A stretch of 64,000 nt of DNA from Gemmatimonadota bacterium. GTDB taxonomy: Bacteria; JBHIER01; G020348925. The translations under genes and the position numbers were made by a program. This document shows positions 1 to 64,000 of the stretch, one piece after another (positions within the stretch are counted from its first letter, which is position 1; each line of letters starts with the position of its first letter). The notes under the pieces were generated by a model, which worked only from the letters and a program-made list of their open reading frames with translations, did not search any database and was not told the origin of the DNA. The stretch covers positions 1,568,469 through 1,632,468 of the forward strand of contig CP070758.1 in NCBI GenBank assembly GCA_020348925.1, in the 5' to 3' direction.

Positions 1-1321
1 CAGAACCGTGCGAACAGCGGTGCGGTTTCTCGATAACGTCATCGATATGAACAGGTATCCCCTGCAGGAGATCGAAGAACGGACCTTCGGCAACCGAAAG
101 ATCGGTCTCGGAATCATGGGTTTTGCCGACATGCTCATCTGGCTGGGTGTTCCCTACAATTCGAAAGCGGCCCTCGAAACAGCCGAGGAGGTGATGCGCT
201 TCGTCTCCGACAAGGCCAAAGAAGCCTCCCAGGAGCTGGCCGAGGAACGCGGCCCCTTTCCCAATTTTGCGGGGTCAACCTACGATGTTTCGGGACTAAA
301 GAAGACTCGAAATGCCACGCTGACGACGATCGCGCCCACGGGGTCCATCAGCATCATCTCCAACTGCTCGAGCGGTATCGAACCACTCTTCGCTATTTCT
401 TACGTGCGTAATGTCATGGACAACACAAAGCTGCTTGAGGTCCACTCCCTTTTCAAGGAAGTTGCTCGGCGGAAAGGTTTTTTCAGCCAGGAGCTGATGG
501 AAAAAATTGCCTCGAAAGGAACGATTCAACACCTGGACGAGATCCCCCTCAAGGTGCGCAAGCTCTTTGTCACGGCCCACGACATTTCTCCCGAATGGCA
601 TATTCGCATCCAGAGTGCCTTTCAGAAGTACACGGACAATGCCGTTTCGAAAACAGTCAACTTCCCCACCGAAGCCACGGTGGAGAATGTGGCGGAAGTC
701 TACATGTTGGCCTTCGACCTCGGCTGCAAGGGGGTGACGATCTATCGGGATCGAAGCAGGGACGTCCAAGTCTTGAACATCGATTCATCGGAACCTGAGA
801 TGGCTGATGAACGACCGCCTGATGAAATAACCAGACCCCGCAAAGCGCTCACACCCAGGAAGCGACCGACCGTCACCGTCGGCACCACGCAACGGGTCAC
901 GACCGGCTGCGGAAACCTCTACGTCACCATCAACGAGGATGAGAAAGGGCTGTGCGAGCTCTTCTCCAGACTGGGCAAATCCGGCGGGTGCATCGCCTCC
1001 CATACGGAGGCGATCAGTCGGCTTGTTTCTTTAGCTTTACGATCAGGTGTTGATGTTGAGTCAATTCTGAGTCAGATCAAAGGCATACGGTGTCCGTCGC
1101 CCTCATGGTACAACGGCGGCTCCGTCCTCTCCTGCGCCGACGGTATCGGGCTGTCCCTGGAAGAGTACCTGAAGGAGAAAAAGAAAAGTACGGGCTCGGC
1201 CAAAAAGATCGGCAGTGACCTGCGGGACATCTGTCCGGAGTGCCCCGACTGCGGCAGTCTGGTCGAATACATGGAAGGCTGCGTCGTCTGCCGCGCCTGC
1301 GGCTATTCGAAGTGTGATTAA
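1..1321 (+). CDS. nrdJ: Class II (B12-dependent) ribonucleotide reductase, 3' part with TSCPD domain and C-terminal Zn ribbon (5' truncated by window)
   Basis: RKIGLGIMGFAD, TTIAPTGSIS, SSGIEP, DNAVSKTVN, GCKGVTIYRD motifs; TGCGNLYVTIN...SCADGI; CPDCG...CVVCRACGYSKC. Confidence 0.95.
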   Translation, partial: RTVRTAVRFLDNVIDMNRYPLQEIEERTFGNRKIGLGIMGFADMLIWLGVPYNSKAALETAEEVMRFVSDKAKEASQELAEERGPFPNFAGSTYDVSGLKKTRNATLTTIAPTGSISIISNCSSGIEPLFAISYVRNVMDNTKLLEVHSLFKEVARRKGFFSQELMEKIASKGTIQHLDEIPLKVRKLFVTAHDISPEWHIRIQSAFQKYTDNAVSKTVNFPTEATVENVAEVYMLAFDLGCKGVTIYRDRSRDVQVLNIDSSEPEMADERPPDEITRPRKALTPRKRPTVTVGTTQRVTTGCGNLYVTINEDEKGLCELFSRLGKSGGCIASHTEAISRLVSLALRSGVDVESILSQIKGIRCPSPSWYNGGSVLSCADGIGLSLEEYLKEKKKSTGSAKKIGSDLRDICPECPDCGSLVEYMEGCVVCRACGYSKCD

Positions 1322-1432
1322 GCCACAGAGACAATCAAATGTGAAGCGGTCTCTCATCGATATTTATGGTTCTTACTCCTTCAAAGGAATACCTTGGAGG
1401 AGTTTCTTGTCTTCACTCCGGTGGAAGAAACC

Positions 1433-1876
1433 ATGGCACGATTGACCTGGGACGAATACTTTATGCGAATTGCCACACTGGTCGCCGAACGCGCAACCTG
1501 TCTTCGCAACCACGTCGGGGCCATCATCGTCAAGGACAGACACATTTTGGCCACAGGGTACAACGGTGCCCCGCGAGGCGTCCCGCACTGCGATGAGGCC
1601 GGCTGTCTGCGGAAGAAGCTGAATGTGCCTTCAGGAGAGCGGCACGAATTGTGTCGGGGCATCCACGCCGAGCAGAACGCCATCATTCAGGCCGCCGCCT
1701 TCGGTGTCAGCATCGCCGGCAGCACCATCTATTCCACCCACCACCCCTGCGTCGTCTGCAGCAAGATGATCATCAACGCCCGCATCGACCGCATCGTCAT
1801 CAAGGGCGATTACCCCGATCCCCTGGCCAGAGAGATGTTGAAAGAAGCCAAGGTTGAAGTGGTCAGAATATCATGA
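1433..1876 (+). CDS. dCMP deaminase (ComEB family)
   Basis: WDEYFM, TGYNG, HAEQNA, PCVVC zinc motifs; start MARLTW chosen within ORF 1394..1876. Confidence 0.92.
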
Positions 1877-2063
1877 GCCACTGGTAAAATTTTCAATGTT
1901 TCTTACTCTCCTGAAACTCGCTCCACCCCATGCTATTACGTCGTTCGCGCAGGGTTGCGAAACCCGTTTCGTTGAAGGATTACGGTTACGTATTTTGTAT
2001 CATATTGGAGATCCCTCCATTCGTAGGGAAAAGTTTTTGTGGCTTTAAATAATAAGAACCACT

Positions 2064-2891
2064 ATGCCCGAGCTCCCCGAAGTAGAGACTATCGTACGCG
2101 GATTGCGACGGAAGGCCGTCGGCAAAAGGATTAACCGGGTCACTCTTCTCATGTCGCAGATATTGCGGTGTTCCGACGATGACTTCGTTCGGACGATTCT
2201 GGGGAAGACGATCAAAGGTATCGACCGGAGGGGAAAATTCATCCTGATTGCCCTCTCCGGGGGATGGAGTCTCCTTATTCATCTGAAAATGACCGGCCAA
2301 CTGAAATGGATCCCACAGGCTCAAAATCATCAGAAACACACGCACGTCGTCTTCCATCTGGCGCAGTGCCCCTTTCAGCTCCACTATTGTGACATTCGAC
2401 GGTTCGGCTACCTTCTCTTGCTCAAGACGGACTGTATGCATGATGTTCCACCTCTGCGGGATCTTGGACCGGAACCTCTGGAAATGAAAGAACCTGAATT
2501 TGTTGAACTGCTTCGAAATCGTAAAGGCAGGATGAAGTCCCTTCTCTTGAACCAGAGTTTCCTGGCCGGTTTGGGCAACATCTACGCCGACGAATCCCTA
2601 TGGCGGGCCCGGATTCACCCTCTGACACAGGCCCATCGAATCAGCCCTCGCAAAGCGCGGCGGCTCCTCGGGGCAATCCAGGCTGTCCTCGAGGAGGCCA
2701 TTGAGAACAAAGGGTCATCTGTGGACGACTACCGGGACGTCGAAGGTCGTAAGGGCAAGCACCAATTCTGCTTGCGCGCCTACGGCCGCCAGGGCCAAGC
2801 CTGCTATTACTGCGGAGCCCTAATCCGCCGCATCGTCATCAACAGCCGCAGCTCCCACTTCTGCCCCCGCTGTCAGCGAAAACCGGGATGA
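2064..2891 (+). CDS. mutM: Formamidopyrimidine-DNA glycosylase
   Basis: N-terminal MPELPEVE, RRGKF, HLKMTG, GLGNIYADE, C-terminal Zn finger CYYCG...FCPRCQ. Confidence 0.97.
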   Translation: MPELPEVETIVRGLRRKAVGKRINRVTLLMSQILRCSDDDFVRTILGKTIKGIDRRGKFILIALSGGWSLLIHLKMTGQLKWIPQAQNHQKHTHVVFHLAQCPFQLHYCDIRRFGYLLLLKTDCMHDVPPLRDLGPEPLEMKEPEFVELLRNRKGRMKSLLLNQSFLAGLGNIYADESLWRARIHPLTQAHRISPRKARRLLGAIQAVLEEAIENKGSSVDDYRDVEGRKGKHQFCLRAYGRQGQACYYCGALIRRIVINSRSSHFCPRCQRKPG

Positions 2892-3428
2892 TCACAAAAA
2901 TTCATTTTCAGAATACTAGCTGACGACCCATTCGCCGACGCCGCATTATTTCACCGAGCGGCCCGGTTTTCGGCACTGGGCCGAATCGGCCGGAAGGGAG
3001 AGCCGGTTTCTGTTCCCAGCTCTGGGGTGATGAGGGAGTTGTCGGTTCGTGGGAATACAATCCGCGTGGCACGGTAGGACGCACCTACCGAAATGTCGCG
3101 TCCGATAGAACCGTGATCCGCATCCTCCGAAAAAGGTGTCTCAATGGACTCGAGGGTTCCGGCAAAACCCATGGCCGGAGCCCGGTCGGCCGTCATATTC
3201 GTCATCTGAAGTGAGGATGCCTCTCCATCCGGACCGAGCAATGAGACCGATCCGGAGTATGAATTCAAACTCCGGCAGGCGGTCCAGAAGGGGATCGAAG
3301 CGAAGGCCTCTTCAAGTCGTATGAGCCCTGAGTCCATTCTTTTAAAGGTGAGGATTCCGGTACTTCACCGACACGTTTCACCTGGAAATTTCCACCCGGT
3401 AAGCCGCAGAAAAACGCCTATATTTTCA

Positions 3429-3457
3429 TTGACAATGGGATACGAAGGGGTTATATT
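3429..3457 (+). promoter_or_regulatory. Sigma70-type promoter of secDF
   Basis: TTGACA-17 bp-TATATT about 60 bp upstream of the secD start. Confidence 0.65.
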
Positions 3458-3519
3458 TGACGGTCACCTTTTCTCAGGTGTTAGTGAATATAACGATTTG
3501 AAGTAAAGGAACTGAGAGT

Positions 3520-5307
3520 ATGTTTCGAGGTAATTGGAGAATTGTCCTTATCGTTGTAGCCATTATATCCGCGGCGTATTACCTGTACCCGACGTATCGC
3601 TGGTACCGACTTTCACCGCAGGACCTGGAGACGGCCCGGCTTGTCTCCCTTCCCAGGGAAAGTCTGACCGAGGAGCAGGTTCGGACGGTGGACGAATTGA
3701 GCGACTCCGACCGGGAGCATTACGCCGGGCTCTATGAACAGAAGAAGAAAGCCCTGAACCTGGGATTGGACCTGCAGGGGGGCATGCATCTGGTTCTTGA
3801 GGTGGACAGAACCGGACTTTCGGCCGACGAGGCCGAAGACGCCACCGACCGGGCCTTGGAGATCATCCGAAACCGAATCGATCAGTTCGGAGTGGCCGAG
3901 CCGGTCGTTCAGCGCCAAGGCGACAACCGTATCGTTGTTCAGCTTCCCGGAATGAAGGATGAGGCGCGAGCCAGAAATCTCATCGGCCGCACAGCACTCC
4001 TGGAGTTTACGCTGCTCAAGAGCGGGGAACTCGTCCAAACGGTTTTAGAGGGTATCGATAACACGCTCACCGAAAAATTGTCCGAAAAAAAGGAAGAAGA
4101 GACCTCACAGGATATCGAACCAAGCCCGGAAGAGGAAGTCGCACAAGCGGAAACAGACACCGGGGAGGCAGGAGATGAGTTCGATCTGAGTGAGCTCTTC
4201 GAGGAAACGGAGGTCGAATCGGGAGCTGTAGAAGGTGAGGAGGATGTGCTTGTTGAAAAACCCTTTACTTCCTTCTTAGTCAACATCGGGGGGGATATAG
4301 GGGTCGCGGCGTTGAATCGATTGAAAGTGGAACGTCTCCTGGGCGATTCGACGGTCCAAAACACCATTCCCCCGGACGCACAATTTCTGTGGTCGAACGA
4401 AACGGTCACTGTTCGAGATCAGGACTATTATCGGCTCTACCTCCTGAACAAGGAGCCCGGCCTGACCGGAAAATACATCGCCGACGCCAGACCCACTCTG
4501 GGCAGCGGCATGGATCCCGACGTCGCCAACAGACCCATCGTCCAGTTCAGTACGACCCACGAGGGGGCGAAAATCTTCTCCCGCCTGACCGGGGCCAACA
4601 TCAAAGAACGTCTGGCAATAGTCCTCGACAAAAAGGTCTTCTCCGCTCCTGTCATCGAGTCCAAACTGAGCAAGGATTCCATCATCAAGGGCGACTTCAC
4701 CATGGAACAAGCCAGAGATTTGGCCATCGTCCTCAGGGCCGGAGCACTTCCAGCCCCCATCGAGTACATTGAGGAGCGGACCGTCGGCCCATCCTTAGGC
4801 AGGGATTCCATCCGTTTGGCCAAGATATCTGCGGTTATCGGAACGGCCCTCATCATCATCTTTATGATCGTCTATTACGGAATGTCCGGAGCCATCGCCG
4901 ATTTCGCTCTGGGATTGAATATTTTTTTCATCCTGTCCGTGCTGGCCGGGTTTCACGCCACACTGACACTCCCCGGCATTGCCGGAATCATCCTGACCAT
5001 CGGAATGGCGGTGGATGCCAACGTACTTATCTATGAGCGTATCCGGGAGGAGCTGCGCACGGGCAAGACCATCCGCAGCGCCATCGACAGCGGCTACGCC
5101 CGGGCTTTTCGGACAATTCTGGACGCCAACGTGACAACAGTCATGACCGCCCTTGTCCTGTATTGGAAAGGAACCGGACCCATCAAAGGCTTCGCCTTAA
5201 CGTTGATCATCGGCCTTTTGGCCAACATGTTCACGGCCATTCTGGTGACAAGGGTCATCTTCGATTTTGTGACGACCCGCTGGGAAATCAAAAAACTGAG
5301 CATTTAA
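3520..5307 (+). CDS. secD: Protein translocase subunit SecD
   Basis: LGLDLQGG, RNRIDQFGVAEP, VGPSLG, GMAVDANVLIYERIREE, ILDANVTT. Confidence 0.98.
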   Translation: MFRGNWRIVLIVVAIISAAYYLYPTYRWYRLSPQDLETARLVSLPRESLTEEQVRTVDELSDSDREHYAGLYEQKKKALNLGLDLQGGMHLVLEVDRTGLSADEAEDATDRALEIIRNRIDQFGVAEPVVQRQGDNRIVVQLPGMKDEARARNLIGRTALLEFTLLKSGELVQTVLEGIDNTLTEKLSEKKEEETSQDIEPSPEEEVAQAETDTGEAGDEFDLSELFEETEVESGAVEGEEDVLVEKPFTSFLVNIGGDIGVAALNRLKVERLLGDSTVQNTIPPDAQFLWSNETVTVRDQDYYRLYLLNKEPGLTGKYIADARPTLGSGMDPDVANRPIVQFSTTHEGAKIFSRLTGANIKERLAIVLDKKVFSAPVIESKLSKDSIIKGDFTMEQARDLAIVLRAGALPAPIEYIEERTVGPSLGRDSIRLAKISAVIGTALIIIFMIVYYGMSGAIADFALGLNIFFILSVLAGFHATLTLPGIAGIILTIGMAVDANVLIYERIREELRTGKTIRSAIDSGYARAFRTILDANVTTVMTALVLYWKGTGPIKGFALTLIIGLLANMFTAILVTRVIFDFVTTRWEIKKLSI

Positions 5308-5333
5308 AAACAAAGGGATAATACAAACAGACG

Positions 5334-6287
5334 ATGAGATTTTTCAAAGAGACACATATTGACTTTATCGGTAAGAGAAGGCAAGCATTTGTACTTTCAT
5401 CAGTGCTCATCCTCATTGGACTGATCTCCCTGGCAATTCACGGGGGTCCGAAATTTGGAATCGACTTTATAGAGGGAACCCTTTTGGAACTCCATTTCGA
5501 GCCACCGGTCACAACGGCAGAACTGCGGGCTGCCCTTAACAACGTCGAGGTGGAGGGGCGACAGCTGGATTTCAGCTCCTCCGAGATCCAGGTCTTCAGC
5601 GATCACCGGGATGTTCTCCTGAAGGTCGAGGAGCGGGAAAAAGGCACCTCCGTAGCGGAAGCCATCAAGACGAAACTGCGGCAAACGTTTCCCGATCGCA
5701 TTCCTCCTAACGAGGAGGACTGGCTTCGTCGCCAGGAGAAGGTCGGCCCGAAGATTGGGGGTGAGCTGAAGCAAGCGGCAGTCGTCGCCATTCTCGTATC
5801 ATTACTCCTCATCCTCATATACATCAGCTGGCGTTTTCAGTTCCGGTTTGCCGTGGCGGCGATTGTGGCCCTGTTCCACGACGTGCTCATTACTGTGGGC
5901 GCTTTCTCCGTCCTGGGAAAGGAGATTTCCCTGGTAGTCGTGGCAGCCCTTTTAACCATCGTCGGTTACTCATTGAACGATACCATCGTCGTCTCCGATC
6001 GCATCCGCGAAAACATCAAGACCCTCCGTCGGGAGAAGTTTCCTGTTCTCGTCAACACGAGCATCAATCAAACCCTGAGCAGAACCGTTCTCACCGCAGG
6101 AACGACATTCCTCGTCGTGCTGGTGTTGTTCATCAAGGGTGGAGAAGTGATTCATAATTTCGCCTTCGCTCTTCTGGTAGGCATTCTCATTGGAACGTAC
6201 TCTTCGATCTTTGTCGTGAGTCCTATTCTGGTCGAATGGCACAATTATTCTGAAAAGAAGAAGCGCACAGCGCTCAAGCGAAGATAG
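5334..6287 (+). CDS. secF: Protein translocase subunit SecF
   Basis: GIDFIEGT, VGPKIG, HDVLI, GYSLNDTIVVSDRIREN, GTYSSIF; follows secD. Confidence 0.97.
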   Translation: MRFFKETHIDFIGKRRQAFVLSSVLILIGLISLAIHGGPKFGIDFIEGTLLELHFEPPVTTAELRAALNNVEVEGRQLDFSSSEIQVFSDHRDVLLKVEEREKGTSVAEAIKTKLRQTFPDRIPPNEEDWLRRQEKVGPKIGGELKQAAVVAILVSLLLILIYISWRFQFRFAVAAIVALFHDVLITVGAFSVLGKEISLVVVAALLTIVGYSLNDTIVVSDRIRENIKTLRREKFPVLVNTSINQTLSRTVLTAGTTFLVVLVLFIKGGEVIHNFAFALLVGILIGTYSSIFVVSPILVEWHNYSEKKKRTALKRR

Positions 6288-6389
6288 GCAGAGACACGAG
6301 AGCGAGCCCTTTCTTCGCAAAAAACGTTAATCACTTTCCGTCGGCTTTGTAATCCATCACACAAGATCTTTTTTCATTCGGAACAAACC

Positions 6390-6887
6390 ATGGCCATTAT
6401 CGGTCAGATTTTCTTCTGGTTCTTTGTTGCAATTGGCGTCATCATACTCCCTTTCAATCTGCCCGGGACCTTTCTCATGGTGGCCGTCGCTTTCATCTAC
6501 GCTCTCTTCACTCATTTTGAAACATTTACGCCCACTGTCCTCGTCACCCTCCTGGGATTGGCCGCTCTGGCCGAGCTGATCGAATACATCATCGGGACCT
6601 TCATCACTGTCAAGTACGGCGCATCGAAGTGGGGCGTCATAGGAGCCATCGGAGGAGGTATTCTCGGTGCAATATGGGGCACACCCCTCGTGCCTGTCCT
6701 GGGGACCGTCCTTGGAGGGTTTCTCGGGGCATATCTGGGGGCTTTCCTCCTCGAATATCTTTATCTTAAAAGAACGGATAAAGCGGTCCAGGCTGGCTAC
6801 GGCGCCTTTATCGGGAAAATCGGTGGTACATTGTCGAAATTGATCGTAGCTTTTGCCATGATTATTATCATGATTCAGAGGATGTGA
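6390..6887 (+). CDS. DUF456-family membrane protein
   Basis: Hydrophobic Gly-rich protein, KYGASKWG..GAIGGGILG..PVLGTVLGGFLGA pattern. Confidence 0.8.
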   Translation: MAIIGQIFFWFFVAIGVIILPFNLPGTFLMVAVAFIYALFTHFETFTPTVLVTLLGLAALAELIEYIIGTFITVKYGASKWGVIGAIGGGILGAIWGTPLVPVLGTVLGGFLGAYLGAFLLEYLYLKRTDKAVQAGYGAFIGKIGGTLSKLIVAFAMIIIMIQRM

Positions 6888-6929
6888 CACTCAGAGATGT
6901 GCGCAATGTTCATAAAAAGGATGGCTGTC

Positions 6930-9344
6930 ATGAAGATCCCTTCGAAGGACACCATACAATTTTGCTGTGTCTTTCTTATTTCGATACTTATGATGGCCAA
7001 TCTCAGTCTAGGTACTACTGAGAACACCATACTGGCGAGATTGTTTATTCAGACGGAAGAACAATGGCAAAAGGTGCAGGCAATGAAATTGGAATCCGTC
7101 TCAGAAATAATATCGCCGGAGATTATGGATGTTCTCATAACGACCTCTCAAATGCACGAAATAGAATCAATGAGCATACGGATCGAAGTTCTTATGAGTG
7201 GACAGGAGTTCAACCGTGCTCTGAAAAAATCAAACGCAAACCTCGATCCCGAGTTTCACACGTATGAGGAGATGACTACAGAGCTTGATTCCTTGGCACA
7301 GGTGTATCCGGATATAGCGAAATGCGACAGCATCGGTCATTCCACCCAGAAGAGGAGAGCCATACGGGCTTTTAAGATTTCGGATAATGTCCAGGTCGAG
7401 GAGGACGAGCCGGCCGTCCTTTATGACGGCGTACACCACGCCTGCGAGGTGATGGGCCTGGAGATCTGTATGTACATGATCAATCATCTCTTGAAGAACT
7501 ACGGAACCGATCTTTTGGTCACCTATTGGGTGGACAATACGGAGATCTGGTTCGTGCCATTGATGAATCCCGACGGCCATTCGGCCGTCACCTCGGGGAT
7601 CAGTCTCAATTGGCGGAAAAACGGCCGCGACACAAATGAAAATTCCATCTTGTACGAATACGAATGCAACGACTGGTACACATGCAGGACGGAAGGTGTG
7701 GATATCAACCGGAACTACGATTTCAACTGGGCCACGGGTGGAAGCGGCGATCCCTGGGGGTACCTATACCGGGGTCCGGCACCCTTCTCGGAGTCTGAAA
7801 ATCAGGCGTTACGAAATCTCGCGGCAGAGCAGCGATTCATTTTCTCAATTTCGTATCACAGTTACGGAGAGATCGTCTTCTATCCCTGGAACCGTGGGGG
7901 TGGTACACCGGCACCGGACGATGCTCTCATATCATCGGTAGCCGCCCACATAGCTTCTCTTATTCCAAGAGAATACGGAGGAACCTATGATTACGGCAAG
8001 AACGGGGGGATGGTGGGATACAGTGCGAATTGGCTTTACGGAATATTGGGCACTATCGATTTCATGATCGAGGTAAACCCCTCCCCCATCTTTATTCCCT
8101 CCGGGAGTCGAATCGAAGAAATCGCTCAGCGCAATATGACCGGAGCCGTCTCTCTCCTGGATCGCATTCGAGGTCCGGGTCTCACCGGACACATTACGGA
8201 GGTCGAAACCGAAAGACCTCTTTCGGCCACGATCAAGATACTCGAAATATATGCTCCTGAAATACAGCCCCGAACCAGTGAGCCACAATACGGTCGATTC
8301 TACCGCATGCTTCTCCCCGGACAGTACACCGTAGAAGTATCCAGGGGTGGATACGTCAGCCAAGTTCACAATGTCACTGTAGCCAATAACGGGCTCACGA
8401 CGCTGGACGTGACCCTGTCACCCGACATCCACATCGCCATTTCAAACTTCACCATTGACGATGACAATGCAGGAAACAGCCACGGCAATAGCGACGGCGT
8501 GATCAATTATGGGGAACAGATAGAACTAACGATTGAACTTATCAATACAGGTACTCTTTCAGCTTCGGGCATGACAGGAATTCTCTCTTCCGATGATGAA
8601 CATGTGACCATCATCGACAGCCTTAGTGATTTTGGAGATATATCAGAAGGAGATGGGGTTGTTGCTGAGGACGCATTCGAGTTCGTGGTTTCGACCGAAA
8701 TACCGCATGGCCATGTTATAACTTTCCACCTATCCATCACAGACAATCTCGATAGGTCGTGGACTGATACCTGCGCCTTGCAGGCCACGGCACCTGAATT
8801 GGAATATTTCTCGTACACGATCAATGATCGTTCGGGCGACGGTGATGGCCTCACCGATCCTGGAGAGCATGTTGAACTGTTCGTTGCCCTCAGAAACTCA
8901 GGTGGTCAAGAGGCCGAAACTGTGTCGGCCGTGTTAAACTCCAACGATCTTTATGTGATTATTGAGACTCAGAGCACGGTCTATGGGAACATGCCTCCAG
9001 ACTCTTTAACAACTTCGGTCACACCATTTGAATTCAGTGTGGTCCCGGAATGTCTGGTACCATACAGCATACAATTTCAGCTCGAGATTGCTGGGGCCAG
9101 AAACTATGCTCGCTCCAGAACCTTTACCATTGCCGTGGGTGAAGTGGCCGCAGGGGATGTAAATCTTGATGGTTCAATTAATATCCTTGATGTTATTCTG
9201 ACAGTCAATGCAATCCTGCGATTTGTTGAATTGAATGCGTTACAGTTTTCCACTGCCGACCTAAACAATGACGGTGTTATCAATGTTTTAGACGTAGTTC
9301 AGATCGTAAATGTCATCTTAGGCTCGAGTCCTCAATTTGAATAG
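6930..9344 (+). CDS. Secreted M14 zinc carboxypeptidase (carboxypeptidase T-like) with regulatory-like domain, two GNxDG..xGE Ig-like modules and C-terminal dockerin
   Basis: Signal peptide; HHACE, NPDG, WRKN, GVDINRNY, SYHSYG, FMIE; duplicated GDVNLDGSINILDV / ADLNNDGVINVLDV; start uncertain (6897-6930). Confidence 0.88.
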   Translation: MKIPSKDTIQFCCVFLISILMMANLSLGTTENTILARLFIQTEEQWQKVQAMKLESVSEIISPEIMDVLITTSQMHEIESMSIRIEVLMSGQEFNRALKKSNANLDPEFHTYEEMTTELDSLAQVYPDIAKCDSIGHSTQKRRAIRAFKISDNVQVEEDEPAVLYDGVHHACEVMGLEICMYMINHLLKNYGTDLLVTYWVDNTEIWFVPLMNPDGHSAVTSGISLNWRKNGRDTNENSILYEYECNDWYTCRTEGVDINRNYDFNWATGGSGDPWGYLYRGPAPFSESENQALRNLAAEQRFIFSISYHSYGEIVFYPWNRGGGTPAPDDALISSVAAHIASLIPREYGGTYDYGKNGGMVGYSANWLYGILGTIDFMIEVNPSPIFIPSGSRIEEIAQRNMTGAVSLLDRIRGPGLTGHITEVETERPLSATIKILEIYAPEIQPRTSEPQYGRFYRMLLPGQYTVEVSRGGYVSQVHNVTVANNGLTTLDVTLSPDIHIAISNFTIDDDNAGNSHGNSDGVINYGEQIELTIELINTGTLSASGMTGILSSDDEHVTIIDSLSDFGDISEGDGVVAEDAFEFVVSTEIPHGHVITFHLSITDNLDRSWTDTCALQATAPELEYFSYTINDRSGDGDGLTDPGEHVELFVALRNSGGQEAETVSAVLNSNDLYVIIETQSTVYGNMPPDSLTTSVTPFEFSVVPECLVPYSIQFQLEIAGARNYARSRTFTIAVGEVAAGDVNLDGSINILDVILTVNAILRFVELNALQFSTADLNNDGVINVLDVVQIVNVILGSSPQFE

Positions 9345-9399
9345 TTATTAAGAGCTTAATGGGAATTGGAATGCTCAGAAGAAAACAAGGAGGTACATC

Positions 9400-9864
9400 A
9401 TGGAAGTATATTTGGTCCAACATGGGGAGGCGCAGAGAAAGGAGGAAGATCCGGAACGTCCCCTCACTGAAAAGGGGAAAGACGATGTGAGAAAGGTAGC
9501 CGCTTTTTTATCAAAATCCAATGTGAGAGTATACCAGATTCGTCACAGTGGAAAAAAGAGGGCAGAAGAGACGGCTCTCATTCTGGGAGATCACCTCTCA
9601 CCGCCATCAGGCGTAAAGGTTCACCAGGGTCTTGCTCCAAACGACGATGTCACACCTGTGGCAGAAATCTTGCAGCTTGAGAACGAGCCGGTTATGATCG
9701 TAAGCCACTTGCCCTTTCTCATTCGACTGGCAAGCCTGCTCATAACCGACAATGAGGAGAAAACGGTCGTTCAATTCAGAATGGGCGGCTGTGTGTGCCT
9801 CGTCACGGAAAATGGGAATTGGACCGTCGAGTGGGTCGTCACCCCGGATCTGCTTTCAGATTGA
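9400..9864 (+). CDS. sixA: Phosphohistidine phosphatase SixA
   Basis: YLVQHGEA, RPLTEKG, HSGKKRAEETA, VSHLPFL; AGGAGG RBS. Confidence 0.88.
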   Translation: MEVYLVQHGEAQRKEEDPERPLTEKGKDDVRKVAAFLSKSNVRVYQIRHSGKKRAEETALILGDHLSPPSGVKVHQGLAPNDDVTPVAEILQLENEPVMIVSHLPFLIRLASLLITDNEEKTVVQFRMGGCVCLVTENGNWTVEWVVTPDLLSD

Positions 9865-9927
9865 GCGGGAGAGCATGGGAAAACGAGACGGCGCTTCCAG
9901 AAAACGCAACAAAAAAGCCCGTCTCCC

Positions 9928-10032
9928 TTAAGCCTTTGCTTTCTTTTTCTCCTTCTTTAATTTTCGACGCTCCTTAAGACTGAGCTTGGCTTTCTTTTTC
10001 GATTCGTGCGGGGCTTTATCTTTCGTACCCAT
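9928..10032 (-). CDS. Small (34 aa) Lys-rich protein, below the ORF-track cutoff
   Basis: GAGGTGA RBS then ATG; MGTKDKAPHESKKKAKLSLKERRKLKKEKKKAKA*; followed by weak hairpin and T-tract. Confidence 0.65.
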   Translation of the reverse strand: MGTKDKAPHESKKKAKLSLKERRKLKKEKKKAKA

Positions 10033-10168
10033 GACGTCTCACCTCTTTCTTGTAGTTTCATGTCAGAGAATATTAAAGCAATTTCCTTTTCAACGCAATG
10101 CAAAAATAACCGAGATGGTAAAAGGTGTCAAGATAAAAATGATAGCATAATGGAATTGGAGGTGCATT

Positions 10169-10693
10169 ATGTCTGAAAAAAATCTAGGTTTCATATTAAA
10201 TCGCAGATCCTGTCGCGACTTCCAGCCAGATCCTTTGAAGGAAGGCGATCTTGAAAATCTCATGGAGTCGTTGCGATGGGCTCCCTCAGCCGGCAACTGC
10301 CAGCCATGGCATTTCTATGTTGTCACACATCAAGAAAAAAAAGTTGAGTTAAGCCGGGCGGCTTACGGCCAATCGTTCATTGCCGATGCACCGGTCGTCT
10401 TTGTTATCTGTGCCAATGCAGAGGAGTCGGCTCGGGGATACGGGAACCGTGGACGCACCCTTTACTGTCTTCAGGACACGGCCGCTGCCACAGAAAATCT
10501 ACTTTTAGCTGCAACAGCTTTGGGTTACGGAAGCTGTTGGATAGGTGCTTTCGATGAGGGAGCGGCCAGCGAAGTGCTCGACATTCCTCAGCACTTGAGG
10601 CCGGTGGCCATAGTACCGGTAGGATACCCTCGGTCCGTTGAACCAAGAACCAGCAGGAAAACTGTGAAAGAGATTTTCGAATTTATCGATTGA
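10169..10693 (+). CDS. Nitroreductase family protein
   Basis: RRSCRDF, WAPSAGNCQPWHF, LGYGSCWIGAF, VGYP; GGAGG RBS. Confidence 0.93.
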   Translation: MSEKNLGFILNRRSCRDFQPDPLKEGDLENLMESLRWAPSAGNCQPWHFYVVTHQEKKVELSRAAYGQSFIADAPVVFVICANAEESARGYGNRGRTLYCLQDTAAATENLLLAATALGYGSCWIGAFDEGAASEVLDIPQHLRPVAIVPVGYPRSVEPRTSRKTVKEIFEFID

Positions 10694-10808
10694 AATAATG
10701 GGGCAGATGACTTTTCTTTGACATGTGAAAAAAAGGAGACAGGCAATTTTCCTTCAATAACGATGAACCCTTCTATCTTTTGCATTTGCTCCGTTCTCAG
10801 CATGAGGA

Positions 10809-13800
10809 TCACGGACTACACACACCAAGACCCAGGATGACACGAACGATTCCCACCACATCCAAAACGTTGATTCGATCATCACTATTACAGTCGGCTC
10901 TCCTGAGGCCATCTCCTCGCAAAGGCTTGGAACCTACAATGTGATTGATCGCAGCCATCACGTCCAGAACGTTCATTATGCCATCCCCGTTGACATCGCC
11001 TCTGGATATACTTGCAGTTTCAACGTGCCAATGGGTATCGGAATCGAAATCCGAAGGGCGATACGGATCGCTGTATATGCAACCCTGGTAATACAAACGC
11101 AGGGCATTATCAAGATTCTCGCGCAGTCCTTGCAGCCCTCGCCCGACACCCACAGCGTAGACGAACTTCAACGTGTCACCTGCGGGAAAATCAAACGGCC
11201 CGGTAGACTGAAGCCATCGATAATCGAAGACCGTAGCATTGAAATCAGGATGGCACGGGTTGACCATGTACCTCTTACCCTGCATGAAAACATGTCCCCC
11301 ATCCATGAACCCTAACTTCTCCGCATCGCTACCTGGATCGGCCTCCCAGTTCCACCAACTGTGACAATAGGGCATCATCAGACTATCGGAAAGAGCATCA
11401 TCGGTACCTGAGAAGTTATAATACGCCTCAGGGGCGTAAAGCCGATTCGGCGCGTAGATGAGCCGTCCGCCGATGTACCCTTCGCAGGGATAGGGTCTCT
11501 GATCCCGCTCCTGAAAATCGTTCTCAGGTGAACTCGGGTGATCGCCATCGTACATATAGGACATATTCCTCGGAACCGCAAACCCATATACAACTGTAGT
11601 ATCCATAACATCCGGATGCTTGAACGCGATCCGCTGCCCTCTCATCTCATCAATCAAGAGAGTATACTCGTCAGGAAACCCGTCCGGTTCGATGAGCGCT
11701 TCATTGTAACTTGGATTGTCGGGATCACCATAAGGTACACCCCACTCGTCGTAACCGGTATTCCCATCGCCGTCCCAGTCAAAAGGATCGACGACATCAC
11801 CTCTATCATAGGGTAAACCGGGATAGACTTGCGGTAACTCATCCGTCCTGGAATCCGAACCGTCCCATCCGTCATAATCGACCAGATCATCGATATGAGG
11901 ATCTGAAATGTCACCGTGACAGACATCGGCATCAAAAATCCAGGCGACAAAGAAATTTTCGTAATTCCTGATACTTGAATTGACGACAGAGATCTCAAGG
12001 GCCAAAAAATCATCGTACTCCGGATAGCTTTCCGGCCACATGAGCGCTTTCTGAAACACATTCAAGTTTAACGGGAAAACACCCAAGAGATTAGAACTAT
12101 CATTAAATGTGACACTCACCTCAAAATTTTCTATTCCAATCTCATAGTACTGTTCAGTTCCAATACCGCTGGGAGGATGAAATTCATAATTACCGTAATC
12201 GGCATGACTGACGCGTTCTTCGCCATCGACAATAGCTCCGGCCCAGAATCGCCCCTCCCAGTTGTAGTGATTTTCCGTCCCCCCAGGCCATTCGAAGTTA
12301 TGGTATGCAAAATCGGCGTTTCCGTACACACCGTGATCTGAGACTGCGGTCCACAACGTGGCAGTTTCTCCCAAGGTTCTGGGTGTTGCGAAGACTTCGT
12401 TGGAGTACTCACTCTCTCCCTCGGGATCCTCATAGACAGCCGTTACCACGTAGTAATACGTCTGGGTTGCTATAACACTGGCGTCCTCGTACCCTAAGGT
12501 ATTGGAGGAAGCGATCATCTCGTAAGGACCACCGGAGACATCGCCCCTGTAAACACGGTACTCCATAAGCCCTGTTTCTCGAAAGGTATTGCCTACACTG
12601 TCTGTGCGTTTTTCATAGAACAGCATTTTCCTTTTACCGATACTCCTTTTTAAAACTCCTTCGGTAAATGAACCTTCTGGATCTTTTTCTGATGAAAGAA
12701 ACGGAGGCACCCAGAACAGAGGGACTTTCTCAAGAGCCCGATCCTGTGCCGCAAGATTCCGTGGAGGAGGAAACACAGGATATTCATTGTGTACAAGGTA
12801 GCGGCTCTTGGACTGTGTGCCATCTTTGGCCCCCTTGTGTATGACTCCCAGAAACAGCGTCTCATACGCTTCGCCGAAATCGGAAACATCGATAGAGGTT
12901 TGATTCCGATCGTCCAATGTCAGAAATTCGAGGGGCAAATCGGGCTCCGACTCGAAGGGCATGAGATAAGGAGACCTTGTCTTTATTCCGATCAATCGGA
13001 AATTGTAGTCAAGATCTCCGTAGAAGTAAATGAAGGGATTATAGCAAGATAGAAAAGGATTTGTAAGGCACGGTGCAGGAGGTAGTACGATGATATAATC
13101 AGCAGACCACTGATGGCTTGAAAAAAAATACGGTGAAGTATCCAAAGTACCCCAGTATGTGAAGGTTTTTGCGTCGAGCACATATCCGGAGTCATAATAT
13201 TTAAATGAATATTTTCCTCCGTAAAACCAGTTCTCCGGTGCATCCAGAAACCAGGCCAACTGTTCATCGACAAACACGCTGTCAAAATCCACCTTAACGT
13301 AACCATTCGCTGCCAGAGCAGCGGTTACGACCTCAGTACCAGAATGTTCCGTATCGGCGGCCAAGGTCCGGATGACATCGATGCCGTAATGCTCGAAGAG
13401 ATACTGCATAAACATGACCGTTTTGACCTGATCCTGTATTTCAGGTTGTTCCCGACAATCATCGTTGGAGAGATGAGATTGGAGGTACCAGAGCAAAGGC
13501 TGTCTTGAGAAGATCCCCGGATTGGCCACGCCGTAACCGCAGAGAAACTGGGAGAGATATGTCAACCCCTCATGAAGCCAGCACTCCTCATCCGGATCAT
13601 TGCCATACAGAAGCAGATGGGTGAATTGTTGGGCCATACTCCAAAGCCCGTCTGTTCCAGGATCGAAGGGATTGCAGTCGATGTATATCATCTCGCGAGC
13701 GTTGCTGTGTGAGTTTTCGGCCCTGTTGAGCTGGTTGACCGGATCGAAATAACCTGGCATAGCGGCTGCTCCCATACCCTCCGTACAATCCAGTATGAGA

Positions 13801-14207
13801 ATATAGATTCGGGGATCCCCATCAACATCCGGCGGTAATCCGTACATATCGGTAAGTTCGTCGTAGACACCTCGCGTATCGCTTAATATTCCACTCGCTG
13901 TGTCATCGGCGGCCGGTGTCACTTCCTCAAATGCCTCCAGAATGGCAACCACGTCATTCGAGTCAATGTTTCCTTTGTTCCAGCTCGAATCCTGAACCCA
14001 GACATAACAATGATCCCCTATTGCCCTGAGGGTCATACGGGTCCTGTAATATTCCCTGAAAAAGTGAAAGTCATAGGCCCAGAAGCTGGCCGTATCGCCG
14101 ACTTCCCATGGCTGGGTCACTCCCGGTTCAACAAGAACTGCTATCATTATGATACTAACGGCCACTATAGTCCAGAGTTCTCCCCTTTCGCTATGAAAAA
14201 ACATCAC
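10809..14207 (-). CDS. Large secreted protein: degenerate M30/immune-inhibitor-like metallopeptidase domain, FN3, uncharacterised domain, C-terminal dockerin
   Basis: Signal peptide; PPDVDGDPRIYIL, GYFDPVNQ..SNAREMIYID, AQQFTH..EECWLHEGL; YRVYR...YYYVVTAVY..ESEYSNEV (FN3); GDVNGDGIMNVLDV / ADCNSDDRINVLDV. Confidence 0.8.
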   Translation of the reverse strand: MMFFHSERGELWTIVAVSIIMIAVLVEPGVTQPWEVGDTASFWAYDFHFFREYYRTRMTLRAIGDHCYVWVQDSSWNKGNIDSNDVVAILEAFEEVTPAADDTASGILSDTRGVYDELTDMYGLPPDVDGDPRIYILILDCTEGMGAAAMPGYFDPVNQLNRAENSHSNAREMIYIDCNPFDPGTDGLWSMAQQFTHLLLYGNDPDEECWLHEGLTYLSQFLCGYGVANPGIFSRQPLLWYLQSHLSNDDCREQPEIQDQVKTVMFMQYLFEHYGIDVIRTLAADTEHSGTEVVTAALAANGYVKVDFDSVFVDEQLAWFLDAPENWFYGGKYSFKYYDSGYVLDAKTFTYWGTLDTSPYFFSSHQWSADYIIVLPPAPCLTNPFLSCYNPFIYFYGDLDYNFRLIGIKTRSPYLMPFESEPDLPLEFLTLDDRNQTSIDVSDFGEAYETLFLGVIHKGAKDGTQSKSRYLVHNEYPVFPPPRNLAAQDRALEKVPLFWVPPFLSSEKDPEGSFTEGVLKRSIGKRKMLFYEKRTDSVGNTFRETGLMEYRVYRGDVSGGPYEMIASSNTLGYEDASVIATQTYYYVVTAVYEDPEGESEYSNEVFATPRTLGETATLWTAVSDHGVYGNADFAYHNFEWPGGTENHYNWEGRFWAGAIVDGEERVSHADYGNYEFHPPSGIGTEQYYEIGIENFEVSVTFNDSSNLLGVFPLNLNVFQKALMWPESYPEYDDFLALEISVVNSSIRNYENFFVAWIFDADVCHGDISDPHIDDLVDYDGWDGSDSRTDELPQVYPGLPYDRGDVVDPFDWDGDGNTGYDEWGVPYGDPDNPSYNEALIEPDGFPDEYTLLIDEMRGQRIAFKHPDVMDTTVVYGFAVPRNMSYMYDGDHPSSPENDFQERDQRPYPCEGYIGGRLIYAPNRLYAPEAYYNFSGTDDALSDSLMMPYCHSWWNWEADPGSDAEKLGFMDGGHVFMQGKRYMVNPCHPDFNATVFDYRWLQSTGPFDFPAGDTLKFVYAVGVGRGLQGLRENLDNALRLYYQGCIYSDPYRPSDFDSDTHWHVETASISRGDVNGDGIMNVLDVMAAINHIVGSKPLRGDGLRRADCNSDDRINVLDVVGIVRVILGLGVCSP

Positions 14208-14442
14208 TCATCATCCCCCTTGATACATTGAGTAAGATGTAACACGCAACGGACTTGTTCTTGCAGATTAGTACCATCTTCGAACAAAAACTTCTACTCC
14301 TACTTGAGCAGCATCATACTTCTCGTCTCCAACCATTGCCCATTGTTCACTACTACTCTACAGACATACACCTCGCTGTGAGAAAAATAGGAACAGGCTA
14401 CCCTTCTATAAATGCAATAAAACAGTAAACATGTGACTCTAA

Positions 14443-14512
14443 TCTTACTTCCTGCTTCTTATTTCTTGCCTCTTGTCTCCTGCTTGCTGCTTCTTGTTTC
14501 TTATTTCTTGCA
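14443..14512. repeat. Degenerate heptamer tandem repeat (about 10 units, TCYTGYY-like)
   Basis: tcttact tcctgct tcttatt tcttgcc tcttgtc tcctgct tgctgct tcttgtt tcttatt tcttgca. Confidence 0.7.
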
Positions 14513-14558
14513 TTTTTCTTTATGCCTCAGATGCTTTTCTCTGTTCTCAGCGTAAAGA

Positions 14559-16670
14559 TCAAGGACTACACTCCTCAATACCCAGAATCGCACGAACGAT
14601 TCCCACGACATCCAATACGGTGATCTGCCCGTCACTATTACAATCTGCCCGGATGAACATTTCGCCTTTTAGGAGTTGCAGACCAATGATATGATGTACT
14701 ACTTTTATCACATCCAAGGCATCGACCACTCCGTCACTGTTGACATCACCTTTAAAGGGAAGTTCGACCGGCTCATAAATACTAAAACCTTCATTCCCTT
14801 CAGCAATGTAAATATTTTCGTCTTTCATTTTTAGGCTATACGGAGTCCCTCTTGTTTGGAATTTTCCCACAAAAACGGGATTCGTTTTCTCAGTAACATC
14901 AAATATTTGCACTCCCTCTCTCTCGGACATATAGACTATACTGTCTTCCACAACTAAATCGAGATCATACGAGTCGCATCCAACCTCAAGGGTCATCTCA
15001 TAAATAATAAACGGATAAACTCGATTAGAAATATCAATAATCATAAGCCACGCAAGATCTCCAAATCCAACGCTGTGAGCTAAGTATGCAAAGTTGCCCT
15101 CAATTGCCAGGGAAATACCACCGCCTTCAATAGGTATCGGAAGATCTATTGTACCAAGCACAGTTGGTTGGTGGATATCAGTGACATCAATGATATTGAA
15201 TCCGTCTCCAAAGACTGCATAATACAAAATGTTTCCATCAGCAATAAGATTTCTTGCGAACCGATTTCTTATATTTGTCAAAAGGTATGGCTCCAATGGA
15301 TCGGAAATATCGACCACCCAAATCCCGCTGCTTGAAATACTACTTGAAAAATACGTCACGTAGGCCCTACTTCTGTTTATGGCAATCTCATCAGGACTTT
15401 CGTCTAATGACAAGCTACTTACTAGGAAGATTTCTTGAGGATCAGAAATATCGAAAATCAGCAATCCAATCTCATTATCCACAACGTAGGCATAATGATC
15501 CTTTATTTCAACATCGGAGAACGCACCCTGTGATTCAATGATGTCTGAGAGTTTCAGATTGGCGGGATCTGACATGTCCACAACATACAATCCCATTCTC
15601 TCGTTTGCAATAAAGGCAAAATTATCTTTAAGATCGAAATTCTTGGCCGAGCCATATGTTTCAATTTCCCCCAATTCAGTAATTGAAGAAGCAGTTGAAA
15701 CATCGATCACTTTAACGCCAAAACTTCCCTTTGCTAAAAAACAGGTATTGTCAAGCAACTCAATATCATTATACCAGCCAGAACCAAAATTGCCGATCAT
15801 TTCTGGACTCAAAGGATCGGAAGCATCAAGTATGACGAATCCATTTCTACAATAGGCCAGATATGCAACTGCATCGTTCGCTTCTATATCGTTTATGCAA
15901 TCATCAAAATCGAACTTACTCTTGTATGTTGGTCTTTCTTTATTCGAAACATCGATAATTTGAACACCTTCCAAATCAGCCCAGAGAAATGCAAGATCAC
16001 CCGATACTCTTATTCGGCTGCCTGAACCCTCAGTGTGCATGAAACTGCTGATTAGATTAAAATGGTCAAGATCGTAGATATGAAGGCTTTCAGTGTATCT
16101 TCTGTTATCTGCCACATACAGGTAATCTCCCTCCACGTCGAGGTCGTAAAAATATCCATTGCTGTGAGCAGGAATTTCGTACTCCAGAATCGGTGATATT
16201 GGATTGGAAATATCCAGTATTCCAATTCCGTCAAATCTTCTGGCAACATAGATACGGTCGCCTTCTATCTCAACGTCCGCTGCATCTCCTCCCACTTGAA
16301 CCGGATCGTATCGCAGAGGATGTGTTGGATCCGAATAGTCGACAGCGAATAACTCTCCCGTGATGTAATATGAGGCGTACAGGATACCATTCTTTACCTC
16401 AATGTCGTCCACCTCCATGTCCAATCCTGACAGAAACATCGGATTCGAAACGTCTGAAATGTCGTACACTCGGACACCACTACTGGTGAGAACATACATG
16501 AAATTATTATCAAGTTCGATATCTCTCGCTCCCCCAGTAGCAATATTGAAATCAAGATTTGACTTGAGAGTGTATAAACTATCACTGTTTTTTGCAGATA
16601 CAAAATTCAGCGGTAGGAACAAGAAAAATAGCCATATTCCGACTATTTCTTTAAATCCGTTATAAAACAT
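14559..16670 (-). CDS. Secreted LVIVD-repeat beta-propeller protein with C-terminal dockerin
   Basis: Many G(L/V)x(I/V)(I/V)D(V/I)S(D/N)P repeats; signal peptide after MFYNG (GAGGGG RBS); GDVNSDGVVDALDV / ADCNSDGQITVLDV. Confidence 0.88.
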   Translation of the reverse strand: MFYNGFKEIVGIWLFFLFLPLNFVSAKNSDSLYTLKSNLDFNIATGGARDIELDNNFMYVLTSSGVRVYDISDVSNPMFLSGLDMEVDDIEVKNGILYASYYITGELFAVDYSDPTHPLRYDPVQVGGDAADVEIEGDRIYVARRFDGIGILDISNPISPILEYEIPAHSNGYFYDLDVEGDYLYVADNRRYTESLHIYDLDHFNLISSFMHTEGSGSRIRVSGDLAFLWADLEGVQIIDVSNKERPTYKSKFDFDDCINDIEANDAVAYLAYCRNGFVILDASDPLSPEMIGNFGSGWYNDIELLDNTCFLAKGSFGVKVIDVSTASSITELGEIETYGSAKNFDLKDNFAFIANERMGLYVVDMSDPANLKLSDIIESQGAFSDVEIKDHYAYVVDNEIGLLIFDISDPQEIFLVSSLSLDESPDEIAINRSRAYVTYFSSSISSSGIWVVDISDPLEPYLLTNIRNRFARNLIADGNILYYAVFGDGFNIIDVTDIHQPTVLGTIDLPIPIEGGGISLAIEGNFAYLAHSVGFGDLAWLMIIDISNRVYPFIIYEMTLEVGCDSYDLDLVVEDSIVYMSEREGVQIFDVTEKTNPVFVGKFQTRGTPYSLKMKDENIYIAEGNEGFSIYEPVELPFKGDVNSDGVVDALDVIKVVHHIIGLQLLKGEMFIRADCNSDGQITVLDVVGIVRAILGIEECSP

Positions 16671-16871
16671 CAAACTCACCCCTCTCGAGTGGATTATCTG
16701 AGTAATACCATTCTCTTCGTCTCCGACCACTGTCCACTGCCTACTGTCAACCGATTAAAATAGATCCCTCTTGGAACTTCTATTTCTGAAATATCTCATC
16801 TATCTCGTGAAACACGATGATATCCAGTCCCACTCTGCTTATTTGCCCTAAAAGAATTATTTACTTTAACC

Positions 16872-18260
16872 TCAATCCGGCCGTGTGACAAAGGAGAACT
16901 CGTACGGTTCTTTTAAGGGAGTCCCGAAGTAATCCGTAACGGCGGCATCTATAGATATCGTGTATTTCGTCAAGGGTTGGAGTATTATAGGATAGTATCG
17001 GACCTGTTGATTGTAATCCTTCCACTCAAATCTACCGCCTACGTCCGGGCTGATCGAGAAGGCACCCGAGAAGGTGGAGACGACCACGTACGTATTGAAA
17101 TTGATATAGATCGTTGGCGTGCGCTCGATGAACACATCGCCGTTATCGGGAAACGTCCCCGTTATCACAAAGGGCTCGGTGGTAAAAGAGAATTGAAAAG
17201 GCTCTTCAAGAGAAACACCATCCAAGTCCTTGGCCGTGGCATCGATCGTAAGGACATAGAGAGTATCGGCCATCAACGGGCCACCGGTATATATCTTCAG
17301 CTTATTGTCCTCAGGCCAAAGATAGATGACGTCCGTCACCGGCGTCATTGTGATAGCGTTCTCCACAGAAACCTGGTCCATTCTCTTGGGAAATGTTACA
17401 TAAATACTTTCGTAATTCCTGAGACCCACATTCTCGGCACCGTCGCCCGGATCCGAAAGAATCGCCGTCTGAGTCTGAGTAGACTCAATGGTTCGAAACC
17501 TGTATTCCAGAGCAAAGAGGAGATGATTTCCCGCCGTATCATGTGCGGCTGTGGATAAGATGATCCGATATTCAGTATTTGGATCCACATACCTGGATTC
17601 CATTCTGTACTGGAGGCATCGAATATGAGTGAAGGTCGTGATATCAGCCGGTTCACTGCCAGGTATGTCTGGCCATGGTACCAAATTACCCCAGCCCTCA
17701 TCCCAGTAATAGTAATAATAGTATGGATTCCAAATACTCTGGCTCCAGTAGAAGGTTCCCTCCGTGGGTGGTTCCGTGGAGAAAGCTTCTTCAACACTTT
17801 CGCGATCCATGGCGTCTGTGAAGTTAATGATCACAGAAATTCCATAATACGAGGAAACCACAATTTCGGCGTTGTCGTCCGGATAATAGGAGTATATGAG
17901 ATCCGGCAGTTTCGAGAGACTTATCTCACCGACATAGGTGATGCTCTCGTCGAAAACCATAACATCCTCCTGATACGTCCCATAGCTTTCGGCCATAATG
18001 AGCATGTCGTAATTTCCTGCCGTGAGACTGTCGAATTCGAAGGCCCCGGTCTCCGGGTCGATGACGGTCGAATCAACAATGACCACCTGCTTCACGTAGA
18101 TCCTCGCCCCGCTTTCCTTCTGAACAACAACTCCGACAATTTTTCCACATGGTGAGCCGGGATTATTCTCATAGACAATCCGCTCCGTCTCTTTGGTACA
18201 ACTGACGACGAAGCACAACGCAACTGACAATACGATGGCACATCTTATGAAGGTGCGCAT
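16872..18260 (-). CDS. Lipoprotein with carboxypeptidase-regulatory-like domain and three bacterial Ig-like (Big_5/SbsA-type) domains
   Basis: AGGAGG RBS, lipobox VVSC; repeated PxDGAxNV..I.vxF..xMD..SVE.A...D..G..L..PyxFsFxT units. Confidence 0.8.
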   Translation of the reverse strand: MRTFIRCAIVLSVALCFVVSCTKETERIVYENNPGSPCGKIVGVVVQKESGARIYVKQVVIVDSTVIDPETGAFEFDSLTAGNYDMLIMAESYGTYQEDVMVFDESITYVGEISLSKLPDLIYSYYPDDNAEIVVSSYYGISVIINFTDAMDRESVEEAFSTEPPTEGTFYWSQSIWNPYYYYYYWDEGWGNLVPWPDIPGSEPADITTFTHIRCLQYRMESRYVDPNTEYRIILSTAAHDTAGNHLLFALEYRFRTIESTQTQTAILSDPGDGAENVGLRNYESIYVTFPKRMDQVSVENAITMTPVTDVIYLWPEDNKLKIYTGGPLMADTLYVLTIDATAKDLDGVSLEEPFQFSFTTEPFVITGTFPDNGDVFIERTPTIYINFNTYVVVSTFSGAFSISPDVGGRFEWKDYNQQVRYYPIILQPLTKYTISIDAAVTDYFGTPLKEPYEFSFVTRPD

Positions 18261-18510
18261 GACAACTCCTCCTTGATATAATTGGTTTACCATTTTCGAT
18301 ATCTTCCTTTGTTCTCTTAATATTTTGGGTTCTCCAAAGAATATGTAGGTTGTCATATGGTCTTATCCTGAAAAATATCAGACAGGTTATCGTATATTTC
18401 GGATTTCCATATATAACAAGAAACATACCATGGGGACGTTTTGAATCTTGAATGCACTGAAGCCTGAGTCGTTCAGATCATCCGACGCCTGAAGCATTAG
18501 TCATCCTCTT

Positions 18511-18699
18511 GCCCTGAAACCTGAGCCGTTGGATCGACCGGTGAGCGAAGCGGATGTTTTTCCGGCTGTCTGAGTTCGACCATAGGGAAGGACGAGTTTC
18601 GGAAAAACAGCGAAGCGAACCGTAGACGATCCCGGCGAAGGTTTATTGGGCTGTCCTTTCTATTGCTTCATTTTCTTTGGACAGACAAAGAAAATGAAG
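18511..18699. repeat. Highly structured intergenic element (nested inverted repeats, two GCGAAGC mini-hairpins, 14-bp terminal stem)
   Basis: Pairings gccc/gggc, aaacct/aggttt, gccg/cggc, ggatcg/cgatcc, tgtttttccg/cggaaaaaca; cttcattttctttg-gacaga-caaagaaaatgaag. Confidence 0.7.
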
Positions 18700-18953
18700 A
18701 ATGAAAAATGGATATGGTACTCTTTTCTTTTTCATTGTGAGTAAAGTTGTTCTTGGACAGCAAAGGAAAAGAAAACAATGTGTCATTTATCATCTACCTG
18801 ACCTTTCATTCGCCTAAACGATCCAGAATTTAAAGCATCACCGAAATGTATCAGGGTACGCACCCATACATTCTTGCGACGAGCCAATATTTAGTGTCAG
18901 ATACTCAATACACGTTGACTTATGGATGATGTGTAGCCACACAGAAAACGGTG

Positions 18954-21900
18954 CTACTTTAAAAGAACCATGCACCTGCAGGCCGAGAAAGGACCGGTCT
19001 CAATTCGGTAGAAGTAGATTCCGCTGGATGCGCCGGACCCATCCCACCTGACCGCATGAAAGCCCGCAGCCAGTTCTCCATCAAATAGCACATCCACCAC
19101 CTGACCCAACGTATTGTATATTTCGACCTTGACCCGTGCAGCCTCCGGAAGCGTATACCCAATCGTCGTCACCGGATTAAAGGGATTCGGGTAATTCTGA
19201 TGAAGAACATATTTCTCCGGGGTACGATCCGCACTCGACTCAATCTCAAAAGGCGGCCGGGGCGGGTGCGAACCGAACTTGTCTCGAAAAGCATCCATGT
19301 CCGTTTCCTCAATCCCTTGAACCGAACCGAACGAGGGACAACACCCCACGGCTACGATGCACTCTTGCCCAACGGCTATCCAATACCCCTCAGTCGGCAT
19401 CAACGTCTGTGCCTCATAATAATCAGATACTGGATCCCATCCGAACCCTGCCAAAACAGAACCGTGCGGACTGTCGCACGGATCGCAGAAGTCGACCTCC
19501 TCCATCACAGAACCGATCAAATGCCAGCCCTCACCAAAATGTTCGGCATAACAATATGTGGGATAACCACGGATCGCCGTCGTGCAGGCCGAAGCAATTG
19601 CCAGCCAATATCCCCTCCTCGGCTCCATGTGTGAAACCTGATAATAGCCGAAACCAGGCTCCCAACCGTAAGCGTCTATGGCTGAGGGAAAGAGCGTACG
19701 CACATCGCGGGTTCCCATACACTCCACCGGGTCCACAGGAAGCGAGACGAGATACCATTCACCTCCAACAGCATCAAAATCAAACGTCACAGCCACACAC
19801 CGACGAAACTCAATGACGATATCTCTGTTTTCTGAAAAAGAGTATGAGCTTTCCGAGCACATATCCACGCCGTCAAGAGTGAAATCTCCCTCATCGCAGG
19901 GAAGGCTATCAGCCTCCCACATGATTGTTGTCGTCGTACCCTCGGCATTGACCACCTTGAGCAGCCAACGCAGTATGGGCTGGGTAGCATCAGATGGTGG
20001 CCATTCCTTCGTGTCCCTGCAGAGCCAGTGGGGAAAGGCATCGATCCAAAAGGAGGCGTAGTACTCGAAACCGGGCGGCGGGCAGATGGAATCGTATGTG
20101 GCGTCGTATCCAACTGTTCCGCCACCGTGCACCCCAAAGGTTCTAAGAAACTCTTTTGAATCTCCGGCTATGGTCAACGGAACAGACCAGCCCCCTCCAG
20201 GAAGATGTGCCGATTCAACGATAGTAAGATACTGATCGGCTGGGACATCGGTCAAGACCTGCACAATCCCACTCGGCCAGCGAATGACGATCGAATCAAC
20301 TTGGGTGTGTTGTCCCAATCCAAACTCAACCGGGATGCTGTTCTGTCCGTAGTTCCCTGAACGTCCTCCGACTTCACGCGTCTGTCTCAGATCACCGGCA
20401 ACAAGCGCAACCCTGGCTCCAATGCCGTCCCTGTTGCTGATTGTCCCCACCGTCCTCACAACAAGCCAGTGATTCCCACTTGTATTGTTTTGATACAGGA
20501 TATTTGTCCTGTCACTGTTGACGACATAGATGTCAAGATCTCCATCATTATCATAGTCACCCCACCCTGTCCCGAGCCCGTACCCCTGATCATCGACCCC
20601 GGTTTCACGGGCGACATCTGTAAACGTACCATCACCGTTATTTTGATACAACACATTCGCTTGCCCTCTATTCGCCAGATAGATATCCAGATCGCCATCG
20701 TTATCGCAATCACCAAAACGGGCATCGGCACCTTTATTTATGTCGCCTACTCCTGCATTTTCCGTAACGTCGGTAAACGTCCCATCACCGTTGTTCCGAT
20801 AGAGGATATTGGGATCAGTATAGTTATACCCGTAGTTGCACAGGTACAGATCGAGATCGCCATCATTGTCAAAATCCCCGAACTCAGGACAGGAGGAATG
20901 TCCGGGATGGCCGAGCATGGCCATCGACGTCACATCTGAAAATGTGCCGTCCCCGTTATTACGGTATAAAATATCCGGATAACCTTGGTTCCCGACATAG
21001 AGATCCGCATCTCCATCGTTATCGTAGTCCGCGAAGGCAACACCTGTGCCGTATCCGGTATCGCCGACCCCTGCTCTCGGTGTCACATCTGTGAAGGTTC
21101 CATCTCCGTTATTTTTATATAAAACATTGGCTCCTGTATGGACAGAAATGTAAATATCAAGATAGCCGTCATTATTATAGTCCCCAATAGCGGTTCCCCC
21201 ATTCCACCCGGTGTGGCCGAGACCAGCATCGTGGGTCACATCTGTAAAAGTCCCATCGCCGTCATTGCGGTAAAGAATGTCCGCGGAATAATAATTTTCC
21301 ACATAAATATCGAGATCACCATCGTTGTCATAATCGAAGAACGCCGCCCCCGTACCTTCTGCAGGCTGATCGACTCCTGCCTGAATGGCAACATCCGTGA
21401 ACGTGCCATGCCCGTTATTGCGATAGAGAATATTTGGACCGTCATTCGTGATGTACATATCCAAATATCCGTCTCCGTCATAATCCCCCCACGCCACGCC
21501 ATAACCCTTCCCTCTGTAACCAACCCCGGCGAGAGATGCGACATTTGTGAAAATAAAATCAGTCTCCTCGGTCACTTCAAGGTATTGATCGGCCGGAACA
21601 TCGGTCAAGACTTGAACCGCCCCGCTCGGCCAGCGAATGATGACCGAATCGGCCTGGGTGTAGTGACCCAGTCCGAATGCAACCTCGAGGCTGTTTTGAC
21701 AACCCCATCCACCTTTCCCACTCACTTCCCGCACCTGGAAAAGCGAGCCGGCGTGCAGAGTAATCTGTGCACCATAACCATCTCTGTTACTGATCGTCCC
21801 TACTGTCTTGACGACAAGCCAGTGGTTCAAATTGCCCTTGTTCCTGAAGAGGTGGTTTCCAAGACCACTCCCATCCTTCAAAAAGAGATCGAGATCCCCG

Positions 21901-24032
21901 TCCCTGTCATAATCCCCCCATGCAAAACTCGTACCCCCTTTAAAGTATGATACTCCCGCAGAAGCAGTCACATCGGAGAAGGTTCCATTTCCATTGTTGT
22001 GATAGAGTATATTGGGTCCGGCCGAATTCGCCAGATAGATATCGAGATATCCGTCATTATCGTAATCCCCAAAGGCGACACCTCGTCCTTGATTCGAGTC
22101 ATCCACTCCGGCCATAGCCGCGATGTTCGTGAAAGTTCCGTCTCCGTTGTTCCGGTAGAGGATGTTGGGTTGGAAATGATTGGATACGTACAGATCGTAA
22201 TCACCGTCGTTGTCCAGGTCACCGGAAGCGATACCAAATGCATTCCCAGTCCCACCCACTCCGGCTCTCTGAGTCACATCCTTAAAGGTACCGTCCCCGT
22301 TGTTCCCATAGAGAATGTTATCACTGTATCTGTTCAAAACGTAAAGATCAAGATCACCGTCGTCATCGTAATCCGTGAATAAAGCGGACCTCGATTCCCC
22401 GTCATGTTCTACCTTCGCCTGAGATGTAACATTCGTGAACGTGCCATCTCCGTCGTTTCGATACAGCACATTGAGGCCGAAAACGGGTACAAAAACGTCC
22501 AAATATCCATCGTTATCAAAGTCCCCGAACACAGCGTCAATATCGTCCCCGGTATTTCGCACGCCTGCAAAAGATGCAACATCGGTGAACGTTCCATCTC
22601 CTTCATTTCTGAAGAGAATATTCGGATATCCTTGCCTGTTGGGTTGATAGATATCCGTATCACCATCATTATCGTAATCCCCTGCAACCGGCCCCGTAGC
22701 CCACCCATCATCTCCCACGCCGGCCATATCCGTCACATCCCTGAACGTTCCGTCCTGATTGTTGAAGTGGAGAATATTTCTGGATTTGTTGTAGTTCCAA
22801 CTCCCCATGTACAGATCGAGGTAATCATCATTGTTAAAATCAGCAAAGATGACACCGCCGCCACCCACTGAATCGCCCACTCCGGCGAAGGCAGTCACAT
22901 CCTCAAAAACCGACTTCACGTGTAATGTAATAGTCTCCGTGCTGGTATACTCCGGATCTGCAATGATTACGAAATAAAAATTGATAGTATGCCCTGCAGG
23001 ACACTCGGGAAACACGGAAACGACGTAGTCATCCACACTGAATGCTGTCTCTCCTGAAGCCAGATCCCCAAAATTTTCAAATCCATCGTTAATTTCGACA
23101 CACACATCCTCACTACTCAAAACACCGGTCACATCCACAGCCGGATTCTGCCCGAAATTCGCAAGCCTGACCGACAACTCAATGGTTTCACCGGGATCAA
23201 TCTGTCCATCTCCGTTTCCCCGGCTCCTCCCCAGTGCATCGTCGTCAACATCGTACTCAAGCAAGGCAATATTCACTCCACCAACCGGTCCGTAGTATTT
23301 CACAATGGCTTCGAACCAGACCGATGGGCTGTGAATAAACCAGCCGAAGTGGCCGTCAGGCCCGGGGTAACCATGACTGTGCTCGGCATAATAGTAGAAA
23401 CTGGTATAGGGTACCGTCCCCACATCCTCCGCTGCCCATCCGTGGCCGGCCGTCTGGTAGACCGTCGCGGCAATGAAGAACGGGTTGTTGCCGAGGTCGA
23501 CTTCCCCCTGTAAACCGTACTGTGCTGGTATCTCGAACCATTTTCCCGTGAGACTCTCAGTGATAACAAAAGGAAACGGTCCCCAGTGGTGACGATCCGC
23601 ATCAAGCATGTCCCATCCTATAGGTGAGTGACCCATGACACTTCCTGGAATCCATTCACCATCCACAGCCTTTCCTATCCAGCCATTGGTATCAGTACTG
23701 TCGGTTGTGGTGATGTGGCCGTCATAGTGTGAGCCGTCCCATACATCGACCAGACAATTACCCTCAAAATCAAAGGGATGAACTCTGACGGCTAACAGGC
23801 TGCAGGGGCCAGCGGGATTGAACCACACTGCAATGGAATCCCCAACACCGCTCGGTTCGTTCCAGAAATTGACCGTCGGCTCGCTCAGTCTTCGCCACGT
23901 GAGCGTATCCTGATAACTGTCATTCTGAATACCGGCGGGTTGAAGCACAGTCACTTGACTTCCCGCAACCGAAGAAAGTACACAAAGAACACATACACCC
24001 GATATCAACAAAATGGTTACACTGCGTTTCAT
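18954..24032 (-). CDS. Large secreted protein with two tandem FG-GAP/ASPIC-UnbV (CRTAC1-like) units and T9SS-type C-terminal tail
   Basis: Many GDYDNDGxxDxY / LYRNNGDGTFTDV repeats; two NHWLVV.TVGTISNRDG.GA...FGLG...IRWPSG (ASPIC) modules; HQNYPNPFNP...SGIYFYR tail; AGGAGG RBS. Confidence 0.9.
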   Translation of the reverse strand: MKRSVTILLISGVCVLCVLSSVAGSQVTVLQPAGIQNDSYQDTLTWRRLSEPTVNFWNEPSGVGDSIAVWFNPAGPCSLLAVRVHPFDFEGNCLVDVWDGSHYDGHITTTDSTDTNGWIGKAVDGEWIPGSVMGHSPIGWDMLDADRHHWGPFPFVITESLTGKWFEIPAQYGLQGEVDLGNNPFFIAATVYQTAGHGWAAEDVGTVPYTSFYYYAEHSHGYPGPDGHFGWFIHSPSVWFEAIVKYYGPVGGVNIALLEYDVDDDALGRSRGNGDGQIDPGETIELSVRLANFGQNPAVDVTGVLSSEDVCVEINDGFENFGDLASGETAFSVDDYVVSVFPECPAGHTINFYFVIIADPEYTSTETITLHVKSVFEDVTAFAGVGDSVGGGGVIFADFNNDDYLDLYMGSWNYNKSRNILHFNNQDGTFRDVTDMAGVGDDGWATGPVAGDYDNDGDTDIYQPNRQGYPNILFRNEGDGTFTDVASFAGVRNTGDDIDAVFGDFDNDGYLDVFVPVFGLNVLYRNDGDGTFTNVTSQAKVEHDGESRSALFTDYDDDGDLDLYVLNRYSDNILYGNNGDGTFKDVTQRAGVGGTGNAFGIASGDLDNDGDYDLYVSNHFQPNILYRNNGDGTFTNIAAMAGVDDSNQGRGVAFGDYDNDGYLDIYLANSAGPNILYHNNGNGTFSDVTASAGVSYFKGGTSFAWGDYDRDGDLDLFLKDGSGLGNHLFRNKGNLNHWLVVKTVGTISNRDGYGAQITLHAGSLFQVREVSGKGGWGCQNSLEVAFGLGHYTQADSVIIRWPSGAVQVLTDVPADQYLEVTEETDFIFTNVASLAGVGYRGKGYGVAWGDYDGDGYLDMYITNDGPNILYRNNGHGTFTDVAIQAGVDQPAEGTGAAFFDYDNDGDLDIYVENYYSADILYRNDGDGTFTDVTHDAGLGHTGWNGGTAIGDYNNDGYLDIYISVHTGANVLYKNNGDGTFTDVTPRAGVGDTGYGTGVAFADYDNDGDADLYVGNQGYPDILYRNNGDGTFSDVTSMAMLGHPGHSSCPEFGDFDNDGDLDLYLCNYGYNYTDPNILYRNNGDGTFTDVTENAGVGDINKGADARFGDCDNDGDLDIYLANRGQANVLYQNNGDGTFTDVARETGVDDQGYGLGTGWGDYDNDGDLDIYVVNSDRTNILYQNNTSGNHWLVVRTVGTISNRDGIGARVALVAGDLRQTREVGGRSGNYGQNSIPVEFGLGQHTQVDSIVIRWPSGIVQVLTDVPADQYLTIVESAHLPGGGWSVPLTIAGDSKEFLRTFGVHGGGTVGYDATYDSICPPPGFEYYASFWIDAFPHWLCRDTKEWPPSDATQPILRWLLKVVNAEGTTTTIMWEADSLPCDEGDFTLDGVDMCSESSYSFSENRDIVIEFRRCVAVTFDFDAVGGEWYLVSLPVDPVECMGTRDVRTLFPSAIDAYGWEPGFGYYQVSHMEPRRGYWLAIASACTTAIRGYPTYCYAEHFGEGWHLIGSVMEEVDFCDPCDSPHGSVLAGFGWDPVSDYYEAQTLMPTEGYWIAVGQECIVAVGCCPSFGSVQGIEETDMDAFRDKFGSHPPRPPFEIESSADRTPEKYVLHQNYPNPFNPVTTIGYTLPEAARVKVEIYNTLGQVVDVLFDGELAAGFHAVRWDGSGASSGIYFYRIETGPFSACRCMVLLK

Positions 24033-24098
24033 CTTCCCACCTCCTTTAAGAAAAATATGCTTACACTTTACTCTTCCTCTCTCCATGTTCTCATACTC

Positions 24099-26333
24099 TC
24101 ACTTCAAGAATAACATTCTCTTGGTCTGAAAATACTCTCCAGTTTGAAATCGATAGAAATAGATACCGGAGGGAACCTCTTGCTTTGTGCTATTTCGACC
24201 GTCCCAATAAAAAGTGTGGAATCCAACTTCCTTCGTCTCATTTACTAAAGTTGTAATGTGTTGTCCAAGCACATTGTAAACATCCAACCGTACATGGCTT
24301 GCATTTGGTAATGCGTATTCGATACGCGTTCCTGTATTAAATGGATTCGGATAATTTTGAGAGAGACTGTAATCAGTGGGAATATCCTCCACGATGAAGT
24401 CACCATGCTTGACGTATGCACCAACCAAATCATCCATGAAACCGCACGGGATAAGCTCACCACTGCCTTTAGCACTTTGATTCACTTGGAAGTCTACCTC
24501 AACAAGGGTCATAAAAGCACCATATGATATTGCCTCAATATGGAAACCTCCAATAATCAAGACGCCCGGCCTCACAATCCCTGCATCCAGTATTGTCCAA
24601 TCCTCAGTGGCAGATGTGGTGGAGATTTTCTCAAACTCCAACAGTTCTGCAGGATATAGTAATTGAAAGGCAAAGGCATCCAATCCTCGGGGATTCTCCA
24701 CCATAACCGGAATCCTGATAATGCTGCCCGGAGTTCCTCTCATGGATTCAATGAAAAGACGATCAACAAGCTTGCTTCTACTCTTCACAACCGTCTCCAA
24801 ACATTCACACTCCCCTGTCCAATCTCCAAGAATGGACCGCCAGAAAATACACAAGGCATCACCTGGAGTGATAAATCCATCACACGTGACCTCCGCAGAC
24901 TCCTCTGAGCATTCACACCCACATTCAGGTTGAAAAGAACCCAGAGCGAATCTCCAGTATGCACACAAAGCATCACTCATCGTGATAGCTCCATCACAAT
25001 TAACATCGCCTCGTTCACAGATACCGCTGGTGAACTTTCCACAGCAGGGCCAGGCCCAGTTCGCTAAATCATCAGTGAGACCTTGACAACACACTTGACT
25101 GGTATCCCGGGACTGGCACTGAACCACCTCAAAAGAGACACGAGCAATGGATCCTGTTGTTCCAGGAGAGATGGGTACTGTGTTAAACCCCCCGATGGTG
25201 ATCACACCAGGACCTGTCTCGTCTCCTGAAACTATAATCCAATTTGTCGTCAAATCACAGGCCTCAACTGTGTCAAAAGCAAACACGGTATTATCAAAAG
25301 TTACACGCAATCCAAAGGCATCGACAGGGTTTTGATTCTGATACATAGTGATATCAGTAGAAACCCTTTGCCCCGTGTGACCTGTGAAGTCTCTAACTTT
25401 GATGAGATCAGGTGGTTCACATGTTTCATGAAAGTTTAGAAGCCAGATTACCGAATTACAGAACAACTTCTTCAGCTTTGCGAGCCCCTCTGAATCTGAT
25501 ACAATTCCATTGCATGCTCCATAGACTCCAGCGATCTGCACAACGACCCTATTTTGTAATGGGCCCACGTATGTTAGAATAACAGGCTTGTTGGTCCACC
25601 TATTTATTGCAACAACGATTTCACCTTGATTTGTCGCCTGCGTCACGTCAATATCACGAGTATAGGAAAAGCTATTCACAAAACCATACGGACCACTCAT
25701 TATGGGATGATCTGGAACTGTAATATCAATAATATCTACTCCAAAGGAACCATTATTTGTTGTACTTACTAAGTGTGTGACATAAGAAGCTCCGATTGTA
25801 TATGCATCGGCACTCAACGCCATATCGTCCCCAATTAAGTAAAGAGGTTTGCCATGGTTCAATGCTTGTGTTAGAACATCAACGATATTCTGGCCGGTTC
25901 CATTCTTTTTATTGTACCAGTCCCATCCTCCATTATCGTAAATGATGACATCAAAACGTTCGATATCCGAATAGGCCAATGTTTCTTCCGGAGGATAAAA
26001 CGCCTCGGCTTCAATAGCCAGTTCGCTCAAGTATGTATTGATCTTCGTAACTTCGTCATCTGTACCTTGTGCATCACCCCTCGAAAATCCACAAATAATA
26101 GCTGCTTTTGGCAGACAGTCCCTCCATTCGGCTATAGACTCTCCCGATTGTTCAAATCTGTCAAGGATATTCACCGTCAGCTCGCTCAGTGTGCGCCGCG
26201 TAAGTGTATCGGATTCACTTTGACTGTGAAAATCTACAGGTTGAAGCATCTCCACCTGTCCAATCGCCACTGACCAAAACGCATAAAATACGAAAACGCT
26301 CGAAATCAGCAGGACGTTCATACCGAGTTTCAT
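24099..26333 (-). CDS. Secreted protein with cohesin, Cys-rich dockerin, second cohesin and T9SS-type tail
   Basis: Two PVDAFGLRVTFD / GLDAFAFQLLYP..G..IIGGF cohesin-like units; GDVNCDGAITMSDA / EVTCDGFITPGDA; SQNYPNPFN..PSGIYFYR. Confidence 0.8.
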   Translation of the reverse strand: MKLGMNVLLISSVFVFYAFWSVAIGQVEMLQPVDFHSQSESDTLTRRTLSELTVNILDRFEQSGESIAEWRDCLPKAAIICGFSRGDAQGTDDEVTKINTYLSELAIEAEAFYPPEETLAYSDIERFDVIIYDNGGWDWYNKKNGTGQNIVDVLTQALNHGKPLYLIGDDMALSADAYTIGASYVTHLVSTTNNGSFGVDIIDITVPDHPIMSGPYGFVNSFSYTRDIDVTQATNQGEIVVAINRWTNKPVILTYVGPLQNRVVVQIAGVYGACNGIVSDSEGLAKLKKLFCNSVIWLLNFHETCEPPDLIKVRDFTGHTGQRVSTDITMYQNQNPVDAFGLRVTFDNTVFAFDTVEACDLTTNWIIVSGDETGPGVITIGGFNTVPISPGTTGSIARVSFEVVQCQSRDTSQVCCQGLTDDLANWAWPCCGKFTSGICERGDVNCDGAITMSDALCAYWRFALGSFQPECGCECSEESAEVTCDGFITPGDALCIFWRSILGDWTGECECLETVVKSRSKLVDRLFIESMRGTPGSIIRIPVMVENPRGLDAFAFQLLYPAELLEFEKISTTSATEDWTILDAGIVRPGVLIIGGFHIEAISYGAFMTLVEVDFQVNQSAKGSGELIPCGFMDDLVGAYVKHGDFIVEDIPTDYSLSQNYPNPFNTGTRIEYALPNASHVRLDVYNVLGQHITTLVNETKEVGFHTFYWDGRNSTKQEVPSGIYFYRFQTGEYFQTKRMLFLK

Positions 26334-26516
26334 CTTTCCACCTCTTGAATGAGAGTTTGGACGTCTATGAAACTGTTCTTGTCGAATGGATCAGTTCAAG
26401 CCAGCGAAGACCGGATAAGCGGGGGAATTCATTACAGTAAGAAGTTCCTGACGAATCGGAGAATCACCACCTCCACATTCATTCAATACAATGAGAAAGC
26501 TACCCTCCGAATGGAA

Positions 26517-26545
26517 ATAATACTAATCTAAGATGTGGATGTCAA
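26517..26545 (-). promoter_or_regulatory. Sigma70-type promoter upstream of 26333 gene
   Basis: Minus strand TTGACA-17 bp-TATTAT. Confidence 0.6.
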
Positions 26546-26559
26546 CTGTTTTTTGTTGT

Positions 26560-29220
26560 TCACGGTGGGCAGTGTTTGAGGCCAAGAATAAGGTTTACGA
26601 TTCCGAGAACATCCGTAACATTGATTACACCATCAATATTACAGTCAGCAGCCCGAATTTCGTCCTCGGTTGGGTTGGGGTAACTGCCAATGGCAATTCT
26701 GATGGTAAGAACGACATCAAGAGCATTTACTGCACCATCAGAGTTTATATCCCCTTTGGGGCCTGAAAGAATGGCGACCGTTCCATCTTTGCAGAGAGGA
26801 GAGATTTCTCTTCCCAGGGGATCACCCAATACTGTATTGGTGATATTCCAAGGATAATAACCCTCCAAACAACTGCCGGTATCAAACAGGATCTCCACGA
26901 CAGAACCTTCACCTACGTCAATGCATCCACTAATTGATGACTGGATGATCTGTATTCCCCCCTCTATGACGCTGTGAAAAAACATGGAAGTAACCCTTGC
27001 TCGAGCCGTTTGCTCAACAGATGTAATTTGAAAGCAGGTGGTGTCATACAATATATCGGCTTGCAGATGGCAGATATCTGAGCAATTCTGAAGTTCGAGA
27101 TAGATTCTGTTGTCTTTGCTATTTTGTAAAACGACTTGATCATCCATCATCAATACAAAATTACTGTCAGCTCGTGTATATGTGACAATCGAATTCCCCT
27201 TAGTGGCTGCATATATTGTATTATGATTTTCTGGATCAATCTTCAAATCGTAAACCACGTTGTCCACCATAAAATCGGTCCTTATCGAGGTCCAACTGTC
27301 ACCACCATCAGTACTCATGTAAATTCCTGTAAACTCAGACCCATTGCCACTATCAGAGCAATAGAGGACATTACTATCTTCAGGATCTATTATCAAAACA
27401 TTCATTCTCCTGCGACCCCAGTTGTTTATATTCTCAAGACCTTGATCCTTAAACAACCAACTCTCGCCTCCATCCGTGCTCTTGAAAACACCCCCGGCTG
27501 GGCCGTTATTGGAGTTGTTTACGTAAAGAACATTCGGATCGTGAGAATCCATAGTTATATGATAATTGTATCCAAACAATCCTGTCATTTTTTCCTCCCA
27601 ATTCAGTCCACTATCAATTGACTTGTAGATTCCACGATCCCCAGCAACATACAAGACATTTGAGTCTTCAGGATGAAAGATGAGATCGTTCACTTTTTGA
27701 TCCGTAAAATCATTCGGTGGACGGTCCCAGGTCTGCCCGCCATCACTACTCCGGAAAATTCCCTCCGACGTTCCTACATAAACCATATCGGGATTATGGG
27801 GTGAAATGACAATAGTATATATCCTACCAGGATCCTCCAGACCATCACCACTGTTCATCCAACTTTGTCCCCCATCCTCAGAGAGAAACAATCCCTCATG
27901 CGAGCTACCTAAGTAAATCCGGTGAGAATCACGCGGATCAAAAGCCATGGATTTCGGATAAAAATACTTAGGAAGGCCCTCTTGAAGGCGAATCCACGTA
28001 ATCCCTCTGTCAATAGTCTTTAACAAACCTACCGAAGCACTGGCAAAGATAATTGAAGGATTCGACGGATCTATAGCAATATGCCTCACCAGGTTTGCCT
28101 TCATTGTGCCATCGGTAATGTCATCCCAGTTTTCTCCACCATTCGTTGTCTTGAATATCCCGCCACACCAGGTGCCAAGATAGAGGATTTCAGGATCAAC
28201 AGGTTTGATTGCTATCTCCTGTAAAACATGAGTTGTGAGACCTTCCTCTATCGATGTCCAGCTTCCACCACCATCGGTGCTCTTGTACATACTTCCAAAG
28301 AGTATATTTGAGAGGGGTTCGTTCGCTGCATATAAGATATTTGGGTTCGTAGGATTGAGAACTATTGACCGTGTAAAAATGGCGTTCATATTATTATTCG
28401 TATTTTGCCAACTCTCCCCTCCATCCGTACTTTTGTACACACTGTTATATCCACCACCTGAAGCGGCCGTGGCGATGTACAGTTTTTCAGGATTATGGGG
28501 ATCTATGGCAATGTCGAGGATAGAAATAACCGATTGACCGGATATGCCTTCATTCATTTTTCTCCATGAATCTCCCCCATCAGTGCTTTTCAAAACTCCA
28601 CAAAGCACAGTCCACTCATCCGAATAGTCCGTTCCCGAATAAATGATGTTAGAATTCACTGGATCAACGGCTATATCCCTGACGTAAGCTTTTTGAACAT
28701 CTGTTGGTTCCCAATGTCCCCCTCCGTCAATACTCCGGTACAACCCAAAGAGATCGCGCCCGGCATACAGTCTTTCGGGATCCTTTGGATCCACGGCGAA
28801 ACTCTGCACCATGTAATCACCTATTGCTCCCCGAGGTAAGCCCCAATTTGTGATCACCCAACTTTCCCCTCCATCCGTGCTCTTGTGTACACCTCCTCTA
28901 CTTGTACCTGCATAGAGAACATCAGTATCAAGAGGATTTATGACAATACACTTTACACCTCCGTATTTTATATTTATCTTTTGCCAATGAATGCCTCCAT
29001 CAGTAGTCTTGTAGATTCCCTCTTGATTATAGGCCGATCCTACATAGACAATATCCGGATTTTGTGGATCAATAGCAATAGCGCTTGACCAAAGACCCGG
29101 AGGCCCAATGCTCGTCCATTCATTGATTCCTGCTATGGAGAGAGATAATGATAAGACAAGACAACCCAGAGTAATTGACACCAAGTAGGAGCTTTTTCTC
29201 AATGTTCTGCACCCTGACAT
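26560..29220 (-). CDS. Secreted BNR/Asp-box (VPS10-like) double beta-propeller with cohesin-like domain and C-terminal dockerin
   Basis: Repeated IDPxNPxxLYAGT..GVYKSTDGGxSW; LELQNCSDICHLQADILYD..GEGSVVEILFD; GDINSDGAVNALDV / ADCNIDGVINVTDV. Confidence 0.85.
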   Translation of the reverse strand: MSGCRTLRKSSYLVSITLGCLVLSLSLSIAGINEWTSIGPPGLWSSAIAIDPQNPDIVYVGSAYNQEGIYKTTDGGIHWQKINIKYGGVKCIVINPLDTDVLYAGTSRGGVHKSTDGGESWVITNWGLPRGAIGDYMVQSFAVDPKDPERLYAGRDLFGLYRSIDGGGHWEPTDVQKAYVRDIAVDPVNSNIIYSGTDYSDEWTVLCGVLKSTDGGDSWRKMNEGISGQSVISILDIAIDPHNPEKLYIATAASGGGYNSVYKSTDGGESWQNTNNNMNAIFTRSIVLNPTNPNILYAANEPLSNILFGSMYKSTDGGGSWTSIEEGLTTHVLQEIAIKPVDPEILYLGTWCGGIFKTTNGGENWDDITDGTMKANLVRHIAIDPSNPSIIFASASVGLLKTIDRGITWIRLQEGLPKYFYPKSMAFDPRDSHRIYLGSSHEGLFLSEDGGQSWMNSGDGLEDPGRIYTIVISPHNPDMVYVGTSEGIFRSSDGGQTWDRPPNDFTDQKVNDLIFHPEDSNVLYVAGDRGIYKSIDSGLNWEEKMTGLFGYNYHITMDSHDPNVLYVNNSNNGPAGGVFKSTDGGESWLFKDQGLENINNWGRRRMNVLIIDPEDSNVLYCSDSGNGSEFTGIYMSTDGGDSWTSIRTDFMVDNVVYDLKIDPENHNTIYAATKGNSIVTYTRADSNFVLMMDDQVVLQNSKDNRIYLELQNCSDICHLQADILYDTTCFQITSVEQTARARVTSMFFHSVIEGGIQIIQSSISGCIDVGEGSVVEILFDTGSCLEGYYPWNITNTVLGDPLGREISPLCKDGTVAILSGPKGDINSDGAVNALDVVLTIRIAIGSYPNPTEDEIRAADCNIDGVINVTDVLGIVNLILGLKHCPP

Positions 29221-29269
29221 TCCCCAACCCCACTTTTAAATCCGAAACTGAGATTCATTTTCTCACAAC

Positions 29270-29351
29270 CGGAGTTACCTCTTTAGAGGTTTATGACCAT
29301 TATGATGGTTTTGATCAAGCGGTTACATAAACCCGTAAACGGGTAACTCCG
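29270..29351. repeat. Inverted REP-like pair (REPIN-like hairpin)
   Basis: cGGAGTTACCtctttagaGGTTTATG ... CATAAACCcgtaaacgGGTAACTCCg; each arm has its own small hairpin and a GGAG foot. Confidence 0.7.
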
Positions 29352-29354
29352 ACA

Positions 29355-29396
29355 TCTAGTTTCTTATTTCCTATTTCTTGCCTCTTGCCTCTGATT
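29355..29396. repeat. Degenerate heptamer tandem repeat (about 6 units)
   Basis: tctagtt tcttatt tcctatt tcttgcc tcttgcc tctgatt, same family as 14443-14512. Confidence 0.6.
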
Positions 29397-32300
29397 TCAT
29401 CTCAGCATCACCATCTTCTTCGTCTGAGAATAATCTCCAGCTTGAAGCCGATAGAAATAAACGCCGCTTGGGACAACTTCACCCTGACCGTTCTCGCCAT
29501 CCCAGAAGACAGAGTAATACCCCGTCTCCTGAGACTCATCCAACAACATACGTACCTCCTGGCCCATTACGTTGTAAATCCTCAAGGTGGTGTGGACGGG
29601 GTATCCGTCATCTACTATCTGATATTTGATATCTGTGTTCACATTGAAGGGATTGGGGTAATTCTGGAACAGGGCGAACTCGTTTGGCAATACATGAGTT
29701 CGATCACCTTCTGACGTCTCCGTAATGCCAACGACTCTGACAAGTCCGTCTTGAAATGAACCCTGAGGCTGCCCCTCATTGAAGAGCAAGTGTTCAACTG
29801 AAATGATACTTGTATCATCAGAAGTCGCGGTGGGGTTAACCTGGCACTGCAACCATAATAGTGGCGCATAGCTCTCCGAACACTGATCAATAGGCTCAGC
29901 GGAAACGACTGAAACGTGAACACTTCCACCCTCAGCATCGATCCTATATACAAAAAGCCCGAATGGCTCATCGACTGGATTGGCCAGTGTTACCTCTGTA
30001 ATGGTGAGTACAGTAGGATCGTAAGCAAACTCCAAATCTATGGAGTAAATATCAAGAAATTTGAGACTGGTGTCGTTTAAAACATCAACGAGTACAGGAA
30101 ACTCCAGGGTTCTACCTGGACTGCCTACCGTATCAGGCAGAACAAGAGCTACCTCAGGTGGGCCTATAGTATCTCTGAGCCCCGGCCAATTCCTGTTGAC
30201 ATCACCCCAGATAAAAGCTTGAAAATCCTGATCGGTTTGATAGGCAGAAAAATTGGAATAACAAAGAGTATTAGGGACAAACGTCCATTGCCCAATGGAG
30301 TGAAAAACCTCATCCCCTACCATATATCTTGCGATCAAGTGGGCATCGAAGAACGTAACATTTCCACTGCCACTCACATCGGCCATCAGTGAATCAATGT
30401 AAAAATCGCGGTCACCACCACCATATTCACATACTATTAGACGTAAAATAAGAGATGCATCAAAGGAGGTGATGACATGTTGAGGAATTTCCATATTTTG
30501 GGGTGTTATACAATAGTCCTTACCCTCAACCAGGGAAGGAAATGCGTAGAAACCCGTTTCATCCGTATACATTGTTTCGCTCAAAAAGCCACTGAGATGC
30601 AACTCAACATTTTCTAACTGAACATCGGTGTCAGTATACGTAACAGTTCCGGAGATAAAATTTTGGGACCCCACATAGAAATACCTGCTCTCAATTCCAG
30701 TCGGAAGTTGATTGCCCCTGATGTCAGCCACTTTCACGTCCATCAATGTGAGGGGATATGCACCGGTTGGAGCTTGACTATCAACATCAAAAAAGAAATC
30801 GCCCACCGAGCCCGTACCGCCGACAATAGACTGGCCAATACCGGTGATTACCAGCTTTACCTGGTCCAGCGCATAATCCAAGTTGACACCAATGATGTCC
30901 ATGTGCCCGGATCTGGATGTGCTTGAAAAATCGATTGCTGTCAATACAACCGGATAGAAATTCAGGATCAGCTGCAATCCTCCTACCTCGACCTCATTTT
31001 CTAAGAAGATAGAAACTCTCTCTCTTGATGACCCCGGGTCGCCGACCACATCGACAACGCGAACCCAAACATCAGGTAATACTCCCTCAGCTTGTACAGA
31101 CACAATCGCTGCAATCGGAACATCGGGAGCGAGAGAATATAAGACAATATTTCCCCAGGTGGGGCCTACATCTGCGGGAGAACACGTAACAAATACCTCT
31201 TCACTGCTATCCGGCTGAAGAGTGAAAGAAGTTTTATCCACAGTGAAATCGCCACTACTCGAGGTTATTTCCTCGACAGTGTATTCCTCTGTCCCCACAT
31301 TTGTGACAGTGAACACCTTTCGAGCCGATCCACCCACTGCTACCTCCCCAAAATCGTAGGTCTGCGGATACACTTCAAAAGCCTGATATGGAACAGCCCC
31401 AGAGCCATGCAGGGAAATCAACACCTCCCTCTCATCAGGGTCATTACTGATGACAGTCAACGTCCCCGAATAAAGACCTTCGATCATTGGGGTGAAAGTA
31501 ACATGTACATCTTCGCTACAATCCGGAGGAACTCTGAAAGAGGCTCTATCGACTCCAAAAGCGGTGGTGTCCGTAAGAAGAGCAAAAACGATCAGATCCT
31601 CGATACCAACATTGGAGATAGTCAATATCCAATCCTTTGTACTCCCGAAGATAGCTTGCCTGAAATCGTGAATCGTGTCGGATACAGCAATATCCGGAGC
31701 GGAGACGATGGTAATCATTCCATCCGTCGTCTCAGCCCAGGGATCTCCCTCATTGAACATGAAATATTCGAAGTTGAGCGGCCATGATTGTCCTATCTGG
31801 GCATCTGGTAAGGCCTGAAATACAATGTAAGCCAACATACCGTTCTCCTCCGGAGGGGAATTTCCCGCCCAGGCCATTGTGACCTCCCCCCCGTCAACGC
31901 GATATGTGAGTACACCCAAATGTTCGTAAATCGTCTCTTCATTTGATACCTCGGTAATTGACACATTGCTGTCATCGTATGTGATAGCAAACTGAGCGGA
32001 AAAAACGTTCAGGCCTTCCACGTTGCCAACGTTGATACAGACCCTAAAGTTCTCTCCGGGGAGTACGAATTTATCCGTAAGCCAAACGGCCACTGTATCC
32101 GTGGTGACGACTGGTTGTCGCCAGTTCCCGCTAACGTCGCCAATGATGATCGCTTTCCAATCCTCGGTCACATGGCTCTGATCCATATTGGACCAGAATA
32201 GGCTATACATATGCCACTGAGTTGCGTCTTCACCGTGGTACTCGAATATCCAATCCCCGATGCAGGACTCAACTTCATAACCGACAACATGACGAAGCAG

Positions 32301-32762
32301 AACGGCTGCATCGTAAGCAGTAATAGCGTAGTTGAAGGGCTCGGTACTATTGCAGGTTACATCGGCGGCGATGGAGTCATAGCGGTCAAAAGTTGTGAGA
32401 TTGCATAACAGCTGGAGAATAAAAGCCGCATCATAGGCGGTTACAGATACATCATCCTTTTCTCCACTTGGGGTGAGGCTATAGTCAAGTCCAGCCTGTA
32501 ATCCTGCGAATTGATAATAACCGTCAGCATCGGTAAAGGTGGTGTCGGAAGCTCCATCCGACAGAATCAACACGGTGCTGTCCACCGGCACATCGCTTTG
32601 AGCATACTTTACAGTGCCTGAAATCGACACCGTGGAGTCCTGGGCCGAAACAGTATCTCCGAAGGCACCCAAAAATGAGAAAATACACAACGTGATGATA
32701 CTGACGGCGATGATATATGGGCTGAAACTCCAGCCTCTGCGAATACAATAAGGGATTCTCAT
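29397..32762 (-). CDS. Scaffoldin-like secreted protein: three cohesin-like domains, two Ig/dockerin-like modules, two ASH/choice-of-anchor-D-like domains, T9SS-type tail
   Basis: Signal peptide; ISGTV.Y...TD..G.Y.F + TAYDAA..AADV..ITAYDAA (twice); cohesin-like FSAQFAITYD, GGLQLILNF, YSIDLEFAYDP..FNEG; DFGEV..FTVTNVG; FQNYPNPFN..PSGVYFYRL; no catalytic motif seen. Confidence 0.8.
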   Translation of the reverse strand: MRIPYCIRRGWSFSPYIIAVSIITLCIFSFLGAFGDTVSAQDSTVSISGTVKYAQSDVPVDSTVLILSDGASDTTFTDADGYYQFAGLQAGLDYSLTPSGEKDDVSVTAYDAAFILQLLCNLTTFDRYDSIAADVTCNSTEPFNYAITAYDAAVLLRHVVGYEVESCIGDWIFEYHGEDATQWHMYSLFWSNMDQSHVTEDWKAIIIGDVSGNWRQPVVTTDTVAVWLTDKFVLPGENFRVCINVGNVEGLNVFSAQFAITYDDSNVSITEVSNEETIYEHLGVLTYRVDGGEVTMAWAGNSPPEENGMLAYIVFQALPDAQIGQSWPLNFEYFMFNEGDPWAETTDGMITIVSAPDIAVSDTIHDFRQAIFGSTKDWILTISNVGIEDLIVFALLTDTTAFGVDRASFRVPPDCSEDVHVTFTPMIEGLYSGTLTVISNDPDEREVLISLHGSGAVPYQAFEVYPQTYDFGEVAVGGSARKVFTVTNVGTEEYTVEEITSSSGDFTVDKTSFTLQPDSSEEVFVTCSPADVGPTWGNIVLYSLAPDVPIAAIVSVQAEGVLPDVWVRVVDVVGDPGSSRERVSIFLENEVEVGGLQLILNFYPVVLTAIDFSSTSRSGHMDIIGVNLDYALDQVKLVITGIGQSIVGGTGSVGDFFFDVDSQAPTGAYPLTLMDVKVADIRGNQLPTGIESRYFYVGSQNFISGTVTYTDTDVQLENVELHLSGFLSETMYTDETGFYAFPSLVEGKDYCITPQNMEIPQHVITSFDASLILRLIVCEYGGGDRDFYIDSLMADVSGSGNVTFFDAHLIARYMVGDEVFHSIGQWTFVPNTLCYSNFSAYQTDQDFQAFIWGDVNRNWPGLRDTIGPPEVALVLPDTVGSPGRTLEFPVLVDVLNDTSLKFLDIYSIDLEFAYDPTVLTITEVTLANPVDEPFGLFVYRIDAEGGSVHVSVVSAEPIDQCSESYAPLLWLQCQVNPTATSDDTSIISVEHLLFNEGQPQGSFQDGLVRVVGITETSEGDRTHVLPNEFALFQNYPNPFNVNTDIKYQIVDDGYPVHTTLRIYNVMGQEVRMLLDESQETGYYSVFWDGENGQGEVVPSGVYFYRLQAGDYSQTKKMVMLR

Positions 32763-32848
32763 GGCAAACTCCCTCCTTTCGGGATATGGCGCCCTATAGC
32801 TCACGGTACAGGGCTTGTTACTTTTTGGGAAAGCACTTCCTTTCCCCC

Positions 32849-32948
32849 NNNNNNNNNNNNNNNNNNNNNNNNNNNNNNNNNNNNNNNNNNNNNNNNNNNN
32901 NNNNNNNNNNNNNNNNNNNNNNNNNNNNNNNNNNNNNNNNNNNNNNNN
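32849..32948. other. Assembly gap (N run)
   Basis: 100 N. Confidence 1.
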
Positions 32949-33159
32949 CTGTCATTCCGGCTGGAATGCCGGAATCTCCTCGATTGATGCAACGGATTCT
33001 CTGTTCAGGAGATTCCGGGATAAACCCGGCATGACAGAGTATACAATCGTGGGAGATGCTACCGAACAAAGTTCAAAACCAGTGTTCATTATAATTCCAT
33101 AAATATATTTATGTTACGTTGCGTTTGCAGTGGTTTTATGAATTATCCAGGCTAAAGAC
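32949..33159. repeat. 211-bp direct repeat copy 1, starting with a REP-like GTCATTCCGG palindromic pair
   Basis: Near-identical to 45993-46203; gtcattccggc..gccggaatc...gattccgg..ccggcatgac. Confidence 0.92.
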
Positions 33160-33211
33160 TCTTTGAAAAAGTCGCAGGTTAATTCTCTTTTCATCCATCC
33201 GATCATGCTCT

Positions 33212-34813
33212 TCAATGCCGTCTCTTTTTCTTCCCCTGAAGCTGCCTCTTCCCTGACGACTTCTCTACCTTCCGCCTCTCCAAGGTCGATCTCAGAAGAA
33301 TCCTCAGAAGCAGATAGCCGGAAGCGGTAAAAGTGATCACAAAAATGACCAGAGTCACCCCCACCCAAGCGGGAAAACCACGGCCAAGCTGCCAGTCGAA
33401 TACGATGAAGTAAAAATCGTCATGTTTTAGGTAATTGATATACATAAAATTGATATCACCTGACAACAAGAGGTGTTTCATGTTCTGTGTAATGAGATTC
33501 CATCTTGGATTCAAATTCATCATTTTCCGGGCTGCCCATTTGTCCTCGGGGGTATTATACCGGTTTTCCAAATGAACCTGAGTATCTTGATAGGTCACAC
33601 TTGAACCTATGAATTGAAAGAGTGCGGATAGGATGAATACTGTTACGAATACCCTGAAGTACAATGCTCCCCTTGGGCGAGTTGTCATTCTATTGACAAA
33701 GGTTCCCATAACAATCACCAGAAACCCGGTCATAGGGACCATATACCGAATACCCCAGGCGCTACTGCCCGGGAAACCGACGGAACCCCGATTTGAGTAG
33801 AGAAGAACATGAAGACATAATATCACTGCAATGAGAATGAATTCAAACCTGAATTTTCTCCAGAAATCCTTGACCGCCCAGAAGATGAAAATGAGGATAG
33901 GATTGATGAAGAACATGCTTCGGCAGGGGATGACCCACATGCCAAGGAAGCCCAAGATTGTATCACCAAAACCTTTTATGCCGATTCCTTTTCCCTCTCC
34001 CTCGATGGTCCCAACTTCCTGAGCTTTTGTCGCATATCCCAATTCGAGGATATCCCCGAAACGTGCATAATTGTAATAGGCGTAAAGGGCGAAGAAGACA
34101 AGCAGGGGCGAAATAAAAATCAATCCGTCCCTCAGTAGGATTATCAAAGTTTTCTTGCCCTCACGATAATCGTTGTAGAATAGGACAAGGATTCCGGATA
34201 CGATGACGAGGATGAAAAGAGGTGCGTCAGGACGTACAATCAGGGCGAATCCAGTGAAACAACCGCAGAGAAATAACCACGTTCCCTTTCTCATCTTCCT
34301 GTATTTCAATAAAAATAAAAACGCTGTCAGATAGACAATCGTTGTCAAGGGCTCTGGCATGAGGTACCGCGAATGGACCCATGCCATGGTACCGACTCCG
34401 TAAATAAGGGTCATTAGAATCGAGGTCTTTATCGAATATTTCAGCTCTCTCCCGATAAGAAATAGGATGACGCATGCGAGCGAAGTCAGAATAGAGTTGG
34501 TGAAGAAAACTCCATTTGGAAACATTCCGAGCAATTTTGAGAGGGCGGCGAAGAAGGAGACAACGAGCAGGAAAGCCAAACCCTCGTATGAGTAATATTT
34601 TCCATCCACCCCGATGCCCGTCTCCAAGGTCGGTTCTTCCAAGGCAAAAGTGCCCTCTTCGATGACACTGGTTGCTGTCAGTAGGGCCGACACACCCATG
34701 GACGTTGTGGGATACCCTGCAGCAGTAAGCAGATAGAGACTGGCAAGAAAAATGAAAAGTATTAATTCACTCCGACTCATAGGTTTTTCCTCAACTTGCA
34801 CTTTCTGTTTCAT
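33212..34813 (-). CDS. GT-C-like (PMT/ArnT-type) polytopic membrane protein, paralog 1
   Basis: Multiple TM helices; GxDGKYY, MPEPL, YNYARFG, GSSAWGIRYMVP; basic C-tail. Confidence 0.75.
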   Translation of the reverse strand: MKQKVQVEEKPMSRSELILFIFLASLYLLTAAGYPTTSMGVSALLTATSVIEEGTFALEEPTLETGIGVDGKYYSYEGLAFLLVVSFFAALSKLLGMFPNGVFFTNSILTSLACVILFLIGRELKYSIKTSILMTLIYGVGTMAWVHSRYLMPEPLTTIVYLTAFLFLLKYRKMRKGTWLFLCGCFTGFALIVRPDAPLFILVIVSGILVLFYNDYREGKKTLIILLRDGLIFISPLLVFFALYAYYNYARFGDILELGYATKAQEVGTIEGEGKGIGIKGFGDTILGFLGMWVIPCRSMFFINPILIFIFWAVKDFWRKFRFEFILIAVILCLHVLLYSNRGSVGFPGSSAWGIRYMVPMTGFLVIVMGTFVNRMTTRPRGALYFRVFVTVFILSALFQFIGSSVTYQDTQVHLENRYNTPEDKWAARKMMNLNPRWNLITQNMKHLLLSGDINFMYINYLKHDDFYFIVFDWQLGRGFPAWVGVTLVIFVITFTASGYLLLRILLRSTLERRKVEKSSGKRQLQGKKKRRH

Positions 34814-35078
34814 GTGGATACCTCGAATGATCGCGTTCGAGAGATCGCTTGTTTCCTACCGCCGCCTTTCCACAAGCTCTGGCTGTTCCTTGGAACCCCA
34901 ATTTTTTCATTGCAATGCCTGGTATTAGCAAGATCGAGAATTCTGTCCAGAGCATTCTGTGAACTGTGAAAAAGGGCAAAGAGTAAACGCAATACGAAAA
35001 TCTTCGCCAGAGAACCATTCAAGCACTTCATTCGAATGTATGCCCTGCTTGTATAATCCTGAAGTGCGATATTCCAGT

Positions 35079-36683
35079 TCACGGCACCTTTGGATCCCAT
35101 TTCTTTTTTCCCCCTCTTAGTTTCCTTCTCCCTGCGGACTTCCCAACCTTACGCACATCTAGCGTTGGACTCAGGAGAATCTTAAGGAGGAGATAACCGG
35201 ATGTACTAAAGGTGATCAAAAAAATAGTCAGCGTGACACCCACCCATGCGGGAGGACCAGAGTGCCAGAGGTATTTCCGGAAGTAAACATTGTCGTGTTT
35301 TAAGTAATTGACATACATAAGGTCGACATAACCTGAAAAAAGCTTCTTCGTGTTCTGTGTGATGAGATTCCATCTTGGATTCAAATTCATCATTCTCCGA
35401 GCTGCCCATTTGTCCTCGGGTGTCTTATACTGTTCCTCCAGATAAACCTGGGTAGCCTGATAACCAATACTCGAACCTATGAATTGAAAGAGTGCGGAGA
35501 GTATGAATACCGTTGCGAATATCTTGAACTGGGGAGCTCCCTTTCTGCGAGTCGTAATTTTATCGACAAAGGTTCCCATGACAATCACCAGAAACCCGGT
35601 CATAGGGACCATATACCGAATCCCCCATGCGCTGCTGCCCGGAAAACCGACGGAACCCCGATTTGAATAGAGAAGAACATGAAGACAAAATACCACTGCG
35701 ATGAGAATGAATTCAAACCTGAATTTTCTCCAGAAATCCTTGACCGCCCAAAAGATGAAAATGAGGATAGGATTGATGAAGAACATGCTTCGGCATGGAA
35801 TGACCCACATGCCAAGGAAACCTTAGAGCGTGTCAGCAAGACTATGAATCCTGATTTCACCATATCCTCTCCGGCTTTCTGGAATTTCCTGAGCTTTTGT
35901 CGCATATCCCAATTCGAGGATATCCCCGAAACGTGCATAATTATAATAGGCGTAAATGGCAAAGAAGAAAAACAGGGGCGAAAGAAAGATCAATCCATCC
36001 CTCAGTAGGATGGTCAAAGTTTTCTTGCCGTCACGATAATCGTTGTAGAATAAGACTATGATTCCGGATACGATGACGATGATAAAAAGAGGTGCATCCG
36101 GACGTACAATCAGAGCACATCCCGTGAAAAAACCGCACGACAATAACCACGTAACATGTCTCACTCTCCTGTATTTGAGAAGAAATAAAAACGCTGCCAG
36201 ATAGACCACAGTCGTCAGAGGTTCTGGCATGAGGTAGCGTGAATGAACCCATGCCATTGTTCCGACGCCATAGATAAGGGCTAATAGAATTGAGGTCTTT
36301 ATCGAATATTTCAGCTCTCTCCCGATAAGAAATAGGATGATACAGGCGATGGAGGTCAGAATATGATTCGTAAAGAAAATTCCATTTGGAACGGTTCCGA
36401 ACATCTTTGAGAGTGCGGCGAAGAAGGAGACGACGAGAATGAAAGCCAATCCTTCATACGGGTAATACTTTCCATCTACCCCAATTCCTGTCTCCAACGT
36501 CGGTTCTTCCAAGGAAAAATTGCCCTCATCGATGACACTCGTTGCTGTCAGGACGGCGGACACGCCCATGGATGTTGTGGGATGTCCTGCCATTGTAAGA
36601 AAATAGAGACTCGCAAGGAAAGTGAATAGTATTAATTTGATATGTCTCATGGATCTTCCTGAAGTTTGGCTTTCATATTGCAT
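35079..36683 (-). pseudogene. GT-C-like paralog 2 interrupted by an in-frame TAA at 35823-35825
   Basis: ..ADTL*GFLGMWVIPC aligns with paralog DTILGFLGMWVIPC; both halves are in the same frame. Confidence 0.85.
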
Positions 36684-36947
36684 TTGGATGCCCCAGATTG
36701 TCGTGTCCGTAAATCACTGTTCCAGATCACCAGTGCTTCCCAGGTCCCAGTTTCCTCCTGTTTGTCTCATGATTGCGCTAAATGCTCGGTGCAGATATGA
36801 GCAAGGGCGCTGTTTCGGCTGTTGTGTGCATTGCACAAAGCAGGCAACAGGAATCCGCCATACGAACACCATTGCACCGGAATCGTCCAGGCTCTCAACG
36901 TGAGGATCGCCACGGAATGTGCGGCCCTGAATTTCGATATCCCGTCG

Positions 36948-38504
36948 TCACACTGCCTTTTTGCCCCTTTTTCGTTTTCCCTTCAATTTTTCCTTTGCCG
37001 GTTCGGTTGGAGGCAGTCTCAGAATTTTAAAGAGCAGATAACCTGATGTAATAATTGCACATATTAGAAACACTGGCACGATGCCCAACCATTTCACTTG
37101 GAGGAAATTTTCGGGCAGGGTCTCCTTTCGAAAGAAGTAATTGAAATACAGAAGATCGACATCCCCGCGTTGAATTTTCTTGAAGTTTTCCGTTAAGAGA
37201 TTCCATCTTGGGTTCATATTCATCATTTTTCGCCCAACCCAATTATTTTCCGGTGTATTGTAACGTTCATCCAAATAGTTCTGAGTATCCACATAGACGT
37301 TACTGACGCCTATATATTGAAAAACTGTTGAGATGGCAAATACCGTTACAAATATTTTATAAAGCACGTTTCTTTTCATGATGATTTTGTCGACGAAGGT
37401 GCCCATAACAATCACCATGAAACCAGTCATTGGGACCATATACCGAACACCCCAGGCACTGCTGCCCGGAAAACCGATCGGACCCCGATTTGAGTAAAGA
37501 AAAACGTAAAGGCAAAATATGACCGCAATAAGAATCAACTCAAATCTGAATTTCCTCCAGAAATCCTTGACCGCCCAAAAGATGAAAATGAGGATAGGAT
37601 TGATGAAGAACATGCTTCTGCATGGAATAATCCACATACCAGCGAAACCCAACAATGTTTTACTCATGCTTTTTACTCTGTGTCCGCTGTGTTCTTCACT
37701 GTTCTCCAATACTGTCTCGGCCTTCGTGGTATACCCCAATTCAAAAATGCTTCCAAACCGGGCATAATTATAATAGGCATATATCGCAAAAAAGAGAAGG
37801 AGCGGTATGAGAAAAACGAGTCCCTCATTAACTATGGGCCACAGTTCCCTCTTCTTGTCGCGATATTTCCTGTAAAGCAATACGAGCACTCCGATAGCCA
37901 TACCGAAAATGAAGAAAGGTGCATCAGGGCGCACGATCAGCGCCAATCCTGTGCAACAAGCACAGAGGAGGAGCCATTTTCTTCTATTCGTATTTTTATA
38001 CTTAAGTAAAAAGAGAACAGCGGTCAAAAATACGACGGTCGTAAGAGGTTCCGGCATAAGGTATGTCGAATGAACGAAAGCCATGGTTCCGATTCCATAG
38101 ACAAGAGCAAGTAAGATTGAAGTTTTTTTTGAATATTTCAATTCTCTGCCGACAAGATAGAGGATCAGACAAGCAAGCGGTGTTACTAACGAGTTTGTGA
38201 ACGGAATCCAATCGGGACGACCAAGAAATGTGAAAAAAGCAAAAAAACCCGTAACGACGAGGAGATAGGCTAATCCACCATAATTATAGTATTTTCCATC
38301 TTTTCCGATGCCGGTCTCCAATCTCGGTCTCTCCAAAGCAAAGTCGCCGTCTTCAATAATGCTCTCTGCCGTCTTATAGGCGGATACACACATGGATGTT
38401 GTGAGATATCCCGTTGTGTTCATCAAGTACACACCTGAGAGAAAAACGAAAAGCAACAGGTGAACATTCATCCACGGTTTCTTTTCATCGATGTTCGCTT
38501 TCAT
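36948..38504 (-). CDS. GT-C-like membrane protein, paralog 3
   Basis: Same conserved motifs as paralog 1; start MKANID chosen from RBS. Confidence 0.75.
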   Translation of the reverse strand: MKANIDEKKPWMNVHLLLFVFLSGVYLMNTTGYLTTSMCVSAYKTAESIIEDGDFALERPRLETGIGKDGKYYNYGGLAYLLVVTGFFAFFTFLGRPDWIPFTNSLVTPLACLILYLVGRELKYSKKTSILLALVYGIGTMAFVHSTYLMPEPLTTVVFLTAVLFLLKYKNTNRRKWLLLCACCTGLALIVRPDAPFFIFGMAIGVLVLLYRKYRDKKRELWPIVNEGLVFLIPLLLFFAIYAYYNYARFGSIFELGYTTKAETVLENSEEHSGHRVKSMSKTLLGFAGMWIIPCRSMFFINPILIFIFWAVKDFWRKFRFELILIAVIFCLYVFLYSNRGPIGFPGSSAWGVRYMVPMTGFMVIVMGTFVDKIIMKRNVLYKIFVTVFAISTVFQYIGVSNVYVDTQNYLDERYNTPENNWVGRKMMNMNPRWNLLTENFKKIQRGDVDLLYFNYFFRKETLPENFLQVKWLGIVPVFLICAIITSGYLLFKILRLPPTEPAKEKLKGKRKRGKKAV

Positions 38505-38694
38505 GACGTACCTACCTTTGTTTTGCATTGAGTGAATGTTACATGTGCACTATTATTCTTTCATCATCAAGTCCCAACATATGAATTTTGTCGGTTAAAG
38601 AAGGTACGTGTTACAGTTGGGTAACATCATCATCCGATAAAAGCCACGAATGTATTTTGCTTGAGCCGGTTTTAGTCTCTTCGTAGGCAGGAGA

Positions 38695-40287
38695 TTAATG
38701 TCGGATCTTCGAATTCATATGCTTCTGCCGTTTCCTTTGCTTCCCCCTGCGTTTCTTTTTCGCAGGCTCTGCCTCAGGAAGCCTGAGAATTCTATAGAGC
38801 AGATAGCCCGAAACGGTCAGAGCGCACACATACACGAAAAGAACGAAACCAAGCCAGGACGGAGGACCTCCCCCCGTGAGAAAGCTGTCGTGCATCAGTC
38901 TCCGGTTGAAAAGGTAATTGTAGTACATATGATCGACAAGTCCTCGCCGGAGCCATTTTAAGTTTTGAATGAGTAAACTCCACCGAGGATCCAAGTTCAT
39001 CATTTTTCGAGCATTCCATTTTCCCTGTTCGATTCGAGATTGCTCCTCCAAAAAACCCTGGGTAACCTGATAGCTTTGACTTGCCCCGATGGATTGGAAG
39101 AGCACCGAAAGAACGGCAACCGCAAGAAAAACCTTGGAAAGCCGGCTCCTCTGTTTACTGATTTTCTCAACGAAAATACCCATGACGATCACCATAAAAG
39201 ATGTCATGGGAACCATGTATCGAATTCCCCAGGCACTGCTTCCCGGGAAACCCAACGGACCCCGATTTGAGTAAAGGAGAACATGAAAAACAAAAGCGAT
39301 TCCGATCACGATAAACTCATGTTTGTATTTTTTCCAGAAATCCTTGAGTGCCCAAAAGATGAAGATGAGAACCGGGTTGATATAAAACATACTTCTGCAC
39401 GGAATGACCCACATACCCAGGAAGCCCAGAAGCGTATCATTTAGATCTCTTATAGGATGTCCTTTGTTTCCATAATCGCTCTCTAAAAGTCCATGACCTT
39501 TTGTTGCATACCCCAATTCGAAGATGTCTCCGAAGCGGGCATAATTATTATAGGCGTAGATGGCAAGGAACAGAACTACAGGGGCAAGGAATATGAATCC
39601 CTCCAAAACAATGGACCCAACTCCCTTATTCCTCTCGCGGTAATCACGGTAGAACGACATGAGTATCCCGATACCAATGGCGAAGATGAACAGAGGCGCC
39701 TCCGGGCGGACGATGAGTGCCAGGCCGGAGAAGCAACCGCAGAGGAACAGCCACTTGGTTTCCTTCCGGTTCTTGTATTTCAGGAGAAAGAGGAACGAGG
39801 TCAAGTAGACGAAAGTGGTCAAAGGCTCCGGCATGAGGTATCGGGAATGCACCCAGGCCATCGTGGCGACTCCGTATATGAGAGAAAGTAAAATAGACGT
39901 TCTTTTTGAATATTTCAATTCCCTTCCGACGAAATAGATCAATAGGCATGCGGTTGCCGTTATCATCTGGTTTGCGATTAAAAGAAATCCGTGTGGTGCG
40001 AGGAATTTGATAATGCCGAAAAAGGCGGTCACGATGAGGATAAATGCCAAGCCCTCATAAACATAGTATTTTCCGTCCTTGCCCAAGCCCGTTTCAAGCG
40101 TGGGCTTGTCCAGAGCAAAATCACCCTCCTCAATGAAACTCTTTGCTGTCGAGTACACGGACATGCCCATGGAGGTTGTAAAGTAGCCGGGTGTCGTAAT
40201 CATATAGAGACTTGCGAGGAAAATAAATAGGAGTAAAAGGATATGATGTTGTGATGTCTTCCCATCCATGACTTTTTGCCTTTCCAC
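38695..40287 (-). CDS. GT-C-like membrane protein, paralog 4
   Basis: Same conserved motifs as paralog 1. Confidence 0.75.
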   Translation of the reverse strand: MERQKVMDGKTSQHHILLLLFIFLASLYMITTPGYFTTSMGMSVYSTAKSFIEEGDFALDKPTLETGLGKDGKYYVYEGLAFILIVTAFFGIIKFLAPHGFLLIANQMITATACLLIYFVGRELKYSKRTSILLSLIYGVATMAWVHSRYLMPEPLTTFVYLTSFLFLLKYKNRKETKWLFLCGCFSGLALIVRPEAPLFIFAIGIGILMSFYRDYRERNKGVGSIVLEGFIFLAPVVLFLAIYAYNNYARFGDIFELGYATKGHGLLESDYGNKGHPIRDLNDTLLGFLGMWVIPCRSMFYINPVLIFIFWALKDFWKKYKHEFIVIGIAFVFHVLLYSNRGPLGFPGSSAWGIRYMVPMTSFMVIVMGIFVEKISKQRSRLSKVFLAVAVLSVLFQSIGASQSYQVTQGFLEEQSRIEQGKWNARKMMNLDPRWSLLIQNLKWLRRGLVDHMYYNYLFNRRLMHDSFLTGGGPPSWLGFVLFVYVCALTVSGYLLYRILRLPEAEPAKKKRRGKQRKRQKHMNSKIRH

Positions 40288-40445
40288 GAATTTTCACCTT
40301 TTTTTCAGTTCACGGGCCCCGTCTCTTTTTCTTCAGAAGGTCCCAAAACACCTTCAAAAACAGGTTTCCATTTCTTTCGGATGACCCCCTCTTCTGAATC
40401 GGACAATCAATGATATCCATAGGAATCGTAACGCTGATCCTCCCT

Positions 40446-41558
40446 TCAGCACTGTGACCATGGTCTCATAAATGGGCAGTTTTCGCACAGTGGTGTCATG
40501 TTCTTGCGGATGAGCTGCCTCCTGTATGCCTGTGCGATTTCGGAATTCCAAATTTCCTCAAGAGAGGTGTCAAGGATATTGCCGAAGGGGACTCGAAGCG
40601 TATAACAGCTGATCACCGTTCCGTCGGGTGCAATCGTTGCCGTGCGGAACGTCTCACAGATGTAAGGTCGTTTGGATCGGAGACAGCCGGCGTAACAATC
40701 CTCAAGCTCCTCCATGAGATAGGGAGGGCTGAAGGTTATGTACATACCCGTCTTTCTCCCCCGCTCTTGGCATTCACGAAGCCTGCTCCTGAGCGTTTCA
40801 AGGGAGTAGCGTCGGGCTCGATTCGTCCGAGACAATGAAATATCATCCAAGGCGAATCCCGCTTGGATGGCTTGGTCGACGGATGTATCGGGGTAGAGGC
40901 GCTCTATTTCGAACTTCAATTTTTTGACCCCCAAAGCGCAACATATATCGACAACGTCCGTGAGAACCTCCGCATTCTCATTTTGTAGGACGCAATTGAC
41001 TGTAACCGGAAAGACAGGAACAAGCCCCTGGATTGCCTGAGTCGCCTTCTCATAGGATCCGCGCACGCGACGTATGGAATCGTGAACGGACTCTGGGCCA
41101 TCCAGTGATATGTCTATTGAAAAAATATTTCGATGTTTTTTCAACGCCTCAACTTCGGCCTCGCCGATGAGGGTGCCGTTGGTGCAGATAATGAGATCCC
41201 TCGTACTCTCGAAATAGCCGATCAAATCGAGCGTATCGCTGCGCAGAAACACTTCCCCTCCGATAAGAGTAACCTTTCTCAGATAGGGAGTGCGGTCAAG
41301 GAAATGGATAATCTGCTCAAGCCTGAGCTCCTCTCCATCGGTCACATCAAAGCGATCCTGGTAACACATTTTGCAGCGGAGGTTGCATCGCTGCGTCGGT
41401 TCAAACATCATACTATCCGGAAGGGGCAGATTGCCACTCTCCCGGAACGTGCGCACTCTTCTCTCAAGGCCGTCATGCTCATAACGGGTATAGAGCTTGC
41501 GAGCCAGGTCATAGCCGCCAAACCGTAACAAATAGTGTTTGATTGTGCCCTTGACCAC
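40446..41558 (-). CDS. Radical SAM protein with SPASM/twitch domain
   Basis: CNLRCKMC, GGE, TNGT, SLDG; C..IAPDGTVISC..GNI..WNS..CENC. Confidence 0.92.
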   Translation of the reverse strand: MVKGTIKHYLLRFGGYDLARKLYTRYEHDGLERRVRTFRESGNLPLPDSMMFEPTQRCNLRCKMCYQDRFDVTDGEELRLEQIIHFLDRTPYLRKVTLIGGEVFLRSDTLDLIGYFESTRDLIICTNGTLIGEAEVEALKKHRNIFSIDISLDGPESVHDSIRRVRGSYEKATQAIQGLVPVFPVTVNCVLQNENAEVLTDVVDICCALGVKKLKFEIERLYPDTSVDQAIQAGFALDDISLSRTNRARRYSLETLRSRLRECQERGRKTGMYITFSPPYLMEELEDCYAGCLRSKRPYICETFRTATIAPDGTVISCYTLRVPFGNILDTSLEEIWNSEIAQAYRRQLIRKNMTPLCENCPFMRPWSQC

Positions 41559-41649
41559 CAGACTATTTCCTCCCAGGGAATGGAACCGTTTTCCGCGTCT
41601 TCTTCACAGGATGCCGCCTGAGCGGGACGACAAACTGCTGCCGTGCAGA

Positions 41650-42693
41650 TTAGGCGGTCACAGAAGCTCTGAGTAGTGCGCCTTTGAATACTCCCCAAAT
41701 GACGGTCAGGAGGTGCACCGGTCCAAGCAGAAGAACCCCCAAACCCACGGCAAGGCTTCGAGTGCGAGAAGCGGAAACGATTGCTGTTACCATCAAGACG
41801 ATAAAATAGACACCGACCAACGCAACGAAGAGATAACGAGCGAAAAGACTCACCAGTGAAAAGAATCCGATTATTATAACCACGATAGCCGAAAGGAATA
41901 CCAAGAAATGAAGACTGCGAAAAAAGGTGTGTTGCTGGCGCAACACTTTGACCTTCTCTGAGGCAATGTAAATATTTCTCAGGACAAATTTGCGGAAAGT
42001 GGTCACTCGTCTGTGCCAGACGGGATTATCCTCGACATATCGGATGCGAAAACCGGCATGACGAATTCGATTGGCTATCTCTATCTCAGCTCCGGAAGAT
42101 ATGTCCTCCGGAAAGAGACCGACACGCTCAAGGATCCTCGCCGGTATGGCCATATTCACTTTGCGAGGATAGTACCAATCGGCTTTCAGCACGTTTCCAC
42201 TCCGTGAACCCGCTGCACCGAGGAACGAGTTCAAGAGGCAGTCAAGAGCCCGCGGGAACCATCCCAGGCCCTCCGGAAGAATTTCCGAACCTCCCAGGGC
42301 ACCAACGTCATCTGCAAGATGGGCTTCTATTTTTTCGAGCCAAGCCGGCTCAAAGGTGCAGTCATCCTCAGTAATAATATAGCATTCACCCGGAGATGTG
42401 CGGATGGCGAAATTACGGGCTTCGTTCACCCGTTGTTCATGCAGCCAGCTGGGACCTGTCAGCGAACGCTCCGGAAGAGTCAGCAAACGGCACGTGAACT
42501 CGCCTTTGGGAATCTTAGCCATGAACGCTCCCAATCCCGGGACCACCCGGCAGTCAACCAGCACGACGTGAAATCGGTCCCTGGGATAATCGAGCTTCGC
42601 GATCGAAGTCAAACACCGCTCCAAGTCTTTCAGGGAATGGGTGACCGGGATAATGATGACGAAGGGCGGTGTTCTTTTCTCTGAATTATTCAT
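41650..42693 (-). CDS. GT2 glycosyltransferase with C-terminal TM helices
   Basis: IIIPV, EDDC (DxD-like), NMAI, hydrophobic C-terminus. Confidence 0.85.
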   Translation of the reverse strand: MNNSEKRTPPFVIIIPVTHSLKDLERCLTSIAKLDYPRDRFHVVLVDCRVVPGLGAFMAKIPKGEFTCRLLTLPERSLTGPSWLHEQRVNEARNFAIRTSPGECYIITEDDCTFEPAWLEKIEAHLADDVGALGGSEILPEGLGWFPRALDCLLNSFLGAAGSRSGNVLKADWYYPRKVNMAIPARILERVGLFPEDISSGAEIEIANRIRHAGFRIRYVEDNPVWHRRVTTFRKFVLRNIYIASEKVKVLRQQHTFFRSLHFLVFLSAIVVIIIGFFSLVSLFARYLFVALVGVYFIVLMVTAIVSASRTRSLAVGLGVLLLGPVHLLTVIWGVFKGALLRASVTA

Positions 42694-42958
42694 GGATATT
42701 ATCTCCGTGATGGTCTGGTTGAATCGTCATGACCAAACACGGATACGGTTGCATGAATCTCAATCCGCATTCTATAACTTAAAAACCGACGGTTCAGGCA
42801 TGCTTCACAAAATTGTATCTCAAAGATATGGCGATTCCCGGACCATTTCAACTTCGAAGTTCTCCTACTCAGGTGATTGTCGAAATAAGTCATGTACCAT
42901 TTGCGTGCGTGAAATACGATCTGAACAATATATAGTCGGATTGTGGGCCACATTTTCC

Positions 42959-43897
42959 TCAATCGTCTTCTGAGATTTCTTTCTTAAAAAGAGCGTGACC
43001 GAAACCCGGAGCCAGCAACAACGTCAAAACGGTTCCGATAATTCTATGGAGAGCAGCGGCATGGAAGCCCTCGTTCAGCCCAATTCCAAAGAGATTCGAG
43101 ATGCCCATAAACATTCCTTCTTTGATGCCAAGATCGGCAGGGACAAGCTTGAGCATACTGCTGAAGGTCGTAAAGGTCAAGATGATCCCGCAAGTAAGAA
43201 TCGGTGCATCTACGGAGAAGGTCCTGAATGAAAAATAGATGGTGAGACCTGATTCGGCGAAGATGAGACAGTTCAGAACAATAAGCCGCACAATCATGGT
43301 GCGATCTTGCCGCATCTTTTGCCATTCCCGCAAAATATGTATCAGCGGGCTCAGCGAAGAGAGATAGGGCACACGTATGTGATCTCCAAACAGCAGAAAA
43401 AACGTAGTGCCGATGAAAACGCCCCCGGCTATCCCTGTCAGAAACAGGCCGGTATCTCCAATATGGAGTAAGATCACGGTGGAGAAAAAACTGAAAACGG
43501 CCAGCCTGACGATACTGGCGACGGCTAAGCTGGCCGCAAATGAGCTGTACCGGAGACCGCAGCTCTTTTTCAAGTACAATGCTTTAAGGGAAGCACCGCT
43601 GGGAAAAGGCAGAAACAGATAGGTAAATCCCGACAGGCGTGAGAGACCGAACCATTGGGCAAAAGTGAGATTGAGTCCATAATGATCTGTCAGGACCTTC
43701 AGTTGAAGACCATAGCATAAAAAATTGAACAAAACCAAACACAAGAGTACCAGTAAGGTGTCAACCGAAATGGCACTTATTAACCGGAAATCATCTTTAT
43801 GTCTGGTATAATAAAGAACAGCAGCTCCAGCCATCGCGATAAGAAGAAAAACGGATACGATTTTTCTGGCGGTACTTTTGGAGTTCACTGTTCTCAT
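42959..43897 (-). CDS. Lysylphosphatidylglycerol-synthase TM / flippase-like membrane protein (UPF0104-like)
   Basis: Polytopic; LPFPSGASLKALYLK, VPADLGIKEG..HR motif. Confidence 0.75.
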   Translation of the reverse strand: MRTVNSKSTARKIVSVFLLIAMAGAAVLYYTRHKDDFRLISAISVDTLLVLLCLVLFNFLCYGLQLKVLTDHYGLNLTFAQWFGLSRLSGFTYLFLPFPSGASLKALYLKKSCGLRYSSFAASLAVASIVRLAVFSFFSTVILLHIGDTGLFLTGIAGGVFIGTTFFLLFGDHIRVPYLSSLSPLIHILREWQKMRQDRTMIVRLIVLNCLIFAESGLTIYFSFRTFSVDAPILTCGIILTFTTFSSMLKLVPADLGIKEGMFMGISNLFGIGLNEGFHAAALHRIIGTVLTLLLAPGFGHALFKKEISEDD

Positions 43898-43909
43898 GTG
43901 TAACCCTGT

Positions 43910-44827
43910 TTACTGACTCTCGGCTTTTTTCGATTTATGTGTCCGCAGGCTGCGAGCTGCCCCCCAGCACCAGGCCAGCTTGAGTACATAGACCACAGGG
44001 GCGGTCCAGAAGTATCTCGCCAGCCGCCGGTTGTCCAGATAGATTCCCGCCGTCACCTTGAGAGCGATCAACGGTGCACAGGCCAACAGGAGCAGTGGCG
44101 ATCGGATCACAAAAGGCGTTTTCAGGAGCGACCTGTACTGATTGCGCAAGTGTACGGTCTCTGAAGCGCGCAAGGCAGCGTGTTTTAGAACCGGTAGAAA
44201 AGCGGAGCGATCAGGATCATGTGTGACAAGGATGTCGGGTACAAAATATGGACGATAGCCCTTTTGACGGGCGCGGAGAACGAGTTCCATATCTTCGCAC
44301 ATTTGACCGCTCTCTCGAAAACCGTTCAGTTCTTCAAGAACGGAACGTCTCAATCCCATGTTTGCCCCAGCGATGAAATCCACCGGACCGGCTTTGCGGC
44401 CTGGGGAAAAGAGGTGAAACTCGTCTATATTGTGACAGAGTTTCATCCGGTTTTCCGTAGGGCTGGCGATTGTACCCGCAATGATTGGTTCCTGATGTAG
44501 GGCAGCAGTCATTCGTTCGACCCAATCCTCCTTCACGATGCAATCGTCATCCGTGAAAGCTAGAAATTCTCCCCGTGCACTCTTGAGTCCAATATTTCCG
44601 GCGCGGCCGGTGCCGACATGTTCGCCGGCAGGAACATATTTCATGTTTGGCAGCTCCGATCGTAACCTTTCACATTCCTCGGACGTATCGTCTCTCGAGC
44701 CGTCATCAACCACAATGACCTCATACTTTTCAAAATGTACTGTCTGGCGTGCCAGAGATCGAAGAGCTCGGCTCAGGATGTGGGCCCGGTCTCGAGTACA
44801 GATTATGATGCTGATGAATCCTGTCAT
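43910..44827 (-). CDS. GT2 glycosyltransferase
   Basis: SIIICTRDR, VVDDGS, FTDDDC, GANM, CEDMEL. Confidence 0.92.
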   Translation of the reverse strand: MTGFISIIICTRDRAHILSRALRSLARQTVHFEKYEVIVVDDGSRDDTSEECERLRSELPNMKYVPAGEHVGTGRAGNIGLKSARGEFLAFTDDDCIVKEDWVERMTAALHQEPIIAGTIASPTENRMKLCHNIDEFHLFSPGRKAGPVDFIAGANMGLRRSVLEELNGFRESGQMCEDMELVLRARQKGYRPYFVPDILVTHDPDRSAFLPVLKHAALRASETVHLRNQYRSLLKTPFVIRSPLLLLACAPLIALKVTAGIYLDNRRLARYFWTAPVVYVLKLAWCWGAARSLRTHKSKKAESQ

Positions 44828-44828
44828 A

Positions 44829-45962
44829 TCACTTCTTTTCGCTGGTCTGAGTGCATCGAAAGATCTCTACGGTACAGTCATCAACCACCATGTCTTTATA
44901 AACACAGTCTCTGCACAGGTAGTAATGGTTGTTTCCTGCGTTGAATTTCGATCGAAAATCTCTGCCGGATTTTCCCTTCCAGATGGAAAGCGGGGATTCC
45001 TTGGTATCAAGCGCTCCGAAGGCATGTGTGTTCTTGTAATCATACTCGCAGGGAATCACTTCACCGCTCGCACTCAGAGTTATCCTCTTCCACGGGCGCA
45101 TACAAGTAAATCGTTTCTGTTTCCTTCGGGATTTCTCAGCACTGTTCTCATATCCACGATAGTCTCGTGTTTCGGGCAGATAATAACGGCAAAAATCGGT
45201 TTCGAGCGCTTTCACCGATGCCACGGTTCTGAAGGTGAGAAAATCAATCTGGAGTTCTTCGGCGAGCTTTTTGATTGCAGGAATTTCGTTTTCATTATGC
45301 TTCATGACGATGAACCTTAGGTTGACGAGAGGAGTGTCGGAACCCTTCTCCTGTTTCACTTTGATAACAGTCCTGATGTTCCTCAAGACCAATTCAAGAT
45401 CTCCACCCCTTCGGTATCTGGTGTATGTTTCCTGCGAGGCTCCATCCACTCCAACGACGAGGCTGTCGAGCCCGCACTCGACCAGCATCGCTGCCTGATC
45501 TTCATTAAAGTTCACATTCCCGTTGGTGCTCGTATGGACGATAACTTTCTTAGATTTGGCATACGAGATCATTCTGAATATATCAGGATGAAGAAAAGGT
45601 TCGCCGTTCATCCAGAGCACGATGAAAAGGAGATAGTCTCCGATAGTATCTATGAAGTGCTTGAATGTGTCAAAGGAGAGTGCCATCTTTGGTCGGGAGT
45701 CACTTTCCAATGTGGTCAGGCACAGGGGACAGGAGAGGTTGCAGAAATTGACCGGTTCCACCTGAGCAATGACTGGGTATCCGACGGGCCTTACTGGTAA
45801 GAGAAACTGGTTGAGGCCAGCGTAAAAAAAATTCCATATCTTCTTTAAATGGAGCTCTCTTACCTCAAAAGGGAGCAATTCGAAGGTGAATCGAAACCGT
45901 CTCCGAAAAAGAAGGTTTGGTATTTGAGGAATGATATCTTGGATTTTAAATAGTTTCAACAA
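44829..45962 (-). CDS. Radical SAM protein with SPASM/twitch domain
   Basis: CNLSCPLC, GEPFLH, STNG; CMRPW...GEVIPCEYD...CRDC. Confidence 0.92.
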   Translation of the reverse strand: MLKLFKIQDIIPQIPNLLFRRRFRFTFELLPFEVRELHLKKIWNFFYAGLNQFLLPVRPVGYPVIAQVEPVNFCNLSCPLCLTTLESDSRPKMALSFDTFKHFIDTIGDYLLFIVLWMNGEPFLHPDIFRMISYAKSKKVIVHTSTNGNVNFNEDQAAMLVECGLDSLVVGVDGASQETYTRYRRGGDLELVLRNIRTVIKVKQEKGSDTPLVNLRFIVMKHNENEIPAIKKLAEELQIDFLTFRTVASVKALETDFCRYYLPETRDYRGYENSAEKSRRKQKRFTCMRPWKRITLSASGEVIPCEYDYKNTHAFGALDTKESPLSIWKGKSGRDFRSKFNAGNNHYYLCRDCVYKDMVVDDCTVEIFRCTQTSEKK

Positions 45963-45992
45963 ATTTCCTGTTTAGCCTGGTTTGTTCATGAG

Positions 45993-46203
45993 CTGTCATT
46001 CCGGCTGGAATGCCGGAATCTCCTCGATTGATGCAACGGATTCTCTGTTCAGGAGATTCCGAGATAAACCCGGAATGACAGAGTATACAATCGTGGGAGA
46101 TACTATGGAAAAAAGTTCAACACCAGTGTTCATTATAATTCCATAAATGTATTCATGTTACGTTGCGTTTGCAGTGGTTTTATGAATTATCCATGTTAGA
46201 GAC
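45993..46203. repeat. 211-bp direct repeat copy 2 with REP-like palindromic pair
   Basis: Near-identical to 32949-33159. Confidence 0.92.
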
Positions 46204-46269
46204 ATATGAGAGAAAGAAAAGTTTAAATTTGTAAGACTCAATTGTAATATTAAATCGTCAGAATGCTTT

Positions 46270-47844
46270 TCAACCGGACTTTTTTTTCTTTCTTTTAGAT
46301 TTTTCCATATTTTGGATCTCCCCAATGGGTGTAACAAGAATACTAACAAGGAGGTAACCCGAAGTGGAGAACATTATCAAGAAAAGAACCAAGCTTACAC
46401 CCACCCATGCAGGAGGGCCGGAAATCCAGAGGTATTTGGGGTAGTAAGTAGTGTTGCCTTTTATATAATTCAGATACATAAGGTCGACAAAACCTGATAA
46501 AAGCTTTTTCGTGTTCTGTGTTATGAGATTCCATCTGGGATCAAAATTCATCTTTCTTCTCGCTTCCATATCATCCTCAGGTGTGTTGTACTGTTCCTCC
46601 AAATACTTCTGCGTTGCCTGATAACTTACACTTGAACCAATGAATTGAAAGAATACTGATACGAGGAAAACCATTACGAATACTCTTAAATAAAATTTTC
46701 CTTTTCGTAGAGTCGTAATATTATTTACGAATGTTCCCATAATAATCACCATAAAGCCGGTCATGGGAACCATGTATCGAATTCCCCAGGCGCTGCTGCC
46801 TGGAAAACCACTGGGGCCCCGGTTTGAGTAAAGAAAGATATGAAGGATAAGGGTAATTCCAATTAGAATGCACTCAAATTTATACTTTTTCCAGAAATCT
46901 TTCAGTGCCCAAAAGATAAAAATAAGAACAGGATTGATGAAAAACATGCTTCTGCATGGAATGATCCACATACCCAGTAAACCCAACAGCGTGAAGCGAA
47001 AACTTCTAATTCTAAATCCCTTCCCTTCCCCCCCGGTCTCTGCGACTTTCTGGGCCTTTGTGGCGTAACCCAATTCGAAGAAGCTCCCAAACCGTGCATA
47101 ATTATAATAGGCGTAAACAGCGAAGAAAAAGAGCAGAGGTGTGAGAAATATGAATGCTTCCCTCATAATGACGATAAGCGCCCGTTTCTTGTCACGGTAA
47201 TCTCGGTAGAATAATGCAAGTATTCCCAGTACGATGACGATGATAAAAAGAGGTGCATCAGGACGTACAATCAGAGCCAATCCAGTGAAACAACCGCAGA
47301 GAAACAACCACTTTTTCTTTCTCTTGTCCCTGTATTTCAGAAAAAATAGAAACGAAGTAAGATACACTACCGTTGTTAGAGGCTCGGGCATAAGGTATCG
47401 GGCGTGGACCCAGGCCATTGTACCTATACCATACACAAGGGCCAATGCAACAGATGTCTTCATTGTATATTTTAATTCTCTTCCGAGATGAAAGAGGATA
47501 ATGCACGCGATCGCTGTCAGGATTGGATTCACGAATAGGACGCCACTGGGAAACATGCCGAACACTTTCGAGAGGGCGGTAAAAAAAGAGACGACGAGCA
47601 CAAAAGCCAATCCCTCATACGTGTAGTATTTGCCGTCTTTGCCGATGCCCGTCTCCAGTGTTGGCTCTTCTATGGAAAAATTACCTTCATCGACCAAACT
47701 CAATGCCGTTAAAAGAGCGGATACACCCATGGACGTCGGGGGATACCCCGGCGTAAAAAGCAGATAGAGACTAACCAGGAACATGAAGATTAACAACTGT
47801 ACATTTATTCGAGTCTTGTTATTACCATCTGCTTTTTTTGTCAT
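46270..47844 (-). CDS. GT-C-like membrane protein, paralog 5
   Basis: Same conserved motifs; start MTKKAD chosen within ORF 46270..47886. Confidence 0.75.
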   Translation of the reverse strand: MTKKADGNNKTRINVQLLIFMFLVSLYLLFTPGYPPTSMGVSALLTALSLVDEGNFSIEEPTLETGIGKDGKYYTYEGLAFVLVVSFFTALSKVFGMFPSGVLFVNPILTAIACIILFHLGRELKYTMKTSVALALVYGIGTMAWVHARYLMPEPLTTVVYLTSFLFFLKYRDKRKKKWLFLCGCFTGLALIVRPDAPLFIIVIVLGILALFYRDYRDKKRALIVIMREAFIFLTPLLFFFAVYAYYNYARFGSFFELGYATKAQKVAETGGEGKGFRIRSFRFTLLGLLGMWIIPCRSMFFINPVLIFIFWALKDFWKKYKFECILIGITLILHIFLYSNRGPSGFPGSSAWGIRYMVPMTGFMVIIMGTFVNNITTLRKGKFYLRVFVMVFLVSVFFQFIGSSVSYQATQKYLEEQYNTPEDDMEARRKMNFDPRWNLITQNTKKLLSGFVDLMYLNYIKGNTTYYPKYLWISGPPAWVGVSLVLFLIMFSTSGYLLVSILVTPIGEIQNMEKSKRKKKKSG

Positions 47845-48815
47845 GCAATTTTTCCCCCGAGTTTCATGCTTGAAACTCTCTAACATACGACTCTATCAAT
47901 TCGCCCGGAACAGGAAGAAACATTTGATCTCAGCCAAGAAACTGTGTAGACTGTTCCCAAATTTATAAAACAAAGGCAGATCCCACAATATTTAGTCATG
48001 GAGCTTTCCAAAGACACTGAGAGCAAGTTGCCATCCCGCGAAAGCCGGTACTTTCGAAATATACGACTGTAAAAAAAGAGCATCAACAACAAATTTAAAA
48101 TCCACAATTCATAATAGTTTGAGCGGGACTGCCAAAACACCGAGGAAAGCTTACATTGAACTTGAATAAAAACAGTGAATAAAACCCCTTTCAATGGAGG
48201 CAAGAAAAAAAACAAAGAACACCCTGAGGACACCGAACACACCTGTTGCCAAAGTCACATGTGAGAGTCGACGGACTCTCAAATTCCTGCTTGCTGGTGC
48301 TTTTTGGAAGTTGCATTTTATACAAAGCCAAAGCTTTCTATCACGATTCTATCCGACCCGAACTTCAGGCCACACCGGTCGGAGGATGGAATCGGCGGCA
48401 GCTCAAGCCTACGTTTTCCCGTTTGCTGCTCCGCACACCGTAGTCAGCATTTTTGAACGCTGAGACGCGAAACGACAACAGATCTTATTTCGAGGGTTGA
48501 ATCTGAGGCGAAAGATTGTACGATATATCAAGAGGAATGATCGTCTTGGGCTCCGGCAACAATCGCTTCAAAACAATCTCACGGAGAACCAGCCCGTTAT
48601 GACGAACGGACTGCTTTTCTGAGAGAACTTACCGAATGCCAGACAGGTATGAAAATGGTACTTTCTAATTGATGTTCCGTGACTCGTATTTCTTCGGACT
48701 ACGTGAAGGTGAATGTGATCCTGATATGAGATAAGTTGTGACGGATGTGACTGGGCTGCCTATAACAGAATTTAATTGAACGCCCCGTACCTCTCAGCCA
48801 CTGATAAGCCTCTGA

Positions 48816-49952
48816 TCACCCTTTCTTTCTGATCAGTGTTAACAGTTTCCGTCTTGAAAATACGAGCCTCTTTACGGAAAGATAGAGGTGCTTGAATAAG
48901 GTATGCTTCAAAATATACTGGGTCCGGACAAGTTCGGGTCTTCTCGTAATGGGGATATACACCTGGTGTGGCACGGGACAGTACCGACATAAATCAAACC
49001 CTTTCTTACGAAAGGTTGACCATTCCTCCCCACCCCATATTTCAGTAAATGTTTTCTCGCGTAAATTGCCGACGACGGGGTAATGAGTATATTCGACCAT
49101 ATTGCACGGGTGCACGTCACCGTTCGCCAAAATGATTGAAAAGAACGACGGAATCTCACAAGGCGCTGGGTTACGGTATATTCCCGAGGCATAATCCCTT
49201 TCAGTCCGTTTGCCCAGAGGATAAATTGATCGTACAGCAGAAACGGCCATTCTTCTGGTCCACGGATCACCACGTGTTTTTTCAATGATTTCTACAACTT
49301 CAGGCACAATATGTTGTTTAAATTCATGAATTTGTTTTTCGTCAAGCAGATAGGTTTGCTCTTCGAAGTCACCTTCCAGATAAGAAAACGTTATTCCGCA
49401 AAACTCTAACTCTTATGCCAGACGGATTAAATCTGCAAAATCACGATAATTTTCCTTGCACAGTAAGGTCTGCATATTGACCCGAAAACTTGGATTCTCA
49501 TTTGCCCTGATGTCGACAAATATTTTTGCGGCATGAATTGCTTTTTCCCACAAACCAGGCCGATTCCGAATGGAGTCATGATGTTCTGCCTGAGGACTGT
49601 ATAATGAAAGGGTAACTGCGTCCAGTCCAGCATTCTTCAATCGTGCGGCGTACTCCTGATCAATGAGACTGCCATTTGTGTTCAAACCGATTTCCCAGCC
49701 ATACTTTTTCCCTTCAGCAATTAATTCTGTCAAATGCTCATATAATGTTGGTTCTCCGCCGCTGATGGTGAGCTTGCTGAGGCCCAAGGCATTGACCTCG
49801 GCGAAAAGTCGCTTCCAGTGGGTGAGACTGAGTTGGTCTTCGGTAATTTTAAGTTTGTGCAAGGCTTTTCTTGTCGAACACGTCTTGCATCTGGCGGTGC
49901 ATGCTAAAGTGGGTTTTAAAACCAGATGAGCAAACCTTGGAACTGTCCTCAT
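48816..49952 (-). pseudogene. Radical SAM/SPASM gene interrupted by an in-frame TAA at 49413-49415
   Basis: CTARCKTC, SGGEPT, NTNG in the 5' part; frame continues LIRLA*ELEFCGITFSYLEGD..HIVPEVV into CEIP..NGDVHPC..CRYC. Confidence 0.85.
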
Positions 49953-50166
49953 ATTTTCACTTTCCTGGATGTATTTCCTGTTTCCAAATCGATTTCAATA
50001 TGTTAAATCTCTTGGATAACTTACGGATTCGATCTCTTTGTAAACAAGGATCACAAACCTGGGAAAAGCCGACTTGGCAGCGCTACGTTATGAAATTAAG
50101 CAAAACCTCTACGATTTTCATCCGGGACATGCGTCACCCTTGATTATTTGACTTTCAAGAATAGAG

Positions 50167-51816
50167 CTACAACCTTTTAAAAATTGAGACTTCAGAACCA
50201 TCCGGTTCATTGAAAGTTTGTAAGTGCTGGAAAAGGTCTTTGCGCGAATAGAAATAACTGTGCATTGTACGTATAGATTTTTGGAAAGCTGAAATTTCTG
50301 TTAGTGGATTCTTGGTCAGTATGTAATCATACCGGTCAAATTTTGTTACAAACTCCTCATAAGCTGTACCCCTGTAATAATGTAACTTGATAACGCTTAA
50401 TGGTAACCGTCGCAACGCAGCATAATAAGCGATAGTGTGACCGTTAATATAATAATGATTGGGTATGACGCCCAGATGCTTCGGAGTATGAGATGAGGTG
50501 TTATTCTTCCTGCTCTCAGCAATATCTTCTTCAAGAACAGAAATGATTTCATTGATTTTCCAATTTTCTTTCGAACTACTCATAATAGAATTTTTCAACC
50601 TCAAATCTTCCCTAAAAAAGGATATGGCGATGAATATCAAGAACAGAAAACCAAAGTATTTTATGAGTTTCAGAAAGTTATCAGAAACTTTTCTGGATTG
50701 AATCTGGCCGATGCAAAAAGAAGCGACCAGTGAAATTGATACCAACCATGGCATCATAAATCTTGGTTTTTTACTCAGTATCACAAAAGTGAAAATGAGA
50801 TAGGGAATGAGTGTCCAGGTAACACTAAAATTTTTATAATTGTTTTTTGAAATAATTAATAGAACCATTCCTATGCTAAAAAGGATGAATCCCAGTGGAG
50901 TTATCATATCTCTCCACAGGGCAGCCGGATAGAAAAATACGGAATCAATGGATAAAAGAGAATTTAAACCATGTGCAGAGATCATGCGGGAATGTGTGAG
51001 GGTTTTTTCTATGAGAATGGGTAGAATTGGAAAATAATAGGGTCCACACGTAACAACAGATGTGCCCACACAAAGACCTATATTCCTGAATGATACACCC
51101 GAACGGGAGTATCTTTCAAAATCATTCTTGGAAAATTTTGGCAAGAGAGCCTTGAATATCGAATAAATGAACGGTCCCAACATAAAAAACAAGTAGGTCC
51201 ATTTCGTCAGCATTCCCAGACCAAAGCAGAAACCAAGGAGGAGAGAATATTTTGTACTCTTAAAGTAGTCGGATTTAACAAGCGTAAAAATGCTCAAGGC
51301 AACCATGGCCGTCAAAGGAAGATCCAACATATATAGTACGCTGTGCTGCAAAACAATCGGATACAATAGTATGAAGACACAAGCGAGCAGGCCAACGTTT
51401 CTCTCAAAGATCAAAGCGCCTATCTTATAGATAGAGAAAATTAAGATGAGAAGAAAAATCATGTTTGACATAACAGCTGTCGAAGCGGAAGTCCCGAAAA
51501 ACATATACAAAAAAGATGTTACTATAGGTACCAAGGGGGGATAATATCCTGAAGGACGAAGAAGCGGATAGCGTTCAGACCAATTTATGATATTTCTGAC
51601 AATGTCGAGAGTTATCTGAGATGGGTCACTGAAAATGTTATGAAAAATCAAACTGTCCCTCAAATGAACGGCTTCATCCCCTCTGGGTGGTGTAGAATCT
51701 TTAGCAGTTATGGAAAACATGTTGAGCCCGTAAAGGAAGAGAATGATCGTAAGAAATAAGTAATGTAACCACAACCTATGTGATGTCTTTTGCGATTTCA
51801 TTTGGTTCCGAACCAT
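50167..51816 (-). CDS. ArnT/PMT-like (GT39/GT83-type) glycosyltransferase
   Basis: PPRGDEAVH, YYPPL, MLDLPL, GMLTKWT, KKPRF; many TMs; visibly AT-rich. Confidence 0.85.
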   Translation of the reverse strand: MVRNQMKSQKTSHRLWLHYLFLTIILFLYGLNMFSITAKDSTPPRGDEAVHLRDSLIFHNIFSDPSQITLDIVRNIINWSERYPLLRPSGYYPPLVPIVTSFLYMFFGTSASTAVMSNMIFLLILIFSIYKIGALIFERNVGLLACVFILLYPIVLQHSVLYMLDLPLTAMVALSIFTLVKSDYFKSTKYSLLLGFCFGLGMLTKWTYLFFMLGPFIYSIFKALLPKFSKNDFERYSRSGVSFRNIGLCVGTSVVTCGPYYFPILPILIEKTLTHSRMISAHGLNSLLSIDSVFFYPAALWRDMITPLGFILFSIGMVLLIISKNNYKNFSVTWTLIPYLIFTFVILSKKPRFMMPWLVSISLVASFCIGQIQSRKVSDNFLKLIKYFGFLFLIFIAISFFREDLRLKNSIMSSSKENWKINEIISVLEEDIAESRKNNTSSHTPKHLGVIPNHYYINGHTIAYYAALRRLPLSVIKLHYYRGTAYEEFVTKFDRYDYILTKNPLTEISAFQKSIRTMHSYFYSRKDLFQHLQTFNEPDGSEVSIFKRL

Positions 51817-51878
51817 GGGCTCGTAATCTCTTCGGAAAGAAGTTTCCCGGCGCCGGTCCCGGATTGTTGGGTGGGCTC

Positions 51879-53396
51879 CTAATGTGACGATGAGCCCCCG
51901 GCGGCACCGGAGCGCCAGAACATCAATGGCTCAAAGTCTCTTCTGCGAATTTCGCCCATGACTATGAGTAGTATTAAATAGAATCCTGCCAGACCGGCAA
52001 GTTTCGGCAAGACGAGCACTCCTCCCGAGGGTACATACAGGCCCACCCCATAAACCAGCCCCGCAGCGAGAGAGGTCCTGAGCAACGATAGAGGGTCGAA
52101 CAGCACGCGAAACTCCCGCCATAAGACTCCGAACATGATCCCTGCGGCCAGAGCTCCAGTGATGCCTGTGGCCGCCGCTGCTCCGACCAGTCCGTAGCGG
52201 GGAACTCCAAAGTAGTTCAGGGCGATGTTTATGGGTACCAGCGGAGCGAGAGCCAAGAGACAGGTGGTTGGCTTGCCCGCTGCAATCAGGGCCGCATGCG
52301 CCACACTTCTCAGTGCAAACATCAGGGCCGCAAATATTAAAAGAATGACCGGAACCGCTGCAACGGTGTAGGGCGCTGAAAAGACCAGCGTCACAATGTC
52401 CTTTGCGCTACTTCCCACGAGTGCAATCCCTAACAGTAAGATGATGAATACAAAGCGAAATGCTTGCTCGATCAGTTCCCGGCATGATTGCTGGTTGCCT
52501 TTGGAAATTGCCAGGGTCAGGGTCGGGAGCATCGCCCCGCACACCGCAGTCGGCAGGATGGTGGATACCCGATAGAGATATTTCGCGGCCCCGTAATAGC
52601 CCGGGGCTTGCTCATTTTCCAGCAGGGCCTTCACGCACCACAGGTCCATGTTTTGAGTGATTTGCTGCAGAACCACTATGCCCATGAGGGGCAAACCAAA
52701 CAGGATCAGCTCACGAGCCCGGAAGAAGCCTCGAGGCCACCCCATCCCACTCCACTTCCACGCACAGGCCAGTCCGACGGCCGAAGCCCCGATGCTTCCG
52801 ATAATGGCTCCCTTGACCGACAATCCCAGTCCCACCAGACCACACATGAGTAAAGTTTTTCCAAGCCAATAAAAGATCTCAGCGCCGGCCCGGTAGCCGT
52901 ATTTTCTCCGTCCGCTCAGGATCCGTAAAAACGTCTGATAGAGCGGAAACAGAGCCAGATCAAGGCTGAACAACCACAGGTAGGGGATCAAACTGACATC
53001 CCTTAAGACTCGGGCAGTCAACGGTGCGGTCGCGGCGCAGAAGACCAACAGCAGCAGCGACCATACAGCGGTGACTCGGATCGCCGTTCCCGCCACACCT
53101 TCCCAATCGTGCTCCGCGGCGGCCACAAATCGTGTTGTGGAATCAATCAAAAGGGCCCTGCCGACCAGTTCCCACCACACGATGATCGAGGTAACCACCG
53201 CCAAGGTTCCGTATAATTGCGGCTCCAAGGTCCTCGCCAGGTAAACGTGCAACCCCAGACCACTGACCAATCTGATTACGTTTGCTATCGCAATCTTGAC
53301 CGTCCCCTTGGCAGTGGCCCGTTCGGATCTTGTTTCCAGTCGATCCTCACCGTTTCCCACTGCGTCGCTCCGTCTTGAACCGGCGTGTTGTCCCAT
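51879..53396 (-). CDS. Wzx/MOP-family oligosaccharide flippase
   Basis: LARTLEPQLYG, PGYYGAA, LNYFGVPRYGLVGAAAAT; about 14 TMs. Confidence 0.88.
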   Translation of the reverse strand: MGQHAGSRRSDAVGNGEDRLETRSERATAKGTVKIAIANVIRLVSGLGLHVYLARTLEPQLYGTLAVVTSIIVWWELVGRALLIDSTTRFVAAAEHDWEGVAGTAIRVTAVWSLLLLVFCAATAPLTARVLRDVSLIPYLWLFSLDLALFPLYQTFLRILSGRRKYGYRAGAEIFYWLGKTLLMCGLVGLGLSVKGAIIGSIGASAVGLACAWKWSGMGWPRGFFRARELILFGLPLMGIVVLQQITQNMDLWCVKALLENEQAPGYYGAAKYLYRVSTILPTAVCGAMLPTLTLAISKGNQQSCRELIEQAFRFVFIILLLGIALVGSSAKDIVTLVFSAPYTVAAVPVILLIFAALMFALRSVAHAALIAAGKPTTCLLALAPLVPINIALNYFGVPRYGLVGAAAATGITGALAAGIMFGVLWREFRVLFDPLSLLRTSLAAGLVYGVGLYVPSGGVLVLPKLAGLAGFYLILLIVMGEIRRRDFEPLMFWRSGAAGGSSSH

Positions 53397-54433
53397 CAGA
53401 GACCCTCCACATCACCCCAGTGGACCATATCGTATATTTTTTCAGCCCGTTTGTTCACCTCTTTCGCCCATCTGGCATAGATACGAGCGCCGTACACATG
53501 GAGCATCCGATTACGCAATAGTGCATAGATCCTTGCAGCTCCCGGCCAGGTTACAACGGCGCGCGTCTTCATGGAGGGTTTCCCATGCTCTTTCAAAAGC
53601 TGCCACGCCCGTTGCATATTCTCGAAATCCCCATACTTCACAAACCGGTCCACGCAGCGCGACATGTTGGTAATCCAGGCTGCTTGTAACATTTCCCGGG
53701 ATACTGAAAAATCGTTCCATTCTTTATCGGAAGACCACACAGTCATATACTTTAGACGGCGTTCTAACTGAGCTACAAGCTGGGAAGACATGCTGCCCTC
53801 GCTCCTGTAGTAATTGTAGAGAGGCAGTTTTAAAGTCCCCAAGATGTGGCCTTTGGCCAAAGCACGCAACCATAGATCTCGTTCCCCACTTGAGAAGCCG
53901 AGCCGATAAAAGCCCCCAACGTTCTCGATCAATTCCCGCCTCATGACGACCGAAGGACTGGAACCTTCTTTCCAACCATCACCCTGTTTCCTCCCACCCA
54001 ACACGTCTGGAAATGTTTCGAATACTATCCGACCGCTGACGTCATGTGGGCTGCAATACTTTGTACCACCCTCAATAACGCACGGCGCGCTGAAAAGAGC
54101 TGAAATCCTCGGCGCCCTCCTCAGGATCTCTACCTGCAATGCGATCTTCATCGGATGAAATTCGTCGTCCGCGTCCAGGAGAGCCAACAGATCACCTGTA
54201 GCTGCCTCAGCGGCCGTACTTCTCGCCGGCATGGGACCTCGGTTTTCCTGATGAATCATACGCACCTGTGGATAGCCTTCAACGACAGCGGCCGTCCCGT
54301 CGGTGGATCCGTCGTTGACCACGATGACTTCAATGGGATCGTAGGTCTGACCCAGTGCCGATTCGATCGCTCGACCTATGGTGTCCTGCGCGTTGTATGC
54401 AGGAATAAGGATGCTGACTCGCGGTGATGCCAT
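53396..54433 (-). CDS. GT2 glycosyltransferase (duplicate A)
   Basis: VSILIPAYNA, VNDGSTD, LDADD; paralog of 55700..56737. Confidence 0.92.
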   Translation of the reverse strand: MASPRVSILIPAYNAQDTIGRAIESALGQTYDPIEVIVVNDGSTDGTAAVVEGYPQVRMIHQENRGPMPARSTAAEAATGDLLALLDADDEFHPMKIALQVEILRRAPRISALFSAPCVIEGGTKYCSPHDVSGRIVFETFPDVLGGRKQGDGWKEGSSPSVVMRRELIENVGGFYRLGFSSGERDLWLRALAKGHILGTLKLPLYNYYRSEGSMSSQLVAQLERRLKYMTVWSSDKEWNDFSVSREMLQAAWITNMSRCVDRFVKYGDFENMQRAWQLLKEHGKPSMKTRAVVTWPGAARIYALLRNRMLHVYGARIYARWAKEVNKRAEKIYDMVHWGDVEGL

Positions 54434-54654
54434 TTGTGCTTGTCTCCTTATCGATATTCCATGTTTCCGGCCAGAGGAAGGTGATAGCGCCTGAGAATCG
54501 CAGGTGTCACAGCAATAACTTTGTGCGACCTATGTTCATCCCACCCTTCTCCGTAAATGAGGAAGATTTTATCCCGGCTGCGTATAACACGGAGGAAATT
54601 TGTTCACGAAGCGCTCCCGACATTGTTTCTCTTGCGTATGAAAGGAAAAAATTA

Positions 54655-55509
54655 TTAGAATAACTTCGATCTCACATATTCCCTGAGATGTGTGTAATAC
54701 ATTTTTGAAAAAATGTTTTGTGTATACGCGAAATTATCACACTCTCTACACAAAATGTCGATTTTTTCGTTATTGAGACCTGCCTTTATTTTAAGAAATT
54801 CCGGGCTATGAAACAACGATTCATAATTCTCCCTAAGTAAATTTCCCAGTACATGTTGTAAGCCGTAATCCATGCAGCAAAGAACTACGTCACCGTTTGG
54901 CAGGAGGACATTCTGACGGAAATTTCTTCGACACCCGATCACTCCGTGTCTCACAGGTGGTTGGGGTACGTTTTTTATTTCTCTGTTCTTTGCTCTCGTA
55001 TGAATCTGAACATGCTCTATCCTTTTGTTCTTAAGAAAGGTATTTATGTCAGAATGTAATGTTTCCCCTAAAAATCGAAGATTGATCCTGATCCTGCTTT
55101 TCAATAGCCTTTCCAATAAATTCAGGTACTGTTCATCAACTTCGATTTTTTCACCACCATCACCGGCAGACGGTAAATGGACATTAAAAGCGGTAAAATG
55201 CATTTTTTCTAAGAGTTCGATATCTTCTGTATACATTCCCATCAAAGTCGTTGATGCGAGGATCTTATGGCCCCGTTCATTGGCATAAAGAAACATCTTT
55301 GTGCACTCATGATTTAACCAGGGTTCACTCATCCCTGAAAAATGGATATTCACATGCGATGGTACTTTGTCAATACATTTTCTAAACACGTCCATGCTCA
55401 TATCAAAAATGTGACTTCTCTTCCTATAATTACTTATCAGTCTTGGCTGAGGGCAATAATTACAGTCAATTGTGCAGCCGATTTTTGTTGTTATTTCCAA
55501 CTTGGGCAT
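54655..55509 (-). CDS. Radical SAM protein with SPASM/twitch domain
   Basis: GCTIDCNYCPQ, FSGMSEPW; VLLPNGDVVLCCMDY..GNL..CRECD; AT-rich. Confidence 0.88.
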   Translation of the reverse strand: MPKLEITTKIGCTIDCNYCPQPRLISNYRKRSHIFDMSMDVFRKCIDKVPSHVNIHFSGMSEPWLNHECTKMFLYANERGHKILASTTLMGMYTEDIELLEKMHFTAFNVHLPSAGDGGEKIEVDEQYLNLLERLLKSRIRINLRFLGETLHSDINTFLKNKRIEHVQIHTRAKNREIKNVPQPPVRHGVIGCRRNFRQNVLLPNGDVVLCCMDYGLQHVLGNLLRENYESLFHSPEFLKIKAGLNNEKIDILCRECDNFAYTQNIFSKMYYTHLREYVRSKLF

Positions 55510-55699
55510 GTCAAGTTCTCCAAAGTATACACTCACTGCAAATCCTGCAAAGCATCCTTAAGAAACAAGCTGAAGAGATCGTATAGAATACTTCTCTGAG
55601 AAAGTTACGTGTTGTTGGCTGGAACAACCATGTGTTGTCACGCATCTTTTCACAGATTTCAATTGTGCCGCCACTCTCAGTACCGGCGTATTCGTTCCA

Positions 55700-56737
55700 C
55701 TAAAAACCCTTCAGATCACCCCAATGGACCATATCATAAATCCGCTCAGGTCGCTTTTCCACCTCTCTGGCCCACCTGGCGTAGATGCGAGCGCCGTACG
55801 CTCTCAACATCCGATTACGCAGCAGCACATAGATCCTTGCGGCCTCAGGCCAGGTGACTCCGACCCGCGTCTTGAGGGAGGGTTTCCCGTGCTCTTTCAA
55901 AAGCTGCCACGCCCGTTGCATATTCTCGAAATCCCCATACTTCACAAACCGGTCCACGCAGCGCGACATGTTGGTAACCCAGGCAGCTTGAAACATTTCC
56001 CGGGATACTGAAAGATCATTACCCTCCTTATCGGAAGACCATACATTCATATATTTTATATCGCGTTCTAACTCTGCTACAAGCCGGGAAGACAAGCTGC
56101 CCTCGCTCCTGTAGTAATTATAGAGAGGCAGCTCTATTGTAGCCAGAGTGTGGCCTTTCGCCAAGGCACGCCACCACAAATCTCGTTCCCCAATTACAAA
56201 GCCAAGGCGATAAAAGCCCCCGACATTTTCGATCAACTCCCGCCTCATGACGACTGAAGGGCTGGAACCTTCTTTCCAATATCTGCCCGATTTCCTTCCA
56301 CCTAATACGTGTAGAACTGTTTCGAATAGTATCCGACCGCTGACGTTCTGCGGGCTGCATAACTTTGTACCACCCTCAATAACGCACGGCGCGCTGAAAA
56401 TTGCGGAAATTCCTGGCGCCCTCCCCAGGATCTCTACCTGCAATGCGATCTTCATCGGGTGAAATTCATCGTCCGCGTCCAGAAGGGCAAGCAGATCTCC
56501 TGACGCTGCCTCCGCGGCAGTGTTTCTGGCTGAATTCAACCCTCGATTTTCCTGATGTATGACACGCACCTGTGGAAAATCTTCAATGACTCCCGCTGTG
56601 CCGTCGGTGGATCCGTCGTTGACGGCGATGACTTCAATATGATTATAGGTTTGATTCAGAGCCGATGCGATTGCTCGACCCACGGTATCCTGCGCGTTAT
56701 AAGCAGGAATAAGGACACTGACTCGTGGTGATGCCAT
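55700..56737 (-). CDS. GT2 glycosyltransferase (duplicate B)
   Basis: Same length (345 aa) and closely similar to 53396..54433. Confidence 0.92.
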   Translation of the reverse strand: MASPRVSVLIPAYNAQDTVGRAIASALNQTYNHIEVIAVNDGSTDGTAGVIEDFPQVRVIHQENRGLNSARNTAAEAASGDLLALLDADDEFHPMKIALQVEILGRAPGISAIFSAPCVIEGGTKLCSPQNVSGRILFETVLHVLGGRKSGRYWKEGSSPSVVMRRELIENVGGFYRLGFVIGERDLWWRALAKGHTLATIELPLYNYYRSEGSLSSRLVAELERDIKYMNVWSSDKEGNDLSVSREMFQAAWVTNMSRCVDRFVKYGDFENMQRAWQLLKEHGKPSLKTRVGVTWPEAARIYVLLRNRMLRAYGARIYARWAREVEKRPERIYDMVHWGDLKGF

Positions 56738-56760
56738 TTATTCTTGTTTCTCTGCTGTTG

Positions 56761-58218
56761 TCAAATGTTTCGTGCTGGAGAAAGGCCATAGCGTCTTAGA
56801 ATCGCGGGCGCCACGTCAAATACGTCCTGCATTTTCAGTTCGCCCCATCCTTCCCCGTAAGTGAGATAGATACCATCCCGGCTGTGTATGCCCACAGAGG
56901 GGATTTCGTTCACAAAGCGCGCCAGGCCGGAAGCGATATCGGTATACCGAATGTAGGCCCAATCGGTGGACTCAACAATCAGATCAGGTCCTGTGTCGAT
57001 ATGCGGACCCGGGTAAAGATCTGCAATCTCATGCACCTCCGCAATGAAACCTGTGCCCCGGGGACCGTGCTCGTCCATGAGACGTTGTGCTATTTCCTTC
57101 CGCAGGATTACGCGACTCTCAGCGTCTCCATGAGCGAGCCATATTTTTCCCCATCCTGTTTCATAAGCCCGCGATGATTCCCATGCTATGTCGTCTTTTT
57201 TGATCAGACTGACCTGCTCCTGCTTAGTAGCAGCATTTTGCTTGACATCTGTTTCCTGATGATCACAGCGTCTGCGCAAGTTTGAACTCCAGAAGCGCTT
57301 GGCGGTGCGTGCCGTCCACGGATAGTGGGACAATATTCGACCGATCCATTTCTTAACCATTACCCGGGGACTGTTCTTCAATTGCAGATACCCGTTTTGC
57401 AACAACCAACTGTTTAACGCGAGCCCGCCGCGGCATGTCTGAGAGCCATGGTCAGACAGGACCAAGAGAGCATCATTATCCTTCATCATATTGTGAAAGG
57501 ATCCCACCACGCGATCCGTGTCCTGATAAATGAGAAGCAGTGGATCATCCTCGCGCTGCTCCTCATCGCCGTCTCGTGCGGGGGACGTAACTTTATGAGA
57601 AATCCAGTCCGTCGCTTGAAGTATCAGGAAATAGAAGTCGCAAGGATGTTCCTTGATGAGAGTTCGAGCCACCTCGGCCTGTTGATGGAGTAAGTCACGC
57701 GCAGCAGAGAGCATTTCACGGTCGCTGGCACCCTGGAGACGTCTTTTCTGCAGATCCAAATAAAACCGATATTGCGGGAATCGCTGCCGAATGTGACCGC
57801 TGAGCACTTCTGGATAGGTGAATACGGGCTGCATACTTGGGGCGATTATCCAACCGCTGAGAGGACGAGGTGGGTACGTCATCGGCACCTGAAACAACCC
57901 CGTCGTAAAGCCAGCTTCGTTTAATATTTCCCAGATTGTGGGCATTGAACAGTACTCTGCACTCACAATCTGCGCCGATTGGTGAGGGCGGTTCCAATGA
58001 TACGATCCCCAGATACCGTGATACCCGGGGTTAGCACCGGTATAGATCGAGGGCCAGGACACCAAGGTATCGGGGGGAATCGTCGACTTCAGGCATCCGA
58101 AGTTGCCGGCCTGAGCTAAAGCCTGCCGGTGGGGTAAGAGCCCTCGCTGCATCCAGCGGCTCATCAAGTGCTCGTCGGCACCGTCTAAACCGCTTACGTA
58201 TAAACGACTGTGTTTCAT
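56761..58218 (-). CDS. Alkaline phosphatase superfamily (nucleotide pyrophosphatase/phosphodiesterase-like) protein
   Basis: GLDGA, STIPP.T..SW..TG.NPG.HG, D..SH, SDHG, GIHSRDG, DVAP. Confidence 0.85.
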   Translation of the reverse strand: MKHSRLYVSGLDGADEHLMSRWMQRGLLPHRQALAQAGNFGCLKSTIPPDTLVSWPSIYTGANPGYHGIWGSYHWNRPHQSAQIVSAEYCSMPTIWEILNEAGFTTGLFQVPMTYPPRPLSGWIIAPSMQPVFTYPEVLSGHIRQRFPQYRFYLDLQKRRLQGASDREMLSAARDLLHQQAEVARTLIKEHPCDFYFLILQATDWISHKVTSPARDGDEEQREDDPLLLIYQDTDRVVGSFHNMMKDNDALLVLSDHGSQTCRGGLALNSWLLQNGYLQLKNSPRVMVKKWIGRILSHYPWTARTAKRFWSSNLRRRCDHQETDVKQNAATKQEQVSLIKKDDIAWESSRAYETGWGKIWLAHGDAESRVILRKEIAQRLMDEHGPRGTGFIAEVHEIADLYPGPHIDTGPDLIVESTDWAYIRYTDIASGLARFVNEIPSVGIHSRDGIYLTYGEGWGELKMQDVFDVAPAILRRYGLSPARNI

Positions 58219-58275
58219 GAGGCTGGTTCTCCGAGTTTTGATTTCTCCTTCTGGAAGCGACGAGAATTAACCGAA

Positions 58276-58375
58276 NNNNNNNNNNNNNNNNNNNNNNNNN
58301 NNNNNNNNNNNNNNNNNNNNNNNNNNNNNNNNNNNNNNNNNNNNNNNNNNNNNNNNNNNNNNNNNNNNNNNNNNN
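58276..58375. other. Assembly gap (N run)
   Basis: 100 N. Confidence 1.
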
Positions 58376-58376
58376 C

Positions 58377-58859
58377 CAGACTGAAGTCAAGGTGTCCATT
58401 CCGGAAGTTCTCATCGCTCAGATACGCCAGGGCGAAAAAGTGACGGTATCATGCGACGCCGTGCCGGATAAAGAGTTTCAGGCGACAGTACTCGAAGTTG
58501 GTGTGGCTGCCACGGGAATAGGGACGACATTTCCCGTGACCGTTCGTTTCGATGAACGGCCGGAAATGATTCGACCGGGTATGGCGGCCAACGTCTCATT
58601 CCTCTTTGAGTCGGAAGACGAGCGGGAGCGATTTACCGTTCCATCACATGCGGTTATCGAAGATCGCGGTGGGCGTTTTGTTTTTACAGTAGAACCAATC
58701 CAGGGGGAGGAGGGAGTGGGAATAGTCCACCGCAAATCCGTTACTGTTGGAGATCTAACCGCAGCCGGTCTCGAGGTTTTTGAAGGGCTTTCCGACGGAG
58801 ATCTCGTCGTTACGGCCGGTGTGAGTCGGATAAGGGATGGACAAAAGGTAAGAATATAA
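58377..58859 (+). CDS. RND efflux membrane fusion protein, 3' part (5' lost in gap)
   Basis: TFPVTV..IRPGMAANV, VPSHAV, GLSDGDLVVTAGV..DGQKV; precedes AcrB-like gene. Confidence 0.88.
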   Translation, partial: QTEVKVSIPEVLIAQIRQGEKVTVSCDAVPDKEFQATVLEVGVAATGIGTTFPVTVRFDERPEMIRPGMAANVSFLFESEDERERFTVPSHAVIEDRGGRFVFTVEPIQGEEGVGIVHRKSVTVGDLTAAGLEVFEGLSDGDLVVTAGVSRIRDGQKVRI

Positions 58860-58902
58860 ATTTGAATTTATATTTTAAGTGAATAATGAGGAGTCGATCG
58901 AT

Positions 58903-61900
58903 ATGAATTTAACTCGCACCGCCATTGAGAAAAATCGCGTCACAGCCGTTGCTCTCATTCTTATAGTCCTCGCAGGCCTCAACACCTTCCGGACGATGCC
59001 CCGTGCTGAGGATCCGGGATTTATTATCCGGTGGGCATTAGTCACGACCGATTTTCCCGGCGCAAGTCCGGAACGGGTTGAGAACCTCGTTACTGATAAA
59101 ATTGAACAGGCCATTCAGGAGATGCCGGAGATCGATTACATTTACAGCATGTCGAAGACGGGCGTTTCTCTCATCTACCTTGGTATTAAGGAAGAGTACA
59201 CGGAAATGCGTCCAATCTGGGATGACCTGCGCCGCAAGGTCGAACGAACTGTCAATCGAGGTGAATTGCCGCAGGGTATCATAGGTCCGCGGGTGAACGA
59301 TGAATTCGGGGATGTCTTTGGGACGATCGTGACGCTGACTGGTGAAGGTTACAGCTATGCGGAGTTGAAGGAAATCGCCGACGATGTGCGGAGTGAGCTT
59401 CTGGTCATCGAAGATGTGGCGAAGGTGGAAATTCACGGGGCTCAGGAAGAACGCATTTTTGTGGAGTACAACAATGCCCGTCTGGCCGAGCTCGGAATCT
59501 CGGCTTCTCAACTCATGGGAATACTGGCCAGTCAAAATATTGTTCTCTCCGGGGGGGATGTCACGACCGACCGGGAAGAGATTGTCCTGGAGCCAACGGG
59601 CAGCTTCGAATCTCTTGAGGATTTGCGGCGGACGATCATTAATATTCCCGGCCACTCGGGGTTGTTGTATCTCGAGGATGTGGCCGATATCTACCGCGGA
59701 TATATTGATCCACCGCAATCGATGGTCAGATGGAGTGGCGTCCCTGCCTTAGCTTTGGCTATCAATATGCGGGAGGGCGGAAACATTATTCATCTCGGAG
59801 AGGATGTCAAAGAATCAATTGCGTATCTCCAGACCGTATATCCCATCGGCATTGAATTCGATTTTGCGGCTTTTCAGCCGTATCATGTCGACAAGAAGGT
59901 GAAAGAATTCACCGGTAGTCTCCTTCAGGCCATTGGCGTCGTGCTCCTCGTCATGTTGCTCTTTCTGGGAGTGAGAACGGGCTTGGTTGTGGCAACCCTG
60001 GTCCCCATGGCCATGATTATGAGTATTATGCTCATGGGGGTTTTCAATATCGGCCTCGATCAGATGTCTATAGCCTCTTTAATCATTGCTTTGGGCATGC
60101 TGGTGGATAACGCCATCGTCATGTCGGAATCCATCATGGTGCAGATGGCGGCCGGGAAAAAAGCCAAGAACGCCGCCATCGACTCAGCCAATGAATTGCG
60201 CATCCCACTGCTCACCTCCTCCCTCACGACATCGGCCGCCTTTCTGCCCATTTTTCTGGCGGAGTCAGGCGTCGGAGAATATTGTGCGCCCCTTTTCAAA
60301 GTCGTCACCATCACCCTGCTTTCCTCGTGGATTCTGTCCCTGACAATGATCCCCATGCTCTGTGTGGTCTTTTTGAGAATCAAGAAGAGAGGGGATGAAG
60401 ATCCCTATGATTCAAGGTTCTACAAGGTCTATCGCCGTTTTCTCATCATGCTGCTCAAGCATCGGTTTCTGACCGTACTTGTCGTGTTCGTGATTTTTAT
60501 GGTCGCACTCCAGGGCTTTGCCTTGCTTCCGAACATCTTCTTCCCGTCGAACGATAAAGCCATATACACGGCGGAATTGAACCTTCCGACCGGCACTCCC
60601 ATTGGACGAACAGTAGAACTTGTTGACGAGCTTGAACAGTATATGAGGGAAGAATTGATGGTCACCGCAACCCGGACGGAAGGAATTGTAAATTGGTCGA
60701 CGTATATTGGACAGGGGCCACCGACGTTTGTGCTGGGCTTCAGCCCGGAACAGGCCAATCCGGGATACGCCAGTTTCATCGTCAACACCGCGACAGGCGG
60801 TCCTTTCTTGGATTCGCTGGTTCGGAAAACGGAGGTGTATTGTCGCGAACACTTCCCGGATGTGAGACCGAATATCAGCCGGCTTGAACTTGGACCTCCT
60901 CCTGATGCACCGGTGAACGTCCGTATTTTTGGCAAGGATCTTGATACGGTCTTCGAAATAGCGGATAAGGTTAAGGCCAAACTTGCTTCTATCCCAGGGA
61001 CGAAGGATATCCACGACGATTGGGGCTTGCGTACGAAAAAATTGATGGTCAATATCAATCAAGCCCGTGCCAAGCGTGCCGGCGTTACGAATCAGGACAT
61101 CGCCATGTCTCTGCAGGCCGCCCTCACCGGTATTGAAACCACCCAATTTCGTGAAGAAGATCATGTGATCCCCATTACACTCCGCTCAGTCGAATCCGAG
61201 CGCCAGGATATCGGGAAACTGGAGACCATCAACGTCTATTCGCAGACCACGGGCCAGAACGTCCCACTCAAACAGGTGGCCGATTTAGAGGTCGTCTGGG
61301 AGCCATCGAAGCGATATCGTCGGGATCTGCTCAAGGCCATCAGCATCAAATGCGATGTGGGGGCAAAAGTGACCCCTATCTCTGTTTCCCGGGAGATGGA
61401 GTCGTGGCTTGAGGAGGAACAAGCATATTGGGGCGTCGGTTATTCCTATGAGATCGGTGGAGAGGCGGAAAGCTCTGACGAGGCGAGTCAATCGATTAAC
61501 GAAAAATTGCCCATAGCAGCCTTAATCATCATCCTCCTTTTGGTCGGACAATTCAACTCGATACGGAGACCGCTGATTATTTTAATGACGATTCCTCTGG
61601 GCATAATTGGGGTCATCATCGGTCTCCTCATCTTGAAGTCTTATTTTGGCTTTATGACCTTGTTGGGCCTCATTTCACTGGCCGGAGTGGTTATCAACAA
61701 TGCCATTGTCCTCATCGATCGTATTCGCATCGAACAGGAGGAGATGGAACCACGGAGGGCTGTGATTGTGGCTGCGCAACGCCGCTTACGTCCCATACTG
61801 CTCACAACGGCCACGACTATAGGGGGGTTGATACCCTTGTATCTCGGGGGAGGACCCCTGTGGGAACCCATGGCTATTGCCATCATGTTTGGTCTGGCCT

Positions 61901-61983
61901 TCGCCACACTGCTCACGCTCGGGGTTGTACCAGTTTTATATTCGATACTCTTTCGAGTGAAATACAAGGATTTTCAATATTGA
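58903..61983 (+). CDS. AcrB/AcrD/AcrF-family RND transporter
   Basis: FPGASPERVE, ALGMLVDNAIV, GVVINNAIVLID, RRLRPILLT; GAGGAG RBS. Confidence 0.96.
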   Translation: MNLTRTAIEKNRVTAVALILIVLAGLNTFRTMPRAEDPGFIIRWALVTTDFPGASPERVENLVTDKIEQAIQEMPEIDYIYSMSKTGVSLIYLGIKEEYTEMRPIWDDLRRKVERTVNRGELPQGIIGPRVNDEFGDVFGTIVTLTGEGYSYAELKEIADDVRSELLVIEDVAKVEIHGAQEERIFVEYNNARLAELGISASQLMGILASQNIVLSGGDVTTDREEIVLEPTGSFESLEDLRRTIINIPGHSGLLYLEDVADIYRGYIDPPQSMVRWSGVPALALAINMREGGNIIHLGEDVKESIAYLQTVYPIGIEFDFAAFQPYHVDKKVKEFTGSLLQAIGVVLLVMLLFLGVRTGLVVATLVPMAMIMSIMLMGVFNIGLDQMSIASLIIALGMLVDNAIVMSESIMVQMAAGKKAKNAAIDSANELRIPLLTSSLTTSAAFLPIFLAESGVGEYCAPLFKVVTITLLSSWILSLTMIPMLCVVFLRIKKRGDEDPYDSRFYKVYRRFLIMLLKHRFLTVLVVFVIFMVALQGFALLPNIFFPSNDKAIYTAELNLPTGTPIGRTVELVDELEQYMREELMVTATRTEGIVNWSTYIGQGPPTFVLGFSPEQANPGYASFIVNTATGGPFLDSLVRKTEVYCREHFPDVRPNISRLELGPPPDAPVNVRIFGKDLDTVFEIADKVKAKLASIPGTKDIHDDWGLRTKKLMVNINQARAKRAGVTNQDIAMSLQAALTGIETTQFREEDHVIPITLRSVESERQDIGKLETINVYSQTTGQNVPLKQVADLEVVWEPSKRYRRDLLKAISIKCDVGAKVTPISVSREMESWLEEEQAYWGVGYSYEIGGEAESSDEASQSINEKLPIAALIIILLLVGQFNSIRRPLIILMTIPLGIIGVIIGLLILKSYFGFMTLLGLISLAGVVINNAIVLIDRIRIEQEEMEPRRAVIVAAQRRLRPILLTTATTIGGLIPLYLGGGPLWEPMAIAIMFGLAFATLLTLGVVPVLYSILFRVKYKDFQY

Positions 61984-61996
61984 AAAGAATGATACG

Positions 61997-63082
61997 ATGC
62001 TCAAGAGAATAAAACGGGCTCTATCCGGTTTTCGAAAAGCAGAGACACATCGTATAAGAGTGTGGCTTTTGTACGGTCTTGCAATTCTCGTGATTGCTGC
62101 TTCACATTTGATATCTTGGTTCATTGGTGTGCATCTAATAGTATGTATCATCCATGGGACAATCGGTGGTATGGCCATCGGCGTATCGCTTTTCACAATG
62201 CTCCGCCCGGTTTTTAATCTGTTCCGAGTGACTTCAACCCTCAGTAATATCACCAAGGATCGATCCAAGGTTCACCAGCTGCATCTTGGACTTATTGAAA
62301 AAGGCACCACGCTGGTGAAAAGCATTCGGGATCTGAAAGAGGTTCTTGAAGGGACATTGTCCTCTCTCATCCAGGAGCATGAGGTTGTCATACGAAAACC
62401 ATTGGAGGATGCTCTCTTTGATGTTACTCAGCAGATGAGAGGTGCTGAGGAGATGACGGAGATCGCGAAGGAACTTGAAACTGCCGTGAAAGATGAGATC
62501 AAACAGATGCGGGAAAGAGAAATTGAGACGTCAACGTATCTCCGAACAGAAGCACAAGTTCAAATGGTCAATAATTTTTGGAACGAAATTCATGGATTTA
62601 TTTTTCTGAACATCGGGTTTGGTTTTTTGTATTATGGCCTCTGGACCTGCTTGCAGAGTTTCGGCATCATGGCTTTTCGCGTTCCTGCTGAGGCATCGAT
62701 AACGCTTTCCGATTTCCTCTATTATAGCGCTGTGACAGTGAGTACGCTGGGTTATGGTGAAATACATCCTGCACTCTGGCCGTCTCAGTTTCTGGCGGTC
62801 CTGCAAATCGTCATAGGAGCCACGTTTGTTGTTGGTATCATAGGAGTACTGCTCTCTTTGCTGACATCCGATGAGTTTTACAAACGGCGAATCTTCCAGG
62901 AAGCCAGCGGCAAACGCCCAGATGTCTATACGGATGATCTGGAGGAGTGGAACGTGAGGATGGGTTCGAAATCAGGAAAACTGTCCGAGGAATTCAGCCA
63001 AAAACTCGAACACTTAAGCCAGGAATTTGATGAAGTCTGGCAAAGACACCGTCAGACATTCAGGGAGATTGGGTTGATGTAG
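61997..63082 (+). CDS. Potassium-channel-family (2TM pore) protein with N-terminal TMs and coiled-coil
   Basis: DFLYYSAVTVSTLGYGEIHP pore/filter motif flanked by TMs. Confidence 0.78.
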   Translation: MLKRIKRALSGFRKAETHRIRVWLLYGLAILVIAASHLISWFIGVHLIVCIIHGTIGGMAIGVSLFTMLRPVFNLFRVTSTLSNITKDRSKVHQLHLGLIEKGTTLVKSIRDLKEVLEGTLSSLIQEHEVVIRKPLEDALFDVTQQMRGAEEMTEIAKELETAVKDEIKQMREREIETSTYLRTEAQVQMVNNFWNEIHGFIFLNIGFGFLYYGLWTCLQSFGIMAFRVPAEASITLSDFLYYSAVTVSTLGYGEIHPALWPSQFLAVLQIVIGATFVVGIIGVLLSLLTSDEFYKRRIFQEASGKRPDVYTDDLEEWNVRMGSKSGKLSEEFSQKLEHLSQEFDEVWQRHRQTFREIGLM

Positions 63083-63336
63083 GATAGAATGAGAACGTGG
63101 AAAAAATCGATTTCTAAAACAATTTTCGATATGACAGGAGGAACAGCAGAAAATACAACCCGTTCCTTTTTTTTGTTAAAAACCAATATGCCAAAAAGAT
63201 ACTTCATTCAATTCCGTATGATTATTTTATTCATAATTTGAAGCTTGAATCCGTATTAGAGAAAACGCGTACAACAAGTCCACGGATAAGGACATTGAAA
63301 AAATATGAATCAAGGAACAGCGGTTTCATTTCTTAC

Positions 63337-63365
63337 TTGACTAAGTATCACACAAATGATAACTT
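63337..63365 (+). promoter_or_regulatory. Possible sigma70 promoter for FIST gene
   Basis: TTGACT-17 bp-TAACTT with extended TG. Confidence 0.4.
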
Positions 63366-63444
63366 AACAAGAAATAATGGGTAAGAATGGTTATGTGCGA
63401 TCCGTTTGATCGGCAGCGAAATCGAAGTCAAGAGGTGAGTAAAA

Positions 63445-64000
63445 TTGAAAAACAGAAGTGAAAGAATCAGTGTGAAGAGAGGATATTCCCAATCTCAGGA
63501 TGAAGCTGAGGCTGTCCGGGAATTGGCGGAACAGATTGACCAACCTGACGCTTCGGTAACCGTACTGTTTGCCTCTTCGAAGTACGATCTGAAGCGGCTG
63601 GCCGGTGAAGTGAAGCGTACCTTCACCGAACCCGTCATCGGTTGTACGACATCCGGGGAGATTACGCCGGAAGGATACGCCCGGGAATCTCTTTCCGGGT
63701 TTCGTATTGCGAGCGATGAATTGGAAGTGTATCCCTATTTCATTCCCTCACTGCATGATTTCAATTCAGAAAAAATTAATGAGGTGGTCAATTCCATTCA
63801 GAGGCAAATATCACACTCTTACCAGAAGAAACCCGAAGCCCGGTGTTTCGGGCTTTTACTCATAGACGGTCTGTCCCTCATGGAAGAACGTGTTATCGCT
63901 ATTCTGGCGAACTCTGTTTCAGACGTACCGATAGCGGGAGGTTCGGCGGGGGACGATTTGAATCTGGAGAAAACGTATGTCTACTCAGGCGGAGAGTTTG
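63445..64000 (+). CDS. FIST-domain (NosP-like) sensor protein, 3' truncated by window; absent from ORF track
   Basis: GAGGTG RBS, TTG start; LFASSKYD, VIGCTTSGEI, LIDGLS..EE, IAGGSAGDD. Confidence 0.88.
   Translation, partial: MKNRSERISVKRGYSQSQDEAEAVRELAEQIDQPDASVTVLFASSKYDLKRLAGEVKRTFTEPVIGCTTSGEITPEGYARESLSGFRIASDELEVYPYFIPSLHDFNSEKINEVVNSIQRQISHSYQKKPEARCFGLLLIDGLSLMEERVIAILANSVSDVPIAGGSAGDDLNLEKTYVYSGGEF

Follow-up and report, generated by a model that had tools for sequence, protein, structure and literature searches.

A tail-bearing scaffoldin with dockerin-bearing peptidases has already been proposed for Ca. Stygibacter of the Cloacimonadota (PMC8542988). As in the genome studied here, that diderm encodes a tandem-cohesin scaffoldin whose CTD is cited to the T9SS literature, accompanied by signal-peptide enzymes with C-terminal dockerins (GH57, S8, and C25 among them), and the system is likewise non-cellulolytic and known from genomes alone (PMC8542988). 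What is described there is a single scaffoldin of 3,755 aa that carries CBMs, along with four enzyme types given by name, and in the section on the complex the crossing of the outer membrane by tail-less enzymes is absent from the discussion (PMC8542988). In contrast, dockerin ORFs number about 300 and cohesin ORFs about 100 in the present genome, which also has adaptors, cargo that swaps its tail, and cassettes of dockerin, spacer, and tail; it is this scale and tail design that is unusual. The planctosome of freshwater Planctomycetes (Nemodlikiaceae) is a further hypothetical cohesin-dockerin complex degrading polypeptides and shares an adaptor and an M14 carboxypeptidase with the system considered here, but it is small, a lamin-tail domain protein carrying one cohesin has been suggested as its anchor and, as far as the published description of the complex goes, it has no T9SS tail (PMC6461901). 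The cellulosome of (Pseudo)Bacteroides cellulosolvens resembles our case in its many scaffoldins, its adaptors, more than 200 dockerin ORFs, and the same module folds, whereas it is clostridial and cellulolytic and its binding has been tested in vitro (PMC5590126). It comprises 78 cohesins on 31 scaffoldins (PMC5590126) vs about 172 on 102 ORFs here, counts obtained by different detection methods. The Limousia mucinolysome is also a cellulosome-like assembly for a non-cellulose substrate, but it is specialized on mucin and belongs to gut anaerobes, and no link to a T9SS is seen in the account of it that we compared (PMC12997984).

The window, i.e., the whole 64-kb stretch of DNA that was analyzed, lies within a single gap-free piece of a scaffold having 205 gaps of 100 N. 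All seven ORFs described in an earlier, sequence-only reading are present at the positions given there; three are called longer (6897–9344, 14559–16730, and 29397–32804), the earlier starts 6930, 16670, and 32762 being in-frame ATGs inside them. The window features are as follows.

6897–9344, + strand: M14 zinc carboxypeptidase (PF00246, 197 bits) with CarboxypepD_reg and Ig-like domains and a bare C-terminal dockerin (9150–9323; PF00404, 34.1 bits); cargo
10809–14207, − strand: metallopeptidase-like domain (12783–14135), domain without family (11028–12362), and bare C-terminal dockerin (10818–11003; Dockerin_1, 32.8 bits)
14559–16730, − strand: LVIVD beta-propeller (PF08309, 166 bits) with bare dockerin (14568–14753; PF00404, 35.8 bits); cargo
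16872–18356, − strand: Big_5 Ig-repeat protein (PF13205, 105 bits) with lipoprotein-like N-terminus, without dockerin, cohesin, or tail in the genome module lists; neighbour gene
18954–24086, − strand: FG-GAP/ASPIC-UnbV double propeller (PF13517, PF07593) with T9SS type A tail (18957–19220; TIGR04183, 36.7 bits), cohesin and dockerin both absent
24099–26333, − strand: N-terminal domain without family, cohesin (25014–25412), dockerin-like segment (24807–25013), cohesin (24384–24776), and tail (24102–24380); PF00963 30.7 bits, TIGR04183 37.3 bits
26517–26545, − strand: sigma-70-like promoter match (11/12) upstream of 26333
26560–29220, − strand: BNR/sortilin-like propeller (PF15902), cohesin (26767–27165), and bare dockerin (26569–26757; PF00404, 35.6 bits)
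29397–32804, − strand: non-catalytic protein with type-B dockerin (32109–32462), cohesin (31701–32102), two choice-of-anchor-D Ig domains, free-type cohesin (30660–31073), type-B dockerin (30171–30488), cohesin (29715–30152), and tail (29400–29687); PF00963 70.5 bits, TIGR04183 34.0 bits, NF012200 match

At the respective cut-offs (22.9 for Dockerin_1, 24.1 for Cohesin, and 23 for TIGR04183), the four proteins read as ending in a dockerin and the three read as ending in a T9SS tail do so; the tailed ones combine the type A CTD with an N-terminal signal expected of T9SS substrates, signal peptides being judged by eye and a hydrophobicity heuristic. The cohesins counted earlier, three in 29397–32804 and two in 24099–26333, are recovered by a genome-trained profile, and Pfam Cohesin exceeds its cut-off in both proteins. 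Both cohesins of 24099–26333 group apart in a small clade with 7 members, and the dockerin-like segment of this protein is divergent (16.7 bits). The cohesin preceding the BNR dockerin is missed by Pfam and found by the genome-trained profile, and it groups in a 64-member clade holding dedicated scaffoldins; the BNR protein is cargo that could also chain. Cohesin-dockerin adaptors elsewhere in the genome support the earlier idea of subunits carrying both modules. In 29397–32804, the two internal dockerins of the second type (profile 127 and 134 bits) each lie directly before a cohesin, and because two of its three cohesins may thus be occupied in cis, it is a weak example of the tailed scaffoldin it had been taken for, although dedicated multi-cohesin tailed proteins exist elsewhere in the genome. 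Since the M14 gene lies on the opposite strand, the window genes are not one operon, and the promoter match is a lead only because the overall promoter count equals that of shuffled sequence (35 vs 33.4). No RNA holder is listed for the region. The M14 protein has motifs at residues 178, 240, 319, and 388 that look like, and presumably act as, zinc-site residues. The cargo part of 10809–14207 matches no Pfam or NCBIfam family, and its Atlas matches are all below 0.8; its peptidase label, taken from a sequence motif, is tentative. At the position expected for HExxH it reads QQFTH (13617–13631, residue 193), as does a first paralogue, the tailed ORF C1:2209771-2212419, and the metallopeptidase-like domain is probably inactive. 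Residues 25–475 share 58% identity with this paralogue and residues 616–1060 share 63% with another tailed ORF, C1:2213682-2216210, these two ORFs flanking a PorV-family gene; the window protein is a fusion of two domains, each with its own T9SS tail elsewhere in the genome.

What had been taken as a feature of this locus is genome-wide, and the window is one cluster of it. Dockerins occur in 295 of its ORFs, tails in 259, and cohesins in 102, the last with 172 cohesin-like modules. The two genomes of this family give 116–119 Pfam matches for dockerin and 55–56 for cohesin, vs no more than 20 and 5, respectively, in any of 39 other genomes sampled. Contrary to the expectation that dockerin and tail exclude each other, 106 dockerin ORFs have a tail as well, and therefore the dockerin is not merely a tail substitute; 160 end in a bare dockerin. 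One gap-free run (C1:4334158-4340957) encodes a tailed protein with six cohesins and two Ig domains (C1:4337232-4340957; PF00963 132 bits), a multi-cohesin non-catalytic scaffoldin, and then two proteins with three cohesins and a dockerin. Another genome (G001) encodes four cohesins with a tail, four with a dockerin, and a protein with at least eight cohesins. Among the 172 cohesins, 92 are free, i.e., without preceding dockerin, on tailed proteins and are outnumbered by the bare dockerins (160), 35 are free on ORFs without detected tail, and 45 lie directly behind a dockerin, where they may form closed cis units. The window genes are one small sample of a plug-and-socket system by which the bacterium probably displays secreted enzymes and binding proteins in their hundreds on its surface, many of the enzymes having a plug where their own export tag would be.

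Models of both module families, built for genes outside the window, show true dockerin and cohesin folds, the modelled cohesin being a cohesin beta-sandwich and not a generic Ig fold. The dockerin model superimposes on 2ccl_B with Z 11.7 and an rmsd of 0.8 over 62 residues, and the cohesin model, which represents the clade preceding tails and comes from the gene before porU, superimposes on 6kge_A with Z 16.5 and an rmsd of 1.9 over 128 residues, ranks 1–48 being all cohesins. In a position table of 232 genome dockerins, the calcium loop-helix motif is seen twice, with Asp or Asn at positions 1, 3, 5, 9, and 12; calcium position 12 is always Asp (100%), and conservation at 10/11/18 extends to both repeats of every class. 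A single dockerin consensus spans the classes, and the binding-face residues of bare dockerins are those of the other dockerins. The several cohesin clades (64, 42, 37, 9, and 7 members) suggest more than one specificity.

As in the Bacteroidota T9SS (PMC10994853), SprA (TIGR04189, 725.5 bits), PorU (NF033707, 737.5 bits) with its His and Cys motifs aligned to 6za2, PorV-family carriers (NF033709, 264.4 bits), and type A tails are present, all three proteins scoring over cut-off; the PorV equivalog NF033710 stays under it (190.8 of 250). SprA and PorU also occur in G001, and a Coh-Doc-Coh-tail gene lies directly before porU-porV. These genes support the T9SS assumed in the sequence-only reading. 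Unlike in Bacteroidota as described (PMC10994853), there are eight PorV-family genes, and neither the GldL/M motor nor the GldK/N ring (PorK/L/M/N) was recognised: GldN, GldM, and GldL give no match and GldK reaches only 95 bits of 350, in a genome that is 96% complete with 205 gaps. GldN and GldM are found in 0 of 41 genomes, 10 of which have SprA over cut-off, in a survey in which no positive control gave a match. Flavobacterium depends on the motor for freeing substrates from SprA (PMC10994853), and the question is posed of how SprA, PorV, and PorU work where PorKLMN cannot be recognised.

Among the cargo encoded in the genome are peptidases, propellers, and some glycoside hydrolases that are not cellulases. 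The earlier statement that no glycoside hydrolase catalytic motif was recognised holds for the seven window proteins at Pfam cut-off but not for the genome, where GH13, GH31, GH57, and GH99 occur among the dockerin cargo. None of 124 representatives, which stand for 126 families of dockerin cargo, is a GH48, GH9, or GH5 enzyme. Unlike in B. cellulosolvens, GH9 was not found in the genome by a search whose positive control rang, nor GH48 by one without a ringing control, and the single GH5 match has no module, although its ORF holds a gap; CBM3 was not seen in the cohesin proteins scanned with Pfam, a minority of the 102 cohesin ORFs.

The same cargo families alternate between a bare dockerin, a tail alone, and dockerin-spacer-tail, which supports the proposed class of dockerin-only cargo. 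Among multi-member families with a bare-dockerin member, 19 of 28 also hold tailed members, and 84 of the 160 bare-dockerin ORFs have a tailed paralogue (identity up to 69%); the family of the window LVIVD propeller has six bare-dockerin, one hairpin-tail, and one tailed member. At least seven tail changes are seen on a 34-row tree, a quick tree of a family linked by shared domains and mixed in catalytic type. A hairpin remnant follows the stop in only 1 of 158 bare-dockerin ORFs, and in 72 of 102 Cys-bearing bare dockerins the stop comes at most 3 residues past the closing cysteine, so that frameshift or read-through artefacts are ruled out. By a crude heuristic, hydrophobic N-termini occur in 121 of the 133 ORFs counted alongside this check vs 843 of 1841 background ORFs. 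An apparent inner-membrane M56-dockerin fusion was rejected as an artefact of an N gap.

With slightly more than even confidence, we take bare-dockerin cargo to dock on tail-exported scaffoldins, in a genome-wide non-cellulolytic system on a T9SS-type route. Proteins would reach the periplasm by Sec, as their sequences support, and tailed ones would exit via SprA/PorV and be processed or anchored by PorU, to judge from the genes present and their function in Bacteroidota. One common calcium-type dockerin would bind free cohesins on tailed scaffoldins and adaptors; of this step, the models show the folds. The bare C-terminal dockerin might then be an alternative address that still brings cargo without a tail of its own to the surface coat. 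In the simplest case, such cargo would attach to the scaffoldin while in the periplasm and be carried across with it, although both trans binding and hitchhiking via SprA are here what we infer from sequence. The outcome would be a mixed coat that digests and grips particulate organic matter and combines peptidases, binding propellers, nucleases/phosphatases, and some alpha-glycan hydrolases. Such a coat would extend the cellulosome-type assembly to a two-membrane bacterium with mixed proteolytic cargo, at a scale above that of the most elaborate system in the literature compared, and it poses the question of the route that dockerin proteins without a tail take across the outer membrane. Should hitchhiking prove right, folded proteins could be sent through the T9SS by a small dockerin tag, which bears on the secretion mechanism and on Gram-negative surface display; the modules are small, and recombinant study is feasible without culturing the organism.

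In 98 of 99 ORFs with a type-A dockerin and a tail, a hairpin (66) or a cohesin (32) directly follows the dockerin, and 32 of 33 cohesins so placed belong to one clade (support 0.96). The helical hairpin spacer of 42 residues is lineage-specific. In tailed proteins, hairpin or adjacent cohesin might mask or space the dockerin until after export, the most tentative step of the proposed route. A stricter form, which we regard as doubtful, is a two-tier export code on a T9SS lacking the known motor, in which bare-dockerin proteins hitchhike through SprA while the dockerins of tailed proteins are capped in cis by the hairpin or the dedicated cohesin until the tail is processed outside. If true, about 160 proteins would be exported while lacking any export tag themselves, and no cohesin-dockerin system described so far would be larger than this coat. 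The literature searched, mostly the main texts of open-access papers, lists no paper on such a hairpin or on co-export of a tail-less partner through the T9SS, by cohesin-dockerin pairs or otherwise; counts for other uncultured lineages may be in print. Covariation across 110 dockerin-hairpin-tail sequences gave no inter-domain signal above relatedness, and two spacer-containing models (pTM 0.56 and 0.67) do not discriminate by pTM between packing of the spacer on dockerin or tail; the fold search of the dockerin-hairpin-tail model covered its dockerin and tail.

Tail loss might instead keep enzymes in the periplasm for imported oligomers, the dockerin binding tail-less cohesin proteins or nothing and only tailed proteins forming a surface network. 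Consistent with this unlikely alternative, no T2SS-type secretin was recognised in the genome, whose only secretin is encoded among genes that, judged by eye, are arranged as in pilMNOPQ, the 35 free cohesins on ORFs without detected tail could serve as partners, and the cargo includes the exo-acting types M14, M1, M28, and GH31. However, bare-dockerin and tailed cargo share families (C25, S8, nucleases, lectin-like, and adhesin-like domains), the 3-cohesin adaptors ending in a bare dockerin are encoded directly behind the tailed 6-cohesin scaffoldin, and some tail-less cohesin ORFs are cut by assembly gaps.

It is improbable that the modules are only cis-structural, dockerin plus hairpin or cohesin being a self-contained C-terminal unit, stabilised by calcium and disulfides, that helps with folding or serves as a spacer ahead of the tail, and bare dockerins being tolerated remains of tail loss that recruit nothing. 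The near-invariant spacer and the single cohesin clade described above would fit, as would the type-B dockerins, terminal in 0 of 24 cases, and the paired cysteines, which among 210 dockerins occur together in 155, are missing altogether in 45, and stand alone in 10, yet proteins with three to eight cohesins in tandem and at most one dockerin are left unexplained and bare dockerins keep their binding-face residues and end at a sharp boundary. About equally improbable is a structural coat in which one promiscuous dockerin type and many chains of cohesins and dockerins build, by polymerising, a cross-linked mesh on the surface or the matrix of a biofilm, with adhesion or protection as the main role and enzymes as decoration. 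In its favour, module-bearing ORFs make up 21% of genome length, 33 cohesins lie directly before a dockerin, one dockerin consensus serves all classes, and propeller, Ig, LRR, or lectin-like domains account for much of the cargo, 22 of the 76 representatives with a bare dockerin having no Pfam family at E 1e-8. Against it, 12 of these 76 are peptidases and 4 glycoside hydrolases, the cohesin clades suggest more than one specificity, and the architectures are explained without the carbohydrate-binding module typical of adhesion scaffolds.

For the preferred docking of bare-dockerin cargo on scaffoldins, complex prediction of the free-type cohesin of 29397–32804 with the LVIVD dockerin (alignments A3 and A4) gave 0.19 against a mark of 0.32, which speaks neither for nor against it. 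The window cluster is not unique, since seven or more such genes occur in 12 of 194 equal-length genome bins (mean 2.3). The cassette made up of type-B dockerin, cohesin, and tail is similar to clusters found in Bacteroidota and phages.

The seven ORFs that the sequence-only reading had singled out in the window were all found as described, and its module assignments hold: Pfam dockerin scores above cut-off at the C-termini of four proteins (M14, 6897-9344; 10809-14207; LVIVD propeller, 14559-16730; BNR propeller, 26560-29220), the T9SS type A C-terminal domain (TIGR04183; the tail) on three (18954-24086, 24099-26333, and 29397-32804), and Pfam cohesin in 24099-26333 and 29397-32804. Our own profile places an additional cohesin immediately N-terminal to the dockerin of the BNR propeller. 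The 10809-14207 protein, which matches no family in the libraries searched, carries QQFTH at the expected HExxH site of a zinc peptidase. The genome is a scaffolded assembly (5.04 Mb; 96.3% complete; 205 gaps, each of 100 N), in which this region forms one piece free of gaps. The gene set forms no operon, and at least seven such genes occur in 12 of 194 genome bins of equal length, so that the window is unexceptional.

Profiles seeded with the window modules and then iterated over the 21,155 ORFs of the genome identify 295 ORFs with dockerins, 259 with tails, and 102 with cohesins, the latter comprising about 172-174 cohesin modules. A stricter count gives 289 ORFs with the common type-A dockerin, or 307 including a second, type-B dockerin. 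The unit of this census is the ORF, and 54 of the 457 module-bearing ORFs, which make up 21% of the genome, adjoin an assembly gap. Pfam matched all 119 dockerin candidates scored (527 in all) and 55 of 74 cohesin candidates scored (141 in all). The system is conserved in two genera: in the one comparison genome from the same family but another genus, the relative below (39 others being related only at domain level), 116 of 119 scored dockerin candidates match, 99 cohesins match the alignment built from the source genome, and SprA and PorU are also encoded. One dockerin match of the source scaffold (C1:4080164-4080334) is interrupted by an internal TGA and represents a decayed copy. In a minority of proteins (stretches L043, L055, L095, and L102) the dockerin is N-terminal, ahead of Fib_succ_major, amidohydrolase, or beta-helix domains.

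Mutual exclusivity of terminal dockerin and tail, as expected from the window, fails genome-wide: 106 ORFs have both, beside 160 ORFs with a bare dockerin, i.e., C-terminal and tail-less, and 153 with a tail but no type-A dockerin. What holds instead is a strict grammar: among 99 ORFs combining type-A dockerin and tail, 66 carry a 42-residue segment and 32 a cohesin between the two. The segment, modeled as a helix pair (residues 77-89 and 92-106), occurs in 71 ORFs, always in the order dockerin-segment-tail save for four truncated cases, and might serve as a masking spacer. Of the 120 matches listed (8000 candidates scored), those covering this cassette in full belong either to the source genome or to short contigs with no name more precise than “bacterium”. 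Intervening cohesins belong to one clade in 32 of 33 cases (support 0.96).

Bare dockerins are real C-terminal ends. Downstream of them, a remnant of the 42-residue hairpin is found in 1 of 158 cases and a weak tail-like match in 2 of 158, and 72 of 102 cysteine-bearing bare dockerins end at most three residues from the closing cysteine, at the point where the hairpin linker starts in other dockerins. As paralogues indicate, the same cargo exchanges tails: 19 of 28 multi-member cargo families with a bare-dockerin member include tailed members too, a tailed paralogue (up to 69% identity) exists for 84 of the 160 bare-dockerin ORFs, and a quick tree of 34 rows requires no fewer than seven changes of tail. 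The clear case in the window is 10809-14207, dockerin-ended unlike its tailed relatives; its two fused domains share 58% and 63% identity with a pair of tailed genes lying on either side of a PorV-family gene.

Scaffoldins, i.e., multi-cohesin proteins, form a hierarchy, the following locus of the source scaffold encoding both levels:

C1:4334158-4340957, a tailed scaffoldin with six cohesins, then two three-cohesin proteins with bare dockerin ends

The relative encodes a protein with four cohesins and a tail, one with four cohesins and a dockerin, and an ORF with at least eight cohesins that is truncated at a contig edge. Fold models were built from alignments of the genome for modules of other genes, outside the window; the dockerin superimposes on 2ccl_B (Z 11.7, rmsd 0.8, 62 residues) and the cohesin on 6kge_A (Z 16.5, rmsd 1.9, 128 residues). 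Calcium ligands and positions 10, 11, and 18, which from cellulosome work we take to be the binding face, are conserved in both dockerin repeats, and alike whether the dockerin is bare or followed by hairpin or cohesin. Among 210 parsed dockerins, whose copies are related, 155 have both cysteines of a pair, 45 neither, and 10 a single one; this almost perfect co-occurrence suggests a disulfide closing the module.

We somewhat favor the view that bare-dockerin cargo ends at the surface on tailed scaffoldins, which would involve binding in trans at a putative docking site and surface display. The T9SS assumed by the sequence-only reading is present in its outer-membrane part, namely SprA and PorU above cut-offs (PorU with His and Cys motifs kept when aligned with 6za2) and eight PorV-family genes; GldL, GldM, and GldN gave no match in the genome and GldK weak matches only, in searches in which no positive control responded. 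A cohesin-dockerin-cohesin-tail gene lies directly 5' of porU-porV, and directly 3' is a gene for an M6-like tailed protein (L028:13217-16372; C1:3292216-3295374), scoring 528 bits against NF052323 (inactivated metalloprotease; cut-off 600). Since the sole secretin sits in a pilMNOPQ-like gene order, judged from translations, no separate T2SS route is apparent. Full-length SprA is above cut-off in eight unrelated genomes (G003, G005, G012, G016, G017, G020, G029, and G036), none with GldN or GldM matches in searches likewise lacking a responding control; SprA without a recognizable motor may be common outside Bacteroidota. How proteins are exported without tail or recognizable motor is a question that this genome raises. 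The simplest route would be hitchhiking of the 160 tail-less proteins, because T9SS transports folded proteins (excerpt of PMC9251779) and holds substrates by the tail alone, with loosely placed passenger domains (excerpt of PMC10994853). Against hitchhiking, the latter excerpt reports that the motor is necessary for release, and our literature search found no precedent. That bare-dockerin proteins instead form a periplasmic pool seems unlikely; that dockerins and their companions are purely cis modules is less likely still, as is a mainly structural mesh.

Type-B dockerins (24 copies in 20 ORFs, two of them in 29397-32804) are terminal in none and have a detectable cohesin next in 13 cases. 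Hence, of the three cohesins of 29397-32804, two may be engaged in cis; the middle one and the cohesin of the BNR propeller fall into a 64-member clade containing dedicated scaffoldins, and 127 of 172 cohesins genome-wide are free of a preceding dockerin, 92 of these on tailed proteins. Atlas clusters similar to the type-B dockerin-cohesin-tail stretch at 29400-30660 have phages as most of their recorded members and Bacteroidota among the others.

The cargo scan covered 124 representatives of 126 dockerin cargo families. Bare-dockerin representatives (n = 76) include 12 peptidases (C25, M28, M14, M1, C39, C1, S8, and M64) and 4 glycoside hydrolases (GH13, GH31, GH57, and GH99), 22 have no family at E 1e-8, and the remainder includes nucleases, a peptidyl-arginine deiminase, an esterase, a beta-lactamase-family protein, and numerous domains of propeller, Ig, or lectin-like type. 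One M56 was dropped from the peptidases, its fusion being an assembly-gap artefact. The system would work like a cellulosome, yet neither these representatives nor targeted searches yielded a dockerin-bearing cellulase, and it is therefore not one. The general idea is already in print, as a proposal there as here: a scaffoldin with several cohesins and a tail, served by GH57, S8, and C25 enzymes that bear dockerins, has been proposed for Ca. Stygibacter (excerpt of PMC8542988) and a peptidase “planctosome” for Planctomycetes (excerpt of PMC6461901). The excerpted part of a genomic survey (PMC11557425) does not mention T9SS. The system termed most intricate, that of B. cellulosolvens, has 78 cohesins borne by 31 scaffoldins, along with over 200 ORFs with dockerins (excerpt of PMC5590126). 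New here are the scale, the tail exchange, and a spacer that is obligatory where a tail follows the dockerin.

Tandem paralogous genes for GT-C (PMT-like) membrane glycosyltransferases (33212-47886 and 50167-51816 of the window) sit among GT2, radical SAM/SPASM, and flippase genes in a cluster whose adjacency to the dockerin genes is uncertain because of an N gap at 32849-32948. One GT-C paralogue (35079-36683) is split by an in-frame TAA (35823-35825), reflecting either nonsense mutation or misassembly, and at 48700-49952 a radical SAM/SPASM frame continues beyond the stop that ends a 179-aa ORF.
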